DNA of 64,000 bases, taken from positions 64,001 through 128,000 of the forward strand of contig JAZDIN010000025.1 of NCBI GenBank assembly GCA_043804895.1. Reading direction: 5' to 3'. The notes under the pieces were generated by a model, which ran no database searches, was not told the DNA's origin, and was given only the letters and a program-made list of their open reading frames with translations. The translations under genes and the position numbers were made by a program. Positions 1 to 64,000 of this stretch are shown here, in pieces. Position 1 is the first letter of the stretch. The number at the start of each line of letters is the position of its first letter. Source of the stretch: Candidatus Altiarchaeota archaeon. Its GTDB lineage: Archaea > Altiarchaeota > Altiarchaeia > IMC4 > SCGC-AAA252-I15.

Positions 1-1765
1 GGGATACGATTTCTCACTCAACTCAAATGACCCGAATGAGCAATTACCCCTTATCAAGAGGGTATTGGATAAGGAGTATCTCACCAATGACTGGTATGTA
101 AACAGCTCTCAGGCATTTTCTATACGGTCCTACTACACATACGTGGTCGCTTTTTTCCCCGAATTCATCGGGCTGGCTAATGTGTACTTCATACTCTACT
201 TACTGTCCTATTCACTCACAATCTATGCTTCCTATCGCATATCCAAAATGATGCTAAAGGACAACCTTGCAACACTCCTAGTCATGTTCATGGTAATCTT
301 CGGACCAAATGCTTCCCTTGGCAGCTTCAGACTAGTGGAATGGGAGTTCATACCAAGGTCGCTAGCTAACCCCCTGATACTCTTAGGGATATATTTCATC
401 CTCAATGGTAGTTTGCCCGTTTCCGGATTCCTATTCGGCCTTGCAAGCATATTCCACCCGTCTATGGGCATACTAATGGGTGTGGTGTTCTTGACATACC
501 TACTCTTTAATGCGCGAAGTATCGGGCTTCGTGAAGTCCTAAAATCATCGGCATGTTTTATAGTGGTCAGCCTCTTCGTCATAATCCCAACAATACTCCT
601 GGGCTCATCGGTTTCAGACCCGGAGGCCATTGCCATATTTACTAAGGTGGTTAGTCCTCACATCTTCTTCCCCACATACTTCGGGTTAAATCAGTACCTA
701 ACGTTCATGTCACTTGCAGCTTTGGTCGCACTCGCAATAAAATATGGATCTAAGCTTGATAATACTAAGGCCGCATTTTCTTTGATTGCACTTATTTTAA
801 TGCTTGCATTAACTGGCGCATTTTTCACGGAAATCGTTCCATTGCCTTGGATTTACATATTCAACCTCTTCAGGCCAATGCAGTTCGCCTACCTATTTGG
901 ATTCATATTTGTCTCTGGTTTTCTGGCGCATGAAATTAATCGCTCGACAAGTCCGGTCAATCGGATAATCCCCCTCGCCGTTGCATCTTCATTTGCAGCA
1001 TCTTATGTGATGTCTGCCACCACGATACTCTACCTTGTGTATGTTAAGTACCTCAGGAACAGGATAGAATCATTAGCCCCGAAAAAAGCATTGGTTGGAA
1101 TAGTAGCTGTGTTAGTTCTAGCTACTGCATCCATTACCATATACCTGTTCCATCTAGAAGGGTCGTCCTTATATTTAAATTTGTCAAAGACATTGCGTCT
1201 TTTGGGCATATTTGTCTTTTTAGCATCTGCCTCTTCAAAGGTTATCGTATCGTACTCTAAACGTGTAATGGATGGGTACATAGAACATTTAATATCGATA
1301 TTCATCGCCATGTTAGTACTATTCTCCGTATACCAGTCTGGTGGTCTAAGTACTGAAAGAATGCCGCGCGATCCAATGACAGCCAACCTTTATCAATGGG
1401 TAAAGGTCAATACACCCAAGGATGCGGTTTTTATAATACCCCCACACCTATATACATTCCGCATTGGAGCTTCTAGAGCGGTTTTCGCCGATTCATTTTC
1501 AAGGCCTTTCACTGATGAAGGTATTATCGACTGGAGCAGCAGAATGAAGCAGTTTGCAAAAAACTTCGACACGAGGTTAGGCTATGACCTCTCCAATGAC
1601 TTGAAAGCTGGTTACAACTCAACAAACACCTTAGAATTTGAGCGTATTGGAAAAACGTACGGTGCGTCCTACGTACTTACTGAAAAACCGAAAGTGCTCG
1701 AAATTGATCCGGTATTTGAGAATGAAAAATACGTACTCTACAATCTAAGCCAATATTCAAACTAA
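1..1765 (+). CDS. Polytopic membrane protein, GT-C-like/DUF6798-like putative glycosyltransferase (5' partial)
   Basis: Frame is open from base 2 (GYDFSLNSND..EQLPLIKRVLD..YLTNDWY). About 12 TM helices, then a C-terminal soluble domain (WVKVNTPKDAVFIIPP..FRIGASRAVF..YGASYVL). Confidence 0.6.
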   Translation, partial: GYDFSLNSNDPNEQLPLIKRVLDKEYLTNDWYVNSSQAFSIRSYYTYVVAFFPEFIGLANVYFILYLLSYSLTIYASYRISKMMLKDNLATLLVMFMVIFGPNASLGSFRLVEWEFIPRSLANPLILLGIYFILNGSLPVSGFLFGLASIFHPSMGILMGVVFLTYLLFNARSIGLREVLKSSACFIVVSLFVIIPTILLGSSVSDPEAIAIFTKVVSPHIFFPTYFGLNQYLTFMSLAALVALAIKYGSKLDNTKAAFSLIALILMLALTGAFFTEIVPLPWIYIFNLFRPMQFAYLFGFIFVSGFLAHEINRSTSPVNRIIPLAVASSFAASYVMSATTILYLVYVKYLRNRIESLAPKKALVGIVAVLVLATASITIYLFHLEGSSLYLNLSKTLRLLGIFVFLASASSKVIVSYSKRVMDGYIEHLISIFIAMLVLFSVYQSGGLSTERMPRDPMTANLYQWVKVNTPKDAVFIIPPHLYTFRIGASRAVFADSFSRPFTDEGIIDWSSRMKQFAKNFDTRLGYDLSNDLKAGYNSTNTLEFERIGKTYGASYVLTEKPKVLEIDPVFENEKYVLYNLSQYSN

Positions 1766-3538
1766 TCTGTAGACGCTGAATCTCTCGTTCTCCCAGACGA
1801 GTTCACCAACTCCTCCCAATTTTTCCTTGTCGACATCCCTCAGACTACCATCCGACTGGGTGAAAATATAATAACTGACGTTCTGTGCCCTGGCAGTCTC
1901 AACTATCCTGTCCCACCCCTCATACGGCGGTATAACCGCCAGTAGTCCTGTGTAGAAGTTGACGCGTTGACCGTCCTCTGACATTATGATACTCCCTTCA
2001 GGCACTGTCTCTCCAATCATATTCATCGCCTTAAGGTCAGGCCTTTCAGATATTCTTACGCCTGAGAGTAATGCAGTCTGAGCGACCATAGAAAGTACAA
2101 TAACCGTTAAGAGTACACCCCTCCTCCCCACAATATATGCTGCTGCATATGCTAAAAATATTGGGGTTAAGGGGCTTAGGAAGTCCACGCTAACTCCGTC
2201 CGACTTCGGGTAGCCAGTCCACAATGGGCCCACAAAGCTGGAGAATGCTAGAACAAAAAACAGTAATGTGCCACTCACATGCCTTAGGTTGGATAGTATG
2301 TAAAGGATGGCGGCCGTGAAGGCCAATAAGCTAACTAGGTTCATAACAGAATTGCTCATAGTCCAAATAAACCCATACTCCTGCATCTTGTTCGGTGGCG
2401 GGACGTACGTTGTCACCATATTTATCAGCCGATACATCACGGCCTTCAATACCCCGAGAACACCGCCCCCCAACCTTTCAAGATAGGATGTTGGTGTTGG
2501 GGGGGTTAGTGACTGGTATTCATCCCACTTCGTCATGAACGGCACATACCTTGCCGTCGTATACAACGGATTGCCAAACAGGGTATAGTTTCTGACAAAC
2601 CACGGTGTCAACACAACAATGAAAATCAAAGCAGCCATAATATTCTCCCTCGCGAATATCTGATACTTATTCCTTATGGCCTGATAAACGACCACTGCAA
2701 TTATAAACCATACTGCCGTATAGTGCGTCAGATAAGCGAATGCGGCAGATAGTGCCGCATACGCACTGAAACCCCTACCCCTCACTGTGAAATAAACCAT
2801 CATCGTTACGAAAAAAGAAACCATTACTCTCGGTTCAAGCTCTATAGAACGCGAGATAAGGAAAAAATTCACAGAAACCAGCAATCCACTTATCCACCCT
2901 ACCTCATGATTGAACAGCCTAGTTGCCAGAAGATAAATACCTAATACCAGGAAAACCCCGAAGAATACATTAATTGAGACTGCTGAGGCGTAGTCTACTC
3001 CATTAAACACCATGCCAAGAGCGTGCAGAAAATCCTGAAGTGGTGGCCTATAATTGCCAGGAAACGGGAATCTAGTGTATGGTGTCCAGTAATTGTCTAT
3101 AACATCAGTTGTGAACCATTCAGCGGTGAGGAAGCTTCTAGCATAAGAATAGTGGGCGTATGAGTCGCCGACAACGGGATTGGGGTTTAGTTCAAACAAA
3201 GCTACTCTCAAGGCCAATGCCAATACCAGTACCACAATAAACTTATCTAATCCACTGCTAACTCCTGCCGCCTCCCGACGTTTGAGCCCCTCTGGCCTCC
3301 ACTTTCTTGCGGACAGATACACTACTACTGTGGCAAATGTAACCGCTCCCAACAGTGCATCGAACCCAAGCTGGACCCCAATGGCGTGAAGTACAAGGGC
3401 GCATGAACCGTACAAGAGGGTCGAAGCCAAGACTGCAGCACAGAACCGTTCGACAGCGTCAAGCCTCCTGTCAAGGCCAGACAGAACGTAACCGGGGGCA
3501 TAAAAGAACACCACTGTCCTTAGAAATTCTATTATCAT
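1757..3538 (-). CDS. GT-C fold membrane glycosyltransferase (ArnT/PMT_2, GT39/83-like)
   Basis: GDSYAHY, YRPPL and PWFVRNY..FGNP motifs with many TM segments. Likely start is ATG 3538 (ORF open to 3679). Confidence 0.75.
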   Translation of the reverse strand: MIIEFLRTVVFFYAPGYVLSGLDRRLDAVERFCAAVLASTLLYGSCALVLHAIGVQLGFDALLGAVTFATVVVYLSARKWRPEGLKRREAAGVSSGLDKFIVVLVLALALRVALFELNPNPVVGDSYAHYSYARSFLTAEWFTTDVIDNYWTPYTRFPFPGNYRPPLQDFLHALGMVFNGVDYASAVSINVFFGVFLVLGIYLLATRLFNHEVGWISGLLVSVNFFLISRSIELEPRVMVSFFVTMMVYFTVRGRGFSAYAALSAAFAYLTHYTAVWFIIAVVVYQAIRNKYQIFARENIMAALIFIVVLTPWFVRNYTLFGNPLYTTARYVPFMTKWDEYQSLTPPTPTSYLERLGGGVLGVLKAVMYRLINMVTTYVPPPNKMQEYGFIWTMSNSVMNLVSLLAFTAAILYILSNLRHVSGTLLFFVLAFSSFVGPLWTGYPKSDGVSVDFLSPLTPIFLAYAAAYIVGRRGVLLTVIVLSMVAQTALLSGVRISERPDLKAMNMIGETVPEGSIIMSEDGQRVNFYTGLLAVIPPYEGWDRIVETARAQNVSYYIFTQSDGSLRDVDKEKLGGVGELVWENERFSVYRLV

Positions 3539-3618
3539 TGGTCTGCTAAGACTATTGTTAAGTAATATATTTATCCTCAATCCAACGGTTTTTAGCATAC
3601 ACTGACATAGCATAAACC

Positions 3619-4398
3619 ATGGGTTCACCCGCAGGTAACGGCTGCCTAGTTGACCGAATCTTGAAGAAATGCGGGGCATTGGGCATTGTGGACTTGTGGG
3701 CTTCCACAGACAAGAAGTACATAGACCATCACGAGAATTTCCTGAACCTCACAGAGGAGGGGTACTCCGATGACCTCATAAAACATATGCGTGATGTCAG
3801 CGGACTTATTGGTGTGGACATAGGCTCCGGTGGCGGCGTGGTTGCAAATAGGCTGGCATCTTTGGGCGCGTCAGTCAATGTGATGGACATATCATTAAAC
3901 GCTGTGAGGCATGCTACGTCATCTGGTCGCGTTCTTGGGGTTCAGGCTAATGTAGAGCATATGCCCTACAAGGATGATGCGTTCGATTTCTGTGTCTGCA
4001 CGGATGTTGTGGAGCATGTGGTTGAATATCATCAGCTAGTTAGTGAGATACAAAGGGTATTAAAACGAAGTGGTGTGGCTTATCTAACAGTACCAAACGC
4101 GTACAGTTGCAAGAACTTACTTCTTGATCTCATATTTCCTATCCTCACAGGAGTATCTCGAAAGGTCACTGGCCACAAGCCTCAACTACCCTCCCGGGGC
4201 CATATAAACCTCTTCAGCAGGAAGAGCTTTGCAACCTTTTTGTCCGAGAGTGGTTTCATCATAGAGGCTGTTGAGGGCAGTAAGGTCAAGGATATCTCCA
4301 GGTACCGTCTTGTGGTGAATCCTCTATCAACTCTAGCTGGCTTTATCATACCCTCGATGGTGGTTGATGAGCTCATGTTCATGGTAACACCCGAATGA
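3619..4398 (+). CDS. Class I SAM-dependent methyltransferase
   Basis: VDIGSGGG, MPYKDDAFD, DVVEHV, RVLK.SG motifs. Start uncertain. Confidence 0.85.
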   Translation: MGSPAGNGCLVDRILKKCGALGIVDLWASTDKKYIDHHENFLNLTEEGYSDDLIKHMRDVSGLIGVDIGSGGGVVANRLASLGASVNVMDISLNAVRHATSSGRVLGVQANVEHMPYKDDAFDFCVCTDVVEHVVEYHQLVSEIQRVLKRSGVAYLTVPNAYSCKNLLLDLIFPILTGVSRKVTGHKPQLPSRGHINLFSRKSFATFLSESGFIIEAVEGSKVKDISRYRLVVNPLSTLAGFIIPSMVVDELMFMVTPE

Positions 4399-4448
4399 TG
4401 CACCATGCTATCTCAGAGGTGTTACTCACAGGGCGCAGAAAAAAGGTT

Positions 4449-5159
4449 TTACCTTCGCCTACTCTTGTATGTCAACCTCAGCGCAAAAAGGCTCACATAT
4501 CGTATTCCCATCCGGATTAAGTTGAACTTTGTCTTTCCGAATCGCCTGTTGAAATAGGTCGTTGGTATCTCGCCGAGTTTGTAACCGTTCATATGGGCTT
4601 TTATCGCAAACTCTGGGCTGATGGAAAAGTCGCCTGCCTCAGGCATGGCGTGGTCGAAGACCTCCCTTTGAAATCCCCTATAGGCATTTGTTATGTCATG
4701 TATAGGTATCCTAAAAATCAACCTAGCAAGCCTTGTGTAAGTGGAGCCGTAAATCGCCTTATCAGTTCCGAGTTCCCCCCTTGAGCCGCCCCTCATGTAA
4801 CGGGAGGCCATCACCATGTCGTAGCCTCTGTCGAGTTTGCCGACCATCTCCCCTATTATGTCTAGTTTGTCTGACCTGTCTGCCATAACCCAGATTACGT
4901 ACTCTCCTCTTGAGCTTCTTGTGCCTTCAATCAGGGCGTATCCCATGCCATTATCTCCCCTCCTCCTGTGGATACACCTTATCCTGGGATTACTCTTAAC
5001 TAGTTTGTCGCATATTTCCGGTGTCTTGTCGCTGCTGTTGTCATCAACGATTACAATCTCCCAGTCATCATCTGAAATGACTCCCAATAAATTTTCAACA
5101 AGGGGTGTGAGGTTGTCATCCTCGTTGTAGGCTGGAATTATGACAGAATACTTCACCAT
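4449..5159 (-). CDS. GT2 polyprenol-phosphate glycosyltransferase (DPM1-like)
   Basis: SVIIPAYNE, VDDNSSDKT, MASRY, RRFGKTKF. Confidence 0.9.
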   Translation of the reverse strand: MVKYSVIIPAYNEDDNLTPLVENLLGVISDDDWEIVIVDDNSSDKTPEICDKLVKSNPRIRCIHRRRGDNGMGYALIEGTRSSRGEYVIWVMADRSDKLDIIGEMVGKLDRGYDMVMASRYMRGGSRGELGTDKAIYGSTYTRLARLIFRIPIHDITNAYRGFQREVFDHAMPEAGDFSISPEFAIKAHMNGYKLGEIPTTYFNRRFGKTKFNLIRMGIRYVSLFALRLTYKSRRR

Positions 5160-5164
5160 TCTAC

Positions 5165-6289
5165 TCACTTCTCGACGAGGTTCCTGTCCTCAAGCTCCTT
5201 CAGGGCATCTTGGCTTCTGTCTTCTGCCTCCTGTTTTGCGCCCCATTTCACCAGGTCTCTCATCCCGTCCTCGAACTTCACGTTCGGTTTGAAGCCTATC
5301 TTCCTTATCTTAGTGATGTCAGCGTAGCAGTGCCTTATGTCGCCTGCCCGGTATTTGTTCTTGATTTCAGGCTTGATTCTTTTGCCGTATAGCTTGGCAA
5401 ATGTTTCGGCTATGTGCAACACAGTGACTGGTTTGCCTGTGCCGACGTTGAACATCTCATAATCTGCCTTCCTGCTATCCAACACCAGCATGTTGGCTGC
5501 GACGATGTCCCTAACATCTATAAAGTCCCGGCTCTGCAGCCCGTCCTCATAGATGACTGGGGGGTTGTCGTTTTTTATATTGGATTGGAATATCGCGCAC
5601 ACTCCAGTGTATGGATTGGAAAGTGACTGCCTTGGGCCATATACGTTGAAATACCTCAAGGCAACGGATGGTATGCCATATGCTTTCCCAACGGACAGGA
5701 CCATCTCCTCCTGGTCGCGCTTGCTGACGGCGTAAACTGAAGTTGGCCTAAGCGGTTTATCCTCCGGTGTCGGGGTAGATATTGCCTCACAACCACAGCA
5801 TGGGCATCTCATCTCCCACTCATGCGATTCAAGCTGCTTCTGCTGCCGGTAGTCTGGTATTATCCTTCCACATTTGCTGCACTCGTACACGCCTTCACCG
5901 TATATGCTCATGGAACTTGCCACAACAATCTTTTTTATGTCGTATTCTCCATTCACTATCTCGTCGAGGAGAAGTCCAGTGCCCCTGCAATTGACGTCAA
6001 CATAATAGTCTATGAGGTACATGGACTGGCCTACCCCGACAGCCGATGCTTCGTGGAAGACGACATCAACATCTGATAAGGCGCGTTTTAGGTCGTCTCG
6101 GTTTCTAACGTCCCCCCCGATGAACTTGGCCTTCTGGTTCAAGTAATCTGGATTCTTCCGGTCTTTGCCATGGACTTGCGGGTCAAGGTTATCGAGTATC
6201 CTCACATCGTTTCCGCGTTTTATAAGTTCGTCGACTATGTGGCTTCCTATGAAGCCAGCGCCGCCAGTGACAAGAACAGAATGTTTCAT
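5165..6289 (-). CDS. NAD-dependent nucleotide-sugar epimerase/dehydratase with Cys-rich insert
   Basis: GGAGFIGS, YAVSK, RYFNVYGP; insert CSKC...CPCC. Confidence 0.9.
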   Translation of the reverse strand: MKHSVLVTGGAGFIGSHIVDELIKRGNDVRILDNLDPQVHGKDRKNPDYLNQKAKFIGGDVRNRDDLKRALSDVDVVFHEASAVGVGQSMYLIDYYVDVNCRGTGLLLDEIVNGEYDIKKIVVASSMSIYGEGVYECSKCGRIIPDYRQQKQLESHEWEMRCPCCGCEAISTPTPEDKPLRPTSVYAVSKRDQEEMVLSVGKAYGIPSVALRYFNVYGPRQSLSNPYTGVCAIFQSNIKNDNPPVIYEDGLQSRDFIDVRDIVAANMLVLDSRKADYEMFNVGTGKPVTVLHIAETFAKLYGKRIKPEIKNKYRAGDIRHCYADITKIRKIGFKPNVKFEDGMRDLVKWGAKQEAEDRSQDALKELEDRNLVEK

Positions 6290-6306
6290 ATTAGGGCTAA
6301 TATTAT

Positions 6307-7248
6307 TTACTGGTTTTTATAAATGCCTTCCACCCACTCCACTGTCCCTTTGAGGCCGTCGTCGAACTTGACCTTAGGGGTCCAGTCCAACTCCCCCCTA
6401 GCCTTCGTAGTGTCCGAGGATGTGTGCTCTACGTCGCCTTTCTGGTCCTCTACGTACTTTATCCTCCCCTTACCCGTTAGTTCGATTATCCTCTCAGCCA
6501 ACTCTTTCACTGTTATTGTCGTGCCTCCGCCTATGTTGTATGCGCCGCTACCCCTCGTCAAGGCAAGTGTCGTGGCCTCCACAGCGTCCGAGACATGGGT
6601 GAAGTCGCGGCTTTTGCTACCGTTCCCATAGACCTCCAATTCTCCGCCTGCAAGAGCCAACCTCGTGAACTTTGAAATCGCAAGGTCAGGCCTAATCCTC
6701 GGTCCGTACACGGTGAAATACCTCAGCGCAACATACTTCATACCATAAAGCTCCTCATAGACTCTGAAATAGTTTTCACATGCCAGTTTGCTGACACCAT
6801 ACGGTGATATTGGGGTTTTCGGGTGTTCCTCGTCGAAGGGCAGGTACTCGACCCTGCCGTATACTGATGAAGAAGAAGCGAAGACAGTCTTTTTCACATC
6901 CGAATCCCGCGTTGCCTCAAGCAGGTTCAGCGTTCCCGTGACATTGACTTCGTTGGTTTTCACAGGGTTGTCGACTGATGCCCTCACACCCGCTTGCGCA
7001 GCCTCATGAACCACGTAATCTGGTTCCTCCTGCGATACTACCCTCTTGAGCCTCTCCAAATCCCTTATATCTGCCTTAATCAGCTTGAACTCCCCAACTA
7101 TAGGCCTGATGTTGTCTCTTTTTATTTTTTTGCTGTAGTAGTCGTCAAAGTTGTCAATGCAGGTCACATCATGCCCGTCTTTAACCAACCTCTCGCACAA
7201 GTGTGAACCTATGAAACCCGCCCCTCCAGTAACAAGAACCCTACTCAT
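6307..7248 (-). CDS. NAD-dependent UDP-sugar 4-epimerase family protein
   Basis: GGAGFIGS, AAQAGVRAS, SSSSVYG, YGVSK, RYFTVYGP. Confidence 0.9.
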   Translation of the reverse strand: MSRVLVTGGAGFIGSHLCERLVKDGHDVTCIDNFDDYYSKKIKRDNIRPIVGEFKLIKADIRDLERLKRVVSQEEPDYVVHEAAQAGVRASVDNPVKTNEVNVTGTLNLLEATRDSDVKKTVFASSSSVYGRVEYLPFDEEHPKTPISPYGVSKLACENYFRVYEELYGMKYVALRYFTVYGPRIRPDLAISKFTRLALAGGELEVYGNGSKSRDFTHVSDAVEATTLALTRGSGAYNIGGGTTITVKELAERIIELTGKGRIKYVEDQKGDVEHTSSDTTKARGELDWTPKVKFDDGLKGTVEWVEGIYKNQ

Positions 7249-7335
7249 ACTACGTACTTATCTAATGCGAGCCTTTATAAGACCGCTTTATCCACATCCT
7301 AATTAACACGCCCTCAAATAACTACCTGAAGTTAG

Positions 7336-8400
7336 GTGTCCAAAACGAGTCTAATACGTCGGATAACGCGGTTTATGGTGAATCTAAGGTATGTGCTGAA
7401 GGTTTGCAAGCCGCGACTCTATTTACGTCTGATAAAAACTTACATACTCATAGCCTTCGGCGCAAGACCGCTGCGTTACGTTGACTTCGCTCTTGATTAC
7501 CGCTGCAACCTGAAGTGCGAGCACTGTTTCGCCACCGTATTGGAGAAGCCCAAGGGCGCTCGGAAGATGACACTCGAAGACTATCGCAGGGTCGCTGACG
7601 AGTGCATGAGTGAAGGGGCGATACAGTTCTCATTCCAAGGCGGCGAACCCCTCCTAATCAACAACCTGGCCGAAATAATAGCATGCTTCAAACCAGACTG
7701 GAACCTAATCTCTGTGACAACGAACGGAACACTCCTCAACGAGGATAGGCTAAAATACCTCAAGAAGGCAGGAGTCGACATACTGACTGTGAGCCTCGAC
7801 AGCGGCATACCCGATGAGCACGACTCATTCAGAGGCCTCAAAGGAGCATTCGACAAGACTGTCTCAGGCATAGAGCTAGCATTGAAATCAGGCTTGAAAG
7901 TAACTGTCGGGACAGTGGTCTCTCACAGCAACCTCCGCTCCGATGGACTTAGGAAGCTATTAGAATGGGCTAAGGGCAGGAAACTCCTAGTGACACTCGC
8001 ACTGGCCGTTCCAGCGGGACGGTGGCTTGACAACAAGGGCATACTCCTGACAGAGCAGGACATGACATATGTCCATAAGCTTTCGTCAGAAAGCCAGTTC
8101 ATAACAACGGATATCGAAGCAAATTTCATATCATACGGGTGCGGGGCAGGGAAGGAGATACTTTACATCACCCCCTATGGTGATGTGTTCGTATGCCCGT
8201 TCATACACATAAGATTCGGCAACGTGTTCGAGGAGAGCATAAAGGCCATACGTGCAAGGGCGCTTAGGAACAAGTATCTAGACCACTACCACGACAAATG
8301 TCTCGCAGCACAGGACAGGGAATTCATCGAGAAATACCTCTCCAAGACGTTCGGACAAAAACAACTACCACTAGACTACAAAGAAGTCTTCAGTGATTAA
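7336..8400 (+). CDS. Radical SAM protein with C-terminal SPASM/twitch-like domain
   Basis: CNLKCEHC, GGEP, TNGT, C-terminal CGAG..YITPYGDVFVCPF. Confidence 0.9.
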   Translation: MSKTSLIRRITRFMVNLRYVLKVCKPRLYLRLIKTYILIAFGARPLRYVDFALDYRCNLKCEHCFATVLEKPKGARKMTLEDYRRVADECMSEGAIQFSFQGGEPLLINNLAEIIACFKPDWNLISVTTNGTLLNEDRLKYLKKAGVDILTVSLDSGIPDEHDSFRGLKGAFDKTVSGIELALKSGLKVTVGTVVSHSNLRSDGLRKLLEWAKGRKLLVTLALAVPAGRWLDNKGILLTEQDMTYVHKLSSESQFITTDIEANFISYGCGAGKEILYITPYGDVFVCPFIHIRFGNVFEESIKAIRARALRNKYLDHYHDKCLAAQDREFIEKYLSKTFGQKQLPLDYKEVFSD

Positions 8401-9379
8401 CATGGCAAAGGTCTTCGTCACAGGCGCTTCAGGGTTCATCGGCTCAAACCTTGTTCGTAGGCTTGTTGAAGACGGCCATGACGTCTCTGCCATGATGAAT
8501 AGGCACCCCTACCATCCACTTCTTGAAGGCGTAAAGTTCGAACGCGTTGTCGGAAACCTAACTGAGCCGACCTCCTTCAGGGAGGCTCTTGCAGGATGCG
8601 ACACCGTCTACCACTGCGCTGCGTTGATAACGTTCCGCGGAGGCTACAATGAACCCTACAAGGTCAACGTCGAGGGGACCCGTAATATCCTGGATGTTTC
8701 ATTGGGTGCTAGAGTAAGGAGGTTCGTGTTCACCAGCGCATGCGTCACCCTAGGCATATCAAAGTCGCCGGATGTCGTGCTTGACGAGTCCTCCAAATTT
8801 GCGCCGCCGAAGTCCTGGGTCTACGCTAACACGAAGCACTTGGCTGAAGAGATGGTGATGTCCTACTCAAAGAAAGGAATGGATACAGTCTCTTTGAACC
8901 CTTCCACAGTATACGGTGCCGGAGACCATTCCCTAAACAGCGGGTTCACAATAAAGAAGGTTGCTGAAGGTAAGGCAATTTTCGCACCACCAGGCGGAAC
9001 AAGCTATGTCTCAGTCAACGACGTCGTAGATGCTCACATCCTAGCCATGAACAAGGGAGTGTCTGGTGAGCGTTACATAATCTCAAGAGAGAACCTCACA
9101 TATAAAGAACTCTTCAACCGTATAGCCGACGCAGTCAAATCCACCCGGGTTAAGTATGTGTTGCCAAAAATACTACGATATCCTGCATACTATCCCATGG
9201 TTGCTATTGAACAACTCATAACTCCCCCAATTCCATCACGCCTAATTGATGAGCTTTTCATCTTCAAATACTATAACAACCAAAAGGCCGTCCGTGAGCT
9301 TGTTTGGGCTCCAAAAGAGGATTTAGGCGCAGCAGTGCTTGAAGCCGTAGAATATTACAGAAAGTACAATTTGTTTTGA
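8393..9379 (+). CDS. NAD-dependent epimerase/reductase (dihydroflavonol reductase/HpnA-like extended SDR)
   Basis: GASGFIGS, VNVEGTRN, YANTK, NPSTVYGAGD, DVVDAHILAM..G.SGERYI. Alternative start ATG 8402. Confidence 0.85.
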   Translation: MINMAKVFVTGASGFIGSNLVRRLVEDGHDVSAMMNRHPYHPLLEGVKFERVVGNLTEPTSFREALAGCDTVYHCAALITFRGGYNEPYKVNVEGTRNILDVSLGARVRRFVFTSACVTLGISKSPDVVLDESSKFAPPKSWVYANTKHLAEEMVMSYSKKGMDTVSLNPSTVYGAGDHSLNSGFTIKKVAEGKAIFAPPGGTSYVSVNDVVDAHILAMNKGVSGERYIISRENLTYKELFNRIADAVKSTRVKYVLPKILRYPAYYPMVAIEQLITPPIPSRLIDELFIFKYYNNQKAVRELVWAPKEDLGAAVLEAVEYYRKYNLF

Positions 9380-9401
9380 CTGATTGAAATGGGGTGTTGG
9401 T

Positions 9402-10799
9402 ATGTCTCTTAGGATATGTCTGGTGATGCCGAAGATAGATGACAACAACTTGACTCCGCCCCTTGGTCTCCTGTACATAGCCGCTGTGTTGGAAAAGGAA
9501 GGCCACACGGTAAAATACTTCGACGCCAGGATAGAAGGCGACGTCATAGGTAAGCTAAAGGAATTCAGGCCTGATGTCCTCGGCGTTACAGCAGTCACTC
9601 CGTCTTTTCTTTCAGCTGTGGAGATAGCGGAAAACGCAAAGAAGGCACTGCCAAAATTAAAGGTAGTGTTTGGCGGGCCGCATCCCTCAGCCCTACCTAA
9701 GGAGACCCTTGAATCTGGGCCGGTAGACTTTGTTGTGATAGGCGAGGGGGAGTATCCGATGCGGGATCTCTGCAGGCTACTTGGGGAGGGCGAGGATCCT
9801 TCAACGGTCGCGAATCTAGCCTACATGAAAGACAGAAGATACGTGCGAAACGCCAGAGTCAGAATACTCACCGAGGAGGAGTTGAATTCGCTACCCTTTC
9901 CAGCACTACACCTGCTTGATGTTGAGAGATACTTCACAGTGGACAAGTCGTATGGCGTGTTCCTCAAAGACCGCCGCAACCTGCCGATCATATCGAGCCG
10001 CGGATGCCCTAGTTCATGCACCTACTGTAGCAGGATGATGGGAGCAAAGTTCAGGGGTCGCACTCCAGAGAGCGTATTAGCTGAGATGGAGCATCTAATC
10101 AGGGACTTCAATGTGGGGGAAATACACATAGTCGATGACAATTTCACCCATGACCGTTCGAGGGCGATGAGGATACTAGATGGCATAATAGAGAGGAAAT
10201 TCAACATAGCAATAAAGTTCCCCAATGGTATGCGTGCCGACAGGACCGACCCGGAGCTCTTCATGAAGATGAAGCTGGCCGGGGTGTACTCTATAGGATT
10301 CGGGATAGAATCTGGTTCTCCGAGGATTCTGGAGTTGATGAGAAAAGGTGTAAAAATAGAAAGGGTCGCCCAGGCCATAAGGGATGCGAAGGAAGCCGGC
10401 TTATTGGTCGGGGGGGCTTTCATCATAGGATACCCTGGAGAAAACAAGGAGAGCATACTGGAGACCATAAAATTCGCAACAAGCGTGCCGCTTGACACGG
10501 CAAGCATAGTGACTATTGTCCCGATGCCTGGCACAGAAGTCAGGAGGATATGCGAGGAGGGGGGGTATCTTACCGAAGACGCCAAGGACTGGAGCAAATA
10601 TTTATTCATTAGAAACCGTCCATACAAGCTATTCGAAACAGAGCATCTCAGCTTCGAGGACATAAAGAAATACACTGACTTGTTCCACAAGCGATTCTAT
10701 ATGCGTCCAACATACGTTTTGAGGATGCTTAAGGTGCTGAACATAACCCAGATAATAAGGGGTGTGAAGACCGTATTCTTTCCCTTCCTTGACCATTAA
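9402..10799 (+). CDS. B12-binding radical SAM protein (class B methyltransferase-like)
   Basis: PPLGLLYIAA, GGPHP, GEGE, SRGCPSSCTYC, GIESG, FIIGYPGE. Confidence 0.92.
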   Translation: MSLRICLVMPKIDDNNLTPPLGLLYIAAVLEKEGHTVKYFDARIEGDVIGKLKEFRPDVLGVTAVTPSFLSAVEIAENAKKALPKLKVVFGGPHPSALPKETLESGPVDFVVIGEGEYPMRDLCRLLGEGEDPSTVANLAYMKDRRYVRNARVRILTEEELNSLPFPALHLLDVERYFTVDKSYGVFLKDRRNLPIISSRGCPSSCTYCSRMMGAKFRGRTPESVLAEMEHLIRDFNVGEIHIVDDNFTHDRSRAMRILDGIIERKFNIAIKFPNGMRADRTDPELFMKMKLAGVYSIGFGIESGSPRILELMRKGVKIERVAQAIRDAKEAGLLVGGAFIIGYPGENKESILETIKFATSVPLDTASIVTIVPMPGTEVRRICEEGGYLTEDAKDWSKYLFIRNRPYKLFETEHLSFEDIKKYTDLFHKRFYMRPTYVLRMLKVLNITQIIRGVKTVFFPFLDH

Positions 10800-10843
10800 A
10801 CCGGTGCTACTGGAATATTATATGTCAAACAATATGTCTTAAG

Positions 10844-11590
10844 ATGGCAACAGCCGACGACGTAAAGGATGCGAACAGGCGATTTTTCGACTTAGCAGCC
10901 GACGTCTACGAGGGTGTTGACAAACGGCGTGGCGATAAGGTTAGCAGATGGCTTGACGACGGCATAGGTGAGTTGAGTAAGAGAGCTACTGGTGGCGCGT
11001 TACTCGACATCGGATGCGGGACGGGATTTGTGATGCGAAAGTCAAATGGCAAGTTCAACCTCATAGTCGGCGTTGACATAAGCCCGAACATGCTAAAGCA
11101 GACTAATGTCGGTTATCCTGTCTGCGCTGACACCGATTACCTCCCATTCAAGGGCGGAGTCTTCGATGCCGCGGCGTCTGTGGCTGTGCTACATCACATA
11201 CTCGACCACAAGTCTATGTTCCAAGAAGCGCAGAGGGTCCTCAGGAAAGGTGGTGTATTCTACAGCGACCATGACATAGACTCCGAGTTCGTTAAAAAGT
11301 TCGGCTGGCTTGTAAGGTTGAGGCGGAGATTCTGCGACAATAGCATAGCCTATCTCAGGGCTAAAAAAGACCTCACCAAGGAACTGTATGAGAAATCAGA
11401 GATACACCACGACGGAGTTGACTCCCCTCTGCTCAAGACTCAACTCCAAGATGCAGGATTCTCAAAAGTGAAAGTCAGATACCACTGGCTCGGCCTAAAC
11501 ACAGCCCTGAATGTTATACTATCACTTCCCCCCCTCAAATATCTGCCTCACGGATTCGCACCGAACGCATCATTTTGGGCTGTAAAATGA
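10844..11590 (+). CDS. Class I SAM-dependent methyltransferase
   Basis: LDIGCGTG, VDISPNML, LPF..GVFD, VLHHI. Confidence 0.9.
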   Translation: MATADDVKDANRRFFDLAADVYEGVDKRRGDKVSRWLDDGIGELSKRATGGALLDIGCGTGFVMRKSNGKFNLIVGVDISPNMLKQTNVGYPVCADTDYLPFKGGVFDAAASVAVLHHILDHKSMFQEAQRVLRKGGVFYSDHDIDSEFVKKFGWLVRLRRRFCDNSIAYLRAKKDLTKELYEKSEIHHDGVDSPLLKTQLQDAGFSKVKVRYHWLGLNTALNVILSLPPLKYLPHGFAPNASFWAVK

Positions 11591-13014
11591 AGATACTCCT
11601 CATTAACCCGCCGAACTACCACATAGCCAAATCCTCCTCAGGCTGGGACATGGAAATAGACAACATCGGACTTTACCCCCCCATCGGCCTCATGTACATC
11701 GCTGCATACATGAGGAAGAACACAGACTATGAAATCAGGATTCTTGACACGCTAGTTGACAGATTAAGCTACGATGAGATAGGCGAACACGCCAGAAAAT
11801 ACAACCCAAACCTTGTGGGAGTAACCTCCTTCACCCTAACATTCTACGACGTTATGGAAACCATCAAATCCGTACGGAAGGCCTGCCCGGGGGCGCACAT
11901 AAACGTCGGAGGCCCACACACTTTCCTCTGGTGGGAGGATACGATCAAGAAACCAGAAGTAGATTCAGTGCTCCTGGGTGAAGGTGAAGTTTCCTTCACC
12001 CAGCTTGCAGAAACGCTTGAAAGAAAAGGCGAACTGAAGGGTGTTAAAGGTATTGTACTTAAGGATGGCGACAAAATCATAAAGACCGGGAACGGTGAAC
12101 TAATCAGGAATCTTGATGAACTGCCTTTCCCAGCATTTGATCTGGTCCCGTATAAGAGGTACAACTCCATCAATTCACGCGAAAAATCACTGGCAGTCAT
12201 ATTCAGCTCTAGGGGGTGTCCATTCCAATGCACATACTGCGACAAGACCAACTTCCTCTACAGGGGCAGGAGCGTCGAGAACATACTGGATGAGATGCAA
12301 CAGTACTATTCTGCCGGAATCCGCGAGTTCCTCTTCTTCGACGACCTGTTCAACATAAACCCCAAAAAGGTCATCGACGTCTCGGAGGGGATAATGCGCC
12401 GCGGATTCAAGATACGCTGGACGTTCAGGGCTAGGGTGGACCAGGTCACAGACGAAATGGTGAAGGCAGCGAAAAAATCAGGGTGCACCCTAATATCATT
12501 CGGGGTCGAAGACTGCACAGACGAAGGCCTGCGGATGATAAAAAAGGGGATAACGACAGAGCAGGTACTGGAGGCGGTCGAGACTGCCAAAAAGCATGGC
12601 CTTGAGACGAGCACCAACTGGATTATTGGCCTCCCACGGCACAAGAGCGAGAAGGATGTGATGGAGCTTTTGGATTTCGCGAAGAAGGTCGATTCCACAT
12701 ATGCTGAATTCACCATACTAGTGCCCTATTACGGCACGCAAATATACTGGGAGGGTATAACGAAGGGGGTTATCAAGGCCGGCATATGGGAGGGTTTCGT
12801 TAGGAGTCCACAACCAGACTTCCTCCTGCCCATGTGGGAAGAACACCTAAGTCGTGAAAAACTAAGCGAACTATATCACAAATGCTACAAAGGCTACTAC
12901 TGGAGGTCGAAATACGTGCTAAAAAGCCTCCTTAACACAAAAAACCTCAACGAACTATGCAAGAAAGCAATCGCAGCCATGAAGATACTGGGTGTGGCGT
13001 CAAAGAAAAAATGA
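11587..13014 (+). CDS. B12-binding radical SAM protein (class B methyltransferase-like)
   Basis: MKILLINPP, PPIGLMYIAA, GGPH, GEGE, SRGCPFQCTYC. ATGA overlap with the upstream gene. Confidence 0.92.
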   Translation: MKILLINPPNYHIAKSSSGWDMEIDNIGLYPPIGLMYIAAYMRKNTDYEIRILDTLVDRLSYDEIGEHARKYNPNLVGVTSFTLTFYDVMETIKSVRKACPGAHINVGGPHTFLWWEDTIKKPEVDSVLLGEGEVSFTQLAETLERKGELKGVKGIVLKDGDKIIKTGNGELIRNLDELPFPAFDLVPYKRYNSINSREKSLAVIFSSRGCPFQCTYCDKTNFLYRGRSVENILDEMQQYYSAGIREFLFFDDLFNINPKKVIDVSEGIMRRGFKIRWTFRARVDQVTDEMVKAAKKSGCTLISFGVEDCTDEGLRMIKKGITTEQVLEAVETAKKHGLETSTNWIIGLPRHKSEKDVMELLDFAKKVDSTYAEFTILVPYYGTQIYWEGITKGVIKAGIWEGFVRSPQPDFLLPMWEEHLSREKLSELYHKCYKGYYWRSKYVLKSLLNTKNLNELCKKAIAAMKILGVASKKK

Positions 13015-13964
13015 TAAAGAAAAAATACCTTGCATTAGTGAGCGTAGCACTAATACTCATAATAATCTACTCGAGCAATCCTTCATCTCTGGTCGAGAAT
13101 ATACTTAAGATTAAGGTTGAAGTCCTACCCAAACTTGCCGCCCTCCTTATCATCTCGATTTTCTTGAGGACATTAAAGTGGCAGTTTGTCTTGAACAAAA
13201 CAAAAAGGGTCTCGTTTGCATCGCTCCTCCCCGTTAACCTATCTGGTGTGCTTTTGCGCGATACACTGCCTGCAAAGGTCGGTGAGCCACTTAAGGCGTT
13301 GCTTTTGAAGGATATCTTCAGCATACCAATCTCCAAGGGTATAGTATCTGTGGTGTGGGATCGACTCATTGACTTCATAGCGCTTGCATCGCTTACAGTC
13401 CTGTTTCTCGCATTAACTCTGGGAAATTTTGGAAGTAGCGGTGTCTTAGCAGGGTTGGGTGGAATTGCAATCGTACTTATTGCATGCGTTGTGGCCGTTT
13501 TCGGGCTGATTGATAAGAAAGTCGGAGCCATAGTCATAAAACCCTTCTCAAAAACCCTGTTCTTCAGGAGGTTTCTTACTGTAGATGCGGTGGATTCATT
13601 TTATTCGACCAGCGTAGGATTGACTAATGTTGTAATCAACTACATATTAACTCTTTTTTCAGTATGTGTGGAGGGCCTTATGTTCTATGTTGTGTTATTG
13701 TCGATGGGTGTTAACATTAATCCACTATACGTTGTATCTGCCTTTTCCTTCTCTGTAATCTGTGGTTCTGTCAGTTTCCTCCCAGCAGGCATAGGTTCAC
13801 TTGAGGCGGTCTTCATATTGTCTCTGATGTACGACGGCGTAAACCAAAGTCAGGCTGCTGCTTGCATAATATCTGTCCGGTCATTCAGCATACTATCAAT
13901 GTATCTACTTGGACTTCTATCCTCCACAGTATGTATAAAAAAAGGCTCCAGCTTAGAATCCTAG
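13011..13964 (+). CDS. Lysylphosphatidylglycerol-synthase-TM (UPF0104) flippase-like membrane protein
   Basis: LPAKVGE, DRLID, PAGIGSLE motifs; about 8 TM helices. Confidence 0.8.
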   Translation: MIKKKYLALVSVALILIIIYSSNPSSLVENILKIKVEVLPKLAALLIISIFLRTLKWQFVLNKTKRVSFASLLPVNLSGVLLRDTLPAKVGEPLKALLLKDIFSIPISKGIVSVVWDRLIDFIALASLTVLFLALTLGNFGSSGVLAGLGGIAIVLIACVVAVFGLIDKKVGAIVIKPFSKTLFFRRFLTVDAVDSFYSTSVGLTNVVINYILTLFSVCVEGLMFYVVLLSMGVNINPLYVVSAFSFSVICGSVSFLPAGIGSLEAVFILSLMYDGVNQSQAAACIISVRSFSILSMYLLGLLSSTVCIKKGSSLES

Positions 13965-14945
13965 CTTCTCCTTCAAGATTAAGATAATGCCCTCAACCAT
14001 GCCAACACCCATGGCTAGGCTTCTGTATATCATGAGTGGGAATACTAGGAGTGTCTCAGTTTTTTGAAATTTCTTAGATATTGTTATAGTGTAGTTGAGC
14101 ATGAGCGCCAGGTAGAAGATGAGAAGGAGGATATATGGTGTGGTTAGTTGTGGCTCTACTACTACTGGCAACAGACTTAAAATAAGAACCCACACGAGCG
14201 GCGGTGTTATCATTAGCGTCGGATTCGCCAAGTTGTCTCCTTTGATGCCGTGCGGGTGTTTTATAAGTATCTGGAACCTGGACTTTGAGGTTTGGGATTG
14301 CTGCCTCCAGTATGATTTAAGGCCCGCCCTGTGGTAATGCCAGACCCTTGCTTTAGGGTTGAATTCTATCTTGTAGCCTGCCTCGTTGACCCTGTATCCT
14401 ATGTCTACGTCGTAGCCTGTCCTGAACTGAGTGTCATAGCCCCCAACCTCTTCAAGTACTTTCCTCCTGTATGCTAGGTTGCTGTCCTGCGGCGAGAGGA
14501 TGTATCTTGGGTATCTTGAGTATCTGTATTCCAGCTCGTATCCTATTAGTCTCTGGAGGATGTTCATACCATCCGGCGTTATCACATTCCCCGTGGCTCC
14601 GCCCACCGCGGAATCCTGGAAGGGCTTTAGTATCTCAGTCAGCCAGTCTTTCGCGACGACGCAGTCTGCATTGGTCACCGCAACCAAATCGGACTTAGCG
14701 GCCTTCCACCCGATGTTGATTGCGTTTCCAGCCCCGAGGACGCCACCCCCCTTCAGTATCGTCGTCTCTATCCTAAGGTGTTCCCTCTTGAACTTTCTCA
14801 TAATCTCGAAAGTCTTGTCTGTGCTGCCGTCATCAATCAGAATCAATTCGAACCCATCTGGGAATTCCAACTCGGCTATCGACTTAAGGCACATCTCTAA
14901 TGTGTCTTGCCCGTTCTTGCATGGTATCACAATGCTTGCCTTCAC
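13953..14945 (-). CDS. GT2 glycosyltransferase with C-terminal TM helices
   Basis: SIVIP, IDDGSTDKT, NADC, EVGGYD, DVDIGYR. Confidence 0.9.
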   Translation of the reverse strand: MKASIVIPCKNGQDTLEMCLKSIAELEFPDGFELILIDDGSTDKTFEIMRKFKREHLRIETTILKGGGVLGAGNAINIGWKAAKSDLVAVTNADCVVAKDWLTEILKPFQDSAVGGATGNVITPDGMNILQRLIGYELEYRYSRYPRYILSPQDSNLAYRRKVLEEVGGYDTQFRTGYDVDIGYRVNEAGYKIEFNPKARVWHYHRAGLKSYWRQQSQTSKSRFQILIKHPHGIKGDNLANPTLMITPPLVWVLILSLLPVVVEPQLTTPYILLLIFYLALMLNYTITISKKFQKTETLLVFPLMIYRSLAMGVGMVEGIILILKEKLGF

Positions 14946-15847
14946 TTAAGCTGCCTCCTGATAAGCTGGTCTAAGAGTATGTTCTGGCTTCTTATGGAGT
15001 GTAGTATAAGGCCGATTGCTATGAACTGTATGCCAAGGATTATGAAGGAGAGGGATGCGATTAGGCTGAGCATCATCATCTGGCTGTATGGAGTCGACGT
15101 CAGTGAGAGAATCGATATTATGAGGCCAATTGTGAGGGACACTATCGACAGTATCGAGAACAGGAACATCGGCCTATAGTCCCTCAACAGGGTTATTATC
15201 GTCCATAGTATTATGAAGCCGTCACTGAAGGAGTCGAGCTTGGATTCGCTACCTTTCGGGCGGGACCTGTATCTTATCGGAACCTCCTTTATTCTGAAAT
15301 TCTCTATTAGGGTCCTTATCGTCAGTTCAGTCTCTATCTCAAAGCCACTTGATATAAGGTTAAGGTGTTTGGCAAGGTTCCGGTTCAACACCCTGTATCC
15401 AGAGAGCACGTCCTCAAGTTTCATGCCGAAGGAAGTGTTTATCATGGTGACTATAGCCCAGTTGCCAAAGACATGGAGCCTCTTCATCGAATCCGATTCC
15501 TTGTCCCCAATCCTTGAGCCTACTGTCATGTCACATTCGCCGTCCAAGACTGGCTTTAGAAGATTCTTAACGTCCTCTGCAGGGTACGTGTCGTCCCCGT
15601 CAACAAATACGTAGTAGTCTGCATCGATGTTGTCAAGGGCGGATTTCATCACGAAACCCTTGCCTCTGCGCGTTTCAGTCAGGACCTTGGCCCCGGCTTT
15701 CTTTGCAGCCTCCACAGTCCCATCGGTTGAGTTGTTGTTGTAGACTATTATGTCGGCGTCTGGAATCTCCCTCCTGAAATCCTTCACCACCTTTCCTATA
15801 CTCTTCTCCTCGTTCAAGGCCGGGATTATTACTGCTGTCCTCACCAT
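14942..15847 (-). CDS. GT2 polyprenol-phosphate glycosyltransferase with 2 C-terminal TM helices
   Basis: VIIPALNEE, VDGDDTYP, SGYR, GFEIETE, RPKGSESKL. Start ATG 15847 (the longer ORF runs into the upstream gene). Confidence 0.9.
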   Translation of the reverse strand: MVRTAVIIPALNEEKSIGKVVKDFRREIPDADIIVYNNNSTDGTVEAAKKAGAKVLTETRRGKGFVMKSALDNIDADYYVFVDGDDTYPAEDVKNLLKPVLDGECDMTVGSRIGDKESDSMKRLHVFGNWAIVTMINTSFGMKLEDVLSGYRVLNRNLAKHLNLISSGFEIETELTIRTLIENFRIKEVPIRYRSRPKGSESKLDSFSDGFIILWTIITLLRDYRPMFLFSILSIVSLTIGLIISILSLTSTPYSQMMMLSLIASLSFIILGIQFIAIGLILHSIRSQNILLDQLIRRQLK

Positions 15848-17226
15848 TTTTTCCAAAACATCGCAGGCAACGCATACCTTGCCGCACTCAAAATGTGCTC
15901 CAATTCCCCGGGGTTCCTGAGGGTCCTCAGCATATACTTGGGTCTCAGGTAATAAGACCTGACGCCCCTTTTCGCCCACTCCCTGATTTCCTCGTTGCTC
16001 ATGTGCGGGTAGCTAACTTCGCCGTTTTTTAGGCAGCCTCTTGAATTGAGCTCCGCATACATCGGGGCTGCCTTCGTGATTACTGGTATTGAGTACTGTA
16101 TTGTCTCCACGTCAAGCGAATTAGCCCAATTTACCGTGTTTTTTATCGTCTCCTCCGTCTCTCCTGGCAGTCCGACTACGAAGTCTGCGTGTATCTCAAG
16201 GCCAGCTTTTTTAGCGTCTTTCGTGAACCTCTCCATAGTCTCCCTTGTAATGCCTTTCCTTATGTTTTTCAGTATCGTCGGGTCAGCGGATTCATACCCT
16301 ACATGCAACACCCTACATCCCGCCTTCTTCATCTTCTCCATCGTCTCAAGCTTCAGGTCGCCTTTGGCGTAGCAGCCCCATGTCACATCCAGCTTTTGCC
16401 TTATCACCTCCTCAGAAATCTCATCAGCCCACCATCCTGGCAGCATGTCATCTTGGAAGAACTGCTCCTTAATCTGCGGGAGGTTCTCCTTCACCCATCT
16501 CATCTCCTCCACGACATTGCTGGCGCTCCTGTGCCTGTACACTCCGGCCTCAGTTAGGGTGTTAACCCACAGGCAGAAGGTGCACATACCCCACACGCAC
16601 CCGCGGCCTGTGAACATGTCAATGAACGGGTGCTTTTGCGCCACGACATGGTAGTTCCTGAAGTCCAGGTTCCTGCTGTAGAATTCGGTCACGAATGGGA
16701 AACTGTCTAAGTCTCCCTCAGGAATAGGAGGCCTCGGCTTGTTCTTAACGATTTTTCCGTTCCTCCTCCACATCAACCCCTCGATTTCAGCCGAGTTTTT
16801 GCCTGCAGCCAGGTCCCGTATGGTGTAGTCGAACTCACCGTATGCGACGTAGTCTATCTCATCAGAGGAGTTCATGACAGCGTCCGTGTCAATCGTAACC
16901 CAAGGGCCTGCGTAGACGATTCTCGAGCCAGTCTGCGACTTTATCTCATCGGCCAGTTTGGAGTCGTCTTTGAGGCTTCTCGTCGAACTATACAGTAGCG
17001 TCAAATCAGGCGATAACTTCTTAGCCTTCTCAAGTACCTGTTCAGGCGTCAGGTTCTCTGGTGGGGCGTCGACAAGCTTGACATTATGTCCCTCACGTTC
17101 AAGCAGGGCTCCGCAGTATCCGAGCCATATGGGGTACCATTGCGTGCCTGAGATTGACACTCCTTCACATCGCGCGTTCCGCATGAAATACTTCACGTAC
17201 GGCGGATTCAGTAACAAGACATCCAT
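15841..17226 (-). CDS. B12-binding-type radical SAM protein, HpnJ/calditol-synthase-like
   Basis: LLNPP..WYPIWLG, HPFIDMFTGRGCVWGMCTFCLW, VGYES, IHADFVVGLPGET. Family assignment is from recalled HpnJ signatures. Confidence 0.75.
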   Translation of the reverse strand: MDVLLLNPPYVKYFMRNARCEGVSISGTQWYPIWLGYCGALLEREGHNVKLVDAPPENLTPEQVLEKAKKLSPDLTLLYSSTRSLKDDSKLADEIKSQTGSRIVYAGPWVTIDTDAVMNSSDEIDYVAYGEFDYTIRDLAAGKNSAEIEGLMWRRNGKIVKNKPRPPIPEGDLDSFPFVTEFYSRNLDFRNYHVVAQKHPFIDMFTGRGCVWGMCTFCLWVNTLTEAGVYRHRSASNVVEEMRWVKENLPQIKEQFFQDDMLPGWWADEISEEVIRQKLDVTWGCYAKGDLKLETMEKMKKAGCRVLHVGYESADPTILKNIRKGITRETMERFTKDAKKAGLEIHADFVVGLPGETEETIKNTVNWANSLDVETIQYSIPVITKAAPMYAELNSRGCLKNGEVSYPHMSNEEIREWAKRGVRSYYLRPKYMLRTLRNPGELEHILSAARYALPAMFWKKW

Positions 17227-17318
17227 TGCTGTTCATCTCATGTTTGCCAGCATTTATCCCCTACCCTTGCTGTCGTACTCTATGTATGGCTTTATCCCCT
17301 TAAAGCGGTCGCATACTC

Positions 17319-18038
17319 TCATCTTAACCTTAGGATTTTGGCAACCCTTGAAAGGAACCCTAAGGCGAGGACTCTCGAATATCCTGGGCCTATGTTCATG
17401 TAGTTGAGCTTTGACTTTCCCTGCCTGCGGTCGACGTAGCTGATGGGTATCTCGCCTATTCTATAACCTTCTATCGTGGCTTTCACCACAAGTTCGGAGT
17501 GTATCTCAGGCCCCGTTGACTTCAGATTCAGGGATTCGAACGTTTTTTTGTGGAATCCCCTGTAGCCGCTTGTTATGTCAGCCACTTTGACACTGATGAG
17601 CGCTCTGGAGACTATGTTGTAGGTGCCTGATATAACATTCCTTGTGGTCCCCCTCTTGAGGTTACCCCCGCTCATGAACCTTGAACCAACTACCACATCA
17701 TGCTCCTTCAAACTATTAACGAAGTTTGCTATCTCCTTTGGGTCATGGCTTAGGTCAGCATCCATGAAAACCACCAATTCGTTTGATGCAACGCCGACAC
17801 CCTCCCTGAGTGCATTGCCGAGGCCATTTCTGACCTCTCTAGCAAGCACTTTAACATTCCCGTATACGGAGTTCATCTTCCGCGCCAGTTCTGGTGTCCC
17901 ATCAGTTGATAAGTCGTCCACGACAATAACCTCACCATGTAAGCCTGCAGCATCGAAAATCCTCTCTACCCTTGGTATCAGCTCTTTTATGTTTTCAGCC
18001 TCGTTTATGGTCGGTATAACAACTGAAACTGAGTCCAT
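17319..18038 (-). CDS. GT2 polyprenol-phosphate glycosyltransferase (DPM1-like)
   Basis: VIPTINE, VDDLSTDGT, MDADLSHDP, GSRF, DRRQGKSKL. Confidence 0.9.
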   Translation of the reverse strand: MDSVSVVIPTINEAENIKELIPRVERIFDAAGLHGEVIVVDDLSTDGTPELARKMNSVYGNVKVLAREVRNGLGNALREGVGVASNELVVFMDADLSHDPKEIANFVNSLKEHDVVVGSRFMSGGNLKRGTTRNVISGTYNIVSRALISVKVADITSGYRGFHKKTFESLNLKSTGPEIHSELVVKATIEGYRIGEIPISYVDRRQGKSKLNYMNIGPGYSRVLALGFLSRVAKILRLR

Positions 18039-18042
18039 ATGT

Positions 18043-18933
18043 TCAACCGCCAGCCTCCTTTATCCTCCCTAACCCCTCTGCCATACTGGTTTTTGGTTTC
18101 CAACCTAATGCGCAGAGTTTTGTGTTGTCTGAGCGTATATCCTTACTCTCCTTCCTCAACTTAGCTGAATCCAGATTAACCTCTGGTCTGCGTCCGTATA
18201 ATCCAGCCGCTGTCTTAACAACGTCGCCTAATTGCATGCTTTTTCCGCCGCCGACGTTGAAGATGTTTAATCCCCTGACTCGTTTTTCTATGAGTATCAT
18301 GTATGCGTCCACTAGGTCGTCTACGTATAGAAAGTCCCTCTTAACTGTGATGTTTCCCAACTTGAGTTTATTGCCTTCTGAAAGCTGATTTAAAAGTGTG
18401 GGTATGAAAAAGTCGCCCGCCTGTCCTGGCCCGTAGATATTAAACTGTCGAAGTATTATGAAAAATCCTCCCCGTTCCTCGTGGAATACTCTTATTAGGT
18501 CTTCAGCAGCCTTTTTAGACCTACCGTAGCTGTTCGTCGGATTTGTTGGGTGTTTTTCGTCAACAGGCAGATACTTCGGTTCACCATAAACCTTCGAGGA
18601 TGATGCGAAGATGTAATTCGCATTCTCGCACTTGGTATGGAACTTAAGCGTATTGTATGTTCCAATGACGTTTATATCGTACGTCTTAAGCAAATCTTCC
18701 TCTGCTTCGGGTATAAATGAAATTCCTGCAAGATGCACGACACAGTCTATGTCCAAGGGCAGGCTCCTGAAACTCCGGAAGTCCGATACATCAACACTGT
18801 GGTGTTCCACACCTGCCAATCCGGCACGCTTGATGTCGGCGCCGACAACTGCATACCCGCCCTCGACAAGGCGTTTGCACAGGTTGGCTCCTATGAATCC
18901 AGAGTAGCCGGTGACCAGAATGTTACCAGTCAA
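18043..18933 (-). CDS. NAD(P)-dependent nucleotide-sugar reductase/epimerase (Rmd-like)
   Basis: GYSGFIG, YGRSK, RQFNIYGPGQ, GNITVKRDF. Likely TTG start 18933 overlapping the upstream gene's end. Confidence 0.8.
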   Translation of the reverse strand: MTGNILVTGYSGFIGANLCKRLVEGGYAVVGADIKRAGLAGVEHHSVDVSDFRSFRSLPLDIDCVVHLAGISFIPEAEEDLLKTYDINVIGTYNTLKFHTKCENANYIFASSSKVYGEPKYLPVDEKHPTNPTNSYGRSKKAAEDLIRVFHEERGGFFIILRQFNIYGPGQAGDFFIPTLLNQLSEGNKLKLGNITVKRDFLYVDDLVDAYMILIEKRVRGLNIFNVGGGKSMQLGDVVKTAAGLYGRRPEVNLDSAKLRKESKDIRSDNTKLCALGWKPKTSMAEGLGRIKEAGG

Positions 18934-19993
18934 TCCTACCCCACCATTTATCCTTGTTTTCTGCGTAGTATTTGATGGTCTCCTTAACACTTTCCCTTCT
19001 GTCATGCCGGGGTATCCATCCTGTCTCTCTCCTCATCTTCGTATAATCCACTCCAAGCCTCATCAAGTCGGTCTTACCTGGTCTGTACCTCACTTTATCC
19101 TCCCTCACCTTGACAGTACCCCAATACCCTTCCTCCTGTCCACATTCTATTATGAATTTGGCCCAGTCGCCAATGCTAATGTCCTTGCCGTAGCCGTAGG
19201 AGTATGTCTGCCCTGGCTTCCCTTTGAGTGTCGCGTAGATGTGTCCTCTCACGCCATCTAGGACGTAGGTGAAGTCTCTCGTAGGCTTAAGTGCCCCCAA
19301 TAGCACCTCCTTCTTGTTCAGGGCCTGCGTTATAATTGTCCCTGTCACATACCTGGGACTCTGCCTTGGGCCGTAGTTGTTGAACATACGGGTTATAACC
19401 GTCGGCACGCCATAGGCGTTGTAGAAGTTCTTGCATAGGAAGTCTCCCGCGACTTTAGAGACTGCATAAGGGCTTTCGGGATTGATAGGGCTTCTCTCGT
19501 TGAATATGATTATGCCATCCTTGTTGAACGTGTACAGGTCTTTCATCTCCTCTACCATGTTGCCGAATTCTTCGCTCGTGCCTGCAAAGTCCATTTTCAA
19601 CAGGTCAAGGTCCTCATCGACTACCGATTGTAGGATGTTTAGCGTCCCGATGGTGTTCGCTTGGAATGTCTCATAAGGGCGCTGCCAGCTTTCCCCTACG
19701 TGTGCCTGCGCCCCAAGGTGGAAGATTATCGGCTTGTCTTTTGCCTCAGCCTTGAGCCTCCTGATAGTCAACCTCACTGACAAGGGGTCGGCTAGGTCTC
19801 CTCTGTGCACCTTGACTTTCCTCAGGAGATGCCCGATGTTCTTCATCTCCCCGCTTGATGTCGCCCTAATGAACACATGAACGTCGCTTCCGTATTCAAC
19901 AAGCTTCTCTGTCAGGTGGCTTCCCATGAAGCCGTCAGCTCCCGTCACAAGGATCGTCCTATCCCTCAACTCCCCCACAAGCCTGTCTTCCAT
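18923..19993 (-). CDS. NDP-sugar 4,6-dehydratase (GDP-mannose/dTDP-glucose 4,6-dehydratase family)
   Basis: GADGFMGSHL, GAQAHVGESW, GTSEE, YAVSK, RMFNNYGPRQ. Confidence 0.85.
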   Translation of the reverse strand: MEDRLVGELRDRTILVTGADGFMGSHLTEKLVEYGSDVHVFIRATSSGEMKNIGHLLRKVKVHRGDLADPLSVRLTIRRLKAEAKDKPIIFHLGAQAHVGESWQRPYETFQANTIGTLNILQSVVDEDLDLLKMDFAGTSEEFGNMVEEMKDLYTFNKDGIIIFNERSPINPESPYAVSKVAGDFLCKNFYNAYGVPTVITRMFNNYGPRQSPRYVTGTIITQALNKKEVLLGALKPTRDFTYVLDGVRGHIYATLKGKPGQTYSYGYGKDISIGDWAKFIIECGQEEGYWGTVKVREDKVRYRPGKTDLMRLGVDYTKMRRETGWIPRHDRRESVKETIKYYAENKDKWWGRIDW

Positions 19994-20147
19994 AACCAAG
20001 ATATTATTTTCCCCCGTTAAAATATAGCGGATAGGGAATACTTTGGAATTTCGGTTTTCCCTATCCAATATATCTAATAATCCTGGGGTTTGGTGAATTC
20101 TATTCTATGAAAGTTTAATTCTCAGGATTATTCGCTATAGCCAAAGT

Positions 20148-20495
20148 TCACTGGCCAAATCCTATGAGGGTGACACCCAGGATGATGAACGCTATCCCTG
20201 CCCACTTTAATGTAGTCATCCTCTCCCCAAGGTATTTTTGTGAGAGTACGCACACCCAGATGTAGCCTGTTGAGACAAGCGGGAAGAGCACCGAAAGTTC
20301 ACCGCCTTTTATGCCGATGACGTAGAAAACCGTGGATGACCCGTATATCAGCACTCCCTTCATCAGGTCGAAGTTCGTCAATATGGACTTGATGTTGGGT
20401 TTCAGCTTTCCTGCTCCTTTCTTGAAGTAGAGCGAGCCAAACGAGCCAACGAATGCTGCAAGCAAGACCATAGCTGCAGCCCACGCCTCTGTCAT
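20148..20495 (-). CDS. Small 4-TM DMT/EamA-type protein (ArnE/ArnF-like)
   Basis: 115 aa, GELSVLFPL, YLGERMT..KWAGI. Confidence 0.75.
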   Translation of the reverse strand: MTEAWAAAMVLLAAFVGSFGSLYFKKGAGKLKPNIKSILTNFDLMKGVLIYGSSTVFYVIGIKGGELSVLFPLVSTGYIWVCVLSQKYLGERMTTLKWAGIAFIILGVTLIGFGQ

Positions 20496-20860
20496 TTACC
20501 CCCCTCCGTGCTGCCGTAACCTATCAGGATGACTCCAACGACTATCGAGAATATCCCCGCCCATTTCAGGGGGTTCATGCTGTCTGTTGCGAAGAACATC
20601 GGTGACATGATTGCTACCCAGATGAAGTTCATAGCATATATCGGGTAAAGCACAGACAGCTCACCGTACTTTAATGAGACTACAAGTATCGCGGCGCTGA
20701 GGCCGTAGAGACAGTAACCGATTATTAGTGGTATGTTCGTTGCTACTGACATTATGTCAAGTACTGTGCTGTTTACTCCGGTCTTGATGAGTATCTGACC
20801 TGACGCTGCGAACAATGTGGATAGGAACACCAGCCCCATAGCCCATCGTCTAGTCTTCAT
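20492..20860 (-). CDS. Small 4-TM DMT/EamA-type protein (ArnE/ArnF-like), paralog of the downstream gene
   Basis: 122 aa, AASGQILIK, GELSVLYPI, KWAGI. Confidence 0.75.
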   Translation of the reverse strand: MKTRRWAMGLVFLSTLFAASGQILIKTGVNSTVLDIMSVATNIPLIIGYCLYGLSAAILVVSLKYGELSVLYPIYAMNFIWVAIMSPMFFATDSMNPLKWAGIFSIVVGVILIGYGSTEGGK

Positions 20861-21537
20861 CCCAAACCCAGCCTATATCTGTACAACCTATACAGGTGTC
20901 TGAGGTAGTTTATGTACTCCCCTAAGTTCAGTTTGCTTTCGCCAACCCTGCGGTCGCGGAAAATGTAAGGCACCTCAACGACTCTCCCATACTTCCCCTT
21001 TACCAATATCTCAAGCCCAATCTTGAAGCCGACTGCATCCAACTTTACACCCTCAATAACCTCCCTTCTGAGGAAGAAATATCCTGACATGCAGTCTCTC
21101 ACACCAGTTAGAGGTCTTGCAAGCATTTTCGCCCCCCTTGAGGTGAGTCGCCTCATAATAGGCCAGTTCTCGACTCCTCCTCCTTCAATGTATCGGCTTG
21201 CGAACACCATCCCCGCATCCCCATTCAGGATTGGCTGTATAAGTTTCGGAATAAGTCTCGGGGGGTGGCTGAAGTCAGCGTCCATGACACCGATTATCTC
21301 ACCTGATGATGCATTGAGCCCGTCAAGTATAGCCGAAGACAATCCCAGCTTACCTTTCCTGTGGATGACCTTAATCCCGTATGTGACAGCTAGCTGGTCC
21401 GCCAACTCCCCCGTCCCATCCGGGCTTCCATCATCTACCACGACGACTTCGACATCTGCATTCGAGAGTATGTCCTCTACAAGCCCCTTAAGGTTCTTCA
21501 CTTCATTGTATGTTGGCACGACGACTGAAGCACGCAT
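20857..21537 (-). CDS. Polyprenol monophosphomannose synthase (DPM1-like GT2)
   Basis: [36 protein letters not shown]. Confidence 0.9.
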
Positions 21538-21593
21538 TTTTATGGTTAATGCATATAATTAGTGGAATATATTCGGTTTTGAGGTGGTTTCAG

Positions 21594-22250
21594 GTGAAAT
21601 TCTTCATAGACACAGCCAATGTGGATGAGATAAGGACTGCCAAGTCCTGGGGCATACTAGACGGGGTCACAACCAATCCGACGCTACTTGCTAAGGAGGA
21701 ATGCGACTTCAAGACAGCAGCAAAGGAGATACTATCCCTCGTCGAAGGCCCAGTAAGCCTTGAGGCGGTAAGCGCAGACGCTGAGGGGATGGTGAAGGAG
21801 GCCAGGGAACTCTCCAAGCTCGGCAAAAACGTCGTGGTTAAGATACCCATGACCCCCGAGGGGATTAAGGCAGTGCAGAAACTAAGTTCAGAGGGAGTGA
21901 AGACGAATGTCACGCTCCTCTTCAGCGCCAACCAAGCCCTCATAGCTGCGAAAGCAGGGGCAACCTACGTAAGCCCGTTCATAGGCCGCCTTGACGACCA
22001 AGGATGGGATGGTGTTCAACTCATAGCCGACATTCTTGAAATATACTCAAACTTTGGGTTCAAGACCGAGGTCATAGCTGCGAGCATCAGGGACCCGGTT
22101 CATGTGGCAGACTGCGCGAGGCTCGGCTGCCATGTCGCGACAGTGCCCTTCGGAGTCCTAAAGAAGATGTTCACACACTCTCTCACTGACGTCGGAGTAC
22201 AGAAGTTCCTTGAGGACTGGAAGAAGGTCGAAGGCAGGTGCAAAAAATAG
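21594..22250 (+). CDS. tal: Transaldolase (TalC/FSA-size family)
   Basis: FFIDTAN, GVTTNP, VVKIP. SLEAV (Glu) and SPFIGR (Phe) fit transaldolase rather than FSA. GTG start 21594. Confidence 0.9.
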
Positions 22251-22251
22251 G

Positions 22252-22809
22252 ATGGACAGAATATCAAAGGAGATTGAGGAAAGCGTTGTAGTGAAGAGAA
22301 CGCTCAAAGTAAAGGACATCGAGGAAGCAACCAAGCTGATAGTGGACGCACTCAAATCAAAGCGCAAGATTCTCCTTTGCGGAAACGGTGGAAGCGCCGC
22401 TGACTGCCAGCACATCGCAGGCGAATTCGTAGGCAGGTTCAAGAAGGAGCGGCAGGCCCTGCCTGCAATAGCGCTCTCGACTGACACGTCAATCCTCACC
22501 GCCCTCACCAACGACTACGGCGGAGACATAATATTCTCACGGCAGGTCGAGGCCCTCGGGAATGAGGGGGATGTGTTGGTTGCGATATCAACCAGTGGAA
22601 CCTCCTCCAACATACTCAAAGCAGTCGAGGCAGGAAGGAAGAAGGGGATGAAGGTCGTCGGATTCACAGGAGCCAAAGGCCAGAAACTGAAAAGCCTCTC
22701 AGACGCCTGTATCATGGTCGGCTCAGACGACACCCCACGGATACAGGAAGCCCACATCACCGCAGCACACATAATATGCGGACTGGTCGAGGAAAAAGTT
22801 GGTAACTAA
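22252..22809 (+). CDS. gmhA: D-sedoheptulose-7-phosphate isomerase (phosphoheptose isomerase)
   Basis: CGNGGSAADCQH, ISTSG.S, PRIQEAH. Confidence 0.93.
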   Translation: MDRISKEIEESVVVKRTLKVKDIEEATKLIVDALKSKRKILLCGNGGSAADCQHIAGEFVGRFKKERQALPAIALSTDTSILTALTNDYGGDIIFSRQVEALGNEGDVLVAISTSGTSSNILKAVEAGRKKGMKVVGFTGAKGQKLKSLSDACIMVGSDDTPRIQEAHITAAHIICGLVEEKVGN

Positions 22810-22894
22810 AAAGTAGAGAATTATGCGTCTTTCTCGAGAAACTTAAAAAATTAAGGCAGGGCCATATTTCTTTATAAAGTCCCATATTCTACCA

Positions 22895-24286
22895 ATGGCT
22901 TCAGATTACAGGCAGCAGATGCCGACACCGCTTTCTGAGATTAGGACGACCAAGGACGTAAGGATACCAAAAGACATACTGAATCAGGTCATCGGCCAGC
23001 CTAAGGCTGTGAAGAAGGTGAGACTTGCGATAATGCAAAGACGCCACCTTCTCCTCGTCGGTCCGCCGGGGGTGGGGAAGAGTATGCTCGCCCAAGGTCT
23101 TGCAGTGCACCTTCCCAAGTCGACTGAGCAAATCAATGTAGTGCATAATCCTCAGAACATGAACAAACCCTACGTCGAGGTCGTGAAAAACAAGAGCGAC
23201 GAGAAGATAGTCGACCCCACCGAGATACCGGCGTACGTCGCAGAACAGCTCGGATTCAAGTGCCCGGTGTGCGGCGCGTTCGGGAAGTACAACGTGAACA
23301 TATGCGGCAAATGCGGGGAGGACAAGTTCAAGCGAATAACAAGGAAGGACGAGATAAGGGCCTCCTGCTACGGGGCAGACGGCATCGAGCACTCGATACT
23401 CTACGAGAGGAAGGGTTTAATGGTCGCCATAACCGGGCAGGACCCCGATGCTGCTGTCAAAGACAAAGACAAGGTCAAAAGGCACACGATAGTACCCCTG
23501 GTCAGGAAGAATTTCGTGCACGCGACGGGCGCGAGCGAAGTAGAGCTTTTGGGCGACGTCAGGCACGACCCATACGGCATGCACCCTGAGATAGGGACTC
23601 CGGCGTACATTCGAGTCGTACCAGGGGCAATACACGAGGCCCATGAGGGTGTGCTGTTCATAGACGAACTCCCGCACCTCGGGGAGATACAGAACTACAT
23701 ATTGACTGCTATGCAGGAGCGGAAGTTCCCGATAACAGGACGGAATCCGCAATCCGGGGGGGCGTCGATCAAAGTCGATGACGTGCCTTGCGACTTCGTC
23801 TTCGTCGCGGCGTGCAACATAAAGGACGTACAGAACATACTGCCGCCTCTGCGCTCAAGGATACTCGGCAACGGCTATGAGATACTGCTTGAGACCTCCA
23901 TGGACGACAACGAAGTCAATCAATCCTACCTGGCGCAGTTCATGGCGCAGGAGATTGTGAAAGACGGGAAGATACCGCATGCGACAAGGGAGTCCGTGGA
24001 GGCTGTGATAGAGGAGGCTAGGAAGAGGGCGAGGATAATAGACGACAAACGCAACTCCCTGACCTTGCGCCTCAGGGACCTGGGCGGCGTGATACGGCTT
24101 GCCGGAGACCTCGCGCATGATGAGGGTTCGAAGCTGATCGAGCTCAAACACATAGTCTCGGCAATCGAAGAGTCGAAGCCCATAGAATACCAGCTGCAGG
24201 AGAGGTACGGCAGCGTCTGGAAGGGCATAGAGAAAGACCAGGTAATAAATCCAGAGTACGGCAAGATAGGGTCAAGCTACCAATAG
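22895..24286 (+). CDS. LonB-type AAA+ ATPase lacking protease domain and TM insert
   Basis: QVIGQ, GPPGVGKS, LLGDVRHDP, GAIHEAHEGVLFIDE, LRSRI.G.GYE, LRLRDLGG. Ends after the AAA lid. Confidence 0.85.
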   Translation: MASDYRQQMPTPLSEIRTTKDVRIPKDILNQVIGQPKAVKKVRLAIMQRRHLLLVGPPGVGKSMLAQGLAVHLPKSTEQINVVHNPQNMNKPYVEVVKNKSDEKIVDPTEIPAYVAEQLGFKCPVCGAFGKYNVNICGKCGEDKFKRITRKDEIRASCYGADGIEHSILYERKGLMVAITGQDPDAAVKDKDKVKRHTIVPLVRKNFVHATGASEVELLGDVRHDPYGMHPEIGTPAYIRVVPGAIHEAHEGVLFIDELPHLGEIQNYILTAMQERKFPITGRNPQSGGASIKVDDVPCDFVFVAACNIKDVQNILPPLRSRILGNGYEILLETSMDDNEVNQSYLAQFMAQEIVKDGKIPHATRESVEAVIEEARKRARIIDDKRNSLTLRLRDLGGVIRLAGDLAHDEGSKLIELKHIVSAIEESKPIEYQLQERYGSVWKGIEKDQVINPEYGKIGSSYQ

Positions 24287-24288
24287 AG

Positions 24289-24780
24289 ATGATACATTAC
24301 ACAGACGTCGAAAAGACCTACAGGCAGGAGAGGACAAGTCCGTTACTCCAGAGGATACCGCGCGACTTCTACGCCGAGGCGAGGAAACTCGCCCAAAGCC
24401 CAGAGGTCGGCGCCTACAGGGAAACAGTGCTTGAGCACCTGAAGAAGACATACTACCTTCGCGCGAACAAGATAATACACTACGCAGGCCGTGCCGCGGA
24501 TGACACCAAACCCCCAGAGAACATACTACTAGAGGAACTACCCCTATATGAAAGGATATTGCAGGCTGTTAACGATAACAAAGCACTCATAGTCGACAAG
24601 CCCCCAGAGCCTGAAATAGAGAAGAAACCGACAATCCGCGTCAGGATGAAACACGCGCTCCCAGCCATAATCGGCTCAGACTCTAAGGAATACGGGCCCT
24701 TCAAGGAGGATGACGTCGTCGAACTACCGAAGGACAGCGCAAACCTACTCATAGAACGGGAAGTCGCTGAAAGCGCGTGA
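24289..24780 (+). CDS. DNA replication complex GINS15 (Gins51) subunit
   Basis: ERTSPLLQ.IP.DFY, R.NKI, ENIL.EE, C-terminal IIGSD..EYGPF..DVV.LP; conserved position before rpl44e. Confidence 0.85.
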   Translation: MIHYTDVEKTYRQERTSPLLQRIPRDFYAEARKLAQSPEVGAYRETVLEHLKKTYYLRANKIIHYAGRAADDTKPPENILLEELPLYERILQAVNDNKALIVDKPPEPEIEKKPTIRVRMKHALPAIIGSDSKEYGPFKEDDVVELPKDSANLLIEREVAESA

Positions 24781-24820
24781 AAGCGCTTTTATAGGATGTC
24801 TGCATATTATATTGCTACCG

Positions 24821-25105
24821 ATGAAAATCCCGGACAAAATCAGGACCAACTGTCCCTCATGCAACAAGCACACCGTCCACGCCGTGAAGGTGAACCGAAA
24901 GGGCAAGGAGAGGAGCATGAACATGGGAAGGCGCAAATACAAGGCAGTGAAGGCCGGGTACGGTGGAAGTCCGAGAACCCCGAAGAAACCCTGCTTCAAG
25001 ATAGGTAAAAGGACTGTACTAATACTCGAATGCTCAGTGTGCAAGAAAAAGCACCAGAGGGCGTATGCCGCAAGAACCAAGAGGGCGGTGGAGGTCGGAG
25101 GATGA
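24821..25105 (+). CDS. rpl44e: 50S ribosomal protein L44e
   Basis: MKIP....CPSCNKHT.H, GYGG, LECSVC. Confidence 0.95.
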   Translation: MKIPDKIRTNCPSCNKHTVHAVKVNRKGKERSMNMGRRKYKAVKAGYGGSPRTPKKPCFKIGKRTVLILECSVCKKKHQRAYAARTKRAVEVGG

Positions 25106-25293
25106 TGGAAAATAAGACTAAAAGCAGGTTCCTTAAGGTGAAATGTAACGACTGCGGAAACGAACAGGTCATATTCGGCGCGGCAGCCTCAAGCATAAAA
25201 TGCCTTGTCTGCGAGAAGCCGATGGCCGAAAGCACTGGCGGGAAGACAAAAGTCAAGACGCAGATACTCTCCGTGGTTGACAAGGACCTTTAA
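25102..25293 (+). CDS. rps27e: 30S ribosomal protein S27e
   Basis: SRFLKVKC.DCGNEQVIF..C..C....TGGK. Confidence 0.95.
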   Translation: MMENKTKSRFLKVKCNDCGNEQVIFGAAASSIKCLVCEKPMAESTGGKTKVKTQILSVVDKDL

Positions 25294-25298
25294 CTCTA

Positions 25299-25718
25299 AT
25301 GGCCTACGAATTCCTGGAGCACACGGCTGACCTGAAGATTAGGGCGACAGGCAAGACCCTTCCTGAAGCGTTAAGCGAGTCCGCCAAAGCCCTCTTCGAG
25401 GCGATAGCATCCAACAGCAAAATAGCCCCCACCCTCGAGAGGGAACTCACCATAAAAGTCAACAAACCAGAGATACTCGTCCACGACTTCCTCAGCCAGC
25501 TAATCTACCTGTTCTCGACAGAACACCTGCTCTTCAGCGAATTCAACCTAGACCTCAAGGAATCCATAGGATACAAGCTCACAGCCAAACTGAAAGGCGA
25601 AAAATACGACCCCAAAAAACACAAACTCGTGAAGGAAGTGAAGGCCGCAACATACCATGAGATGAAAGTTGAGGAAGGTAAAAATGGCTGGACGATAGAA
25701 GTCATATGCGATACCTAA
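25299..25718 (+). CDS. Archease
   Basis: YEFLEHTAD, EVKAATYH. Confidence 0.93.
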   Translation: MAYEFLEHTADLKIRATGKTLPEALSESAKALFEAIASNSKIAPTLERELTIKVNKPEILVHDFLSQLIYLFSTEHLLFSEFNLDLKESIGYKLTAKLKGEKYDPKKHKLVKEVKAATYHEMKVEEGKNGWTIEVICDT

Positions 25719-25754
25719 TTCTATTTTTTAACGTCTGCGACCACTATCATTGTG

Positions 25755-26738
25755 ATGAACAGGCTCATCCTGACGCTGTTGGTGGTTGTTTTGTCCTTGA
25801 GTGCCTGCATATCTCAAAGTCCCACGTGCGTTGCACCATACATTTCTGTCGCCGGCTCATGCTGTCTTGACGAGAACGCTGACGGCATATGCGACCGGGA
25901 TAAGCCAGTATGCCGCAGGCCGTACTCTCTTGTTGGTTTGTCATGCTGTCTTGATGAGAACGCTGACGGCATCTGCGACTCAGACAGGCCTGTGACGACC
26001 ACATCCATAATGACGACTTCGACTGTGGCTGCAACGACGTCGACTACCAGGCCCACCTTCAGGACTACTTCGACTACCACCCTGCTTGATGTAGAGTGTA
26101 TGAGTTTCGAGGACTGCTCCTCATCTGATGGCGTACAATGCGACGACGACGGCCGCGTGGTTCTAATTCACTATACTCCAACGTCCTGTTCTGGCGGAAA
26201 ATGCATCTACAGGAGCAGCCGGGACATAGCCGCCATCCACTGCTACGACTGGGAGCAGTGCGTCAGCGGGGTCGGTTGTGTCAGGAAGACTGACGTGACC
26301 TCCACGTCGACGACCTTGGCGCCGGATATACTGGTGCAATCACAGTTCCAGAAAATCCTCGACAGGGTCATTGAACGGAAGTCTGAGATTGCAGCTTCGA
26401 TGGCCTCAACGACAACAACACTACAGCCGTGCGTCGACCCCGACGGCGGGAAGAAATACGACATAAGGAGCGTGAACGTCTCAGGCTACTTCGACTACAA
26501 CAAAACCCAAGTCCTAAGCGGAAGCGAATACTGTTGGGACAACCTCAAACTAGTGGAATTCTATTGCGAAAAAACAGCTGGCGTGGAAAGCCTGGAGTCA
26601 GTGGTATACGACTGCACAAGCCGTTGCATAGACGGCCGATGCTGCAGCAGCGAAGGCCGGACGTGTGAGAGCTGGAGGGACTGCTGCAGTGGCTTATGCC
26701 AGGCCGTGGGTATGGCAAATTACTGCATAGCGACTTGA
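25755..26738 (+). CDS. Cys-rich, Thr-rich secreted lipoprotein
   Basis: Signal peptide with LSAC lipobox, duplicated CCLDENADGICD, poly-Thr linkers. Confidence 0.7.
   Translation: MNRLILTLLVVVLSLSACISQSPTCVAPYISVAGSCCLDENADGICDRDKPVCRRPYSLVGLSCCLDENADGICDSDRPVTTTSIMTTSTVAATTSTTRPTFRTTSTTTLLDVECMSFEDCSSSDGVQCDDDGRVVLIHYTPTSCSGGKCIYRSSRDIAAIHCYDWEQCVSGVGCVRKTDVTSTSTTLAPDILVQSQFQKILDRVIERKSEIAASMASTTTTLQPCVDPDGGKKYDIRSVNVSGYFDYNKTQVLSGSEYCWDNLKLVEFYCEKTAGVESLESVVYDCTSRCIDGRCCSSEGRTCESWRDCCSGLCQAVGMANYCIAT
25857..25979 (+). repeat. Intragenic direct repeat, 39-bp core at 84-bp period
   Basis: tcatgctgtcttgaYgagaacgctgacggcatMtgcgac at 25857-25895 and 25941-25979. Confidence 0.9.
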
Positions 26739-26778
26739 TAGGTACATTTAACCGAATACTGTTCAATATTATTCTGCT

Positions 26779-28263
26779 ATGGGCGGATTCGTAAAGACTA
26801 ACGGCGGGATCTGGGTGCCACCTAACACTCTAGGACTTGATTCTGCAATCGGAACTGAGGAGGTGAAGGAGGCTGGAGAAGGCAAGGGAATAAAGAATTT
26901 AAGACAACTCCAGATGACAGTGTTTAGGGAATTAAAGCGTCTGAAGGATGATAAGCCGGATGCGGTGGCAGCGGCTTTGCGCGGCATACTGTTTAAGGAT
27001 TCATTTACGCTTAGATGGGAATTGGTAGGCAAGGCTCCACTGGCAGTGGCAAGGAGCCTGGAACTGCCAGAAGGCACACAATTAGATGTTTACCAAGAAC
27101 AGCAGAGGCATAACCTCCAAGACATGCTGGTTTGTAAGGTCCCAGACGCTGTGGCCCCCACACTGGAACGTGATGACTCAGACGCTGCATGGGAACTCAG
27201 GGATAAGATGATGAAGGGGCGAATATATTCGAATGTGCTTAGGAGCCTAATCGGAGTCGGTTCAAAGCGTGCGGAGAAACTCTTGGATGCGTTGAAAGAT
27301 AAGGAACCAGAGGCTGTGATTGCGACCCGTAAGGGCGTGTTCACAGACCATGCGAAGAAACTCAGAATCGAGATGAAGGAAAGCTTCCCCGGGCCGGTGG
27401 CATTAAGCCTTGAAGGAGACGATTCAGAATTTTCGCGGAGCCTCTTGGATGAGTTGAAGGGTAAAGTGCCGTGGCAGACTGTTTACAGCCGCAGGCGAGT
27501 GTCCAGCGAACATGCGGACAATCTTAGGAAGGCGGGTATATTCGACAACTCCCATGCCGTGGCGGAGAGCTTGGATGGAGTACACACAGACCAAGCCTAT
27601 GATCTCATGGAGATGCTGTTAATCAAGGAACCCATGCTCATTGCCATCCGGTTGCGCAGGGATAACTCAGAGCGGGCGCAGGAAATCAGAAATAAGATAG
27701 AGAAGCGCGCTTATTCGGATCTTATTCTGGCTGTGAGCCTTGGGGGGGTAACCACGGAAGAGGCGCAGGACATGAGGGAGAGGATTTTAAGACGTGAATC
27801 AAAAGCCAACTCCCAGGCGTATCTGGATTTAGCCGAAAAAGAGAATAAACGGATTGAGCCTCTGCTCAACATTGAAGAAGGCAAAGGCGACATAGACAAT
27901 GAAAAAGGCGATAAGCGGCTTTTCGTTCATGGTGGTTCAACACTTAATAAGAGTTTGTTGAAAGAATTATACTCCGACAATTCATTATTTCGCAACGGTG
28001 TTGGGTTAGATTTGGACAGGTTGGATAGGGGGTGGAACGACTTGAATAAGAAGGAAATCCTGCTACAGTCTGTTGTCGTCCGTGGTTTGGAGGGAGTATT
28101 CACAGAAAGGGCGCAGAAAATCAGAAGAATGCTCCTGGCTATTATGCCTGGAGAGGTGGCTGAGAGTCTAAGCGGCTCACCACCTCAATATAAGCTGGAA
28201 CTTGCGGAACTGCTGTTGTACTTCAAAGATGACCCATACGTTCTCGCCTCCCTGTTGAAGTAA
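26779..28263 (+). CDS. Hypothetical alpha-solenoid protein with ~27-aa repeats
   Basis: Recurring (A/P)VA.SL.G....A..L units. Confidence 0.65.
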   Translation: MGGFVKTNGGIWVPPNTLGLDSAIGTEEVKEAGEGKGIKNLRQLQMTVFRELKRLKDDKPDAVAAALRGILFKDSFTLRWELVGKAPLAVARSLELPEGTQLDVYQEQQRHNLQDMLVCKVPDAVAPTLERDDSDAAWELRDKMMKGRIYSNVLRSLIGVGSKRAEKLLDALKDKEPEAVIATRKGVFTDHAKKLRIEMKESFPGPVALSLEGDDSEFSRSLLDELKGKVPWQTVYSRRRVSSEHADNLRKAGIFDNSHAVAESLDGVHTDQAYDLMEMLLIKEPMLIAIRLRRDNSERAQEIRNKIEKRAYSDLILAVSLGGVTTEEAQDMRERILRRESKANSQAYLDLAEKENKRIEPLLNIEEGKGDIDNEKGDKRLFVHGGSTLNKSLLKELYSDNSLFRNGVGLDLDRLDRGWNDLNKKEILLQSVVVRGLEGVFTERAQKIRRMLLAIMPGEVAESLSGSPPQYKLELAELLLYFKDDPYVLASLLK

Positions 28264-28427
28264 TAAATCTAACTTTTCCCCTGCTCTAGGCCAGCTTCTT
28301 TAATCCTGTACAGCCATCAGATAATCGATTACACAACCACTTGGAATCTGGCGGGCGGCTCACTTGTGAGTTCCTCACCCGCCCGCCGGACGCCCAAGTA
28401 TATAACCTCCACCTTCCTATCCTCTCC

Positions 28428-28634
28428 ATGGCAAATGAAAACGAGCCTAAGAGGCTGTTCAGAAGCCGCGAAAACAGGATACTCGGTGGAGTACTCGGCG
28501 GAGTAGGCGAATACCTGAACACAGACCCGGTGGCTGTCAGAGTAGCCTATGTCATAGCGGCGCTACTAACCGGCGTAGGCCCCCTACTTGTCGGCTATGT
28601 CATACTGTGGTTCATAATACCTGAGCGGAAATAA
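28428..28634 (+). CDS. pspC: PspC domain protein
   Basis: KRLFRSRENRILGGVLGGVGEYLNTDP..VR...YVILWFIIPE. Confidence 0.9.
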   Translation: MANENEPKRLFRSRENRILGGVLGGVGEYLNTDPVAVRVAYVIAALLTGVGPLLVGYVILWFIIPERK

Positions 28635-28636
28635 TA

Positions 28637-29905
28637 CTACCTGGATTTTCTTATCCACTCCTTGCCGGTGTTCACAAGCTCATCTAATCTCTTCCGCGTC
28701 TTCGCCTCAGCAGTTATCCTGACGTAATCCTCGGTGCCGGAAGGTCTGATGAGCACCCAACCGTAGTCGTATCCGACTCTTATGCCGTCGACGTCCGTGT
28801 AATCGAGTGTCTTGAGGTCCCTCCTCAGGTTGGCCATCACCTTCTCTTTCTCATCTATCCGGCAGGGTATCTTAACACGTTCCATAGGATACGATGGTAT
28901 TTCGGTAACAGTCTCGTAGAAATCGCCGTCAGCGACCATCCGAACTGCCTTCGCCACGGTCGCAACCCCGTCAGGGAAGATGTGGATGTCAGGGAAGATG
29001 TATGTCCCGCTTGGTTCGCCTCCGAATCCTGCTTTGTTCCTCCTTATCCCCTCCGCGACTGCGACGTCGCCGACCGCGACCCTGATGACCTTCCTACAGT
29101 ACTCCTCAACCCTCATCGAGGCGTCCACTGTCGTAACGACCTTGTCATACTGCGACGCCAGGGCAGTCAGGAACGTGTCCCACTCGATTAGACTGCCGTC
29201 AGGGCCTATGGCGCATGTCCTGTCCGCGTCCCCGTCATGGGCGAATCCGATGTCGACCTTATTTTTTCCGACAATCCTGCAGGTATCCTTAAGGTTCTCC
29301 GCAGTCGGCTCAAGGGGGTGGGGGAATACGCCGTCGCAGTTGTCATTCACAACCTTCGTCTCACAACCCATCCTATCAAGCAGCCTAGGCGTCACGACGC
29401 TTCCAGCCCCGCCTGCGCAGTCCAGAAGCACCTTCACTCCATCAGCATCCTTCACCCTCTTCCGTATCAACTCAATATGTCTTCTGACGTAATCGGCGTC
29501 TTTAACGCTGCCTCGACCATTCTTGAATTTTCCCGCAATAAAATTCTCCTCAACCTTTCCCTCGTCACCTGGCTTGAAGGCTCCCTCCTTGTTGAAGAAC
29601 TTGAACCCGTTGTATTCCGGCGGATTATGGGATGCAGTCACGACTACCCCCACACCTAACTTGGCAGTCGCGACCCCGACTGTCGGAGTCGGCACAACAC
29701 CCAGTCGGACAACATTCCTCCCGCTAGATAACACTCCTGATATGAACGCATCCTGAAGTCTCGGGCCGGACTTCCGCGTGTCCCTGCCGACTGCCACGTC
29801 AGATTTGATGCAGGAGCCGAGGGCCCTGCCGAGGTCAGATGCGAACCCGTCGGTGAGCTCCCCCTCCCTCCTGCGTATTCCTGATGTTCCGAACAAACCT
29901 GACAT
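28637..29905 (-). CDS. Phosphohexomutase (phosphomannomutase/phosphoglucosamine mutase)
   Basis: LFGTSGIR, TASHNP, DGDADR, GGEPSG, RPSGTE. Confidence 0.92.
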   Translation of the reverse strand: MSGLFGTSGIRRREGELTDGFASDLGRALGSCIKSDVAVGRDTRKSGPRLQDAFISGVLSSGRNVVRLGVVPTPTVGVATAKLGVGVVVTASHNPPEYNGFKFFNKEGAFKPGDEGKVEENFIAGKFKNGRGSVKDADYVRRHIELIRKRVKDADGVKVLLDCAGGAGSVVTPRLLDRMGCETKVVNDNCDGVFPHPLEPTAENLKDTCRIVGKNKVDIGFAHDGDADRTCAIGPDGSLIEWDTFLTALASQYDKVVTTVDASMRVEEYCRKVIRVAVGDVAVAEGIRRNKAGFGGEPSGTYIFPDIHIFPDGVATVAKAVRMVADGDFYETVTEIPSYPMERVKIPCRIDEKEKVMANLRRDLKTLDYTDVDGIRVGYDYGWVLIRPSGTEDYVRITAEAKTRKRLDELVNTGKEWIRKSR

Positions 29906-29947
29906 CTTTTGGGTTATAAGATAGTCTGTCCCGTTATTTAATATAAG

Positions 29948-30928
29948 ATGGTAAAGGAGCATGAAAAGCCTGATGAAACACTCACAAGAATGTTAGGCTT
30001 AACTCCAAAGAATAAGGGCGAGTTATCCTATGCGCGCGAATGGGAACCAGGCCTTAAGGCGGGCATAGATGACCTAATAGCTGACATTAAAAGGCGCAGT
30101 GAACTCCCTCTCCATGAGGAAGCGCGTATCCGGAAAACAGCCGAGCTCGTAATGGATGCGCATAAGTTCCAGACGAGGAAGGATGATATTACTCCATATT
30201 TCATGCACCAGCTCGATGTCACCAAAAAGTTAGTCAACCTTTTCGGCGTAACAGACCCGCTTGTGATACAAGTGTCCCTGCTCCATGACACCCGTGAGGA
30301 CCAGGTGGAGATATATGACAAGCTCATGGACGAGTTATACCCTGACTTGTCAGGAGAGGATAAGGCCAAACATCTCAGCCTCATACACCTTGGCGTAAGA
30401 CTGCTTTCAAAGCTGAAGGAGCCCAAGTACACGGAACAGTACGCTCACCTACCCGAGCCTGAGCGTAAGGCGAAACTACTTGACGAATATTTCGAGCGCA
30501 TGGTCAACCCACACGCATTCTACGACAAGGAGAAGACATCCGATGACCTTGCATATTCACCGTACGACGACGTTTTCATACGCAAAATGCAACTTGTGAA
30601 GTTGTCTGATATCCTCTCCAACACAGGTGATTTGATTCATCTCTTCAGGCCTGGTTTGGAATTAAGCGAGTCCGCGACTAATCACCCCGGACGCTTCTTC
30701 CCAGAGGTCGTCGGCGTAGCCATCCCCAACTTTGTCGAAGCTTCCAAGCAACTAACAGACCTTGACAAAAAAAAGTTCTATGACGAGCTAGTGTATAATA
30801 TGGGAAAGTATTCTAACCTCGATTTGGATGATTATCCGAATGCCACCCCTCTGAAGGAGGCGGTGCAGAAGGAGCTCAGGGACTGGAAACTGAATGAGTT
30901 GAAGGTGAAATACTCCACTGCGATATAA
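29948..30928 (+). CDS. HD-domain protein, RelA/SpoT-hydrolase (MESH1/SAH)-like
   Basis: AHKFQTRK..PYFMH..V, LLHDTRED, VKLSD..SN. Confidence 0.7.
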   Translation: MVKEHEKPDETLTRMLGLTPKNKGELSYAREWEPGLKAGIDDLIADIKRRSELPLHEEARIRKTAELVMDAHKFQTRKDDITPYFMHQLDVTKKLVNLFGVTDPLVIQVSLLHDTREDQVEIYDKLMDELYPDLSGEDKAKHLSLIHLGVRLLSKLKEPKYTEQYAHLPEPERKAKLLDEYFERMVNPHAFYDKEKTSDDLAYSPYDDVFIRKMQLVKLSDILSNTGDLIHLFRPGLELSESATNHPGRFFPEVVGVAIPNFVEASKQLTDLDKKKFYDELVYNMGKYSNLDLDDYPNATPLKEAVQKELRDWKLNELKVKYSTAI

Positions 30929-30933
30929 CCAGT

Positions 30934-31872
30934 CTACTTCAACAGGGCGAGCCTCGCCAGTAGTGCCTCAAGTTGTATTCGTTCGTTCGCGCCTTCCACC
31001 AGGGTGAAGTTCGCCTCCCCGACGAGGTCTATTATCCTCACCTTCACCTTGTCGTCTGCGTCGAGGTTCATGGCCTCCCGGTTCATCTGCAGGAGTATGT
31101 CTTCGCCGCTGAGGCCTACGTTCAGCATCAGTTTGTCGAGGAGGTTTCTGGCGTCCAGGAACTTCCCATCCAAAGCTAGCTTGAGTATCGTCTTTATGTC
31201 CTCAGGCCTCGCCCTTGTGGTTATCGCATACACGTTCTCCTCGTTGACAGCGCCTAAGGCGGCGGCGCTCTGGAGTATGTTTATGGCCTTTCTCATGTCT
31301 CCTTCGCTGACGTAGACTATCGCCTCAAGGCCGTTCTGGTCGTGTTTTATGTTCTCGTGTTTCAATATCTTCTCCAGGTACTTCTTCACCGACTCCTTCG
31401 TGAGTCTGGTGAACCTGAACACCGCGCACCTGCTTTGTATCGGCTCGATTATCTTCGATGAATAGTTGCATGACAGTATGAACCTGCACGTTGCGGTGTA
31501 CTGTTCCATCGTCCTCCTCAGGGCGTTTTGGGCGTCGCTTGTCAGCGAGTCTGACTCGTCCAGGAATATTATCTTATACTCCCCCATCAGCGGCTTCGTC
31601 CTTGCGAAATCCTTTATCTTGTTCCTGACGACGTCAATGCCACGCTCATCAGAGGCGTTCAACTCCAGGAAATCATGGCTTATGTCGCCGAATAGTTCCC
31701 TTGCAATGCACATCGCAGCCGTCGTCTTCCCGACGCCTGCAGGCCCTGCGAACATCAGATGAGGCATGCTCTTAGCCTTCACATAAGCCTCCAGACGGCC
31801 TACTATCCCCTCCTGGCCGGCTATCTCCGAAAGTCTCTTAGGCCGGTACTTCTCAGTCCAAGGCAGGTCCAT
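30934..31872 (-). CDS. rfcS: Replication factor C small subunit
   Basis: PWTEKYRP, GPAGVGKT, ELNASDERG, IQSRC; no intein. Confidence 0.97.
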   Translation of the reverse strand: MDLPWTEKYRPKRLSEIAGQEGIVGRLEAYVKAKSMPHLMFAGPAGVGKTTAAMCIARELFGDISHDFLELNASDERGIDVVRNKIKDFARTKPLMGEYKIIFLDESDSLTSDAQNALRRTMEQYTATCRFILSCNYSSKIIEPIQSRCAVFRFTRLTKESVKKYLEKILKHENIKHDQNGLEAIVYVSEGDMRKAINILQSAAALGAVNEENVYAITTRARPEDIKTILKLALDGKFLDARNLLDKLMLNVGLSGEDILLQMNREAMNLDADDKVKVRIIDLVGEANFTLVEGANERIQLEALLARLALLK

Positions 31873-31945
31873 ATCCCTAATTAATGGTCATGGTAGTTAA
31901 AGAACATTCTATCCTGTTTTTTAATTTAGGTGAATAATACTTTCC

Positions 31946-32536
31946 ATGCCAATGAAACCCAGAAGGAGGGGGCTCGTTGGCCTGGATACTCTCATACTTT
32001 TTATCGCAATCCTACTGGCGGTGTCAGTCGCAGCTTATGCCCTCATATCAACCACCAACACGCTTTCAGTGCGCAACCAGAGGGAGGTGGCAGAGAAGTC
32101 CAAGAATATACAAAAGCCAATAATAATAGAGTCTGTCAGGGGTTTGGACAATAATGATGACAAACGTATGGATGAGTTGGTGTTTTCAATGAGGCTTCAG
32201 GAGAGCAGCGAACCAATCAACCTTAACAGCACGATCGTGATCATAAACTCTAGGACCTTAAACTGCACCAGCCTCGAATATGAAGACGGCTTATCGGACG
32301 GCTGTCACTTCACGATATTTTACGGGAAGCGCGGACGCGACTATAGTTACCCCTATCTGAACATTGGCGACCTCGTCGAGATACACTATAATGGTTCAGG
32401 CATTCAACCAGGCGTCGACGACTCGCATGCAAGCATGATACTCCTCCCCCCACACGGGTACGGGACTAATGTGAAAGTCGATATCCCCTCCAGATTCTAC
32501 AAAAGGAACACGGTCATATGGCCGCTAAAAGACTGA
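31946..32536 (+). CDS. Archaellin-like protein (class III signal peptide)
   Basis: RRRG^LVGLDTLILFIAILLAVSVAAYALI matches the archaellin N-terminus. Confidence 0.75.
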   Translation: MPMKPRRRGLVGLDTLILFIAILLAVSVAAYALISTTNTLSVRNQREVAEKSKNIQKPIIIESVRGLDNNDDKRMDELVFSMRLQESSEPINLNSTIVIINSRTLNCTSLEYEDGLSDGCHFTIFYGKRGRDYSYPYLNIGDLVEIHYNGSGIQPGVDDSHASMILLPPHGYGTNVKVDIPSRFYKRNTVIWPLKD

Positions 32537-32583
32537 TTTGAGTTTTTTACCTGGTTTCTCAGAATATATCCTCCTAAAATCAA

Positions 32584-32767
32584 ATACCGCACCCTTAAGG
32601 GTGCGGTATGACTTACAATGTGGCCGAGACAAATGTCTCGGACACACACCGGAGGCTAAGAGCCTCCGATGTGATACGCTCAAAATGCCAAATACTCAAA
32701 CAAGTAAAGGAGGTGCATATGCAAGAGTGGAATTCGTCGTAATTCCTCTGCGACATAAATGTTGCAG
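32584..32767. repeat. Multi-hairpin intergenic element upstream of ileS
   Basis: Perfect 26-bp palindrome 32584-32609; stems 32624-32641 and 32650-32668; two further stems. Confidence 0.8.
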
Positions 32768-32785
32768 TATCCTTGCGAGTTTGTA

Positions 32786-35700
32786 ATGGTTGTCGAATCT
32801 GTGAGTGACTTTGATCCGAAGGCTCTTGAGGAGCGCATACTCGAGTATTGGCGCAAGAACAAGGTGATGGAGGAGACCCTGAAGCCCCGGAAGGGCGAAC
32901 TATTCTCCTTCCTTGAGGGCCCTCCGACAGCCAACGCTTCACCAGCGCTACACCACGTGGAGGTGCGCACATTCAAGGACCTCATCAACCGATTCAACTT
33001 CATGCTCGGATGCTCTGTGCCAAGGAAAGCGGGGTGGGACTGCCATGGCCTCCCGGTGGAAGTGCAGGTTGAAAAGGAACTTAAGCTCAACAGCAAGAAG
33101 GAGATAGTGAAGTACGGGGTTGACAGATTCGTTGACATGTGCCGGCAGAGCGTCTTCAGCCACATCAAGGAGTGGGATGCGCTCACTGAGAGGATGGCGT
33201 ACTGGGTCGACTTGGAGAACCCGTATGTCACAATGGACAACGAATACATAGAGAGCGTCTGGTGGAGCATAAAGAAGCTATGGGACAATAAAATGCTGTA
33301 CGAGGGCGACCGGGTGGTGCCATTGTGCCCGCGATGCGGCACGCCGTTATCGTCTCACGAGGTCGCCTTAGGATATCAGACGGTTAAAGAGGAGACAGTC
33401 ATCGTTTCATTCCGGGCTAAAGGAAGGGATTTCGGCATTCTAGCATGGACTACCACTCCGTGGACACTACTTAGCAACGTAGCACTAGCAGTCCACCCTG
33501 ATGTGACATACGTTGTGATAAAATACAACGGCGAAAAGTACGTTCTCGGCAAAGACCTCGCTGAAAAAAGGTTCCCCGAGGCGGAGATTGTCGGGAAGAT
33601 GAAAGGCAAAGACCTCGTTGGAGTGGAATATCACCCTCTCTTCAACCACTTCATAGGAAAACTGGATAAGCCAGCCTGGAGGGTGATATCAGGCGACTTC
33701 GTTACAACCGAAGAGGGTACTGGGATAGTCCATATTGCTCCAGCCTTCGGTGAGGACGACTACAACGTTGGTGTCAAAAATGGCATGCCTGTGATAAACC
33801 CGGTTGACGTTGAGGGCAAGTTCACATCAGACGTGCCTGAGCTCGCCGGGACCTTCGTCAAGGACGCTGACCCCAAGATAATAGGATGGCTTGACGAGAT
33901 GGGCCTCCTGATAGCGCACTACCCATACGAGCACGAGTACCCCTTCTGTTGGAGGTGTAAGACGCCGCTACTCTACTATTCGATGAAGTCTTGGTTCATC
34001 AAAGTCAGCCAGTGTGTGCCGAAGCTTGTTGAACAGAACAATAAGGTAAAATGGTATCCTGAAACGATAGGTTCAGGTCGTTTCGGCAACTGGGTTGAGA
34101 ACGCCAGGGACTGGAGCCTAAGCCGCAACCGATTCTGGGGGACTCCTCTGCCCATATGGCAATGCCATTGCGGGCAGGCTAAGGTCATCGGCTCAAGGCA
34201 GGAGCTTGAGGAGAACGCAACAACCAAGATGAAGCCTGAAATGGACCTACACAGACCCCACGTGGACGAAGTCAAACTACGGTGCAAATGCGGCGGGGAA
34301 ATGAAAAGAGTAGAATACGTCATAGACTGCTGGTACGACTCCGGCGCTGCAACATTCGCTCAGTTCCACTACCCCTTCGAAAACAAAGAACTGTTCGAAA
34401 AAAGCTTCCCCTACGACTTCATATGCGAGGCCACAGATCAAACGAGAGGTGGGTTCTACACGCTTCTTGTCATCTCTGCACTGATTTTCGATAAACCTGC
34501 GTATAAGAGCTGCGTCGTAGGCGGCCTCCTACTTGACGACAAGGGGGAGAAGATGAGCAAGAGCAACAAGAATATTATAGACCCCTGGCAGCTGTTCAAC
34601 ACGTTCGGCGCCGATGCAGTGAGGCTTCAGATGTGCTCAACCGCCCCATGGAACTCCAAGAGGTTCGGGCAAGACAGCATGAACGAGTCAGTGATACCTA
34701 TGCTCCGTACACTCTGGAACTGCTACTCGTTCACAGCCCGCTATATGCTCCTTGACGGCTTCGACCCCAAAGAGAACAAACTGGATGAAAGGTACCTTTC
34801 TCTCGAGGACAAGTGGGTGCTAGCAGCAGCAGACTCCATGGTAAGCTCAGTAACAGAATCCCTCACACTACACGAATACCACCACGCCCTAGCGAGGATT
34901 TACAATTTCATAGTCGAGGACCTCTCTCGCTGGTACATCAAGATAATACGGGACAGGCTCTGGCTAGAGGATAAGGAAGGCAGAATCAACCCATCCAAAA
35001 AGGCAGCCTACATGACCTTGACCGCAGTGTTCGAGAAGGTCTGTCTCACAATGGCTCCGCTTGCGCCTTTCACAAGCGAGGAGATATTCCTGAATCTCGT
35101 CAGAAAAGAAGGCAATAGCATACACCACATGAGCTGGCCTAAGCCGAAGAAGCCTGATGAGAGAATCCTCAGGGAGATGAAGATAGTCCGCGCGATATTC
35201 GAGGCAGGCAGCAAATGCCGCCAGGATGCGAAGATAAAGCTGCGCTACCCGATAAGGAAGGTCACGGTCTCAGGCGACGCCCACATAAAAGGGGCAGTGG
35301 AAGAACTTAGTGGGATAATAACAAAGCAGCTCAACTGCAAGGAAGTGGAGTTCGTCTCAACCCTCCCTGAAATCAGCTACGCCGCTGTGCCTGACTTCAA
35401 AATCATAGGCCCGAAGCTAGGGAAAGACGCAGGCCGTGTAGCGCAGCTGATAAAGTCGAATCCGATGGAAGCCAAGAAGATAAAGGAGTCTAAGAAGTCT
35501 GGGAAAATAGGCGACACCGAAGTTGAGCCTGAGATGGTTTCTGAGATAAAACTCATAATATCAGAGAAGTACGCTGCAGCCAACTTCACCCACGGCCAAT
35601 CAGCTGGAATAGTCCTCATAGAAACAGCCAGGGACAAAAGCCTCCAGAACGAAGCCCTAGCAAGGGACCTGATAAGGAACATCCAGGAGTTGAGGAAGAA

Positions 35701-35896
35701 GAACAACCTAAACGAGCTGCAGAGAATCAAAGTCAAGGTCTCAAAGACCCGGGAAGTGGAAGAAATGCTCACAGAATTCAAGGACATCATCCTCAGGGAA
35801 GTGAGAGGAGACTCCATAGAACTGTCAAAAGACATAAAATCACCCGAATGCCTGAAATACGAGGGCGAGACGGTCTGCTACGAGATAGCCTACTAA
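32786..35896 (+). CDS. ileS: Isoleucine--tRNA ligase (type 2)
   Basis: EGPPTAN.PALHH, GWDCHGLP, WTTTPWT, GTGIVH, DWSLSRNRFWG, KMSKS. Confidence 0.97.
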   Translation: MVVESVSDFDPKALEERILEYWRKNKVMEETLKPRKGELFSFLEGPPTANASPALHHVEVRTFKDLINRFNFMLGCSVPRKAGWDCHGLPVEVQVEKELKLNSKKEIVKYGVDRFVDMCRQSVFSHIKEWDALTERMAYWVDLENPYVTMDNEYIESVWWSIKKLWDNKMLYEGDRVVPLCPRCGTPLSSHEVALGYQTVKEETVIVSFRAKGRDFGILAWTTTPWTLLSNVALAVHPDVTYVVIKYNGEKYVLGKDLAEKRFPEAEIVGKMKGKDLVGVEYHPLFNHFIGKLDKPAWRVISGDFVTTEEGTGIVHIAPAFGEDDYNVGVKNGMPVINPVDVEGKFTSDVPELAGTFVKDADPKIIGWLDEMGLLIAHYPYEHEYPFCWRCKTPLLYYSMKSWFIKVSQCVPKLVEQNNKVKWYPETIGSGRFGNWVENARDWSLSRNRFWGTPLPIWQCHCGQAKVIGSRQELEENATTKMKPEMDLHRPHVDEVKLRCKCGGEMKRVEYVIDCWYDSGAATFAQFHYPFENKELFEKSFPYDFICEATDQTRGGFYTLLVISALIFDKPAYKSCVVGGLLLDDKGEKMSKSNKNIIDPWQLFNTFGADAVRLQMCSTAPWNSKRFGQDSMNESVIPMLRTLWNCYSFTARYMLLDGFDPKENKLDERYLSLEDKWVLAAADSMVSSVTESLTLHEYHHALARIYNFIVEDLSRWYIKIIRDRLWLEDKEGRINPSKKAAYMTLTAVFEKVCLTMAPLAPFTSEEIFLNLVRKEGNSIHHMSWPKPKKPDERILREMKIVRAIFEAGSKCRQDAKIKLRYPIRKVTVSGDAHIKGAVEELSGIITKQLNCKEVEFVSTLPEISYAAVPDFKIIGPKLGKDAGRVAQLIKSNPMEAKKIKESKKSGKIGDTEVEPEMVSEIKLIISEKYAAANFTHGQSAGIVLIETARDKSLQNEALARDLIRNIQELRKKNNLNELQRIKVKVSKTREVEEMLTEFKDIILREVRGDSIELSKDIKSPECLKYEGETVCYEIAY

Positions 35897-35943
35897 GAGA
35901 CCTTTTTTATACCCTAAATACCTACTATATATTCCGCTTTAAG

Positions 35944-36228
35944 ATGAAAGGTTCCCACGGTATCAGACGGAGGACTAGGCAGTTGAGTGTCAAGCCCAGG
36001 ATGAAGGGGAAGGTCAGCATACGCTCTAGACTCCAGAAGTTCCAGGACGCAGATACCGTTTCCATACGGATAAACCCGGCATACCAGGCCATACCGCATC
36101 CCCGATTCAACGGCCGCACTGGGAAGGTCGTTGGCACACAGGGGAGGGCGTATTTGATTGCAATCGTTGACGGAACTAAGCCGAAGCGCATTCTGGTGAC
36201 TCCGGAGCATCTGAGGAGGATGGGGTAA
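35944..36228 (+). CDS. rpl21e: 50S ribosomal protein L21e
   Basis: SHG.RRRTR, PHPRFNGRTGKVVG, PEHL. Confidence 0.95.
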   Translation: MKGSHGIRRRTRQLSVKPRMKGKVSIRSRLQKFQDADTVSIRINPAYQAIPHPRFNGRTGKVVGTQGRAYLIAIVDGTKPKRILVTPEHLRRMG

Positions 36229-36572
36229 TGAACGTCTTAGAAGAGAAGCCGGTCGCTCTCACTGATGTTTCCGCGATACTGAAGGAGAAGGATAAGGACT
36301 ACACCGAGCGTGGCACAGAGTTGACGTACGAGCAGAAGCGTGCGTTCGAGCATGCGCAGAAGTTCAGCAAGGTCAGCGTCAAGGACGCTCAGGAGATGTC
36401 AGCAAAGCTAGCGGAACTTGGCATAACACTGAGCGACGATAGGATAGTCAAGATAATAGACCTGATGCCGAAGTCAGTCGATGACATCAGGGCGATTTTC
36501 GCAAAGGAGCGCTTCAAATACTCGGAAGAGGAGATCAAGAAGATTACTGACGTAGTTGATCAGTACCGTTAA
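36228..36572 (+). CDS. rpoF: RNA polymerase subunit Rpo4 (F)
   Basis: LTYEQ..A.EH..KFSK, KIIDLMP; synteny after rpl21e. Confidence 0.9.
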   Translation: MNVLEEKPVALTDVSAILKEKDKDYTERGTELTYEQKRAFEHAQKFSKVSVKDAQEMSAKLAELGITLSDDRIVKIIDLMPKSVDDIRAIFAKERFKYSEEEIKKITDVVDQYR

Positions 36573-36575
36573 GGG

Positions 36576-37154
36576 GTGGTTCCTGTGAAAAAAGACGACT
36601 ATGCTCGAGTCCTAGATTACCTACCCAAAGGGAAATCAGACGTGCCGCCGCACAAGAGAAAGCCATTAGTGCAGGCCATAGGCGACAAATACTTCTCTCT
36701 TCTGGAGCTTTCCCCAAGGGAAGGTAAATTGTTCGAGCTTGGGGAGAGGATTTACATAGGTGATGAGGCGAGGGACAAGGTGGACCACATCGAGCGTAGG
36801 ATAAAGTACGATTGGCTGACGCCTACTGCGAAGTCCGAGCTGCCGCACGTCCTCAAGGACATGGTCATGTCGTCTGAGAAGGAGTTCATGGAGTTCTACA
36901 ACACCGCCGGCACGATAAGCACCAGACAGCACAAGCTCGAAACCCTACCGAAGATAGGCAGGAGGCACAGGGAGGACATACTCGCTGAGAGGGAGTTAAA
37001 GCCTTTCGAAAGCTTCGACGACATGAGGAAGAGGCTGAGCAACGTTCCGGATCCAGCTAAAGTCCTGATAGACAAGATAGTCGAGGAGCTGAAGGGAGAT
37101 TCGAAATACTGTCTGTTCACCACCATCCTTGAGGAGACGCCAAGAAGGCGCTGA
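36576..37154 (+). CDS. DUF655 family putative RNA-binding protein
   Basis: VLDYLP.G, QAIG..YFSLLE, RQHKLETLP.IG, KPFESF. Confidence 0.9.
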   Translation: MVPVKKDDYARVLDYLPKGKSDVPPHKRKPLVQAIGDKYFSLLELSPREGKLFELGERIYIGDEARDKVDHIERRIKYDWLTPTAKSELPHVLKDMVMSSEKEFMEFYNTAGTISTRQHKLETLPKIGRRHREDILAERELKPFESFDDMRKRLSNVPDPAKVLIDKIVEELKGDSKYCLFTTILEETPRRR

Positions 37155-37168
37155 GATTCTTTAACCCA

Positions 37169-37344
37169 CGCGGATATAGTTGAGGGCATAACTCTTTAGA
37201 CTCCATATGGTATATATCCGGTTTTGTGCCCTCAAATATATGCGACAGCCTATGGCTGTCGAATGTGTCTGAGACGTACGTCTCAGCCACATATTCGAGA
37301 GCATAGAACCCAAGTCAAGAAGGTTATGCTCTCGACTATAATCC
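37169..37344. repeat. Multi-hairpin intergenic element
   Basis: ttgagggcataa/ttgtgccctcaa, cgacagcc/ggctgtcg, palindrome ctgagacgtacgtctcag, tcgagagcata/tatgctctcga. Confidence 0.8.
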
Positions 37345-37349
37345 TCACC

Positions 37350-37838
37350 ATGCCACTCCCAATCTGCGCAGGTTGCGCCAAAAGTCGATTCTTGTGTAAA
37401 GACTGCCAGACCAGACTCGATACCGGTATAGTGAATGTGTTAGATGTTGAGGCGTCACGGGTCTTCCACGAGCTCTTCGGCATCGAAGGCAATCTCATAA
37501 AAGCGGTGGACACTGAAAACCAGGCCATAATACTCGTGAAATCCACAGACGTCGGAAGGGTCATCGGAAAAGGCGGAGCAAACATCAAGACACTTTCAGA
37601 AAGGCTGAAAAGGCATGTCAAAATAGTCGGTGACGGCAGCTTCAAGGAGATGGCTGAGGCGTTACTCGCTCCGGCCAGGGTGAGGGGCATAAACGAGGTC
37701 TTCCAGCCTGACGGGGGCAAGACCATAAGAGTAAGGATTGACTCCAGCGACCGAGACCGGCTTAGGATGGGATTGGATGACATGCGGAAGCTCATGTCAG
37801 CTGCTACGAAAGAGAGGGTGGAGCTGGCATTCGATTAA
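37350..37838 (+). CDS. NusA-like KH-domain protein with N-terminal Cys motif
   Basis: PICAGC....LCKDC, GRVIGKGG; lies upstream of aspS. Confidence 0.75.
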   Translation: MPLPICAGCAKSRFLCKDCQTRLDTGIVNVLDVEASRVFHELFGIEGNLIKAVDTENQAIILVKSTDVGRVIGKGGANIKTLSERLKRHVKIVGDGSFKEMAEALLAPARVRGINEVFQPDGGKTIRVRIDSSDRDRLRMGLDDMRKLMSAATKERVELAFD

Positions 37839-37866
37839 AATATGCTTAATCAATATAGTAGAAGAC

Positions 37867-39165
37867 ATGAGAAGCCACTACTCAGACGAGGTCACGAGGG
37901 ACCTTGACGGAAAAAACGTAGTCGTCGCAGGCTGGGTTCACGAGGTAAGGGACCTCGGCAAGCTAAAGTTCATAGTCCTCAGGGACAGGGGCGGGTTCAT
38001 ACAAGTCACAGCCAAGGAAGGAAAGACAGACCACAGCATACTCGAACAGTACAAGACCCTAAGCAAGGAGTCAGTCATCGAAGTCGAGGGCACTGTGAGA
38101 GCAGACCAAAAAGCCCCCCGGGGTGTTGAAGTCAACCCGACAAGGCTCACAGTGATAGCAGCATCACTCTCCCCGCTTCCCATGGACGTCACAGGCAAGG
38201 TTGACGCTGACTTGGACACCAGACTCAACAACCGTTTCATGGACGTGCGAAGACCCCGCACCCAGGCGATATTCAAGATAAGAGCTAAGGTTCAGGAGGC
38301 GTTCAGGGAATTCTTCCTAAGCCGCGGATTCGTGGAAATAAATCCCCCAAGCATCATCGCAGCGGCAAGCGAAGGCGGGACGAACCTGTTCCCGATAACA
38401 TACTTCGAGCGGGAGGCGTTCCTGTGCCAGAGCCCCCAACTCTACAAGCAGATGATGATGGCCACCGGCCTCGACAAAGTCTTCATCACAGCCCCGGTAT
38501 TCAGGGCCGAACCCCACAGCACCCCGCGTCACCTGAACGAGATATACCAGATGGACATAGAGAAGGCGTTCATCAATGACGAGGAGGACGTGATAGTCGA
38601 GTTGGAGGGCGCTGTGCACCATATACTCTCCAAAGTAAGTTTTGATTGCACTGGAGAACTAGCCACACTAGAGCGTGCAATCGAAGTCCCGAAGCTTCCG
38701 TTCAAGAGACTCACATACGACGAATGCCTGAAAATGCTCGCAGAAAACGGAGTGAAACTCCAGTGGGGTGATGACATACCCCCTGAAGGCGAGCGCAAAC
38801 TCCACGAGCTCTTAAAGGACCCGTTCTTCATCAAAAAGTGGCCGACCAAAATCAGGGCATTCTACTCACGGCCAACAGACGAGAACCAGAAAATCTGCGG
38901 CGCATTCGACCTGGACTACATGGGCATGGAAATGGCATCAGGAGCCCAGCGGATACACGACCACCAACAGCTTGTGCAAGCCCTACTAGATCGCGGCCTA
39001 GACCCTGAAAACTTCGAATTCTACCTGAAAGCCTTCAGGTACGGGATGCCACCCCACGGCGGATGGAGCATCGGAGCAGAGAGAATCACACAAGCCATAT
39101 GCGGCCTACAGAATATCAGGGAATGCGTCCTATACCCAAGAGACAGGAACAGGATAGAACCATAA
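37867..39165 (+). CDS. aspS: Aspartate--tRNA ligase (archaeal, probably non-discriminating)
   Basis: GWVHEVRDLG, QSPQLYKQ, VFRAE, YGMPPHGG, YPRD. Confidence 0.95.
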   Translation: MRSHYSDEVTRDLDGKNVVVAGWVHEVRDLGKLKFIVLRDRGGFIQVTAKEGKTDHSILEQYKTLSKESVIEVEGTVRADQKAPRGVEVNPTRLTVIAASLSPLPMDVTGKVDADLDTRLNNRFMDVRRPRTQAIFKIRAKVQEAFREFFLSRGFVEINPPSIIAAASEGGTNLFPITYFEREAFLCQSPQLYKQMMMATGLDKVFITAPVFRAEPHSTPRHLNEIYQMDIEKAFINDEEDVIVELEGAVHHILSKVSFDCTGELATLERAIEVPKLPFKRLTYDECLKMLAENGVKLQWGDDIPPEGERKLHELLKDPFFIKKWPTKIRAFYSRPTDENQKICGAFDLDYMGMEMASGAQRIHDHQQLVQALLDRGLDPENFEFYLKAFRYGMPPHGGWSIGAERITQAICGLQNIRECVLYPRDRNRIEP

Positions 39166-39172
39166 GGCCACT

Positions 39173-39889
39173 ATGGACGGAATGATAGTGTTCTCAGCGA
39201 TAGTCTTCCTCTCCTCAGCCTTTTCCACGGTCGTTGGCTTCGGAGCCGTCACACTCGGCATACCCCTACTATCCCTCGTCATGGACGTTCGCTCCGCAGT
39301 CGCCATCATGACCGTAGCCGCATTATTCCTCCTCCTCTCGAAGGCCTGGATATTCAGGAAGGAGATAGACTACAAGATAGGAAAACAACTAGCCCTGCCG
39401 TCGATACCGGGAGCCATCATCGGCGCATACCTCCTCGGAGTCGTAGACGCCTTCTGGATAAAAAAAGCACTCGGCCTATTCGTGCTATTATACGTCCTAC
39501 TATCACTCCGCGGCGCACTGGACAAGGTTCGCATAGGCAGAAAAATGACTGCATTAGCCAGCTTCATATACGGCCTCTCATCGGGGATAATCGGCAGCGG
39601 CGAACTCATCAGCGCACCACTCCTCCTCTCGCTCGGCCTCAGGAGAGGTAGATTCATAGGCACGTTCTCTTTCGTCGCCCTGGCTATAATGCCGTTCAAG
39701 ATAATCCTCTACATGCAAAGCGGCATACTCAACCACTCGCAAACCAGCACCCTACTCATACTAACCCTAGCATCAATAGCTGGTGTCCTCGCAGGCCGGA
39801 AACTCATAGACTACGTCCAAGCGGAAATGTTCAAAAAAATAGTACTGGCGACGCTGTTCGTGATATCCCTGATGCTGCTTGCGAACTAG
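39173..39889 (+). CDS. TauE/SafE (TSUP) family transporter
   Basis: VGFG...IPLL, GAIIGAYLL; about 8 TM helices. Confidence 0.85.
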   Translation: MDGMIVFSAIVFLSSAFSTVVGFGAVTLGIPLLSLVMDVRSAVAIMTVAALFLLLSKAWIFRKEIDYKIGKQLALPSIPGAIIGAYLLGVVDAFWIKKALGLFVLLYVLLSLRGALDKVRIGRKMTALASFIYGLSSGIIGSGELISAPLLLSLGLRRGRFIGTFSFVALAIMPFKIILYMQSGILNHSQTSTLLILTLASIAGVLAGRKLIDYVQAEMFKKIVLATLFVISLMLLAN

Positions 39890-41280
39890 GATTTGGCACT
39901 ACTGACCAACGCATCAACACTAAACATCACACATGCAGCAACACCCAAACCTAATACCCCCTCAAGGAATCCGAATGTTGGTAATATGTTAGTTCTGAAT
40001 AGGAATATTGAGGCCTCACCCATTATTATCGAGGTCATGCATGCCCATTTGCTGGTGTTCGGCCTGTATAGTGCTGCGTAGAATGTTGGGAATAGGACTA
40101 CGAGGCCTGAGAATGTGGTGTTCACGAGTGTTGCGAATATCCCTTCCTTAGCGTTGAATCCGAACACTACGAAAACGACGGCGAACAATGTGAGACCAAC
40201 CGTTATGAGCCTGCTTTTCAACACTTCACCCTTCAACTTAAGGTCTCTTGAAAGCATCGTTGAGAGGGCGAGGAGTTGTGAGTCTGCGGTGGACATCAAA
40301 GCGGCCAATGCCCCTAACATGACGATTGTGTAAACCCAATCCGGAGCATAGGTTCTGACCATCTCAGGCAGTATGGAGTCTGCGCTGGCGACCTTAAGGT
40401 CTGTAGCATTAGCCCATACGCCAATCAAAACCGGAACAAGGAATAGGAACGAAACCACAAACGGGTAGAGTATCATGGACGTCTTCAGAGATTTCTCAGT
40501 CTTGGCTGTGTAGAATCTCGTGAACAGGTGAGGGAACATGGGGTCTACGAACATCCAAAGTAGCATGAACGAAAGCCAAAGCTGCGGCGTGAAATAATCC
40601 ATCCCACCTGGGCGGTCGAAGAGTTCAGGCTTAGAGTGGAACGCATTCACCCCAGCGTTCTCGAAACCCCCTAAGCCTGCTGAGACGAAGTACACAGCCA
40701 ACGCCATCGCCGAGAGCATGAAGACGCCTTGTATGACGTCAGTCCAGATGCTTCCGCGCATACCACCTGAAAGAATGTATGCCATGATAATCAACATCAC
40801 GAGGCAGGCTCCGGTTGTCACATCAAATCCGACCGCACTGTTTAGTATAATCCCTGCTCCAATAGCCTGCACTCCCAAATAAGGCAGGGTGTAAACCACC
40901 ATCACAAAAAGGACGAGCAATCCCAATGCCCTGCTTTTGAAGGTCTTCTCAATCAACTCAGAGGGGGTTACGAAACCATGTTCCTTGCCAAGCTGCCACA
41001 CCCGCCTTCCGATGACATAGAACATCACAGGCATCAAAGCCGTGCCGACTCCCATAATCCCATACTGGCCGAAGCCGTACTTGTACGCCGCCCCCGCGAA
41101 CCCGAGGAAGAAGAAGGCCGAGAAGTTAGTCGCAGCCAGGCTGATGAACATGAGTATTGGGGTGACGTTTCTGCTTGCCAGGAAATAGTCTTCGCTCGTG
41201 CCTTTCGTAATCCTGCCTGCGACGTAGCCTGCTGTAAGAAGCAGCAGGAAGTAGCCTATGACAAGAACATACATTGGCAC
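39886..41280 (-). CDS. Sodium:solute symporter family protein
   Basis: EDYFLA, ATNFSA, GGMRGSIWTDVIQG, AALMSTADS. Confidence 0.92.
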   Translation of the reverse strand: MPMYVLVIGYFLLLLTAGYVAGRITKGTSEDYFLASRNVTPILMFISLAATNFSAFFFLGFAGAAYKYGFGQYGIMGVGTALMPVMFYVIGRRVWQLGKEHGFVTPSELIEKTFKSRALGLLVLFVMVVYTLPYLGVQAIGAGIILNSAVGFDVTTGACLVMLIIMAYILSGGMRGSIWTDVIQGVFMLSAMALAVYFVSAGLGGFENAGVNAFHSKPELFDRPGGMDYFTPQLWLSFMLLWMFVDPMFPHLFTRFYTAKTEKSLKTSMILYPFVVSFLFLVPVLIGVWANATDLKVASADSILPEMVRTYAPDWVYTIVMLGALAALMSTADSQLLALSTMLSRDLKLKGEVLKSRLITVGLTLFAVVFVVFGFNAKEGIFATLVNTTFSGLVVLFPTFYAALYRPNTSKWACMTSIIMGEASIFLFRTNILPTFGFLEGVLGLGVAACVMFSVDALVSSAKS

Positions 41281-41281
41281 C

Positions 41282-41473
41282 TTAGTCCCTCCAGTACTTC
41301 ACAGAGAACAGGAAATAGTAAACCCCCAACATCAGGTTCAACAAAAAGAACACAACCACCCAGTAAGGGAGGCCGAAGATAAGAGGTGTCGCCTTACCCC
41401 AGTTCCAAAAGTCCAGGGAAAGCGTTAGAACCGCAACAAAACCCAAAACCCAAGGCAAAGCTCTTCTCATCAT
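41282..41473 (-). CDS. Small 2-TM SSS-associated membrane protein (DUF3311-like)
   Basis: DFWNW..P.IFGLPYW; immediately upstream of the symporter. Confidence 0.75.
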   Translation of the reverse strand: MMRRALPWVLGFVAVLTLSLDFWNWGKATPLIFGLPYWVVVFFLLNLMLGVYYFLFSVKYWRD

Positions 41474-41578
41474 AAAAAAGCTTTTTCCTGGAATATGCGG
41501 CTGGAAACAGCTTCAAAAAAACAATGCCCTTGAATATAATGGTTTCGGATATTTAAATGAATCCTCATATTCCTTTCC

Positions 41579-41863
41579 ATGGTTAGTGAGGTTCATGCGG
41601 CCCATATCTTGGTGAAGAGTCAGGATGAGGCTCAGGCGGTTTTGAATGATTTGAAGTCTGGTAAGAAGAGTTTCCCTGAGTTGGCTCAGGAGAAGTCTCA
41701 ATGTCCGTCGAAGAGGAAGGCCGGCGACCTAGGATGGTTCGGCCGCGGTAGGATGGTTAAGGAGTTCGAGACTGCCGCGTTCGGCCTCAAGAAGGGGGAG
41801 ATTTCAGCTCCGGTGCGGACCGAGTTCGGCTGGCATATAATAAAGGTGCTGGAGACCAGGTAA
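41579..41863 (+). CDS. Parvulin-type peptidyl-prolyl isomerase
   Basis: AAHILVK, SQCPS..GDLGWF, MVKEFE..AF, TEFGWHII. Confidence 0.93.
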   Translation: MVSEVHAAHILVKSQDEAQAVLNDLKSGKKSFPELAQEKSQCPSKRKAGDLGWFGRGRMVKEFETAAFGLKKGEISAPVRTEFGWHIIKVLETR

Positions 41864-43577
41864 TTACCTGCTGTAGTAGTATTCTCCGCTTGTTTTCTGT
41901 TCGCGGTCTTTCACAGACCCTGGTTTGTTTGCTCTCGGCCTTCCAGTGTCTGGGTCGCGTCTGAATGTGACGTCCATCTGTTTGAGGAACATGTTCATCC
42001 CGTCGCGCATTTCAACTGGTTTGTGGGCTTTTCCTATCTTGCCTGATTCTCCTTCGAATATGAGAAGCTCGTCTGATAGGTAGTCGATGAGTAGTATGTC
42101 GTGTTCGACGACAATCACCGCGACTTTGTTGTCGTATCCGAAGCTGTGGAGGTATTTAGCAAGAGAAAGCCTCTCCTCAACGTCAAGGTAAGCTGATGGT
42201 TCATCGAGCATGTAGATGTCAGCCTCTTTTGACAGGCAGTCTGCTATGGTGACTCTCTGCAGTTCCCCGCCGGATAGCTCGTTCAGCTTTTTGGTAAGGA
42301 GATGGGTTACCCTGAACCTCTGCAGGAGTTCGCCCTTTATGTGCAGCGACGCAACCACTTCGTCCTTAGCCTGTATGTACTGCGGCTTATACGAGACCTT
42401 CAACTCCATATTCACTTCAGTGTTGTCTGGTTTCTCAACCCCCGTCAGCATCTTCACGAACGTTGTCTTACCAGTTGCATTAGGCCCTAGTATGCCCAGA
42501 ATCTCAGGTGTCTTGATAGTTCCCGGGTCGATTATAAGGCTGAACTGGCCGTAGTCTTTCTTAAGTTGGGGGTATTCCACCAGCGTCTTCATCTTCCTAG
42601 TTGATGAAGGCGGTTTAATGTCGAACTTTATCTCATCCCTGAATCTCATATTCTCACTCCTCAGGAATCCGTTCAGGTACTCGTTTATCCCGACGCGGGT
42701 GGACATGACGTTGCTGATCATCCCATACGCTCCGGTCTCGCCGAATATAACGTGTATGCTCTCGCTCAGGTAGTCGAGGACGACAAGGTCGTGTTCGACG
42801 ACGAATATCCTCCTCCCCTCAAGCTCGCGTATCGCTTTAGCGGCGTTCAGCCTCTCCCTCACGTCAAGGTAGCTTGAGGGCTCATCGATTAGGTATATGT
42901 CAGCGTCCTTCGAAAGGCACGCAGCCAACGCTATCCTCTGCAGTTCCCCCCCGCTCACGGATTTGATGTCCTTCTCGACTGTGTTCTCAAGGTTAAGTTT
43001 AATGACTAACTCGTCAACGACTTTGCGTTCGTCTGACTTTTTCAGTATGTCCTTTACCTTACCGCTCACAACCCTGGGTATCGCCTCCACATACTGCGGC
43101 TTGTAGGAGGTCTTTACCCTTTTCTCGCCAAGTCTCTTCAGGTAGTCGTGCATCTCAGAGCCTTTGTAACGCTCCAAGACGTCGTCCCACGTCGCTTCTC
43201 CTCCGAGGTTCGGTTGCAGTTCGCCTGAGAGTATCTTCAACGCCGTCGACTTTCCTATGCCGTTGCACCCGACAATCCCTGCCACACCCACCTTCGGGGT
43301 TGGCAGGTTGAAAAGCCTGAACCCGTTCACGCCATACTGGTGTACGGGCTCGTCTAAGGCTTCTGGGAGGTTTATTATCCTGATGGCATCGTAGGGGCAT
43401 TTTTTGACGCAGATTCCGCATCCAGTGCATAGTTGTTCGCTGATTACCGGTTTTTTTTGTATCCTCGTTGACTGTGATGCACTCTCCTCCAGTCCTGTTG
43501 ACCGGACACATCCTAATGCAAAGGAAGTTGCAGTCTTTGGGTTTGCACCTGTCCTTATCGTGTACTGCTATCCTCAT
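41864..43577 (-). CDS. rli: Ribosome recycling ATPase ABCE1/RLI, with an apparent one-base insertion at 43451-43458
   Basis: Fe-S N-terminus (CKPKDC..CIRMCP, then CTGCGICVKKCP in the other frame) joins the 488-aa twin-ABC ORF (GCNGIGKST, SGGELQR twice) if one A is removed from an A8 run. Confidence 0.92.
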
Positions 43578-43598
43578 CTTACTAACTCATCTCCGTCT

Positions 43599-43712
43599 GA
43601 GGGGCTAAGCGAACGTAGTGAGCGCAGGCCCCTCCTTCGTGAACCTCCCTCAAAACAGCTCGGCTGTTTTGGGGCGCCGGTTGGCCTAAGCCAACCGTGC
43701 GTAGTAAGGTTC
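43599..43712. repeat. Multi-hairpin intergenic element
   Basis: gaggggc/gcccctc, caaaacagc/gctgttttg, cggttggc/gccaaccg, with the last two enclosed by gaacc/ggttc. Confidence 0.8.
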
Positions 43713-43715
43713 TTC

Positions 43716-44357
43716 TCATCTTATCACTCCTCTGAGTTCTGTTAGGTCTTCTATGACCGAGTAGCCTCCTTTCGTATGTATTCTCTCACGGTCTATTAAT
43801 ACGGCGTTCATGCCTGCGTTCAAGGCGCCTTCCACGTCCATCCTCACGTTGTCTCCGACCATCCAACAGTCCCTGCAATCCAAATCAAGGCTCTCCAATG
43901 CCATCTCGTATATTAGGGGATCGGGTTTAGCGACGCCTGCTTCGCATGACATTATTATGGAATCAAAGTGTCCGCTTACTTTCCCTCTCGCGTATTCTGC
44001 CCCGCCTTTGTCTGTGTTGGAAATCAAACCCAACTTGAAGTCGTGCCGTAAGTCCTCCAGCACAGCCTCCGCCTCAGGGAAGTACTCTGCCTCCTTAAGC
44101 CTGCTCTCCCACACGCCCATGGCCTCGGCTATTATGTCTGGGGAGTATCCTACTCTCTTCTCATCGCACAGTCTCCTGAAGAGCTCCTCCAACTCGTATC
44201 CTGAATCGACGAATAAAGTCTCCTCCATCTCATCCATTAACTCGAGATAATCCAACTTACCTTTCAGCCCAAGAAGCCTGACTATCTCATCGACCATACC
44301 CTTAGTCGGACAGTACATCAGCGTGTTCCACAGGTCGAAGAAAACACCCTCAGCCAT
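43716..44357 (-). CDS. HAD-family hydrolase
   Basis: FDLWNTL, ISN, KPDP, VGD..DVEGA..AG. Confidence 0.88.
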   Translation of the reverse strand: MAEGVFFDLWNTLMYCPTKGMVDEIVRLLGLKGKLDYLELMDEMEETLFVDSGYELEELFRRLCDEKRVGYSPDIIAEAMGVWESRLKEAEYFPEAEAVLEDLRHDFKLGLISNTDKGGAEYARGKVSGHFDSIIMSCEAGVAKPDPLIYEMALESLDLDCRDCWMVGDNVRMDVEGALNAGMNAVLIDRERIHTKGGYSVIEDLTELRGVIR

Positions 44358-44360
44358 ATC

Positions 44361-45482
44361 TCATATTATGCCGCGTAAGAATAAGTTTAAAGTCTCCCAG
44401 TCCACGGGCCTTGGGTTGCCTCGTGTCGAGCCTGACAGTCCGAGCTCCACCATCCCCCCTATGTCATCAGCCTTTACTCCGACGTCCCTGAGGAAATCCG
44501 GCACACTCAGCGCAGCCTTAATCTCCTCCACCTTGAGTATCAGTTCTTGGGCATCTTTAAGCCTACAGTGTCTTGCGAGCTGGTCATACTTACCCTTCTC
44601 ATACCCTAGGTTGAGTCTCATCACATGGGGGAGGACGACGCCACATGCTAGGCCGTGGGGCGTGTCGGCAGCCTTCCAGAGGGAATAGGAGAGTCCGTGC
44701 GCTAGTCCCGCTCCCGCATGGGTTATGCCGAAGCCAGCCATCAGGCTCCCCAACATCATGGCCTCCCTTGCTTCCATGTCGCTGTCGTCATCGTAGGCTC
44801 TGACGATGTTATCCAACACGAGTTTAGCTGCCTCCATGCACAGTACATCAGGCATCGGCTGGCTCATCTTTGAAGTCAAAGCCTCTATTGCATGTGTGAG
44901 CGCATCCAACCCAGATGATGCTGTCACCTCCTTCGGCATCGTGACAGTCAGTTGCGGATCGTCCAAGGCCGCGCTCGGGTACATGTGCCTGCTTCTGAAG
45001 CTCTTCTTAACCATCCTACTCCTGTCCGAGAGCACAGCCACCTCGGTGACTTCGCTGCCTGTGCCGGCGGTCGTGGGGATGGCAATGACAGGCGGCCCAG
45101 CTTTCATAATACCTTTGCCTCTGATATACTCGACAGCCTTGCCCCCATTGGCCGATACGACAGATGCTGCTTTCGCGACGTCAAGGGGGCTTCCACCGCC
45201 AAGACCCAGGATAACATCAACATCCGAGGTCGCATAAACTGCTTTATCCACAGTCTCAACCGACGGGTCGCTCTCAACGTCATCGAAGACTGTAATCTCC
45301 TTACCGTCAAGTAACTCTTTTATCCTATCGATTACTCCCCTCTTCCAGGCTGCGCTTTTGCCTGTCACAATCAAAACCCTCTTAGCTTCCAGTCCCTCAA
45401 CGACAGGCTTGACGTCCTCTAGGACGCCGCAGCCGAAGCGGACTTCAGTCGGCATGTAATATCTGAATGAAGCAGCCATCAT
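44361..45482 (-). CDS. Iron-containing alcohol dehydrogenase family protein
   Basis: GGGSPLD, IPTTAGTGSEVT, DALTHAIE, H..H..HG. Confidence 0.92.
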   Translation of the reverse strand: MMAASFRYYMPTEVRFGCGVLEDVKPVVEGLEAKRVLIVTGKSAAWKRGVIDRIKELLDGKEITVFDDVESDPSVETVDKAVYATSDVDVILGLGGGSPLDVAKAASVVSANGGKAVEYIRGKGIMKAGPPVIAIPTTAGTGSEVTEVAVLSDRSRMVKKSFRSRHMYPSAALDDPQLTVTMPKEVTASSGLDALTHAIEALTSKMSQPMPDVLCMEAAKLVLDNIVRAYDDDSDMEAREAMMLGSLMAGFGITHAGAGLAHGLSYSLWKAADTPHGLACGVVLPHVMRLNLGYEKGKYDQLARHCRLKDAQELILKVEEIKAALSVPDFLRDVGVKADDIGGMVELGLSGSTRGNPRPVDWETLNLFLRGII

Positions 45483-46132
45483 AGGTTATTCAAAAAAGAC
45501 AGGTTAATATCCTCAATCGAGTTGACGACCACGTCAGCCTTGCTTAGGTCCTGGCCGTGGGTGTTCGGGCTTTTCACAGCAGCGACCTTCATACCAGCGG
45601 CCTTTCCAGCGAGTATTCCGGCTTCAGCGTCCTCAATGACGACACATTCTTTTGGATTCACGTTAAGCCTTTGGGCAGCAAGCTGGAATGGCTCCGGATT
45701 CGGTTTTCCTTCAGCGCAGCAGTCTCCTGAGACAATCACGTCGAACTCCAATAACAACCCGACCTCCTCAAGGCTTGTATTCACCCTCTCAAGCGGGCTT
45801 GAAGACACCACTGCAGTCCTGATATCCGCATCCTCCAACTCGCCAATCAAATCCAGAACCCCTGGCATAGGCTTAAGTTTACCCCTAATCATCTTCGCGA
45901 ACAGTCTGTTCTTCTTCTTCACCACATCCATCGGGTCTACCTTCAATCCACGCGCCTCAATAGCGGCCCTGTAGTTCTCCACCGTCCTCCTGCCGAACAC
46001 AAGATTCCTCTCCTTTGCCGTCTGCACAATCCCAACCGACTTCAACACAGCGTCAGAGGCCTCCCTACTGAAAGTCTCGCTGTCAACCAACACACCATCC
46101 AAATCAAAGAGGACAGCCTTAATCATCTCCAA
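45479..46132 (-). CDS. HAD phosphatase (beta-PGM-like)
   Basis: FDLDGVLVDS, GKPNPE, IEDA.AG..AG. Confidence 0.9.
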   Translation of the reverse strand: MEMIKAVLFDLDGVLVDSETFSREASDAVLKSVGIVQTAKERNLVFGRRTVENYRAAIEARGLKVDPMDVVKKKNRLFAKMIRGKLKPMPGVLDLIGELEDADIRTAVVSSSPLERVNTSLEEVGLLLEFDVIVSGDCCAEGKPNPEPFQLAAQRLNVNPKECVVIEDAEAGILAGKAAGMKVAAVKSPNTHGQDLSKADVVVNSIEDINLSFLNNL

Positions 46133-46824
46133 CCTCTGACGACGTCCAATACGCCCATGAGGGTACTAACTGATGCATCTGGGGTAATACTCATTCCCTT
46201 TTCCTCCAGGTCGTATGGAAGCCACTTAATTCCAAGAGCTGCATATATTGTCCTCATTCCAAGGGTCTTCGCTCCCAATAGGTCATCCTTCACCTCGTCT
46301 GAGACGAAGACACATTCATTAGGCTTCACCTTCAACTCATCCACCACCTCCATATAAATCTTCGCATCCGGTTTCCTCACGCCAACCTCGTTCGACAAAC
46401 CGAATGAGTCGAAGAACACATCCAAACCAGAATCATTTAACAATTCCCTCGTCCCCTCCCCACAGTTGGAAACCAAACCCAACAACAGGCCTTCATGCTT
46501 TAGAGCAGACAGGAGTTCTTTCGCGCCGTCATATGCCTTTGCATTTGCTACGAAGGCATTTTGTAACATCCTGCTAAATTCCTGTAGGTTCCTCCCATCA
46601 ACGCCTAAGTCTAACAGTATCCTGCGATTGCCTTCAAGCCTGCTCATCCTCCCAGTCGTAGTCTCATAATGGTATTTTTTCCTAGCATTCCTGTACTCAC
46701 CTAAACTGAGCTCAGGTTTCGAAGACCTGAGAAAATCCAATACCCCCCCTTCACTCCTTACACTGCCCTCAGGGTCGGAATAAATCAGTGTATTCCATAA
46801 ATCGAACAACACAGCTTTAATCAT
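46123..46824 (-). CDS. HAD-family hydrolase
   Basis: FDLWNTL, VSN, KPD, VSD...DL.GA. Confidence 0.85.
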   Translation of the reverse strand: MIKAVLFDLWNTLIYSDPEGSVRSEGGVLDFLRSSKPELSLGEYRNARKKYHYETTTGRMSRLEGNRRILLDLGVDGRNLQEFSRMLQNAFVANAKAYDGAKELLSALKHEGLLLGLVSNCGEGTRELLNDSGLDVFFDSFGLSNEVGVRKPDAKIYMEVVDELKVKPNECVFVSDEVKDDLLGAKTLGMRTIYAALGIKWLPYDLEEKGMSITPDASVSTLMGVLDVVRGWR

Positions 46825-46827
46825 CTT

Positions 46828-47454
46828 CTAAAAGAACATCTTATAAACTTTTTTTATGTCATCTCCTGTTCCGATTTGGCCGTGGCCTGGGTAGAGTTTC
46901 TCTATTCCGCGTTCCTCGGAGAGTTGCATCAGCTTCTTAAGCGACTCCTCCAGCTCGTAGATGCTTCCTCCCTTGCAGTCGGTCCTGCCGACTCCATCTG
47001 AAAAGACCGTATCGCCTGAGAACAGGCTCTTACTTTCAGGCTCGTAAAGGCAGATGCTCCCTCTCGTATGCCCTGGGGTGTGAATGACCTCCAAACTGGC
47101 GCCGCCAAGGTCGACGATATCGCCGTCGGAAAGCATCCTATCAACCTTATGTTTTACTGCAGGGCTTCCGAATAGGCTGGCAAGCTGGAGGCTGTCGTCG
47201 CCGGATTCTAGGGCAATAGCATCTAAGCCATGGCATAAGGCCGAAACACTGCCAGATTCAAGTACCCTAGGATTGGCGCCGACGTGGTCGAAATGGCAGT
47301 GGGTATTTATTAACACATCCATGCCTATACTATACTCAACTTTGTGGTTTAACACCCTCGCATGGTCGATTCCAGGGTCGATTACGCAAACCTTGTCTGA
47401 AACGACAAGAAAGGCATTAGACTCCACGGAATCCGAAAGGAGGCTGCGAATCAC
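46828..47454 (-). CDS. MBL-fold metallo-hydrolase (glyoxalase II-like)
   Basis: THCHFDH, HTPGHT, SGD, PGHG. Confidence 0.9.
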   Translation of the reverse strand: MIRSLLSDSVESNAFLVVSDKVCVIDPGIDHARVLNHKVEYSIGMDVLINTHCHFDHVGANPRVLESGSVSALCHGLDAIALESGDDSLQLASLFGSPAVKHKVDRMLSDGDIVDLGGASLEVIHTPGHTRGSICLYEPESKSLFSGDTVFSDGVGRTDCKGGSIYELEESLKKLMQLSEERGIEKLYPGHGQIGTGDDIKKVYKMFF

Positions 47455-47595
47455 AGGTAAATATATAGCCCAAGTCTATATATGATGACATGACCCGCCG
47501 TCACAAGACGGTATAGTCGGGCCCTAAAAGCCCTTGACGCGACTGTTTGGTGGTCAAGCCAGAATAAAGGTAACCAGTAAACAACGTCACACAAT

Positions 47596-47701
47596 GCCGA
47601 GGTGGCAGAGTCCGGTTTAACGCGCGGGCCTTGAAATCACATATAGACGAGTGAGCCCGTGTCCCCCCTGGGACGCTTGAGTTCGAATCTCAACCTCGGC
47701 G
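47596..47701 (+). tRNA. tRNA-Ser(UGA) with 18-nt intron at 37/38 (47636-47653)
   Basis: Acceptor GCCGAGG/CCTCGGC, discriminator G, anticodon stem CGGGC/GCCCG, long variable arm, TTCGAAT. BHB central helix CTTG/CGAG with 3-nt bulges. CCA not encoded. Confidence 0.93.
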
Positions 47702-47889
47702 AGCCGTCTCGTCAGCTCGCGACGAGACGAATATTGTGGAGTCTTCGACTCCACAGTATGCATCATAGGCTCGACGAGGTTAGCAAGGTCAGAGGCCTTG
47801 CGTTAACCTCGGCGAACCACAGTAGAGTGCCAAGCTACTCGGCGAGCCGAAGAAAAAACCAATAAAAATTTACGATTAAAATGCCTTTG

Positions 47890-48468
47890 ATGATGGAGGA
47901 GGAGAAGGGTAAGAAAAAGAAGAAGCCTGAGAAGAAGGAGGTTAAGGACCACAGGCCGAAGCCTCCGGAGGCTGTGGCCGGTGTTGACAAGGATTTCGTC
48001 CACTTGGTCCGGCTTGCAGGCGTTGTAGTCAACGGAAGCCTTACCATCCCCAAGGCTCTTATGAAAGTCAGGGGTATCGGGCCGAGGGTTGCTGAGACTA
48101 TCATAATCCACCTGGGTTTCCCTGCTGACACTAAAGTCGGAAGCCTGAAAGAACCTCAGATAGCTGAGATAGAGAAGAAGCTTGAGGGGTTGAACACCAT
48201 GCTCCCGACTTGGATGCTCAACAGGCGGAAGGACTTTGTCACAGGCGTTGACTTCCACAAAATAGGCCCAGAGCTTGACATACAAAGGCGTGAGGACATA
48301 AACCGCGAGAAGAAGATAAGGTCCTATAGGGGTATCAGGCACAGTCTCGACCTGCCTGTTAGAGGACAGCGCACAAGATCATCATTCAGGACTGGCTCGA
48401 CAATTGGCGTAAGCCGTAAGAAGGCTGCCGCTTCAGTGTCTGCCAAACCGGAGAAAGGTAAGCAATAA
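47890..48468 (+). CDS. rps13: 30S ribosomal protein S13 with charged N-terminal extension
   Basis: GIG.R, WMLNRRKD, SYRGIRH..LPVRGQRT. Start 47881/47890/47893 uncertain. Confidence 0.95.
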   Translation: MMEEEKGKKKKKPEKKEVKDHRPKPPEAVAGVDKDFVHLVRLAGVVVNGSLTIPKALMKVRGIGPRVAETIIIHLGFPADTKVGSLKEPQIAEIEKKLEGLNTMLPTWMLNRRKDFVTGVDFHKIGPELDIQRREDINREKKIRSYRGIRHSLDLPVRGQRTRSSFRTGSTIGVSRKKAAASVSAKPEKGKQ

Positions 48469-48980
48469 TGGGAACACCGAGAAAACAACGCAGGAAGTAC
48501 GCAAGACCAAGCCACCCGTGGAAGATGGTGAGGATAACAGAAGAGAAGGAACTCTGCGTAAAATACGGTCTAAAGAACAAGAAGGAGGTTTGGAAGATCA
48601 GAAGCCAGCTCGGAAGGATACGAGAGCAGGCTAAGAGGCTCATGGCCCAAGCAGGCCTCGAGTCTGAGAAGCAGAAGAAAGATTTAATAGCGAAATTGAA
48701 CTCATGGGGCATAAAGGTGGGAAGCATCGACGATGTGCTCGGCCTCGGCGCTGAGAGCATCCTAGAGCGGAGGCTCGAGACGGTCGTCTACCGCAAAGGC
48801 CTTACAAACACACCCAAACAGGCTAGACAGTTCATAACACACAATCACGTTTACGTCGGCAACCACAAGGTCAGCATCCCAAGCTATATCGTATTAGCTT
48901 CGGAAGAAGACACTGTTAGGTTGTCTGATGAAATAAAGGTTGAGAAAAGTGCCGCAGAAGAAGTCAAAGAAGGAGGATAA
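48468..48980 (+). CDS. rps4: 30S ribosomal protein S4
   Basis: [31 protein letters not shown]. Confidence 0.95.
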
Positions 48981-49485
48981 GGCCCCCGAGGTTAAGGAGG
49001 AGGCGGAAAAGAAGGAGCAGCTAGCGGAGCCTAAGGAAGAGCCTAAACAAAAACCAGCTGAAGAAGCTAAGGTTGAGGAGAAGGTAAAATCCAAAAAACC
49101 CGGAATGTGGGGAATAATGAACCTATACTCATCAAAAAACAACACAATCCTGCACGTGACAGACATAACAGGAGCAGAGACTGTTGCCATGAAATCAGGC
49201 GGTATGATAGTCAAATCAGACCGTGAGGAAGGATCGCCATATGCTGCAATGCAAGCCGCCATACAGGTTGCTGAAGCCATAAAAGAAAAAGGCTACTCAG
49301 GCGTACACATCCGGGTCAGAGCCCCAGGAGGCCACAGCGGACCACGATACCCCGGCAAAGGCGCCCAAGCAGCCATACGCGCAATATCACGCTCAGGAAT
49401 AAGGATAGGCCGCATCGAGGATGTGACGCCGATACCGCACGACGGGTGCAGGCCAAAAGGCGGAAAGAGAGGTCGCAGGGTATGA
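48949..49485 (+). CDS. rps11: 30S ribosomal protein S11 with Lys/Glu-rich N-terminal extension
   Basis: [42 protein letters not shown]. Start (TTG 48940/GTG 48949) uncertain. Confidence 0.93.
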
Positions 49486-50090
49486 TAAAAATAGCAAATT
49501 ACGAACAGGAGGGCAATATTGCAAAGTTTGACATCTCAGGGATAGACGTGAAGACGCTGAACACCTTCAGGCGCACGATAATATCCGCTGTTCCAGTGAT
49601 GGCCATAGAACATGTCACATTCTACAACAACTCATCCATACTCAACGACGAAGCATTAGGTCACAGGCTAGGCCTAATTCCAATCTCAACAGACCTGAAA
49701 ACCTACACAATGCGGAGTGATTGCTCATGCAAAGAGAAGGGATGCGGCAAATGCGTGTGCAAGCTGACCCTGGACGTGACAGGGCCTAAGACAGTGTACT
49801 CAGGAGAATTGCAGACAAAAGACGAAAACATCAAACCAGTGCACGAGAAGATCCCCCTAGGCAAGCTGATGGTAGACCAGAAGATAAAACTCGAAGCAGA
49901 CGCAATCCTAGGCCTTGGCAGCGAACACGTCAAATGGCAGCCAGGCATCGCATCATACGAGATGAAAGACAAAAACACATTCCAAGTCACAGTGGAATCA
50001 TACGGTCAACTCCCAGTTGAAGAACTAATCAAAACCGCATTCGAGGTGGTAGACGCCAAAATAAAAGAAATCAAAGACAAACTCACATAA
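49482..50090 (+). CDS. rpoD: RNA polymerase subunit Rpo3 (D)
   Basis: [41 protein letters not shown]. Confidence 0.95.
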
Positions 50091-50096
50091 AAAAAC

Positions 50097-50219
50097 GCGG
50101 GGGTGCCCGAGTCCGGTCAAACATACCAGCCCCCCCAAAAGCGGGGACGTATGGGCTAAAGGGGCACGGTTGAGGGCCGTGTGGCAAGGCCTGCGCGAGT
50201 TCGAAGCTCGTCCCCCGCA
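50097..50219 (+). tRNA. tRNA-Leu(GAG) with 39-nt D-loop intron at 21/22 (50121-50159)
   Basis: Removing 50121-50159 gives GCGGGGGTGCCCGAGTCCGGTCAAAGGGGCACGGTTGAGGGCCGTG...TTCGAAG..CCCCCGCA. BHB-like helix GGTC/GGCT with AAA bulges. Conserved position between rpoD and rpl18e. Confidence 0.9.
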
Positions 50220-50482
50220 AGGAGCCTTTTTTCTTTCTTGAAAAGAAAGAAAAGCGGAAACCAAAGGTTTCCGATTGCAGCGAACCTACTGGTTCGCCGC
50301 AAAAAACGCTCGCGAAAAAAGAAAGAATCGAGCGGTCAAAGACCACTCAGAACGCATAACACAAAAAAGGAAAGAGCGAAGGAGGGTAGGGTTGATAAGG
50401 GCGGGAACGTAGTTCCTGCCCTTATGTTCGAAGGCTCGTCCCCCGCAAGAACCTTTTTCTTTTTTAGAAAAAAGAAAAAGGT
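50199..50482 (+). repeat. Imperfect direct repeat of the tRNA-Leu 3' end plus T/A-rich hairpin (50199-50255 vs 50426-50482)
   Basis: gttcgaag(g)ctcgtcccccgcaag..cctttt..aaaagaaa present twice, about 227 bp apart. Confidence 0.85.
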
Positions 50483-50514
50483 TCACGAAAAAGAAAAATA
50501 ATTAAACAAGTAAG

Positions 50515-50880
50515 ATGGTTCGGACAGTAGAGTTCCGGGATCCAGGAAGGCTGGAGTTGATTAAGACGCTGGAGAGCGCGTCAAAGGAGAATGAGTCCAG
50601 CCTATGGTCTCAGGTTGCTGAGGAGCTTTGCAGGGTCCGCAGGAACAGGCGTGAAGTTAACATACACAAGATAGAGAAGCACACCAAGGACGGGGAGATC
50701 ATCCTCATCCCTGGCAAGGTGTTGGGTGACGGCAGCCTAAGCCACAAGGTCGACGTCGCAGCGTTCAGGTTCACAGAAGGCGCAGTCAAGAAAATCAAGG
50801 CTGCGGGCGGGAAGACGATGAGCATACTCGAGCTTGTCGGTTCAAACCCTAAGGGGTCGAAAGTGAGGTTGATTGGCTAA
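50515..50880 (+). CDS. rpl18e: 50S ribosomal protein L18e
   Basis: W..VAE.L..RR.VN..KI, PGKVLG.G, AFRF..A..KI. Confidence 0.95.
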   Translation: MVRTVEFRDPGRLELIKTLESASKENESSLWSQVAEELCRVRRNRREVNIHKIEKHTKDGEIILIPGKVLGDGSLSHKVDVAAFRFTEGAVKKIKAAGGKTMSILELVGSNPKGSKVRLIG

Positions 50881-50881
50881 G

Positions 50882-51313
50882 ATGGCACTTGTGATAGATG
50901 CTGAAAGGCAGGTTCTTGGCAGGATGGCATCAGAGGCCGCGAAGAAGGCGCTCATGGGTGAGGAGGTGTTCATAGTTAACGCCGACAAGGCCTACGTCTC
51001 AGGAAACATGGGGGGCGTGTTTAAACAGAATCTCGAAAAGCTTGAAATCAAAAACAAGGGTAACTTCAACAAGGGTCCCTACCACCCGAAGCGCCCTGAT
51101 CATTACGTCCGCAAGGCGATACGGGGGATGCTGCCTTGGAAGAGGACTCGTGGGAGGGATGCTTACAGGCGGGTCAGGGTCTACATCGGAGTTCCAGAGG
51201 AGATGTTCAGAGAAAACAACTTGACGATGCCGAAGAAGGAAGTGCCTAAGAAGAAGTTGAGGAGGAAGGTCACAGTGGCTGAGATATGCAAGTACATTGG
51301 AGGTAGTTGGTGA
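50882..51313 (+). CDS. rpl13: 50S ribosomal protein L13
   Basis: IDA...LGR.AS..AK, VNA, GPYHPKRP, IRGMLP. Confidence 0.95.
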   Translation: MALVIDAERQVLGRMASEAAKKALMGEEVFIVNADKAYVSGNMGGVFKQNLEKLEIKNKGNFNKGPYHPKRPDHYVRKAIRGMLPWKRTRGRDAYRRVRVYIGVPEEMFRENNLTMPKKEVPKKKLRRKVTVAEICKYIGGSW

Positions 51314-51720
51314 TGGGCACCGTAGTCACAGGAAAAAGGAAGGAGTCCATTGCAAGGGCTAACATCTACGCTGGTAACGGAGTTTTCAGGATAAACTCGA
51401 TGCTGTTTGAAAACTATATGCCGCGCATGGCAAGGGAGCGAATAAGGCAGGCCATTATTTTGGCAGACGGCATAGTTGACATGAGTAAAGTTAACATAGA
51501 TATAATATCCTCAGGCGGCGGCGTCATGGGCCAGTCGGACGCGATAGCCTCCGCGATCGCGAGGGGATTGGTTGTGTACGCCAAGAGCGACCAGCTACAT
51601 GACGTCTACGTGAAATATGATCGTACATTGATAGCCGGAGACCACAGGCAGACTGAGGTGCACAAACCAAGCCAGTCAAGCAAAGGTCCCAGGCACAAGA
51701 GGCAGAAGTCATACAGGTGA
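51313..51720 (+). CDS. rps9: 30S ribosomal protein S9
   Basis: GKRK.SIARA, GGG..GQ, YDRTL, QKSYR. Confidence 0.95.
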   Translation: MGTVVTGKRKESIARANIYAGNGVFRINSMLFENYMPRMARERIRQAIILADGIVDMSKVNIDIISSGGGVMGQSDAIASAIARGLVVYAKSDQLHDVYVKYDRTLIAGDHRQTEVHKPSQSSKGPRHKRQKSYR

Positions 51721-51724
51721 TACC

Positions 51725-51922
51725 ATGATTATACCAGTGCGTTGTTTCAGTTGCGGAAAGCCAGTAGCACAGGACTGGGAGGAGTATGTCGAGCGCACGA
51801 AGAAGGGAGAGACTGCAGGTAAGGTATTGGATTCCCTCGGGCATTCCCGCTACTGCTGCAGGCGCATGTTCATCACTCATAGCGACGTAATCGACGAAGT
51901 GATGAAGCACAAGAGGTTTTAA
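51725..51922 (+). CDS. rpoN: RNA polymerase subunit Rpo10 (N)
   Basis: [19 protein letters not shown]. Confidence 0.97.
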
Positions 51923-51923
51923 G

Positions 51924-52091
51924 GTGGACTACGAGAGATTCGAGAAGGCAAGGATAATCGGCGCGAGAGCGCTTCAGATCAAGATGGGCGCGCCGGTGCT
52001 TGTCACCGTCAAAGGCGACCTATCGGCCTTGGAGATATCCAAGCTAGAGTTCGAAAAGGACGTCATACCGATAACAGTGAAGAGAAAATGA
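51924..52091 (+). CDS. rpoK: RNA polymerase subunit Rpo6 (K), 55 aa, missing from the ORF track
   Basis: Manual translation from [30 protein letters not shown]...IPITVKRK. Confidence 0.95.
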
Positions 52092-52777
52092 CAGAGCAAG
52101 AGGAGAATCAGGAAGCAGGAGAGAGGCTTTTGGTCTCATTGGACGATTACCTGTCCAACGGAGTCCATGTAGGCCTCAAATATAAGTCAGCTGACATGCG
52201 ACCGTTCATCTACAAGATACGCCCAGACAAGCTTTGCGTTTTTGACGTCCAGAAGATTGATGAACGCCTCAGGCTTGCGGCGAAGTTCATCTCATCATAC
52301 AAGCCAGAGGAGGTCTTGGTAGTCTCAAACCGCGTTTACGGGAGGGCGCCCATTAGGCACTTCTCTAATGCTCTTGGTTTCAAGTACGTCGATGACAGGT
52401 TCGTGTCAGGGACGCTGACTAATCCGAGTATCGAAACCTATGCTGAGCCGAAACTTCTGGTTGTAACAGACCCTACTGCGGACCAGCAGGCGGTGAAGGA
52501 GGCTAAGGACGCCGGGTTGACTGTCGTTGCGATATGCGACACCAACACAAGGGCTAAGGATATCGACTTCATCATTCCCAGCAACAACAAGGGCAAGAAC
52601 GCCCTTGCGTTTGTGTATTGGATCCTGACTCGGGAGATACTGCGCCTTAGGGGTATTGACACATTCGACGCTCCACTTGAAAACTACATTAGCAAGGCAG
52701 AACCCCAACCCTACCTGATTCTACTGCAGGAGAGGGCGAAGCTTAAGAGGCAGAAGAAACGCAAGAGGAGAACGTAG
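52088..52777 (+). CDS. rps2: 30S ribosomal protein S2
   Basis: YL..GVHVG, M.PFIYK.R.D, RF..GTLTNP, TDP..D.QA, PSNNKG. Confidence 0.96.
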
Positions 52778-52794
52778 TCGTAAGCTAACCAACG

Positions 52795-53535
52795 TCAAAC
52801 GATTTCCCTGAGCTTATCCATTGTTATCGGTTTAACGTGGTGTATGTTCTCCCCGCTCGAGGTAACGTTGAACATCTGTGTTTTGCTGTGGGATGCCAAT
52901 TCCTCTATTATCTTCTTACCCACCCTAAGGTTCCTCGGCTTCTTCACAGGGTCATAGTTACCAGAATACACTCCTATGACGCTCCCGAAATCCATGCCAG
53001 CCAACACTATAAGGGAGGGTCTGAAGTGTTCAACGATGTATACTGCCCTATCCCCGTCCGTGAACCCTCCGAAGTTGTGCACCTTCTCAGTCGGCACCGA
53101 TTGAGTGGTGCCATAGACGACTCCCTTAAGAAGCGGCATGACTCTGACGATGACCCTCATGTTCCCCGAATGTGCGTGCACCATCGTTATACACCCATAA
53201 TGGTTCGCCTTAAGTATCGACGGCAGGTCCCCGTCCAAGTCAGTGACATTGACATGTGGGATTATGTTATACTGTAAGAGGGCCTTCGCCGCCCCATCAA
53301 CTGCCACGCACACGCACCTCAGGTGTATGCCGGCCTCCCATATCTTGTTAAGGTCGTTTTCAAGGCTAGGGCCGCATCCGAATATTATCACGGGTCTGCC
53401 GTTGATCAACGTCTCAAGCTTCTTGGGGTCCTCTCTCTTTATCATCTTGTCGAGAATCAGCGTGGCTTTGCTGTCCTCTGCCATGTTAAGGTCTAGGGAT
53501 CTTACGACTTCAAGGTACTTATGGCTCCACGGCAT
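52795..53535 (-). CDS. mptE: 6-hydroxymethyl-7,8-dihydropterin pyrophosphokinase (MptE/DUF115)
   Basis: G.GPSL, VDGA, VTDLDGD, VHAH.GN, NFGGFTDGDRA, GMDFG. Confidence 0.88.
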   Translation of the reverse strand: MPWSHKYLEVVRSLDLNMAEDSKATLILDKMIKREDPKKLETLINGRPVIIFGCGPSLENDLNKIWEAGIHLRCVCVAVDGAAKALLQYNIIPHVNVTDLDGDLPSILKANHYGCITMVHAHSGNMRVIVRVMPLLKGVVYGTTQSVPTEKVHNFGGFTDGDRAVYIVEHFRPSLIVLAGMDFGSVIGVYSGNYDPVKKPRNLRVGKKIIEELASHSKTQMFNVTSSGENIHHVKPITMDKLREIV

Positions 53536-53662
53536 CCTACCACCCTATCGAGGATTCGGCATAGTATTGTGCCATCGCATCCTCTGACGAATCCGAGTTG
53601 ATGCCTCGCCTTTGGGGTGAGGTCATTCATTTAATGCATCTGAAGTCGTAGATAAATACACC

Positions 53663-54349
53663 GTGACAGTATCTGACCAGCGTTTCATGGTTGATGATGG
53701 CTTATTAGATGAGATTGTGGGCTACGGAGAGCTCAGGAGCGGCGATGTTGTTCTGGAGGTGGGGGCTGGTGAGGGGGAGTTGACAGAAAAGATTGCAGTG
53801 CAGGCTAAGGTGACTGCTGTGGAGAATGACCACAGATTGTACCGTGTCCTTGAGAGGAGATTCAAGGGGGATAGCAGGGTCTTCCTACTCCATGGTGACG
53901 CCTTGCGAGTCGAATATCCACCCCATAACAAGATAATCTCTAACATACCTTACAGCATAAGCAGGAAGCTTGTGGAGCGATTCATCCTCAATGGCTTCGA
54001 TACTGCAGTCCTTGTAGTCCAGTCAGAGTTCGCAAAGAAACTTGGCGCGAAGCCTCTATATGGAAACTACAGGATGGTCTCGGTCCTTGCCCAAAGCACA
54101 TGCGACGTTGAAGTACTCCGGGGGATACCAGCCGACTCATTCCATCCGAAACCTAATGTATCAAGCTCAGTTGTCAGGTTAAAGCAAGTCTGGAGGCCGC
54201 CCGAGGGATATCTAACGTTCTTGAACCGTCTTTTCAGCCTCAAAAACAAGAAAATACGCAATATAATGGAGGTTCCGGGGGCATACCTGCAAAAGCGTCC
54301 ATGTGAGATGACTCCTCAGGAGATATTGGGCCTATACAGATGTTTTTAA
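53663..54349 (+). CDS. rsmA: 16S rRNA adenine dimethyltransferase (KsgA/Dim1)
   Basis: DQRF.VD, LEVGAG.G.LT, SNIPYSIS, Q.EFA, F.PKP.V.S. Confidence 0.92.
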   Translation: MTVSDQRFMVDDGLLDEIVGYGELRSGDVVLEVGAGEGELTEKIAVQAKVTAVENDHRLYRVLERRFKGDSRVFLLHGDALRVEYPPHNKIISNIPYSISRKLVERFILNGFDTAVLVVQSEFAKKLGAKPLYGNYRMVSVLAQSTCDVEVLRGIPADSFHPKPNVSSSVVRLKQVWRPPEGYLTFLNRLFSLKNKKIRNIMEVPGAYLQKRPCEMTPQEILGLYRCF

Positions 54350-54385
54350 TGCGTTTTCATTATACTTATTCTACAGGTGATTCGG

Positions 54386-55270
54386 ATGGTGAAGAGGATA
54401 AGAGGGACTAAACTCCTAAAAGAAGGATTCGCAAAGATGGTTAAGCGCGGCGTCGTCATGGACGTCACAAACGCGCAGCAGGCAGCTATTGCAGAGGATG
54501 CAGGCGCCTGCGCAGTGATGGCGTTGGAGCGTGTCCCAGCCGACATACGAGCGGCAGGCGGCGTAGCCAGGATGGCAGACCCAGTCAAGATTCTTGAGAT
54601 AATGGATGTTGTCACCATCCCTGTGATGGCTAAATGCCGCATAGGGCATTTCGTGGAGGCTCAAGTCCTGCAGGATTTGGGGGTTGACATGATAGACGAG
54701 AGCGAGGTGTTGACTCCTGCTGACGAACACAACCACGTTGACAAGAAGAAGTTCACAGTACCTTTCGTCTGCGGATGCAGGAACCTCGGAGAGGCCTTAA
54801 GGAGGGTGAGTGAAGGCGCAGCGATGATACGGACTAAGGGTGAGGCGGGCACAGGAAACATCGTTGAGGCTGTTAGGCACATGCGTGCTGTAATCAGCGA
54901 GATAAATAAGATAAAATCCATGAGCGAGGACGAACTTTACGCGGAGGCTAAGGAGCTGATTGCGCCCGTCGAGCTTGTGAGGGAAGTCAAGAGGCAGGGG
55001 AGGATGCCAGTCGTCAACTTCAGCGCGGGTGGAATCGCAACACCGGCGGACGCGGCGTTGATGATGCAGCTTGGCGCAGACGGTAACTTCGTAGGGTCAG
55101 GGATATTCAAAAGCCAGAAGCCTGAGCTCATGGCCAAGGCGATAGTGGAGGCTACTTTACACTTCGACAAACCTGACGTGATAGTGGAGGTCAGTAAAGG
55201 TCTTGGAAGCGCCATGCCGGGCTTTGAGATTTCCAGCCTGAAGGAGCGCCTGCAGGAAAGGGGTGTCTGA
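54386..55270 (+). CDS. pdxS: Pyridoxal 5'-phosphate synthase subunit PdxS
   Basis: [44 protein letters not shown]. Confidence 0.97.
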
Positions 55271-56070
55271 TGCTAGTCAGGGACGCAATGTCCAAGGACC
55301 CATTAATCGTGCGACCAGACGATAACGCCCTTAATGTGGGCAATATCATGGATGCTAAAAGCATCGGAGTAGCCGTGGTAATCGAAGATGGCGAGTTCAG
55401 GGGAATACTGAGTAAAGAGACATTTGTAACAAACCTGGGCAAACTCTGTGACAGGCCTATAGAGTCGTTTGTCGTCTCAGATCTCATGGAGTCTGACATA
55501 TACTCTGTGAACGAAGACGATGACCTGATGGAGGCGATTAACCTCCTCCTAGTGCAGAAGAGTATAGTGGACATCCTGCCAGTCCTTTCGGAAGGCAGGG
55601 TCACCGGACTCCTATCGAAGACTAACATGACAAAGGTCTTCTTGGATAAAATGGTTGGGAGGTACAAGGTGGCTGACCTCATGCACTACGATCCTGTGAC
55701 CGTCTTCGATTACACGCCGTTGACTGAAGTCATCGACGAGATGAAGAACATGGCAGTCAAGAGGGTGCTGGTACTCTCAGGCGACAATCTCGTGGGTATA
55801 ATATCCATCCGCGACCTTAGCCTTGCTCTCTTCAGACAGAAGAAGCTGTGCAACACGGTCGACCCAACCTCTTCGCTTACCGTAGCCGACATAATGACGC
55901 GCAAACTCACGACGATAAGTCGAAAAGCCGATGCCGCGGAGGCTGCGAAGGTTATGGTGGAAAGGAACATAGGTGGCGTGCCTGTCATCGACGGCAGGCT
56001 TGACGGCATAATAACCCGATCAGACCTCCTCAAAGGCTATCAGATAGCGTTCTCCCAGGAAAAGCGCTAG
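55270..56070 (+). CDS. CBS-domain protein (two CBS pairs)
   Basis: V.D.M repeated four times; G.L/GII motifs. Confidence 0.88.
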   Translation: MLVRDAMSKDPLIVRPDDNALNVGNIMDAKSIGVAVVIEDGEFRGILSKETFVTNLGKLCDRPIESFVVSDLMESDIYSVNEDDDLMEAINLLLVQKSIVDILPVLSEGRVTGLLSKTNMTKVFLDKMVGRYKVADLMHYDPVTVFDYTPLTEVIDEMKNMAVKRVLVLSGDNLVGIISIRDLSLALFRQKKLCNTVDPTSSLTVADIMTRKLTTISRKADAAEAAKVMVERNIGGVPVIDGRLDGIITRSDLLKGYQIAFSQEKR

Positions 56071-56105
56071 TAGATTAATAAAGCTGTCCAGCATTATATC
56101 CTCTC

Positions 56106-56690
56106 ATGGACGTCGGGGTGTTGGACGTGCAGGGGGACGTCACAGAACACGTGGCTGCCCTCATGAAGGCCTCTGATTCCTTAGGACTTAAAATCCACGT
56201 TCACAGGGTTAAGACTCCCCAAGACATAAAGGCTATGTCAGCTCTCGTGCTTCCGGGGGGTGAGAGCACTACAGTCGGTAGGTTGATGGAAAGATACGGG
56301 ATGGATTCAGCCCTCAGGGACGTCGCCTCGGAGGTTCCGATACTCGGCACATGCGCTGGCATGGTGATGTTCTCATCAGAAGGCGGCAACATGAAGGAAG
56401 GCCAGAAGCTTCTTGGCTTATTTGATGCGAGGGTGGAAAGGAACGCATATGGTCGCCAGCGGGAAAGTTTCGAGGCCGAATTGGATATCCCTGTTCTGGG
56501 GAAAAAGTCTTTTCCTGGCATTTTCATACGGGCGCCGGCGCTGGAGAGGGTGTGGGGCCGGTGCAGGGTCCTGTGCAGGCATGATGGGAAGATTGTCCTG
56601 GTGCAACAGGATAACATACTAGCTTGCGCATTCCACCCCGAACTCACAGAAGACATGAGGTTGCATGAGTATTTCTTGGAGATGATATGA
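56106..56690 (+). CDS. pdxT: PLP synthase glutaminase subunit PdxT
   Basis: VQGDV.EH, PGGESTT, GTCAG, RNAYGRQ, FIRAP, FHPEL. Confidence 0.97.
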   Translation: MDVGVLDVQGDVTEHVAALMKASDSLGLKIHVHRVKTPQDIKAMSALVLPGGESTTVGRLMERYGMDSALRDVASEVPILGTCAGMVMFSSEGGNMKEGQKLLGLFDARVERNAYGRQRESFEAELDIPVLGKKSFPGIFIRAPALERVWGRCRVLCRHDGKIVLVQQDNILACAFHPELTEDMRLHEYFLEMI

Positions 56691-56691
56691 C

Positions 56692-57066
56692 ATGCCACTC
56701 GTAGACTTCGACACAGTCTCGGACGAGATTGAGGATGCTGGGAGCATCAGGGTCATGCAGGCTCTCATACGCTCAAGCCTCTACCATGGCGCGGACAACA
56801 GGCCAGCAATGCTGATACTCTCAGACAAGACACTATTTTACGGTGGAGGCGAAGCGGACGGCGGCAGATTCCGTCGAGTGCCTGTGCAAAGCATTACACG
56901 TCTGGCGAAGGTTGGTCTTCTCATCTGGGAGTGTGTTGAACTGAAGCACATGGAAATCGAAGGGGAACGGAAAATGTACATCTGCCCGTTCACAGGCCAG
57001 CCTGGCAGGCCTAGGAAGGATTACGAGTCGATGGAGCAACTGTTAAAACTAAAAGAAAATGGATGA
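56692..57066 (+). CDS. Hypothetical protein
   Basis: 124-aa ORF tightly packed in the operon; no family recognised. Confidence 0.6.
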   Translation: MPLVDFDTVSDEIEDAGSIRVMQALIRSSLYHGADNRPAMLILSDKTLFYGGGEADGGRFRRVPVQSITRLAKVGLLIWECVELKHMEIEGERKMYICPFTGQPGRPRKDYESMEQLLKLKENG

Positions 57067-57523
57067 GAGAATATTCAGGACTAAGTTCGGGTGGATGGTA
57101 GTGGCTGCTACTGAAAAAGGGATATGTCGTGTCGCGCTTCCTGTAAAGGGAAAGATTAAAGCCACGAAAGGGGTTAGGATCAAGTTCCCCTCTCAGCTTA
57201 GGTCAGACATGATAAAGTACTTCAGGGGCGGGCGGGTGGATTTTAAAAGATACCCGGCAGACTTGACAAGATGCACAAGGTTCCAGAAGCTCGTACTGTC
57301 CTGTGTGAGGAAGATACCCTACGGGACTACGATGACATACTCTGAGGTAGCTAGGAAAATAGGAAAACCGAAGGCAGCACGCGCGGTCGGCGGGGCATTG
57401 AATGCGAATCCGCTGCCGCTATTAATCCCTTGCCACAGGGTCACGGCAGCCAAAGGACTCGGCGGCTTCGCATGCGGGGCTGGAATGAAAAAAAGGATGC
57501 TTGAAATGGAGGGTGTCATATGA
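57059..57523 (+). CDS. ogt: Methylated-DNA--protein-cysteine methyltransferase
   Basis: IPYG...TY, ARAVG.A..NP, IPCHRV. Confidence 0.95.
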   Translation: MDERIFRTKFGWMVVAATEKGICRVALPVKGKIKATKGVRIKFPSQLRSDMIKYFRGGRVDFKRYPADLTRCTRFQKLVLSCVRKIPYGTTMTYSEVARKIGKPKAARAVGGALNANPLPLLIPCHRVTAAKGLGGFACGAGMKKRMLEMEGVI

Positions 57524-58281
57524 AGGTAGGCGCTATGAACAACCCGCACAAGAACCTCCTTGAGGAGGCTAAGATGCTAAAAAAATACGGGCTCGAGTAC
57601 ATGGAACTCACCATAGAAGCTCCAGAGGCTACACCAGAGAAGGTAGCTGAGAAAAGGGAGCAACTTCTGGATGTCGGCCTACCCCTCACGGGCCACATGC
57701 CATGGTTCTTCCAGATAACCTCCCCCTACAAGAGCATCAGAAACGCTATGGTGTGCGAGGCTGTGAGGGTCATAGAGGCAGCAGCAGCCCTTAACATGCC
57801 TTATGTGACAGTGCACCCCGATTTTCTGAAACTCCACAGGAAGATGGAAGAGATAGTGCCTATTACAGTACAATCCCTCATCGAAATCATGGATTCAGCA
57901 TCTGAACATGGCATACAATTGTGTTTCGAGAACTTTGAGAGGAAACACATGCCAGAGGACGAGCTTGCGAAGATATTCGACGCACTCCCAAAACTCGGCT
58001 TCACGCTGGATGTCGGCCACGCCTTCATGGGCGAGGCAGGCACAGACTATGTGGCCAAGCTCATAACAAGATTCTCCACCCGCCTGAGGAACGTCCACAT
58101 ACACGACAACTTCGGAGTCAACGACGACCACCTGCCACTTGGGGCCGGGAAGCTCGACTACAAGGCGGCAGTGAAGGAGTTGAAGAAGGCAGGCTACGAT
58201 GGGAACCTCACACTGGAGATACACTCCCACGACAGAGACTACATACAGGTGAGTAAGGAGAAACTGATGAAGCTAATCTAA
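57520..58281 (+). CDS. Sugar-phosphate isomerase/epimerase-like TIM barrel (AP endonuclease 2 fold)
   Basis: ENF, LDVGHA, VHIHDNFG..DDHLPLG.G, TLE. Confidence 0.85.
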   Translation: MKVGAMNNPHKNLLEEAKMLKKYGLEYMELTIEAPEATPEKVAEKREQLLDVGLPLTGHMPWFFQITSPYKSIRNAMVCEAVRVIEAAAALNMPYVTVHPDFLKLHRKMEEIVPITVQSLIEIMDSASEHGIQLCFENFERKHMPEDELAKIFDALPKLGFTLDVGHAFMGEAGTDYVAKLITRFSTRLRNVHIHDNFGVNDDHLPLGAGKLDYKAAVKELKKAGYDGNLTLEIHSHDRDYIQVSKEKLMKLI

Positions 58282-58610
58282 TATCTAGCTTTCCTGATGA
58301 CATTAACAGCGTGGGCAACACAGCATGCCAGCAGATAAGCGGTGACTATTAAGTACGGCGTCTTCCAAAGGTAGTCTGTAACTGTTTCAAAAGGATCGTT
58401 TCCCCCGACAAAAGGCGCAACCACAAGGAAGGTTCCGCCAAAGGGCGCCCACATATTCGTGTAACCCAATATGCACGATTCCTGGCCGCTGCACTCGGCC
58501 GGCCCACCGAACACCGGGATGTTCGTTACCGGCACAGGCAAAAGGAAAAACAGGATGGCTGCTAGTAATATCCTTGTTTTTGTCGGCCTGATGAGTCCCC
58601 TTAAGTTCAT
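58278..58610 (-). CDS. Hypothetical membrane protein
   Basis: Hydrophobic segments flanking a loop with two Cys. Confidence 0.5.
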   Translation of the reverse strand: MNLRGLIRPTKTRILLAAILFFLLPVPVTNIPVFGGPAECSGQESCILGYTNMWAPFGGTFLVVAPFVGGNDPFETVTDYLWKTPYLIVTAYLLACCVAHAVNVIRKARY

Positions 58611-58695
58611 GTTTCACTAGTTAGGCACAAAGTGGCGGAGTTAGGGTGTTACGGTCACCCAAATACTTCCTAATGAACGAGGTGTGAATGCTCAG

Positions 58696-59550
58696 CTACT
58701 GTGTTTTATCTCTCGCTTTATCAGCTAGTTCGTTGTTTGGGTCTAAATTTAGCGCAAGGCGAAGCAAGGCCCTACCATCTTTCATATCCGGGATAGTATG
58801 AGAAGTTTTCTCAAACATTAGGAGACCTAAGTGGTAAAGGGTTGGAGCAATTGCGATGTTATTGCCTTTACCCTGCTTTTCGTATAACGCTTTCGCAGCC
58901 TTAAGCGATTCTATAGCGTCTGATTCTGTCTGCATCATTCTTTCATCACCTTTAGGCAAATTACTTAACAACTCTTTAAAGAAAACCCCCCTCTGATGGA
59001 AGATAGCTGGGTTCCCTGGGTCAATTTTAACCGCTTCTTCAAAATCCTTAGCCGCAAGATTAAAAAAGCCTTCACGCTCATTTCCCTCCGACATTTGCGC
59101 TAATCTCATTCGCGCATTACCCACACCACTCTTTGACAAAGCCAAAAGTGGATTATTCCCTTGAAGTCTCTCATATGAATCTTCCCCCCACTTTATTGCC
59201 TCCTTATACTCCCCTCTAGCCCCCTCCAACACGCCACCCGCACGTTTATCCTTTTTACCCTCAAACAATAATCCCATCCTCCTATTAGCCTCGCCAAGCC
59301 TGAAGTGTGCGTTGCTAGCCTTAAGGGTGTTGAGTCCACGGTCTCCTTCGAATTCAGGCGAGTCTGGACTCACAGCCCTTTGGAAAGTATCTGCCGCCCC
59401 CTTTAGCCTTTCAATAGTCTCATTTATTGTCGCAATCTTGGATGAGTAATCATCAGGCAGTTTCATAGGTTGAAGCTGTTGTGTTGCTTCTCTTAGAACA
59501 TCAGGCGTTATTGGTATTTGAGCGTCCGGAGGATTTTGATTCAACACCAT
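58696..59550 (-). CDS. TPR-repeat protein
   Basis: AHFRLG, GNA, F.EAVKIDPGNP, LYHLG..L..AL.LDPNN. Confidence 0.7.
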   Translation of the reverse strand: MVLNQNPPDAQIPITPDVLREATQQLQPMKLPDDYSSKIATINETIERLKGAADTFQRAVSPDSPEFEGDRGLNTLKASNAHFRLGEANRRMGLLFEGKKDKRAGGVLEGARGEYKEAIKWGEDSYERLQGNNPLLALSKSGVGNARMRLAQMSEGNEREGFFNLAAKDFEEAVKIDPGNPAIFHQRGVFFKELLSNLPKGDERMMQTESDAIESLKAAKALYEKQGKGNNIAIAPTLYHLGLLMFEKTSHTIPDMKDGRALLRLALNLDPNNELADKARDKTQ

Positions 59551-59616
59551 AGTATATCATTGGAGGATACTTCTTTATAAGTTCCCTAGAGCGGGAATAT
59601 GAAATCCACGATTAAC

Positions 59617-60138
59617 TTAATCGTTCTCGCATACTCCGTACTCTGGGAATGTTTTGAAGAAGACTGATGATGTCAGCCCGGCTGCGGTGGAGAGTATGAA
59701 TGATAGGACGAGCCTGAACGCCAGGAAGGCAGGGGAGAAGAAAGAAAACTCGAGAGAGGCTCGCAGCGGCCCAATCATTGTCTGGCCGAAGAGGAATGCA
59801 GTTATGGAATCGCTTGATGCGCCTTTCTTTTTGAGGGTGCATACAAGTGGGTACATGCTCTGTATTGGGCCTGGAGTCAATATGCCAACAGCAGCTGCGA
59901 AGGGTATGTTTCCGCCCCCTGACCCCATTCGCCTGACGACCAGGTCATCCCTAATCCAACTCACCAATAGGCCTGCTAGGAAGACGGTGACGATGAATAT
60001 TGGTGCGATACCGATGAAGGAATCGACTGAGGATTCTAGCCCTTCGGAGGATCTCACAGGGTCTGTGGCGTGTAGGAAGAGGCCTAACACTACGAGAGCA
60101 CCGAGCGCGGCAATTTCCAACTTAGAGCTTTTTTCCAT
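59617..60138 (-). CDS. Half-size DUF318/ArsP-like permease
   Basis: LAGLL..W, G..TPGP...YP....L.KKGA. Confidence 0.7.
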   Translation of the reverse strand: MEKSSKLEIAALGALVVLGLFLHATDPVRSSEGLESSVDSFIGIAPIFIVTVFLAGLLVSWIRDDLVVRRMGSGGGNIPFAAAVGILTPGPIQSMYPLVCTLKKKGASSDSITAFLFGQTMIGPLRASLEFSFFSPAFLAFRLVLSFILSTAAGLTSSVFFKTFPEYGVCEND

Positions 60139-60139
60139 C

Positions 60140-60643
60140 TTATTTGAACATTATTGAATCCGGTACCATCATGTAGGTGACGTATCCTGCGACGACGGAC
60201 ATGAGGAATGAGAGGAACACCCTAAAAATGAAATACCTCCACCCGAGCATCTTAGGCTCTAAAAGAACGCAGGACGGGTCAACAAGGCTGTAGGCTGTTA
60301 GGAATGTGACAACGACCCCAACATTAACCCCCATCATCGCAAGGCCGGCCGCGAATGGGTATATTGTATAACGCTGCCCTGGGAACAGCATTCCTACGAT
60401 GCACACCGCAGGTATCGTCAGAATCATGTTCCCCCCCCCGGTGAGGTGATGCAACAAGCTGGATGGCATGAAGGCGAGGAACACCCCCGCTAACCAGACT
60501 CCGACCACAAGGTGGGGTGCGGTGTCCCAGAGCATGCGCAGCGAACGCCCGACGGACTCAAGAGTCCTACCTCGGTTCTTCAGGTAAGACAGAAGGTAGC
60601 CTCCAACCATAACAACTGTGAAGGTCGCAAGTATGGTGTTCAA
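60140..60643 (-). CDS. Half-size DUF318/ArsP-like permease
   Basis: G.LFPG.RY.IYP.A..L..G...V.FL, E...LG..Y...R. Confidence 0.7.
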   Translation of the reverse strand: MNTILATFTVVMVGGYLLSYLKNRGRTLESVGRSLRMLWDTAPHLVVGVWLAGVFLAFMPSSLLHHLTGGGNMILTIPAVCIVGMLFPGQRYTIYPFAAGLAMMGVNVGVVVTFLTAYSLVDPSCVLLEPKMLGWRYFIFRVFLSFLMSVVAGYVTYMMVPDSIMFK

Positions 60644-60649
60644 CGGAAA

Positions 60650-61819
60650 TCACCTTCCTGCTATTATCTTTATCACGTCGCCGCCTTTCAGCTTATGGTC
60701 TTTCCCGACCTTCATCTTGGTTCTGCAGTCTATTGCTCCTATGAACTTGCTCCCGATGTCTGTGTGAATCTTGTACGCTAGGTCGAGTGCGGTGGAGTCC
60801 CTTGGCATCATGTAACTGTCAGGGAGCACGTTGCCTTTGCCGTCCGCTAACTTGTTCTCGTTCTCCACAGGATATACTGTGATAAGGTTCAGTGTCTCGT
60901 AGACAGCCTTGTTCAGCGTCTCTTGCGCCCCACTGGCGCCATAGACCTTCAGAATCCTCTCATTGATAAAGTCGAGGGCCTTTCTCTTCTTCTCGTCTGG
61001 TTCTCCTTTCACTTTGAAGCTTCCGTCGCCTGGCACGTACTCTATGACTCCCCCTCTGTCTGCCTCCCTCAACGCCAGCTCAGCCTCGGCGCATACTGGC
61101 ACCATATCGTATTTCTCCTTCAGCCTCTCGTAGTTCGCCTTACCCTGGTCTATCTTGTTAGCAGCGATTATTATCGGCTTAGAAATCTCCCTCAACCTTA
61201 CAGCGAACCTCTCGCATTCCTCGTCAGTCCAGTCAGACTTGCCTGTAAGGTCAGACTCCTCAAGGGCCCTTTTTATATGGTACTCCGTGACCCCGAGGCC
61301 GGAGAGCACACCGACAAGCTCCTCAACCAGCTTCTTGCTCTCATACTTCACCTTGTTCTTCACCTTAGACCAGTTTCGTTTCACGATAGCCGCGAACCAC
61401 AAGTCGACCTCCTCAACGAGGAAGGCAATGTCGCTCTCAGGGTCATGACCCTCAGCGGCCTCACCAACCTCGTTAGTCTTCCCTGATATGTCCACGACGT
61501 GTATTAGGACGTCCGCCTGCCTGAGGTCGTCCAGGAACTGGTTGCCCAGGCCCTTGCCCTCATGGGCTCCTGGCACGAGTCCTGCGACGTCTATTAGCTT
61601 CACCGGTGTGAACCTGACGCCGCTGCGGCATATGGAATTTCTCGGGTTACATCTTAGGTTGTAGTCCCTGCAAGGGCAGTTTGACCTCACATATCCCACG
61701 CCGATGTTCGCCTTTATGGTCGTGAACGGGAAATTCGCGATTTCAGCATCAGCTAATGTCAGCGCCTTAAAGAATGTGCTCTTGCCGACGTTAGGCTTGC
61801 CGACGACGCCTACTTCCAT
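60650..61819 (-). CDS. ychF: YchF-like Obg-family ATPase/GTPase with TGS domain
   Basis: GKPNVGKST, NFPFTTI, DVAGLV, NKID, C-terminal TGS. Confidence 0.93.
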   Translation of the reverse strand: MEVGVVGKPNVGKSTFFKALTLADAEIANFPFTTIKANIGVGYVRSNCPCRDYNLRCNPRNSICRSGVRFTPVKLIDVAGLVPGAHEGKGLGNQFLDDLRQADVLIHVVDISGKTNEVGEAAEGHDPESDIAFLVEEVDLWFAAIVKRNWSKVKNKVKYESKKLVEELVGVLSGLGVTEYHIKRALEESDLTGKSDWTDEECERFAVRLREISKPIIIAANKIDQGKANYERLKEKYDMVPVCAEAELALREADRGGVIEYVPGDGSFKVKGEPDEKKRKALDFINERILKVYGASGAQETLNKAVYETLNLITVYPVENENKLADGKGNVLPDSYMMPRDSTALDLAYKIHTDIGSKFIGAIDCRTKMKVGKDHKLKGGDVIKIIAGR

Positions 61820-62886
61820 GTCCGATACACCACCATTATTGCGGCTCCTGCTATGAGCATTATCGCCGCCGATATCATGAACGAGGCCATAACATCCCTC
61901 TTAGGGAGCTTAGAGTAGTAAACTCCCCCAGTTGTCGTTCCTGATGCGACGTCCCTGTCGTTCATGGAAAGTGCGCTGGCCTTGCCGTCAGTCTCATAAT
62001 ACCACCTTATCGTGCCGCCACTACCGTACATTGTGACTCTGTTGTCCCTGGTTGAGGCCAGTACATAATCCCCTCTCGATTCGATTGCTATGACGCTTTC
62101 CGTGGTGTTCACCCTCCACAACAGCTCTCCGTCTGGTGTGAATCTCATAAGCTGCTTTTCTCTCGTCCCAACGGTTACATTTACGTCAGCGTCGATTGCA
62201 CTTATATACTCGCTCATGTTCCTCTCCCACATGACGTTGCCGTTAGGGCTATATGCGTATACCCCCCCCTCATCCATACCGACCACTATCCTATCCCTCG
62301 TTATCGCCGAGGCTCCTATGTACCCTGATATGTCCAGGTTCCTGCGGACCTTCCCCTCATTGTCTAATATGTAGACCTGGCGGTCTGAGACTGCGACTTC
62401 CATGTCATCAAATAGGCGGACGTTCGTCACATAGCTTCCGATAAGGTGCTTCCACTTGAACGTCCCGTTCACGTCCAGCATGTAGACGAATCCGTCCATG
62501 GACCCACAGAGTATTCCATCCTTGTTCGCGTCAATAGCGCTGTCATAGCCGACGTAACCTGGTATCCGCCTCTCCCATAACATCCTCCCAGTGCTGGTGT
62601 CTAAAAGAACCAACGCCCCGTCTGAAGAGGCTGCTATTGTGTTATTCCAGACCTTTATAGCTGTCACACTTCCGCCTGTCGGGTGAAACCACAACTGCCT
62701 CTTGTTATAGTCTATGGAATAGACTCCGTTCTCGGCACCCACTAAAATGGTGTTGTTGAGCGTCTTTATCGAGTTTACCTTGCCTGGGACATGCTGGCTC
62801 CAAAGCGGGGTCTGTTTGTAAACGCTCGTGGCACTAACAGTTTCAATGCAAATCAGTGCTATCAGAACTAACAACCCCCTCCTCAT
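61810..62886 (-). CDS. Membrane-anchored PQQ-like beta-propeller protein
   Basis: Signal peptide, repeated G..LW motifs, C-terminal TM followed by basic tail. Confidence 0.8.
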   Translation of the reverse strand: MRRGLLVLIALICIETVSATSVYKQTPLWSQHVPGKVNSIKTLNNTILVGAENGVYSIDYNKRQLWFHPTGGSVTAIKVWNNTIAASSDGALVLLDTSTGRMLWERRIPGYVGYDSAIDANKDGILCGSMDGFVYMLDVNGTFKWKHLIGSYVTNVRLFDDMEVAVSDRQVYILDNEGKVRRNLDISGYIGASAITRDRIVVGMDEGGVYAYSPNGNVMWERNMSEYISAIDADVNVTVGTREKQLMRFTPDGELLWRVNTTESVIAIESRGDYVLASTRDNRVTMYGSGGTIRWYYETDGKASALSMNDRDVASGTTTGGVYYSKLPKRDVMASFMISAAIMLIAGAAIMVVYRTWK

Positions 62887-62993
62887 GATTACCTATTTCA
62901 GTATCCTTGCTTATTACTGGAGTGGCGCAGCCTATACCCATTGTAAAATAAGGGGTAAGCCACCCCCTTTAAGGTGGCTTAACTGAGTGTGAC

Positions 62994-63449
62994 TCAGCAG
63001 GTCCCTTCGAGATTCTTCACGCCATCGAACTCTATCCCGTTTATCCCGTGCTGTACGTCATCGTATGTGAACGACACCGCCAGGCTGTAGGGTCCGCTCA
63101 CGCAGGCGTTAATGTCCTTAGACACCACGCTAGTCTTCCCTGGCGTGATTGTGACATTAGCCCCTCCATCTCCGATGACCGTCTGGTCGCCCACGGTCAT
63201 CTGCGTCACCTTTATAGTATAATCTAGATTGTTTCTTAGTACGAAGTCAGATGATGCTCCACTAGGTTTCATGTTCCAGTTAAGCATCCCGATGTCTGAG
63301 CCCCTCCAATAGGCCTTGGACGCCTGCGATGACGCTCCACCGCCTATGTCTATGAAGCCACCCAAGACTGTCACCACTATCAGGGCCACTATAACGACCA
63401 CTGCGAGTATGACAAGATATTCTGTTGATAACTGTCCTCTATTTTCCAT
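62994..63449 (-). CDS. Archaeal type IV pilin (class III signal peptide)
   Basis: RG^QLSTEYLVILAVVVIVALIV. Confidence 0.88.
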   Translation of the reverse strand: MENRGQLSTEYLVILAVVVIVALIVVTVLGGFIDIGGGASSQASKAYWRGSDIGMLNWNMKPSGASSDFVLRNNLDYTIKVTQMTVGDQTVIGDGGANVTITPGKTSVVSKDINACVSGPYSLAVSFTYDDVQHGINGIEFDGVKNLEGTC

Positions 63450-63500
63450 ATTACACCTCATCAAACTTATTATATCCTATTAGTCTTACCCTATTAAAAC

Positions 63501-64000
63501 TCAGCTTAGAAGATGTTGTACGCCGTACCTTACGACATAGAATATCGTAAGGGTCAGCGGAACCATCATAAAGGCGTATTTGAGGCCGTATTTCTCCTCC
63601 CCCTTCACTATCACGCCGATGAGCATGCTGGCTATGAAGGATGTGACGGTTATTGTGACCACCGACACGTTCACGAGGAATTCCGGGCTGAAGGATTCGC
63701 TCACCATCAGTCCAAGGCCCATCTCCTCCGCTTTTTGGGTGTCGAATGCGCTTTTCATGGCATTCAGCCTTTCAGTGAAGTGTATGCTTATGTTAAAAAG
63801 CACAGGGGCCCCAACCATTATTGTCACCAGTATGAGGACAGTGTACGTTCGAGTGCTTGATAGGAGCTCCTTCCTGAGCATTATGTTATCGCTTATATCC
63901 CTTGCAGTGTCCTCCAGTATCCTCGCGAGGTGCCCCCCTGATTCTATGGCGCGAACGAAAAGCTTTATTGACCGCTCAAGTGCAGGGAGTTTGATGCTCC
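63501..64000 (-). CDS. Type IV pilus membrane platform protein (TadC/T2SSF family), 5' partial
   Basis: Frame open to the window edge: LERSIKLFVRAIESGGHLARILEDTARD, followed by 3 TM helices. Confidence 0.85.
   Translation of the reverse strand, partial: SIKLPALERSIKLFVRAIESGGHLARILEDTARDISDNIMLRKELLSSTRTYTVLILVTIMVGAPVLFNISIHFTERLNAMKSAFDTQKAEEMGLGLMVSESFSPEFLVNVSVVTITVTSFIASMLIGVIVKGEEKYGLKYAFMMVPLTLTIFYVVRYGVQHLLS

Follow-up and report, generated by a model that had tools for sequence, protein, structure and literature searches.

Does the radical SAM-rich DNA at the start of the window, by which we mean the whole 64,000-nucleotide stretch analysed, encode one integrated pathway that builds radical-modified sugars on a lipid carrier and exports them, as an earlier note had proposed? 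Positions 1-22809 make up the right-hand half of a hypervariable island of surface-glycan genes in an Altiarchaeota genome, which is 46.4 kb long and spans -23575 to 22809 in window numbering. The extent of at least 22.8 kb given in the earlier note stands, but its window coordinates truncate the feature: g1 begins 95 nt before the window, and glycan genes run on for 23.6 kb upstream of the window start. The left edge of the island is an NTP_transferase+HAD fusion at C25:40425 of the genome's own contig, and housekeeping genes lie past it. The archaeal host was confirmed by profile searches, which recovered Gins51, archease, RFC, archaeal flagellin and L21e.

Using Pfam and NCBIfam profile searches of 23 ORFs in positions 1-22809, called by a crude ORF rule, we reproduced all gene counts of that note: four radical SAM proteins (g7 with PF04055 and SPASM; g9, g11 and g15 of the B12 type, with PF02310 and PF04055), two class I methyltransferases (g3, g10), five SDRs (g5, g6, g8, g17, g18) and five GT2s (g4, g13, g14, g16, g21), four of them of the polyprenol-P type by AglJ or dolichyl-P-hexose-type best matches (g4, g14, g16, g21). 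The other components of the postulated carrier relay were also present, namely two GT-C proteins (g2 by its PMT_2 match, g1 by predicted fold) and two flippase types (g12, LPG_synthase_TM; g19/g20, ArnE/F-like but weak and under cut-offs), as were tal and gmhA (g22 and g23, each over its cut-off). The genes are as follows, with identities being those in relative G003.

g1: 1..1765, + strand, membrane glycosyltransferase with predicted GT-C fold (DUF6798), 619 aa
g2: 1757..3679, - strand, PMT_2-type GT-C (PF13231, 38.2 bits; about 9 crude TM segments)
g3: 3619..4398, + strand, class I SAM methyltransferase (Methyltransf_11, 71.7 bits; 46% identity)
g4: 4449..5168, - strand, short soluble GT2, polyprenyl-P-hexose synthase-like (PF00535, 116.6 bits; AglJ, PgfS and Dol-P-hexose models 59-64 bits, all under cut-offs; 67% identity)
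g5: 5165-6289, - strand, NDP-sugar SDR, epimerase/dehydratase family (PF01370/PF16363; 75% identity)
g6: 6307-7248, - strand, NDP-sugar SDR, epimerase/dehydratase family (PF01370/PF16363; 71% identity)
g7: 7375..8400 (ORF from 7336), + strand, radical SAM with twitch-like auxiliary domain (PF04055, 84 bits; SPASM, 29 bits)
g8: 8393..9379, + strand, HpnA-like/3-beta-HSD-like SDR (TIGR03466, 185 bits; cut-off 368)
g9: 9384..10799, + strand, B12-binding radical SAM of no named family (PF02310, 95.7 bits; PF04055, 91.9 bits)
g10: 10844..11590, + strand, class I SAM methyltransferase (Methyltransf_11, 74 bits)
g11: 11587..13014 (start refined; ORF from 11575), + strand, B12-binding radical SAM of no named family
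g12: 13011..13964, + strand, MprF-type flippase-like membrane protein (PF03706, LPG_synthase_TM, 126.6 bits; TIGR00374, 83.4 bits; both over cut-offs)
g13: 13953..14945, - strand, membrane GT2 with 3 C-terminal TM segments (PF00535, 94 bits)
g14: 14942..15847, - strand, AglJ-like polyprenyl-P-hexose synthase GT2 with 2 C-terminal TM segments (TIGR04182, 252.5 bits; cut-off 325)
g15: 15841..17226, - strand, B12-type radical SAM of an HpnJ-sister family, the cassette hub (PF02310 and PF04055; TIGR03471)
g16: 17319-18038, - strand, GT2 (Pfam/NCBIfam)
g17: 18043-19005, - strand, SDR (Pfam/NCBIfam)
g18: 18923-19993, - strand, 4,6-dehydratase-like SDR (Pfam/NCBIfam)
g19, g20 and g21: 20148..21537, - strand, ArnE/F-like small 4-TM pair (g19, g20; 71% identity) and short GT2 (g21; GT2 match, 125 bits)
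g22: from 21594, + strand, fructose-6-P aldolase/transaldolase, FSA/Tal (TIGR00875, 317 bits; 82% identity)
g23: 22252-22809, + strand, GmhA (TIGR00441, 211.8 bits; 75% identity)

The full g1 ORF (L009:3906-5765; Pfam DUF6798, 57 bits) is modelled with a GT-C fold, its AF2 model (pLDDT 87.5, pTM 0.90) having STT3, DPY19, ArnT (TMt 0.55), AglB and Emb as best Foldseek matches. The g19-g21 genes appear to be a polyprenyl-P-sugar synthase plus flippase set, with g19/g20 scoring 28-34 bits against the ArnE/ArnF models, under the cut-offs of 92-99, and 28 bits against EamA. Radical SAM density in the island is above chance: five of the 20 PF04055 matches of the whole genome fall within 19.2 kb (Poisson p = 5.7e-6 for a fixed window; about 5e-4 after correction for 82 windows). 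Three gene sets overlap or abut (g7-g12, g15-g14-g13 and g21-g20-g19), which we counted as translational coupling in favour of the reading set out below.

Comparison with relatives argued against a single integrated pathway. Same-genus genomes retain g3-g6 and g19-g23 at 46-82% identity, with a weak 27% match to g2, and lack g7-g15. Where g7-g18 would be, G003 has two unrelated ORFs; G001 holds, of the inserted modules, only g16-g18 (17319..19993; 50-74% identity), a separate three-gene module, though it is without g7-g15. The g2 homologues of these two relatives are 27-34% identical, G003 having the 27% match. In G006 about 39 kb of the island is replaced by about 6 kb, and g19-g21 (66-68% identity) adjoin a PMT_2 GT-C. 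Only 3 of 30 relatives carry a g15 orthologue, and g7 orthologues were confined to two of those three (G015 and G020). As judged from gene content, the island has two layers, a backbone common to close relatives and inserted modules, the main one being g7-g15.

The partners of g15 were surveyed in 80 loci chosen by two g15 motifs, one genome per species, with genes called by the crude ORF rule. The density of GT2 ORFs was 1.61 per 10 kb out to 2.5 kb from g15 homologues and 0.22-0.25 at 5-10 kb, an enrichment of about 7-fold in a sample whose related genomes are dependent. B12 radical SAMs (1.02 per 10 kb near versus 0.2-0.4 far) and methyltransferases (0.79 versus 0.1-0.27) behaved likewise. 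A membrane GT2 of the g13 or c4 type lay within 2.5 kb in 40 of the 80 loci (25 of the 48 with full flanks), and in 22 full-flank loci no GT2 cluster came that close. The c4 GT2 resembles PgaC/NodC synthases (66-77 bits), not HpnI, so the substrate could be a polymer instead of a lipid. Within 3 kb, 18 of 48 large membrane ORFs, from 17 loci, matched GT-C Pfam families over cut-offs; in the Pfam scan of membrane ORFs, 5 of 47 were clearly other than GT-C and 22 of 47 had zero family matches. Genes of the g15 family thus neighbour membrane sugar-transferases in many bacteria and archaea, and their linkage to glycosyltransferases holds across domains. Homologues of g15 never had g1, g2, g19 or g22 alongside them, and g23 was there in only 2 of 80 loci, which again speaks against one pathway.

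This distribution bears on an alternative that we consider unlikely, in which soluble nucleotide sugars would be the substrates of the radical SAMs, ahead of transfer, and the proximity of these enzymes to glycosyltransferases would only reflect a shared glycan role. Free sugars are the substrates of GenK, AprD4 and DesII. Among solved proteins, those nearest to g9 and g11 include AprD4 (59-73 bits), and the nearest to g7 is BlsE (53 bits), both enzymes having soluble sugar substrates, and five SDRs and heptose genes share the island. However, ordinary NDP-sugar SDRs are flat around g15 homologues (0.09 per 10 kb close by and 0.10-0.31 at greater distance) where membrane GT2s are enriched, no nucleotidyltransferase was found to belong among the conserved cassette members, sister-clade fusions involve membrane lipid enzymes, and the PDB matches are weak and mainly over the common core.

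Other cassette members recur with g15. A syntenic g7-g8-g10-g15 set was found in 11 bacterial loci; orthologue-level g7 matches (334-440 bits) occurred in 11 bacterial loci, with a g8-type gene adjoining in all 11. Strong matches to g9 (350-441 bits; L026, L029, L075, L080, L087) and g11 (367-457 bits; L036, L088, L083) were recovered, L026 additionally holding a WecA-like GT, a GT4 and a PMT_2. The g10 and g13 families were each seen in 21 of 80 loci and g14, in which the ATG start codon at 15847 overlaps the stop codon of g15, in 25; g12 homologues adjoin g15 and g13 homologues in 6 loci. Going by these occurrences, g7-g15 is one version of an uncharacterised, apparently laterally shared cassette of bacteria and archaea.

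None of the four radical SAMs reached the NCBIfam cut-off of a tRNA, cofactor, core-lipid or RiPP family, in keeping with the sugar role proposed in the earlier note. The best matches of g9 were HpnJ (190 bits) and Sden_1168 (181), and g11 scored 186 against BchE and 160 against HpnJ, all under cut-offs. Each of the 8 g7 family members compared has a CX3CX2C motif and no more than 3 conserved Cys in its C-terminal part. In our view it is very unlikely that the block acts on a non-sugar target, for example a peptide or isoprenoid lipid chains, and lies in a glycan island only incidentally. Passages of PMC13459092 and PMC9204698 describe B12 radical SAMs that methylate hopanoids, GDGTs and peptides, and several bacterial loci have 6-8 consecutive radical SAMs, as RiPP clusters do. 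Against this, the match of g7 to GDGT-MAS is only 31 bits, the cassette is common to bacteria and archaea, whose core lipids differ, and glycosyltransferases are its constant partners.

The g15 protein scored 373.9 bits against the HpnJ model TIGR03471 (cut-off 577.6; second-best family 116 bits). In trees built without Cds, PtmC, MoeK5 and Fom3, the g15 clade (support 100/100) was sister to the true HpnJ clade (96/89), with 36-38% identity between g15 and true HpnJ. By phylogeny, the family is an unstudied sister of HpnJ with its own motif, CX4CX2C in 64 of 64 rows versus CX3CX2C in true HpnJ. Sister-clade proteins fuse the radical SAM to GT2/GT21, MGDG synthase or CDP-alcohol phosphatidyltransferase, the last two in HpnJ-clade members. 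These partners all act on membrane-lipid head groups, and the g15 family probably remodels a sugar hanging on a membrane lipid. Passages of PMC13459092 and PMC9092360 present HpnJ function as defined only by genetics. Our literature search found no paper describing this HpnJ-sister enzyme and its glycosyltransferase partner.

HpnJ kinship also raises a possible, though doubtful, alternative in which the end product is a membrane glycolipid: g13 would glycosylate archaeol, g15 contract the hexose to a cyclopentitol ether, methyl groups come from g9, g11 and g10, and g12 flip the lipid. Such a contraction is proposed for HpnJ and the calditol synthase Cds, and PMC9092360 describes Cds as believed to work once the sugar is on the lipid. 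The sister placement, the HpnJ-clade fusions, the MprF-type flippase domain of g12 and the dominance of glycosidic archaeols in Ca. Altiarchaeum membranes (PMC13003381) are in keeping with this, and ring contraction would yield an isomer, so mass alone would probably miss the product. However, g15 lies outside the HpnJ clade with a different cluster motif, and no HpnI/HpnK equivalent was found, g13 scoring 143 bits against MftF (cut-off 280) but only 39 against HpnI and the genome having no YdjC. The GT-C neighbours and polyprenyl-P-type g14 fit a transferable donor, and a carbocycle could not be transferred. The g15 family is also frequent in CPR and DPANN, whose genomes are reduced, and sequence networks place HpnJ together with the C-methylases Fom3 and MoeK5 (PMC9204698).

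The reading that we favour, at about even confidence, is a two-layer island in which g7-g15 may tailor a lipid-bound sugar before flipping and transfer. In the backbone, GT2 g21 would make a polyprenyl-P-sugar, the small pair g19/g20 flip it and a GT-C transfer the sugar outside the cell, alongside NDP-sugar SDRs and the tal and gmhA genes for heptose precursors. In the cassette, the membrane GT2 g14 and/or g13 would attach a hexose to a membrane lipid on the cytoplasmic side; g15, g9, g11, g7 with SDR g8, and methyltransferase g10 would tailor it; g12 would carry the product outward; and a GT-C would transfer or extend it. We infer the lipid-bound substrate, the step order, the acceptor and the chemistry; the last may be C-methylation or ring contraction, and the carrier may be polyprenyl-P or a glycolipid. 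Of the overall proposal that we set out to evaluate, the relay parts and the radical SAM-glycosyltransferase linkage survive, but the single pathway does not.

Several known systems resemble parts of this scheme. The HpnI-HpnK-HpnJ hopanoid branch (bacteriohopanetetrol glucosamine to cyclitol ether) likewise combines a B12-domain radical SAM, sister to the g15 family, with a membrane GT2, and has an MprF-type membrane protein and HpnA-like SDR nearby. It differs in that g15 is under the HpnJ cut-off and in a separate clade with another motif, and the host here is an archaeon whose cassette adds radical SAMs and GT-C neighbours; HpnI (39 bits), a YdjC deacetylase and squalene-hopene cyclase were sought in the genome and not found.

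Homologues of Cds are reported mainly from acidic sites. Cds of Sulfolobus acidocaldarius, also an archaeal radical SAM, is believed to remodel a hexose head group attached to lipid (PMC13459092 and PMC9092360), much as we propose for g15. The best Sulfolobus acidocaldarius match to the HpnJ model, in a comparison made without the Cds sequence itself, was far weaker (E between 1e-40 and 1e-60 in controls) than that of g15 (1e-111).

BlsE (cytosylglucuronate decarboxylase) and MoaA-type twitch radical SAMs share with g7 a core plus single auxiliary-cluster domain. BlsE acts on a sugar and is the best solved g7 match (53.5 bits), but the aligned region is confined to the core (residues 45-211), the conserved C-terminal Cys of g7 number just three, and g7 reached no NCBIfam family cut-off. 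MoeK5, a B12 radical SAM C-methyltransferase like Fom3, methylates a sugar of a lipid-linked intermediate. A stringent sequence-similarity network places both together with HpnJ (PMC9204698), but they come from antibiotic pathways, not cell-envelope islands, and our comparison was made without their sequences.

Our literature search found no description of radical SAM tailoring of carrier-bound sugars. Lipid-carrier glycosylation by three-component sets is known from ArnC/ArnD/ArnE-F/ArnT and Haloferax AglD-AglR-AglS, ArnD being the carrier-bound tailoring step of the Arn pathway. The island shares with these a polyprenyl-P GT2, a small flippase pair, a GT-C and putative tailoring on a carrier-bound sugar; it differs in that its ArnE/F matches are weak and in that the tailoring proposed here would be radical SAM chemistry.

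Thirty ORFs of the window were scanned against Pfam, and the 23 within 1-22809 (g1-g23) were also searched against the 18,950 models of NCBIfam. These scans recovered each item that the earlier note had counted in this stretch.

7336-8400, plus strand: g7, radical SAM core with a SPASM-type match
9384-10799, plus strand: g9, B12-binding domain and radical SAM core
11575-13014, plus strand: g11, B12-binding domain and radical SAM core
15841-17226, minus strand: g15, B12-binding domain and radical SAM core
Class I methyltransferases: g3 and g10
SDRs: g5, g6, g8, g17 and g18
GT2s: g4, g13, g14, g16 and g21

The best-scoring models for g4, g14, g16 and g21 were of the AglJ or dolichyl-phosphate-hexose type. 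As g1 matched only DUF6798 in Pfam, its homologues were gathered for modelling (2275 at E <= 0.001, with 60 aligned), and nearly all of the top 40 Foldseek matches to the predicted structure (pLDDT 87.5, pTM 0.90) were GT-C enzymes (STT3, DPY19, ArnT, AglB, Emb, ALG9/12 and PglB). D55, which is invariant across the 60 aligned sequences, is a candidate for the acidic residue of the first outer loop. On this modelled fold for g1 and a Pfam PMT_2 match for g2 (38.2 bits), both proteins are predicted members of the GT-C glycosyltransferases. The putative flippase g12 passes the cut-offs of MprF-type models (PF03706, 126.6 bits against 33.4; TIGR00374, 83.4 bits against 43.2), while g19 and g20 form a small ArnE/F-like pair with weak scores (28-34 bits against cut-offs of 92-99). 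Candidates for all three parts of an Arn/Gtr-type three-component system are present, namely the GT2 g21, the weakly ArnE/F-like g19/g20 and the GT-C proteins g1/g2, and in G006, a relative from another genus, such parts adjoin one another. Two precursor enzymes pass equivalog cut-offs: g23 on GmhA (TIGR00441, 211.8 bits against 209.45) and g22 on FSA/transaldolase (TIGR00875, 317.1 bits against 245.95).

Archaeal host markers lie 3' of this region (Gins51, archease, RFC, archaeal flagellin and L21e). Elsewhere in the window, three ORFs of 328, 494 and 326 aa (25752-26738, 26779-28263 and 29948-30928) lie between archease, PGM/PMM and RFC and have no Pfam match. A minus-strand run at 43716-47454 encodes three HAD hydrolases, an iron-containing alcohol dehydrogenase and a metallo-beta-lactamase-fold protein. 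Two adjoining ORFs at 59617-60643, of 173 and 167 aa, both align to the first half of the profile for the ArsP_1 permease, and may represent a split or duplicated permease.

Radical SAM matches number 20 in the 1.58-Mb genome (71 contigs, 88.7% complete), and five of them fall within 19.2 kb here; with the number of windows roughly corrected for, such clustering has a chance probability of approximately 5e-4. Three of the enzymes score over the cut-offs of both PF02310 and PF04055 (g9, 95.7 and 91.9 bits; g11, 64.6 and 88.7 bits; g15, 50.5 and 78.6 bits) and are predicted to be B12-binding class B radical SAMs. g9 and g11 fall below every family cut-off, their best models being HpnJ, Sden_1168 and BchE at 160-190 bits, and their nearest solved relatives are AprD4, the unnamed entry 9ccb, OxsB and TokK. 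g7 scores 29.0 bits on SPASM PF13186 (cut-off 21.5) and has a canonical CX3CX2C motif. Since just three C-terminal cysteines (269, 287 and 322) are conserved, in 8 of 8 members, g7 is twitch-like and not a full SPASM protein. Among solved structures it matches the sugar decarboxylase BlsE best, with 53.5 bits confined to the core. For g7, g9 and g11 alike, the matches to solved structures are too weak for assigning chemistry.

The best NCBIfam match of g15 was HpnJ (TIGR03471) at 373.9 bits, below the cut-off of 577.6, with the next family at 116 bits. True HpnJ proteins of Acidobacteriota score 663-805 bits and were found in 9 of 81 genomes (a tally that counts G059, the sequence of which was left out of the comparisons). 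In a careful tree of 40 rows (support given as ultrafast bootstrap/SH-aLRT; Cds, PtmC, MoeK5 and Fom3 are absent from our trees), the g15 family formed its own clade (100/100), sister (96/89) to an HpnJ clade that was itself supported at 100/100, and a third clade joined these two at 100/98. The other B12 radical SAMs of the same genome, g9 and g11 included, fell outside all three. g15 shares 36-38% identity with true HpnJ. Its cluster-binding motif, CxWGxCxFC, has the spacing CX4CX2C in 64 of 64 g15-family rows (the L010-L089 homologues and window 15841-17226), and the spacing is CX3CX2C in 8 of 8 true HpnJ proteins and in g9, g11 and the paralogues examined, which makes this one-residue insertion a handy signature of the family. 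The candidate identity of g15 as HpnJ proper was rejected on its score, its position outside the HpnJ clade, its motif and a context that lacks hpnI, hpnK and squalene-hopene cyclase. Neither a squalene-hopene cyclase (SQHop_cyclase_C) nor a YdjC deacetylase was found in the 88.7% complete genome, and none of five cassette-bearing genomes had a true HpnJ over the cut-off. Thermotoga maritima and Sulfolobus acidocaldarius each have a protein matching the HpnJ model at E <= 1e-40, and neither has one at 1e-60.

A search among longer proteins returned 19 matches of 823-1034 aa. The additional domain was a CDP-alcohol phosphatidyltransferase in nine, and an MGDG synthase, a GT2/GT21 and methyltransferase domains in one each; two held inteins, and for five only radical SAM and B12 domains were listed. 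In the tree, the phosphatidyltransferase and MGDG fusions sat within the HpnJ clade, and the GT2 and methyltransferase fusions in the third clade. The HpnJ-clade fusions (P0274-P0284 and P0288) comprise nine clusters with the phosphatidyltransferase, of at most 35 member sequences each, or carry the MGDG-synthase domain. Their domain composition hints that phospholipid or glycolipid head groups, outside hopanoid pathways, may likewise be substrates of HpnJ-type enzymes. Each branch of the superfamily is thus tied to enzymes that build the polar head groups of membrane lipids; since the fusions lie outside the g15 clade itself, their support for g15 is indirect.

Of the 8000 candidates scored, at least 5768 proteins matched g15 at E <= 1e-10, and the best homologues, which are both bacterial and archaeal, are 44-53% identical. 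An alignment of 17 sequences served to collect 80 loci, each with flanks of at most 10 kb; these were chosen by two g15 motifs, and as related genomes are among the sources they do not count as independent. The bacterial sources were Planctomycetota, Omnitrophota, Patescibacteria/Saccharibacteria, Chloroflexota, Myxococcota and Acidobacteriota, and the archaeal ones Altiarchaeota, Aenigmatarchaeota, Woesearchaeota, Bathyarchaeia and Methanophagales. Genes were called by a crude ORF rule that is error-prone in high-GC loci, and TM counts are likewise crude. When these ORFs were searched with the 23 window proteins, homologues of g9 (35 of 80 loci), g7 (34), g13 (34), g10 (30), g14 (25), g8 (21) and g11 (15) recurred; g23 had homologues in 2 of 80, and g1, g2, g19 and g22 in none. 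A jackhmmer search likewise found no homologue of g1 in the 80 loci. Orthologue-level g7 (334-440 bits) was present in 11 bacterial loci, all 11 of which also encode g8 (160-276 bits) and ten a separate g10 gene; in the other, L088, the methyltransferase and a B12 radical SAM form one fused protein. One Omnitrophota locus, L026, reads GT4, WecA-like GT, membrane GT2, g7-type, g9-type, g11-type, another radical SAM, g8-type, g10-type, g15-type and PMT_2, a gene set nearly identical in kind to that of the window.

Clustering of the 1050 ORFs of the 80 loci into partner families gave B12 radical SAMs of the g9/g11 type in 36 loci, a membrane GT2 of about 420 aa with four TM segments that is absent from the window (cluster c4) in 29, short GT2s in 28, g13-type GT2s and g10-type methyltransferases in 21 each, and g8-type SDRs in 14. 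Neither GT2 partner could be equated with HpnI: c4 scored best on PgaC/NodC (66-77 bits) and had no HpnI match, and g13 reached 39 bits against a cut-off of 310. As an internal control, gene densities near to and far from the g15 homologue were compared. GT2 density was 1.61 per 10 kb within 2.5 kb versus 0.22-0.25 at 5-10 kb, with a similar fall-off for B12 radical SAMs, SPASM-type radical SAMs and methyltransferases. A c4-type or g13-type GT2 lay within 2.5 kb in 40 of the 80 loci (25 of the 48 with full flanks). Ordinary NDP-sugar SDRs showed no fall-off (0.09 near versus 0.10-0.31 further out); that soluble NDP-sugars are the substrates, a reading favoured by the five SDRs within 1-22809, appears distinctly unlikely to us.

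Large membrane proteins, defined as ORFs of at least 400 aa with at least six crude TM segments within 3 kb of a g15 homologue, numbered 48 in 39 loci. Pfam matches over the cut-off (PMT_2 on 14, STT3 on two, YfhO and GT87 on one each) placed 18 of them, in 17 loci, in GT-C families; five were clearly not GT-C, and 22 had no Pfam match. PMT_2-like relatives of g2 occurred in 15 loci, and g12-type flippase-like proteins adjoined g13 and g15 homologues in six, mostly of CPR bacteria. In L027 the g15 homologue is fused to a class I methyltransferase of a type that stands free beside g15 homologues in L019, L057, L061 and L064. The cassette associates specifically with membrane GT2s, methyltransferases and further radical SAMs, and often with GT-C and flippase-like proteins. 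The present locus is an archaeal, and unusually complete, example of this recurring and uncharacterised module. The paralogous B12 radical SAMs of the same genome (contigs C50, C31, C13, C17 and C52) had no adjoining GT2 or SDR of the window type, save a weak g4-like match on C52, and are uninformative as to this locus. A non-sugar substrate for the cassette enzymes seems improbable.

The window (C25:64001-128000) holds only part of the glycan island. g1 starts 95 nt before the window edge, and glycan genes also fill the 20 kb upstream, which encode a GHMP kinase, four GT4s, a Wzx-like flippase, two AsnB-type amidotransferases, a nucleotidyltransferase, a 4,6-dehydratase, a C-methyltransferase and the two halves of a split transketolase, between which lies a fifth radical SAM. 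In this last set (L008:16125-19120, contig C25:60125-63120), which ends shortly before the window starts, the transketolase N and C halves flank a non-B12 radical SAM and come after the nucleotidyltransferase, 4,6-dehydratase, C-methyltransferase and SDR genes. On its left the island is bounded by an NTP-transferase/HAD fusion at C25:40425 that adjoins a WecA/AglH-type transferase, with housekeeping genes beyond; together with the upstream glycan genes this sets the island at C25:40425-86809, or 46.4 kb. The fusion (L104:16425-17729, C25:40425-41729) is a 434-aa HddC-GmhB-like protein with NTP_transferase and HAD phosphatase domains, and, added to the GHMP kinase, tal and gmhA, it would make up a full NDP-heptose route, encoded at both ends of the island.

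As a right-flank anchor we used a LonB-like AAA protein (window 22895-24286), located in four same-genus genomes and one of another genus. The DNA beside it was fetched from three of these relatives (G001, G003 and G006), and every ORF was compared with contig C25. The same-genus G003 retains g3 (46% identity), g2 (27%), g4 (67%), g5 (75%) and g6 (71%), followed by two unrelated ORFs with neither a Pfam match nor TM segments, and then resumes with g19 (71%), g20 (71%), g22 (82%) and g23 (75%), lacking the whole of g7-g18. G001, also of the same genus, has g2 (34%), g6 (67%) and g16-g18 (50-74%), and lacks g7-g15 and g19-g23. In G006, g21-g20-g19 lie beside a PMT_2 protein and g6, followed directly by homologues of the far-left island, such that approximately 39 kb of the island is replaced by approximately 6 kb. 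Gene spacing mirrors these units: the minus strand carries three tightly coupled sets, g21-g20-g19, g18-g17-g16 and g15-g14-g13, with gaps of 154 and 92 nt between them, and on the plus strand g7-g12 form a single tight run convergent with g13. Gene content and spacing together indicate that the locus is a mosaic of modules, and the earlier note's reading of it as a single pathway was not borne out, since whole modules are absent or swapped in all three relatives. Such whole-module differences among close relatives are expected for surface structures under diversifying selection. Two small hairpins (window 20022-20073 and 20069-20139) lie at 20022-20139 within the 154-nt g19/g18 gap, a module border. 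Repeats sought at the bounds of the inserted block gave only short, chance-like matches, and no compositional step was seen at its edges (GC 0.43-0.50 in 1-22809, about 0.48-0.50 in the block and 0.48-0.53 downstream).

A g15 orthologue (49% identity, >520 bits) was found in three of 30 relatives, G015, G018 and G020, and in none of the four same-genus genomes; the match coordinates in G018 and G020 agree with loci L043 and L011. With a g15-family profile, four of 61 genomes of the phylum, including this one, scored >730 bits, and six more scored 362-462 bits. Among the relatives, g7 orthologues (44-45%) occurred in G015 and G020 only, and no clear g9 orthologue was found (best 40%). With orthologues in so few relatives the cassette is patchy; it behaves as an accessory module and was probably acquired laterally.

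Lipid-carrier glycosylation is well understood. The reading we favour, to which we give roughly an even chance, is that the cassette tailors a lipid-bound sugar destined for surface glycan. g14, which is AglJ-like with two C-terminal TM segments, and/or g13, which has three, would load a hexose onto a membrane lipid at the cytoplasmic face, where g15, g9, g11, g7/g8 and g10 would tailor it. g12 would flip the tailored product, and a GT-C enzyme would then transfer or extend it outside the cell.

That the product is a cyclitol-type glycolipid head group we consider unlikely. For g15 itself, ring contraction and C-methylation are the two candidate chemistries. In the sources cited here, ring contraction is proposed for HpnJ and Cds and never shown in vitro (PMC13459092, PMC9092360, PMC9204698). 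Since ring contraction on a polyprenyl phosphate would give a carbocycle that a GT-C enzyme could not transfer, it would fit a glycolipid end product, and as Ca. Altiarchaeum lipids are described as mostly glycosidic archaeols (PMC13003381), a glycolipid substrate is plausible. C-methylation by g15 would fit the donor-and-transfer logic of a tailored lipid-bound sugar, and agrees with the co-localisation of HpnJ with Fom3 and MoeK5 in sequence networks (PMC9204698). We put forward only tentatively, as a possibility somewhat doubtful in its entirety, the joint proposal that the g15 family and its partners perform radical C-C chemistry (carbocycle ring contraction, or C-methylation/branching) on lipid-attached sugars and that they form a cassette mobile between bacteria (Omnitrophota, Planctomycetota and CPR) and archaea (Altiarchaeota, DPANN and Bathyarchaeia).

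Our literature search returned no description of the cassette or of the g15 family, and no report of radical SAM tailoring of a carrier-bound sugar. If true, the proposal would imply carbocyclic or branched surface sugars of an undescribed kind in uncultivated anaerobes, and the first known radical SAM step on a lipid-carrier-bound glycan. Working out one member of this large family would let thousands of genes be assigned a function, and could explain unidentified envelope sugars or head groups of uncultivated anaerobes. The family occurs in bacteria and archaea alike, and no family stands closer to HpnJ, whose own chemistry remains unproven; knowing its function would also illuminate how HpnJ and Cds work.

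Follow-up and report, generated by a model that had tools for sequence, protein, structure and literature searches.

Three-component lipid-carrier glycosylation systems combine a GT2 polyprenyl-phosphate sugar synthase, a flippase and a GT-C (the ArnC/ArnE-F/ArnT and GtrA/B types), and a lipid-linked sugar is also the substrate of MoeK5, the B12-domain radical SAM enzyme that serves as the sugar C-methyltransferase of moenomycin. A full-text literature search found no radical SAM step in any described three-component lipid-carrier glycosylation system. For ring contraction, the closest described enzyme is HpnJ of the Burkholderia/Methylobacterium type, which is linked to bacteriohopanetetrol cyclitol ether and is thought to contract a sugar ring on hopanoid lipids; as presented in PMC13459092 and PMC9092360, this function was inferred genetically, from a knockout, and not from biochemistry. 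The same two papers cover Cds (Saci_1489), an archaeal radical SAM enzyme of Sulfolobus acidocaldarius whose proposed role is to turn a lipid-linked hexose into a cyclopentitol ether by ring contraction; according to PMC13459092, it was identified through a process of elimination applied to the radical SAM genes and not via homology to HpnJ. Sugar-ring contraction is also carried out by OxsB (oxetanocin A), which PMC9204698 describes as a cobalamin-dependent radical SAM enzyme and places in another network cluster than HpnJ. No other ring contractase among the B12 radical SAM enzymes is known to have been characterised structurally.

Here we describe a relative of HpnJ, P0001, encoded in an Altiarchaeota MAG that is 88.7% complete; the window, that is, the whole stretch analysed, spans 64,000 nucleotides (Table 1). 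The gene is an uninterrupted ORF on the minus strand, and its product is an intact, soluble, cobalamin-domain radical SAM protein with B12-binding (50.5 bits) and Radical_SAM (78.6 bits) Pfam domains, no predicted hydrophobic or transmembrane segment and a mean AF2 pLDDT of 88.8. Every motif named in the initial annotation is present in it: LLNPP at residues 4–8, WYPxWL (as WYPIWL) at residues 30–35, HPF...TGRGC...CTFCLW, and the CX4CX2C cluster motif (C210-X4-C215-X2-C218), whose cysteines lie within residues 199–220 (HPFIDMFTGRGCVWGMCTFCLW). CX4CX2C is not borne out as an HpnJ trait, however, as PGAP-named HpnJ carries CX3CX2C (GCRSRCTFCLW). The form CxW(G/N)xC(T/I)(F/Y)C is found in 120 of the 120 nearest relatives listed, P0001 itself being counted among them.

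P0001 and HpnJ are alike in two-domain architecture and length, have the ...TGRGC...CTFCLW core in common and are 35% identical end to end (457 residues, PGAP-named HpnJ). The HpnJ model TIGR03471 matches P0001 with 373.9 bits (E 1e-111), which is below the equivalog cut-off of 577.6; the second-best named family is BchE (116.2 bits), methylase family models give at most 99 bits each (for class B methylases, PhpK 93, HpnR 41 and KedN5 37.5), and a ladderane-lipid family model gives 80. A maximum-likelihood tree with 63 rows joins the P0001 clade (19 rows, 100/100) and the HpnJ clade (12 rows, 99/99) as sisters, with UFBoot 98 and SH-aLRT 88, and FastTree with 143 rows again pairs the two (support 94). 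The top structural matches of an ESM Atlas model of P0001 are HpnJ clusters, with a TM of 0.92. Judged from sequence, then, P0001 belongs to an uncharacterised clade whose sister group is bona fide HpnJ, both being part of a large HpnJ-like radiation, which counts 1278 representatives at E <= 1e-30. Other uncharacterised clades of this radiation outscore P0001 on the HpnJ model (P0131 471, P0134 435 and P0149 391 bits), so this resemblance is shared by the radiation as a whole; only three alignment columns, F132, L219 and W220, are specific to the P0001 clade plus HpnJ. We rejected the identification of P0001 as HpnJ itself given its CX4CX2C motif, its score below the cut-off and a genome in which, at the above completeness, no SHC, HpnH or HpnK was found. 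The HpnJ-like reading of the initial annotation thus holds in so far as HpnJ is the closest named family and its clade the sister clade, and falls short in score, cluster spacing and the missing hopanoid pathway. P0001 does not group with characterised class B methyltransferases away from HpnJ, as judged from 374 versus at most 116 bits, the low methylase scores, the 98/88 sister clade, and a GT2 operon with an HpnA-like SDR partner.

The relationship to the other described enzymes is more remote. A close homology between Cds and HpnJ is doubtful as a premise: among S. acidocaldarius proteins, none matched the HpnJ model at E <= 1e-50, and a match emerged only when the threshold was 1e-30, far weaker than P0001, so Cds would be at most a distant relative of the same class, with a proposed reaction of the same kind as our leading hypothesis for P0001. 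OxsB matches the fold of P0001 with E 1.4e-17, a TM of 0.59 and 16% identity, and differs from it in being a much larger protein with a nucleotide substrate. A protein of Streptomyces clavuligerus pCLA1, which we take to be MoeK5-like on the basis of its neighbours' Pfam domains and the gene order and not of annotation, is 26.8% identical to P0001 (102 bits); at 1e-45 it matches no NCBIfam model.

Table 1. Features of the locus, with positions in the window.
Feature	Position	Strand	Basis
GT-C type membrane glycosyltransferase, PMT_2, >=9 hydrophobic segments	1757..3679	-	PF13231 38.2 bits, cut-off 26.1
SPASM-domain radical SAM enzyme	7336..8400	+	Radical_SAM + SPASM
HpnA-like SDR, 3-beta-HSD type	8393..9379	+	TIGR03466 185.4 bits, cut-off 367.65
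Third B12-domain radical SAM paralog	9384..10799	+	HpnJ 190.6 bits, Sden_1168 181 bits
Class I SAM methyltransferase	10844..11590	+	Methyltransf_11 74.1 bits
Second B12-domain radical SAM paralog, BchE/HpnJ-like	11575..13014	+	BchE 185.9, HpnJ 160.5 bits
Flippase-like LPG_synthase_TM membrane protein, ~8 hydrophobic segments	12957..13964	+	PF03706 126.6 bits
Membrane GT2 (GTc), Glyco_tranf_2_3 / MftF-PgaC-HpnI architecture	13953..14945	-	Pfam
AglJ-type GT2 (dolichyl/polyprenyl-phosphate hexose synthase)	14942..15979	-	TIGR04182 252.5 bits, cut-off 325
HpnJ-like B12-domain radical SAM enzyme P0001, 461 aa	15841..17226	-	Pfam, TIGR03471, ML tree
Soluble short GT2 immediately upstream of P0001, 239 aa, similar to polyprenyl-phosphate sugar synthases	17319..18038	-	Glycos_transf_2 102.9 bits
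SDR, NDP-sugar epimerase/reductase-like	18043..19005	-	Epimerase 171.8 bits
SDR, NDP-sugar 4,6-dehydratase-like	18923..20068	-	GDP_Man_Dehyd 211.9 bits
GT2 (226 aa), then two small membrane proteins (122 + 115 aa), one EamA/TMEM234-like	20148..21537	-	

Translationally coupled with two GT2 genes, the radical SAM gene is the fourth of a minus-strand operon that runs from a 4,6-dehydratase-like SDR (LegB-like 200.4, dTDP-glucose 4,6-dehydratase 155.7 bits) through an epimerase/reductase-like SDR (LegB-like 146.7, GalE 120.4 bits; all four scores are under their cut-offs) and a GT2 to the radical SAM gene, the AglJ-type GT2 and the membrane GT2. The GT2 upstream of the radical SAM gene, the third that had been reported, scores 112 bits with AglJ and 75 with PpgS and has no TM segment. 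The AglJ-type GT2 has two C-terminal hydrophobic segments and scores 104.5 bits with DPhHxTase_Halo; GTc has three such segments and scores 143 bits with MftF and 39 with HpnI, to which it is only 21% identical (E 1e-5). As for the overlaps described previously, the one between the two GT2 genes is real (4 nt, 14942–14945), but that between the radical SAM gene and the AglJ-type GT2 is 139 nt only with the longest-ORF start; since the AglJ-type match starts at residue 49 of that ORF and the ATG at 15847 encodes MVRTAVIIP..., the true overlap, at the radical SAM stop, probably amounts to 7 nt.

The setting of this operon is best explained as an accessory island for surface glycans or glycolipids in the Altiarchaeota genome. 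In addition to P0001, the island encodes two further B12-domain radical SAM enzymes and one SPASM enzyme, four radical SAM genes in all; the paralog at 11575..13014 falls outside the HpnJ-like superclade and groups with the outgroup in trees. For the SDR at 8393, HpnA is indeed the best match, albeit under its cut-off (Table 1), followed by SdmB (156 bits) and OleD (127.5 bits). The LPG_synthase_TM gene is convergent with GTc, their ends overlapping by 12 nt, and its product exceeds the cut-off of the TIGR00374 flippase-like model (83.4 versus 43.2 bits). The two B12 radical SAM paralogs, the SPASM gene, the methyltransferase gene and the LPG_synthase_TM gene, all of this convergent plus-strand operon, were absent from the initial annotation. 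The GT2 at 20148..21537 matches ArnC (PRK10714) with only 53.6 bits, and together with its two small membrane proteins resembles an ArnC-ArnE/F layout. The PMT_2 GT-C is likely the outer-face transferase of the island. The three-component systems are matched in the island by AglJ/DPM-type GT2s, flippase-like membrane proteins and a PMT_2 GT-C. HpnJ loci share with the P0001 locus a neighbouring membrane GT2, with an LPG_synthase_TM-family gene and an HpnA-like SDR in the vicinity; although hpnI-hpnJ-hpnK clusters contain the PF03706 family too, direct similarity to the flippase-like protein is marginal (E 0.037), and neither this gene nor the neighbouring GT2 is an ortholog of the hpn-cluster protein or of HpnI. 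Compared with HpnJ, the P0001 locus has an extra class I methyltransferase, the SPASM and further B12 radical SAMs, and the GT-C.

Do these neighbours recur? In a sample of 55 related loci, compared with a random gene of the same locus (2000 draws), the GTc family adjoins the radical SAM gene in 13 (random mean 5.4; no draw reached 13) and lies within three genes of it in 25 (random mean 13.9; again 0 of 2000 draws). The class I methyltransferase family adjoins it in 8 loci (random mean 1.5), and a SPASM radical SAM family lies within three genes in 16 (random mean 10.3; 23 draws reached 16). Within six genes, SPASM types are found in 21 of the 55 loci, other B12 types in 25, PMT_2-like proteins in 19 and LPG_synthase_TM in 6; for 23 neighbouring B12 radical SAM genes, the paralog at 9384..10799 is the best window match. 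The link to the HpnA-like SDR is likewise recurrent: SDRs with this gene as best window match occur within four genes in 8 of 55 loci, seven of them 34–47% identical to it and the eighth (L057) weakly similar (24.6%, 77 bits). In about 16 of 43 same-strand cases, the gene right after the radical SAM gene encodes a polytopic membrane protein, detectably PMT_2-like in 8 of them. Fusions occur among relatives as well: radical SAM is fused to GT2 in P0154 and P0258 (the GT2 domain of P0154 is 30% identical to GTc, E 1e-28), to GT4 in P0144, and to a class I methyltransferase in P0123, which belongs to the same clade as P0001.

From these data we infer the substrate, topology, order of steps and reaction of P0001, which probably remodels or tailors a membrane-anchored sugar. 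The coupled GT2s would attach a hexose, or an SDR-modified hexose, to a membrane-anchored acceptor, which may be dolichyl phosphate itself or a sugar or lipid that it already anchors. At the cytoplasmic face, the radical SAM enzyme would cleave SAM, the 5'-deoxyadenosyl radical would abstract a hydrogen from the sugar, and the sugar would then rearrange. LPG_synthase_TM-like or small EamA-like proteins may flip the product, for use outside the cell by the PMT_2-type GT-C.

What exactly is the rearrangement? We tentatively rank first an HpnJ-type contraction of a pyranose to a cyclopentitol, on a terminal, non-donor hexose; GT-C neighbours need an intact anomeric phosphate donor, so contraction of the donor sugar itself would be incompatible and a distal sugar would be required, which counts against this reading. 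HpnJ as the best family, the fold match, the sister clade and the low methylase scores point this way, and the parallels to hpn clusters (adjacent GT2, LPG_synthase_TM-family gene and HpnA-like SDR) count on the same side, as do the GT2 coupling, the glycosyltransferase partners and fusions, and a P0001 free of hydrophobic segments. Against ring contraction stand the sub-cut-off score, the one-residue insertion in the cluster loop that lines the active site, the mere three shared columns, and a closeness to HpnJ that is not special to the P0001 clade; an HpnK-type deacetylase was not found in the MAG, GTc and LPG_synthase_TM are merely family-level kin of their hpn counterparts, and the class I methyltransferase as a frequent partner and fusion equally fits a methylation-rich tailoring pathway. 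At a stringent threshold, the sequence-similarity network of PMC9204698 places HpnJ together with the C-methylases Fom3 and MoeK5, which also counts against ring contraction and in favour of a reading only slightly less probable, in which P0001 would be a cobalamin-dependent radical SAM C-methyltransferase acting on an unactivated carbon of a membrane-anchored or nucleotide-linked sugar. Its chemistry, like that of MoeK5, GenK or Fom3, could yield a C-methyl or branched sugar in a surface glycan. Methylases make up most of the B12 radical SAM enzymes that have been characterised, as listed in PMC12931638 and PMC9204698; the B12-binding domain of P0001 is intact, its best solved structural neighbours are the methylases TsrM, MgmA, CysS and TokK (15–20% identity), a close homolog (P0011, 50% identity) is named '2-hydroxyethylphosphonate methyltransferase' in its source, and methylation would leave the anomeric centre intact, in keeping with the frequent GT-C neighbour. 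The methylase models nevertheless score far below that of HpnJ, the MoeK5-like protein is distant, the nearest characterised enzyme in the tree is HpnJ, a non-methylase, and class I methyltransferases are already in the pathway, one occurring as a fusion with a clade member, although a second type of methylation could still occur.

It is unlikely, in our estimation, that P0001 subjects the sugar to some other radical step, for instance epimerisation, dehydration/deoxygenation, oxidation or C-C coupling, as one of several steps divided among the island's four radical SAM enzymes. The frequency of several of these enzymes in related loci and the presence of AprD4, a sugar diol-dehydratase, among the top PDB matches (E 2e-10, TM 0.72–0.74) agree with such a division, and the CxWGxC loop peculiar to the clade suggests that the active site has been remodelled; beyond the shared fold, however, there is no specific similarity to such characterised enzymes, and HpnJ remains the nearest characterised relative. 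Very improbable is a substrate that is not a sugar, with an isoprenoid lipid or other membrane component being modified and the glycan-island location incidental. PMC13459092 mentions radical SAM enzymes with archaeal lipid chains (GDGT) as their substrates, and the ladderane-lipid model does register a score, but the genes consistently found beside or fused to the radical SAM gene encode glycosyltransferases, sugar-type SDRs and methyltransferases, its translation is coupled to that of GT2 genes, and clade members at 39–49% identity to P0001 occur in bacteria and archaea alike, whose core lipids differ. The clade as a whole (39–53% identity) is scattered through many uncultivated archaeal and bacterial phyla, and the earlier remark that no such system was known in this lineage thus understates the range of its close relatives.

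Within this island of surface-glycan and glycolipid genes lies an intact gene for a 461-aa, HpnJ-like, B12-domain radical SAM protein (P0001). It is a genuine, conserved and uncharacterised variant that merits a biochemical test, and is not shown to be a ring-contraction system. All of the motifs quoted for it in the initial annotation are present in its translation. P0001 conforms to the HpnJ architecture, an N-terminal B12-binding-type domain and a radical SAM core in about 470 aa, with Pfam placing the B12-binding domain (PF02310) at residues 27–139 and the Radical_SAM domain (PF04055) at residues 206–368. On the NCBIfam model for HpnJ, TIGR03471, it scores 373.9 bits, under the equivalog cut-off of 577.6; the second-best family is BchE (116.2 bits), and among the methylase families rSAM_ocin_1 reaches 99.1, PhpK 93.4, Sden_1168 80.5 and MJ_0865 64.2 bits, the lowest listed being HpnR (40.9 bits) and KedN5 (37.5 bits). 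With all of these methylase models so far below the HpnJ model, the grouping with class B methylases that the initial annotation named as the case against its own proposal was not found. Proteins named HpnJ by PGAP in Mycetohabitans, Paraburkholderia, Burkholderia and Caballeronia are 34–36% identical to P0001 (E about 1e-77; tblastn, annotated plasmids), and the Mycetohabitans HpnJ aligns with it end to end in a pairwise comparison (35% identity, P0001 residues 1–437). The ESM Atlas has a confident model of P0001 whose best structural matches are HpnJ clusters (TM 0.92), and an AF2 model has a mean pLDDT of 88.8; the PDB neighbours of the latter are TsrM, MgmA, CysS, AprD4, OxsB and TokK at 15–20% identity, and PDB sequence and fold searches with P0001 returned generic B12 radical SAM matches only, which do not discriminate between reactions.

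The relationship to HpnJ was examined in trees, for which we used FastTree (143 rows) and IQ-TREE (63 rows, LG+C20+F+G4 by PMSF) on full-length representatives, sequences named HpnJ, the homolog on a Lawsonia plasmid, paralogs from the genome itself, hits within the phylum and homologs from named MAGs, leaving out fragments, fusions longer than 560 aa and most near-identical top hits. The P0001 clade (19 rows, 100/100) lies outside the clade of named HpnJ sequences (12 rows, 99/99) and is sister to it in IQ-TREE, the two joining with UFBoot 98 and SH-aLRT 88; FastTree recovers the same pairing with a support of 94. Other HpnJ-like clades, one with three other Altiarchaeota sequences and one with the Lawsonia protein, are more distant, and the window's two other B12 radical SAM proteins group with the outgroup. 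Closeness to the HpnJ model, as a trait singling out the P0001 clade, was rejected: true or named HpnJ sequences score 741–844 bits and the P0001 clade 214–374, and other HpnJ-like clades reach 318–471 bits (representatives P0131 471, P0134 435 and P0149 391; Lawsonia 376). Only three alignment columns (F132, L219 and W220) are common to the P0001 clade and HpnJ and rare in the other HpnJ-like clades; L219 and W220 belong to the CLW to which the initial annotation had pointed. The family is very large: an exhaustive HMMER search gave 36842 representative clusters at E <= 1e-3, and with a limit of E <= 1e-30 there are 1278. The names of 10 representative clusters near HpnJ include one JGI 'HpnJ' and no archaeal name.

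P0001 is not HpnJ, because its score falls below the cut-off, its cluster loop carries an insertion and its genome shows no SHC, HpnH or HpnK. The named HpnJ sequences examined have the cluster motif CRSRCTFC (CX3CX2C), whereas P0001 has CVWGMCTFC (CX4CX2C), longer by one residue, and all 120 of the 120 listed nearest relatives of P0001 share the loop CxW(G/N)xC(T/I)(F/Y)C. The genome, an Altiarchaeota MAG of 1.58 Mb in 71 contigs (88.7% complete), yields no match to squalene–hopene cyclase (SHC) or HpnK and no HpnH, the best HpnH match (60.4 bits) being the window's own SPASM radical SAM gene. In canonical hopanoid clusters, a gene with an LPG_synthase domain comes after hpnI-hpnJ-hpnK. To HpnI and to the product of that gene, the GT2 and the flippase-like protein of the window are related only at family level, and we rejected orthology both of the membrane GT2 GTc with HpnI (E 1e-5, 21% identity) and of the flippase-like gene with the hpn-cluster LPG_synthase gene (E 0.037). 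One preprint reports the HpnJ domain solely in genomes with SHC and HpnH (10.1101/2025.07.29.667474).

Where else is this protein found? A search with a 15-sequence alignment of closer relatives gave 59 related loci, 56 of them at 39–49% identity and all 56 from MAGs. Homologs at 39–53% identity occur in MAGs whose names assign them to Altiarchaeota, Aenigmatarchaeota, Woesearchaeota, Bathyarchaeota, Methanophagales, Methanosarcinales, Microgenomates, Patescibacteria, Saccharibacteria, Omnitrophota, Planctomycetota, Caldisericales, Chloroflexi, Nitrospinota, Endomicrobiia, Firestonebacteria, Desulfobacteraceae and further groups. A core Altiarchaeota trait was rejected: at E <= 1e-60, homologs are present in 10 of 61 genomes of the phylum (the window's own counted) and in none of the four other genomes of the same genus, and the top within-phylum identity, 49%, is not above that to bacterial homologs. 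The gene is thus accessory and laterally mobile, so that its substrate would be expected in both domains.

To our knowledge, no genes other than those for HpnJ and the calditol synthase Cds (Saci_1489) have been tied to membrane lipids with carbocyclic sugar head groups, and reconstitution has been achieved for neither. The initial annotation had called P0001 HpnJ/Cds-like, a label that should better be read as HpnJ-like. Sulfolobus acidocaldarius, one of 14 named control genomes in the family search, has a match to the HpnJ model at E <= 1e-30 and none at 1e-50; every Sulfolobus protein is therefore far less like HpnJ than P0001, which scores 1e-111, and some generic B12 paralogs in the genome of P0001 already reach 1e-47 to 1e-57. 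A specific relationship between P0001 and Cds looks unlikely. Sulfolobales are absent among the 59 related loci from the profile scan of genome contigs. A review describes Cds as identified by eliminating candidates from a set of 18 radical SAM genes, not via HpnJ homology (PMC13459092), and according to this and another paper HpnJ chemistry, in which a lipid-linked hexosamine would become a cyclopentitol ether, is inferred from a knockout (PMC13459092, PMC9092360).

The P0001 gene belongs to a minus-strand operon on which a plus-strand gene set converges (see the table of features). GT2b scores 252.5 bits on the AglJ model, below the cut-off of 325; its family type is clear, which makes it a candidate polyprenyl-phosphate sugar synthase, and three further DPM-like GT2s are encoded in the island. 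Of the three components of a lipid-carrier glycosylation module (GT2, flippase and GT-C), a flippase-like membrane protein and a GT-C transferase are present in the island above their cut-offs. The two small membrane-protein genes that follow the gene for the 226-aa GT2 overlap and encode 122 and 115 aa, one product being EamA/TMEM234-like and the 122-aa protein having no Pfam match; the arrangement of the three genes resembles that of ArnC and the flippase pair ArnE/ArnF.

Features of the island around the P0001 gene, and two tRNA matches elsewhere in the window
Feature	Coordinates	Strand	Remarks
PMT_2 GT-C transferase	1757-3679		38.2 bits, cut-off 26.1
Another methyltransferase, another GT2, two more SDRs	3619-7248
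SPASM radical SAM gene	7336-8400	+
HpnA-like SDR	8393-9379	+
B12 radical SAM gene	9384-10799	+
Class I methyltransferase	10844-11590	+
Second plus-strand B12 radical SAM gene	11575-13014	+
LPG_synthase_TM flippase-like protein	12957-13964	+	eight segments; TIGR00374 83.4 bits, cut-off 43.2
4,6-dehydratase-like SDR	20068-18923	-	first in transcription order of the operon
Epimerase/reductase-like SDR	19005-18043	-	second in operon
Soluble GT2 (GT2a)	18038-17319	-	third in operon
Radical SAM gene (P0001)	17226-15841	-	fourth in operon; no membrane segment by hydropathy
AglJ-type GT2 (GT2b)	15979-14942	-	likely start ATG 15847, giving a 7-nt overlap with the radical SAM stop; two membrane segments
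Membrane GT2 (GTc), Glyco_tranf_2_3 type	14945-13953	-	4-nt overlap; three membrane segments
GT2 (226 aa), then two small membrane proteins	21537-20148	-
Transaldolase/FSA and SIS-domain genes	21510-22809	+	island border
tRNA match (Rfam)	47596-47701	+	106 nt, 39.4 bits; not called by ARAGORN
tRNA-Leu(GAG) (ARAGORN)	50141-50219	+	absent from Rfam at gathering score

Are these partners conserved? In 55 related loci, genes were called by a simple greedy ORF picker and clustered by BLASTP; many loci end at contig edges, which makes the following counts lower bounds, and related loci are non-independent. The GTc family adjoins the P0001 homolog in at least 13 of the 55 loci and lies within three genes in 25 and within six in 32; the corresponding counts are 8, 11 and 13 for the window's class I methyltransferase family, 7, 17 and 27 for DPM/AglJ-type GT2s, and 7, 16 and 21 for SPASM radical SAM genes. 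When a random gene of the same locus is taken instead (2000 draws), mean adjacency is 5.4 for GTc and 1.5 for the methyltransferase, and the observed 13 and 8 are reached in none of the draws; enrichment is weak for DPM-type GT2s and SPASM genes, for which 133 and 180 of the 2000 draws reach the observed values. We make no claim of enrichment for other B12 radical SAM neighbours, as that control is invalid because draws may adjoin the real target, which belongs to the same BLAST cluster as those neighbours. Eight SDR genes for which the HpnA-like SDR is the best match in the window were found no more than four genes away, in 8 of the 55 loci, typically in the order SPASM-SDR-MT-radical SAM; seven are 34–47% identical and one, at L057, is weak (24.6%, 77 bits). 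Among the 43 downstream neighbours encoded on the same strand, about 16 are polytopic membrane proteins (490–950 aa), eight of them detectably PMT_2-like and two LPG_synthase_TM. Finally, among 22 long representatives scanned for fusions, the radical SAM protein is joined to a class I methyltransferase in P0123 (from the P0001 clade), P0135, P0216 and P0239, to a GT2 in P0154 and P0258, and to a preceding GT4 in P0144; the GT2 domain of P0154 is 30% identical to GTc (E 1e-28).

From these associations we robustly infer that P0001 acts on the product of a membrane GT2, i.e. a lipid- or lipid-carrier-anchored sugar, at the cytoplasmic face in a glycan or glycolipid pathway. Which reaction, then, does it catalyse? 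The possible ring-contraction system proposed in the initial annotation is supported in part: P0001 is in a sister clade of HpnJ and its gene is in a GT2-coupled operon, but the protein fails the HpnJ cut-off. Among the candidate reactions, HpnJ-type ring contraction has the best phylogenetic support, albeit modest. GT-C transferases require a donor with an intact anomeric phosphate, and contraction would therefore have to hit a distal sugar, for example one that GTc might put onto a carrier-bound sugar. The main rival is that P0001 is a C-methylating enzyme. Most B12 radical SAM enzymes are methylases (PMC12931638, PMC9204698), and a published network places HpnJ together with Fom3 and MoeK5 (PMC9204698). 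The sole MoeK5-like sequence compared, a protein of Streptomyces clavuligerus pCLA1 that we take to be MoeK5-like from gene order and Pfam, is 26.8% identical to P0001 and far more distant from it than HpnJ.

A broader reading that starts from ring contraction is possible, if on balance doubtful: the CxWGxC clade would perform HpnJ-type ring contraction of a GT2-added hexose, yielding carbasugar surfaces, with hpnI-hpnJ as an offshoot. The substrate would be the terminal hexose that the coupled membrane GT2 adds either to a sugar anchored on polyprenyl phosphate or to a membrane lipid, gene transfer would have carried the clade into many uncultivated anaerobes of both domains, and the hopanoid hpnI-hpnJ module would be a specialised offshoot of an older glycan-tailoring toolkit. 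Were this so, ether-linked cyclopentitol (carbasugar) units resistant to acid and glycosidases would be found on the cell-surface glycans or glycolipids of groups such as Altiarchaeota, DPANN, CPR, Omnitrophota and Planctomycetota.

True HpnJ makes up only a minor branch within a very large radiation (the 1278 clusters at E <= 1e-30), whose members are encoded in operons for glycans and glycolipids in non-hopanoid organisms, translationally coupled to membrane GT2s and sometimes fused to a GT2. If the sister clade keeps ring contraction, surface glycans or lipids capped with carbasugars would be common throughout the uncultivated part of the anaerobic biosphere, and such units would also be new hydrolysis-resistant biomarkers. 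If P0001 is instead a methylase or something else, it would still represent an undescribed radical step in lipid-carrier glycosylation; in our full-text literature searches, neither the P0001 clade nor the involvement of a radical SAM enzyme in that process was found described. The coupled GT2-radical SAM-GT2-GT2 unit (13953–18038) is compact and practical for a first biochemical test, which could clarify HpnJ too.

Several further observations concern the wider family. The genome of P0001 has seven B12-type radical SAM genes matching the HpnJ model at E <= 1e-30, with paralogs on contigs C50, C31, C13 and C17 (loci L002/L083, L003/L086, L005/L087 and L007/L088); the C50 paralog, a second HpnJ-like protein (275 bits), belongs to a different clade from P0001 and groups with a gene that lies in a PIG-L deacetylase/GT4 cluster on a plasmid of Eleftheria terrae. 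On pCLA1, the unannotated stretch 2431–10305 holds genes in the order epimerase, asparagine synthase, unknown protein, Asn-synthase-like protein and B12 radical SAM protein, which is the order of the moenomycin cluster (moeE5-F5-GT1-H5-K5); the last gene was taken as the stand-in for MoeK5. In the HpnJ-like representatives P0139, P0147, P0195 and P0207, inserted LAGLIDADG domains separate the B12 domain from the radical SAM core, and three of the four also have intein-splicing domains there. In an ESM Atlas cluster, 880-aa Gemmatimonadota proteins have a domain of the CDP-alcohol phosphatidyltransferase type and, in addition, a radical SAM part whose predicted structure superposes on P0001 (TM 0.92 by query), a fusion that, on these models, ties the fold to lipid head-group synthesis.

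Plasmid 1 of Lawsonia intracellularis (NC_008012.1, 27 kb), a cultured, non-hopanoid host, has an HpnJ-like radical SAM gene at 8001–9464, whose product is 32.5% identical to P0001 and scores 375.8 bits on the HpnJ model, among genes for GT2s, GalE, five class I methyltransferases and a second radical SAM protein; SIS, HAD-IIIA hydrolase and GHMP kinase genes are also present (7026–7607, 15929–17365). This locus may be a tractable study system for the wider family. Together with the transaldolase and SIS genes and the 4,6-dehydratase-like SDRs of the window, the Lawsonia sugar genes hint that the tailored sugar may be a heptose or deoxyheptose. Outside the island, the 106-nt tRNA match is probably an intron-bearing archaeal tRNA.
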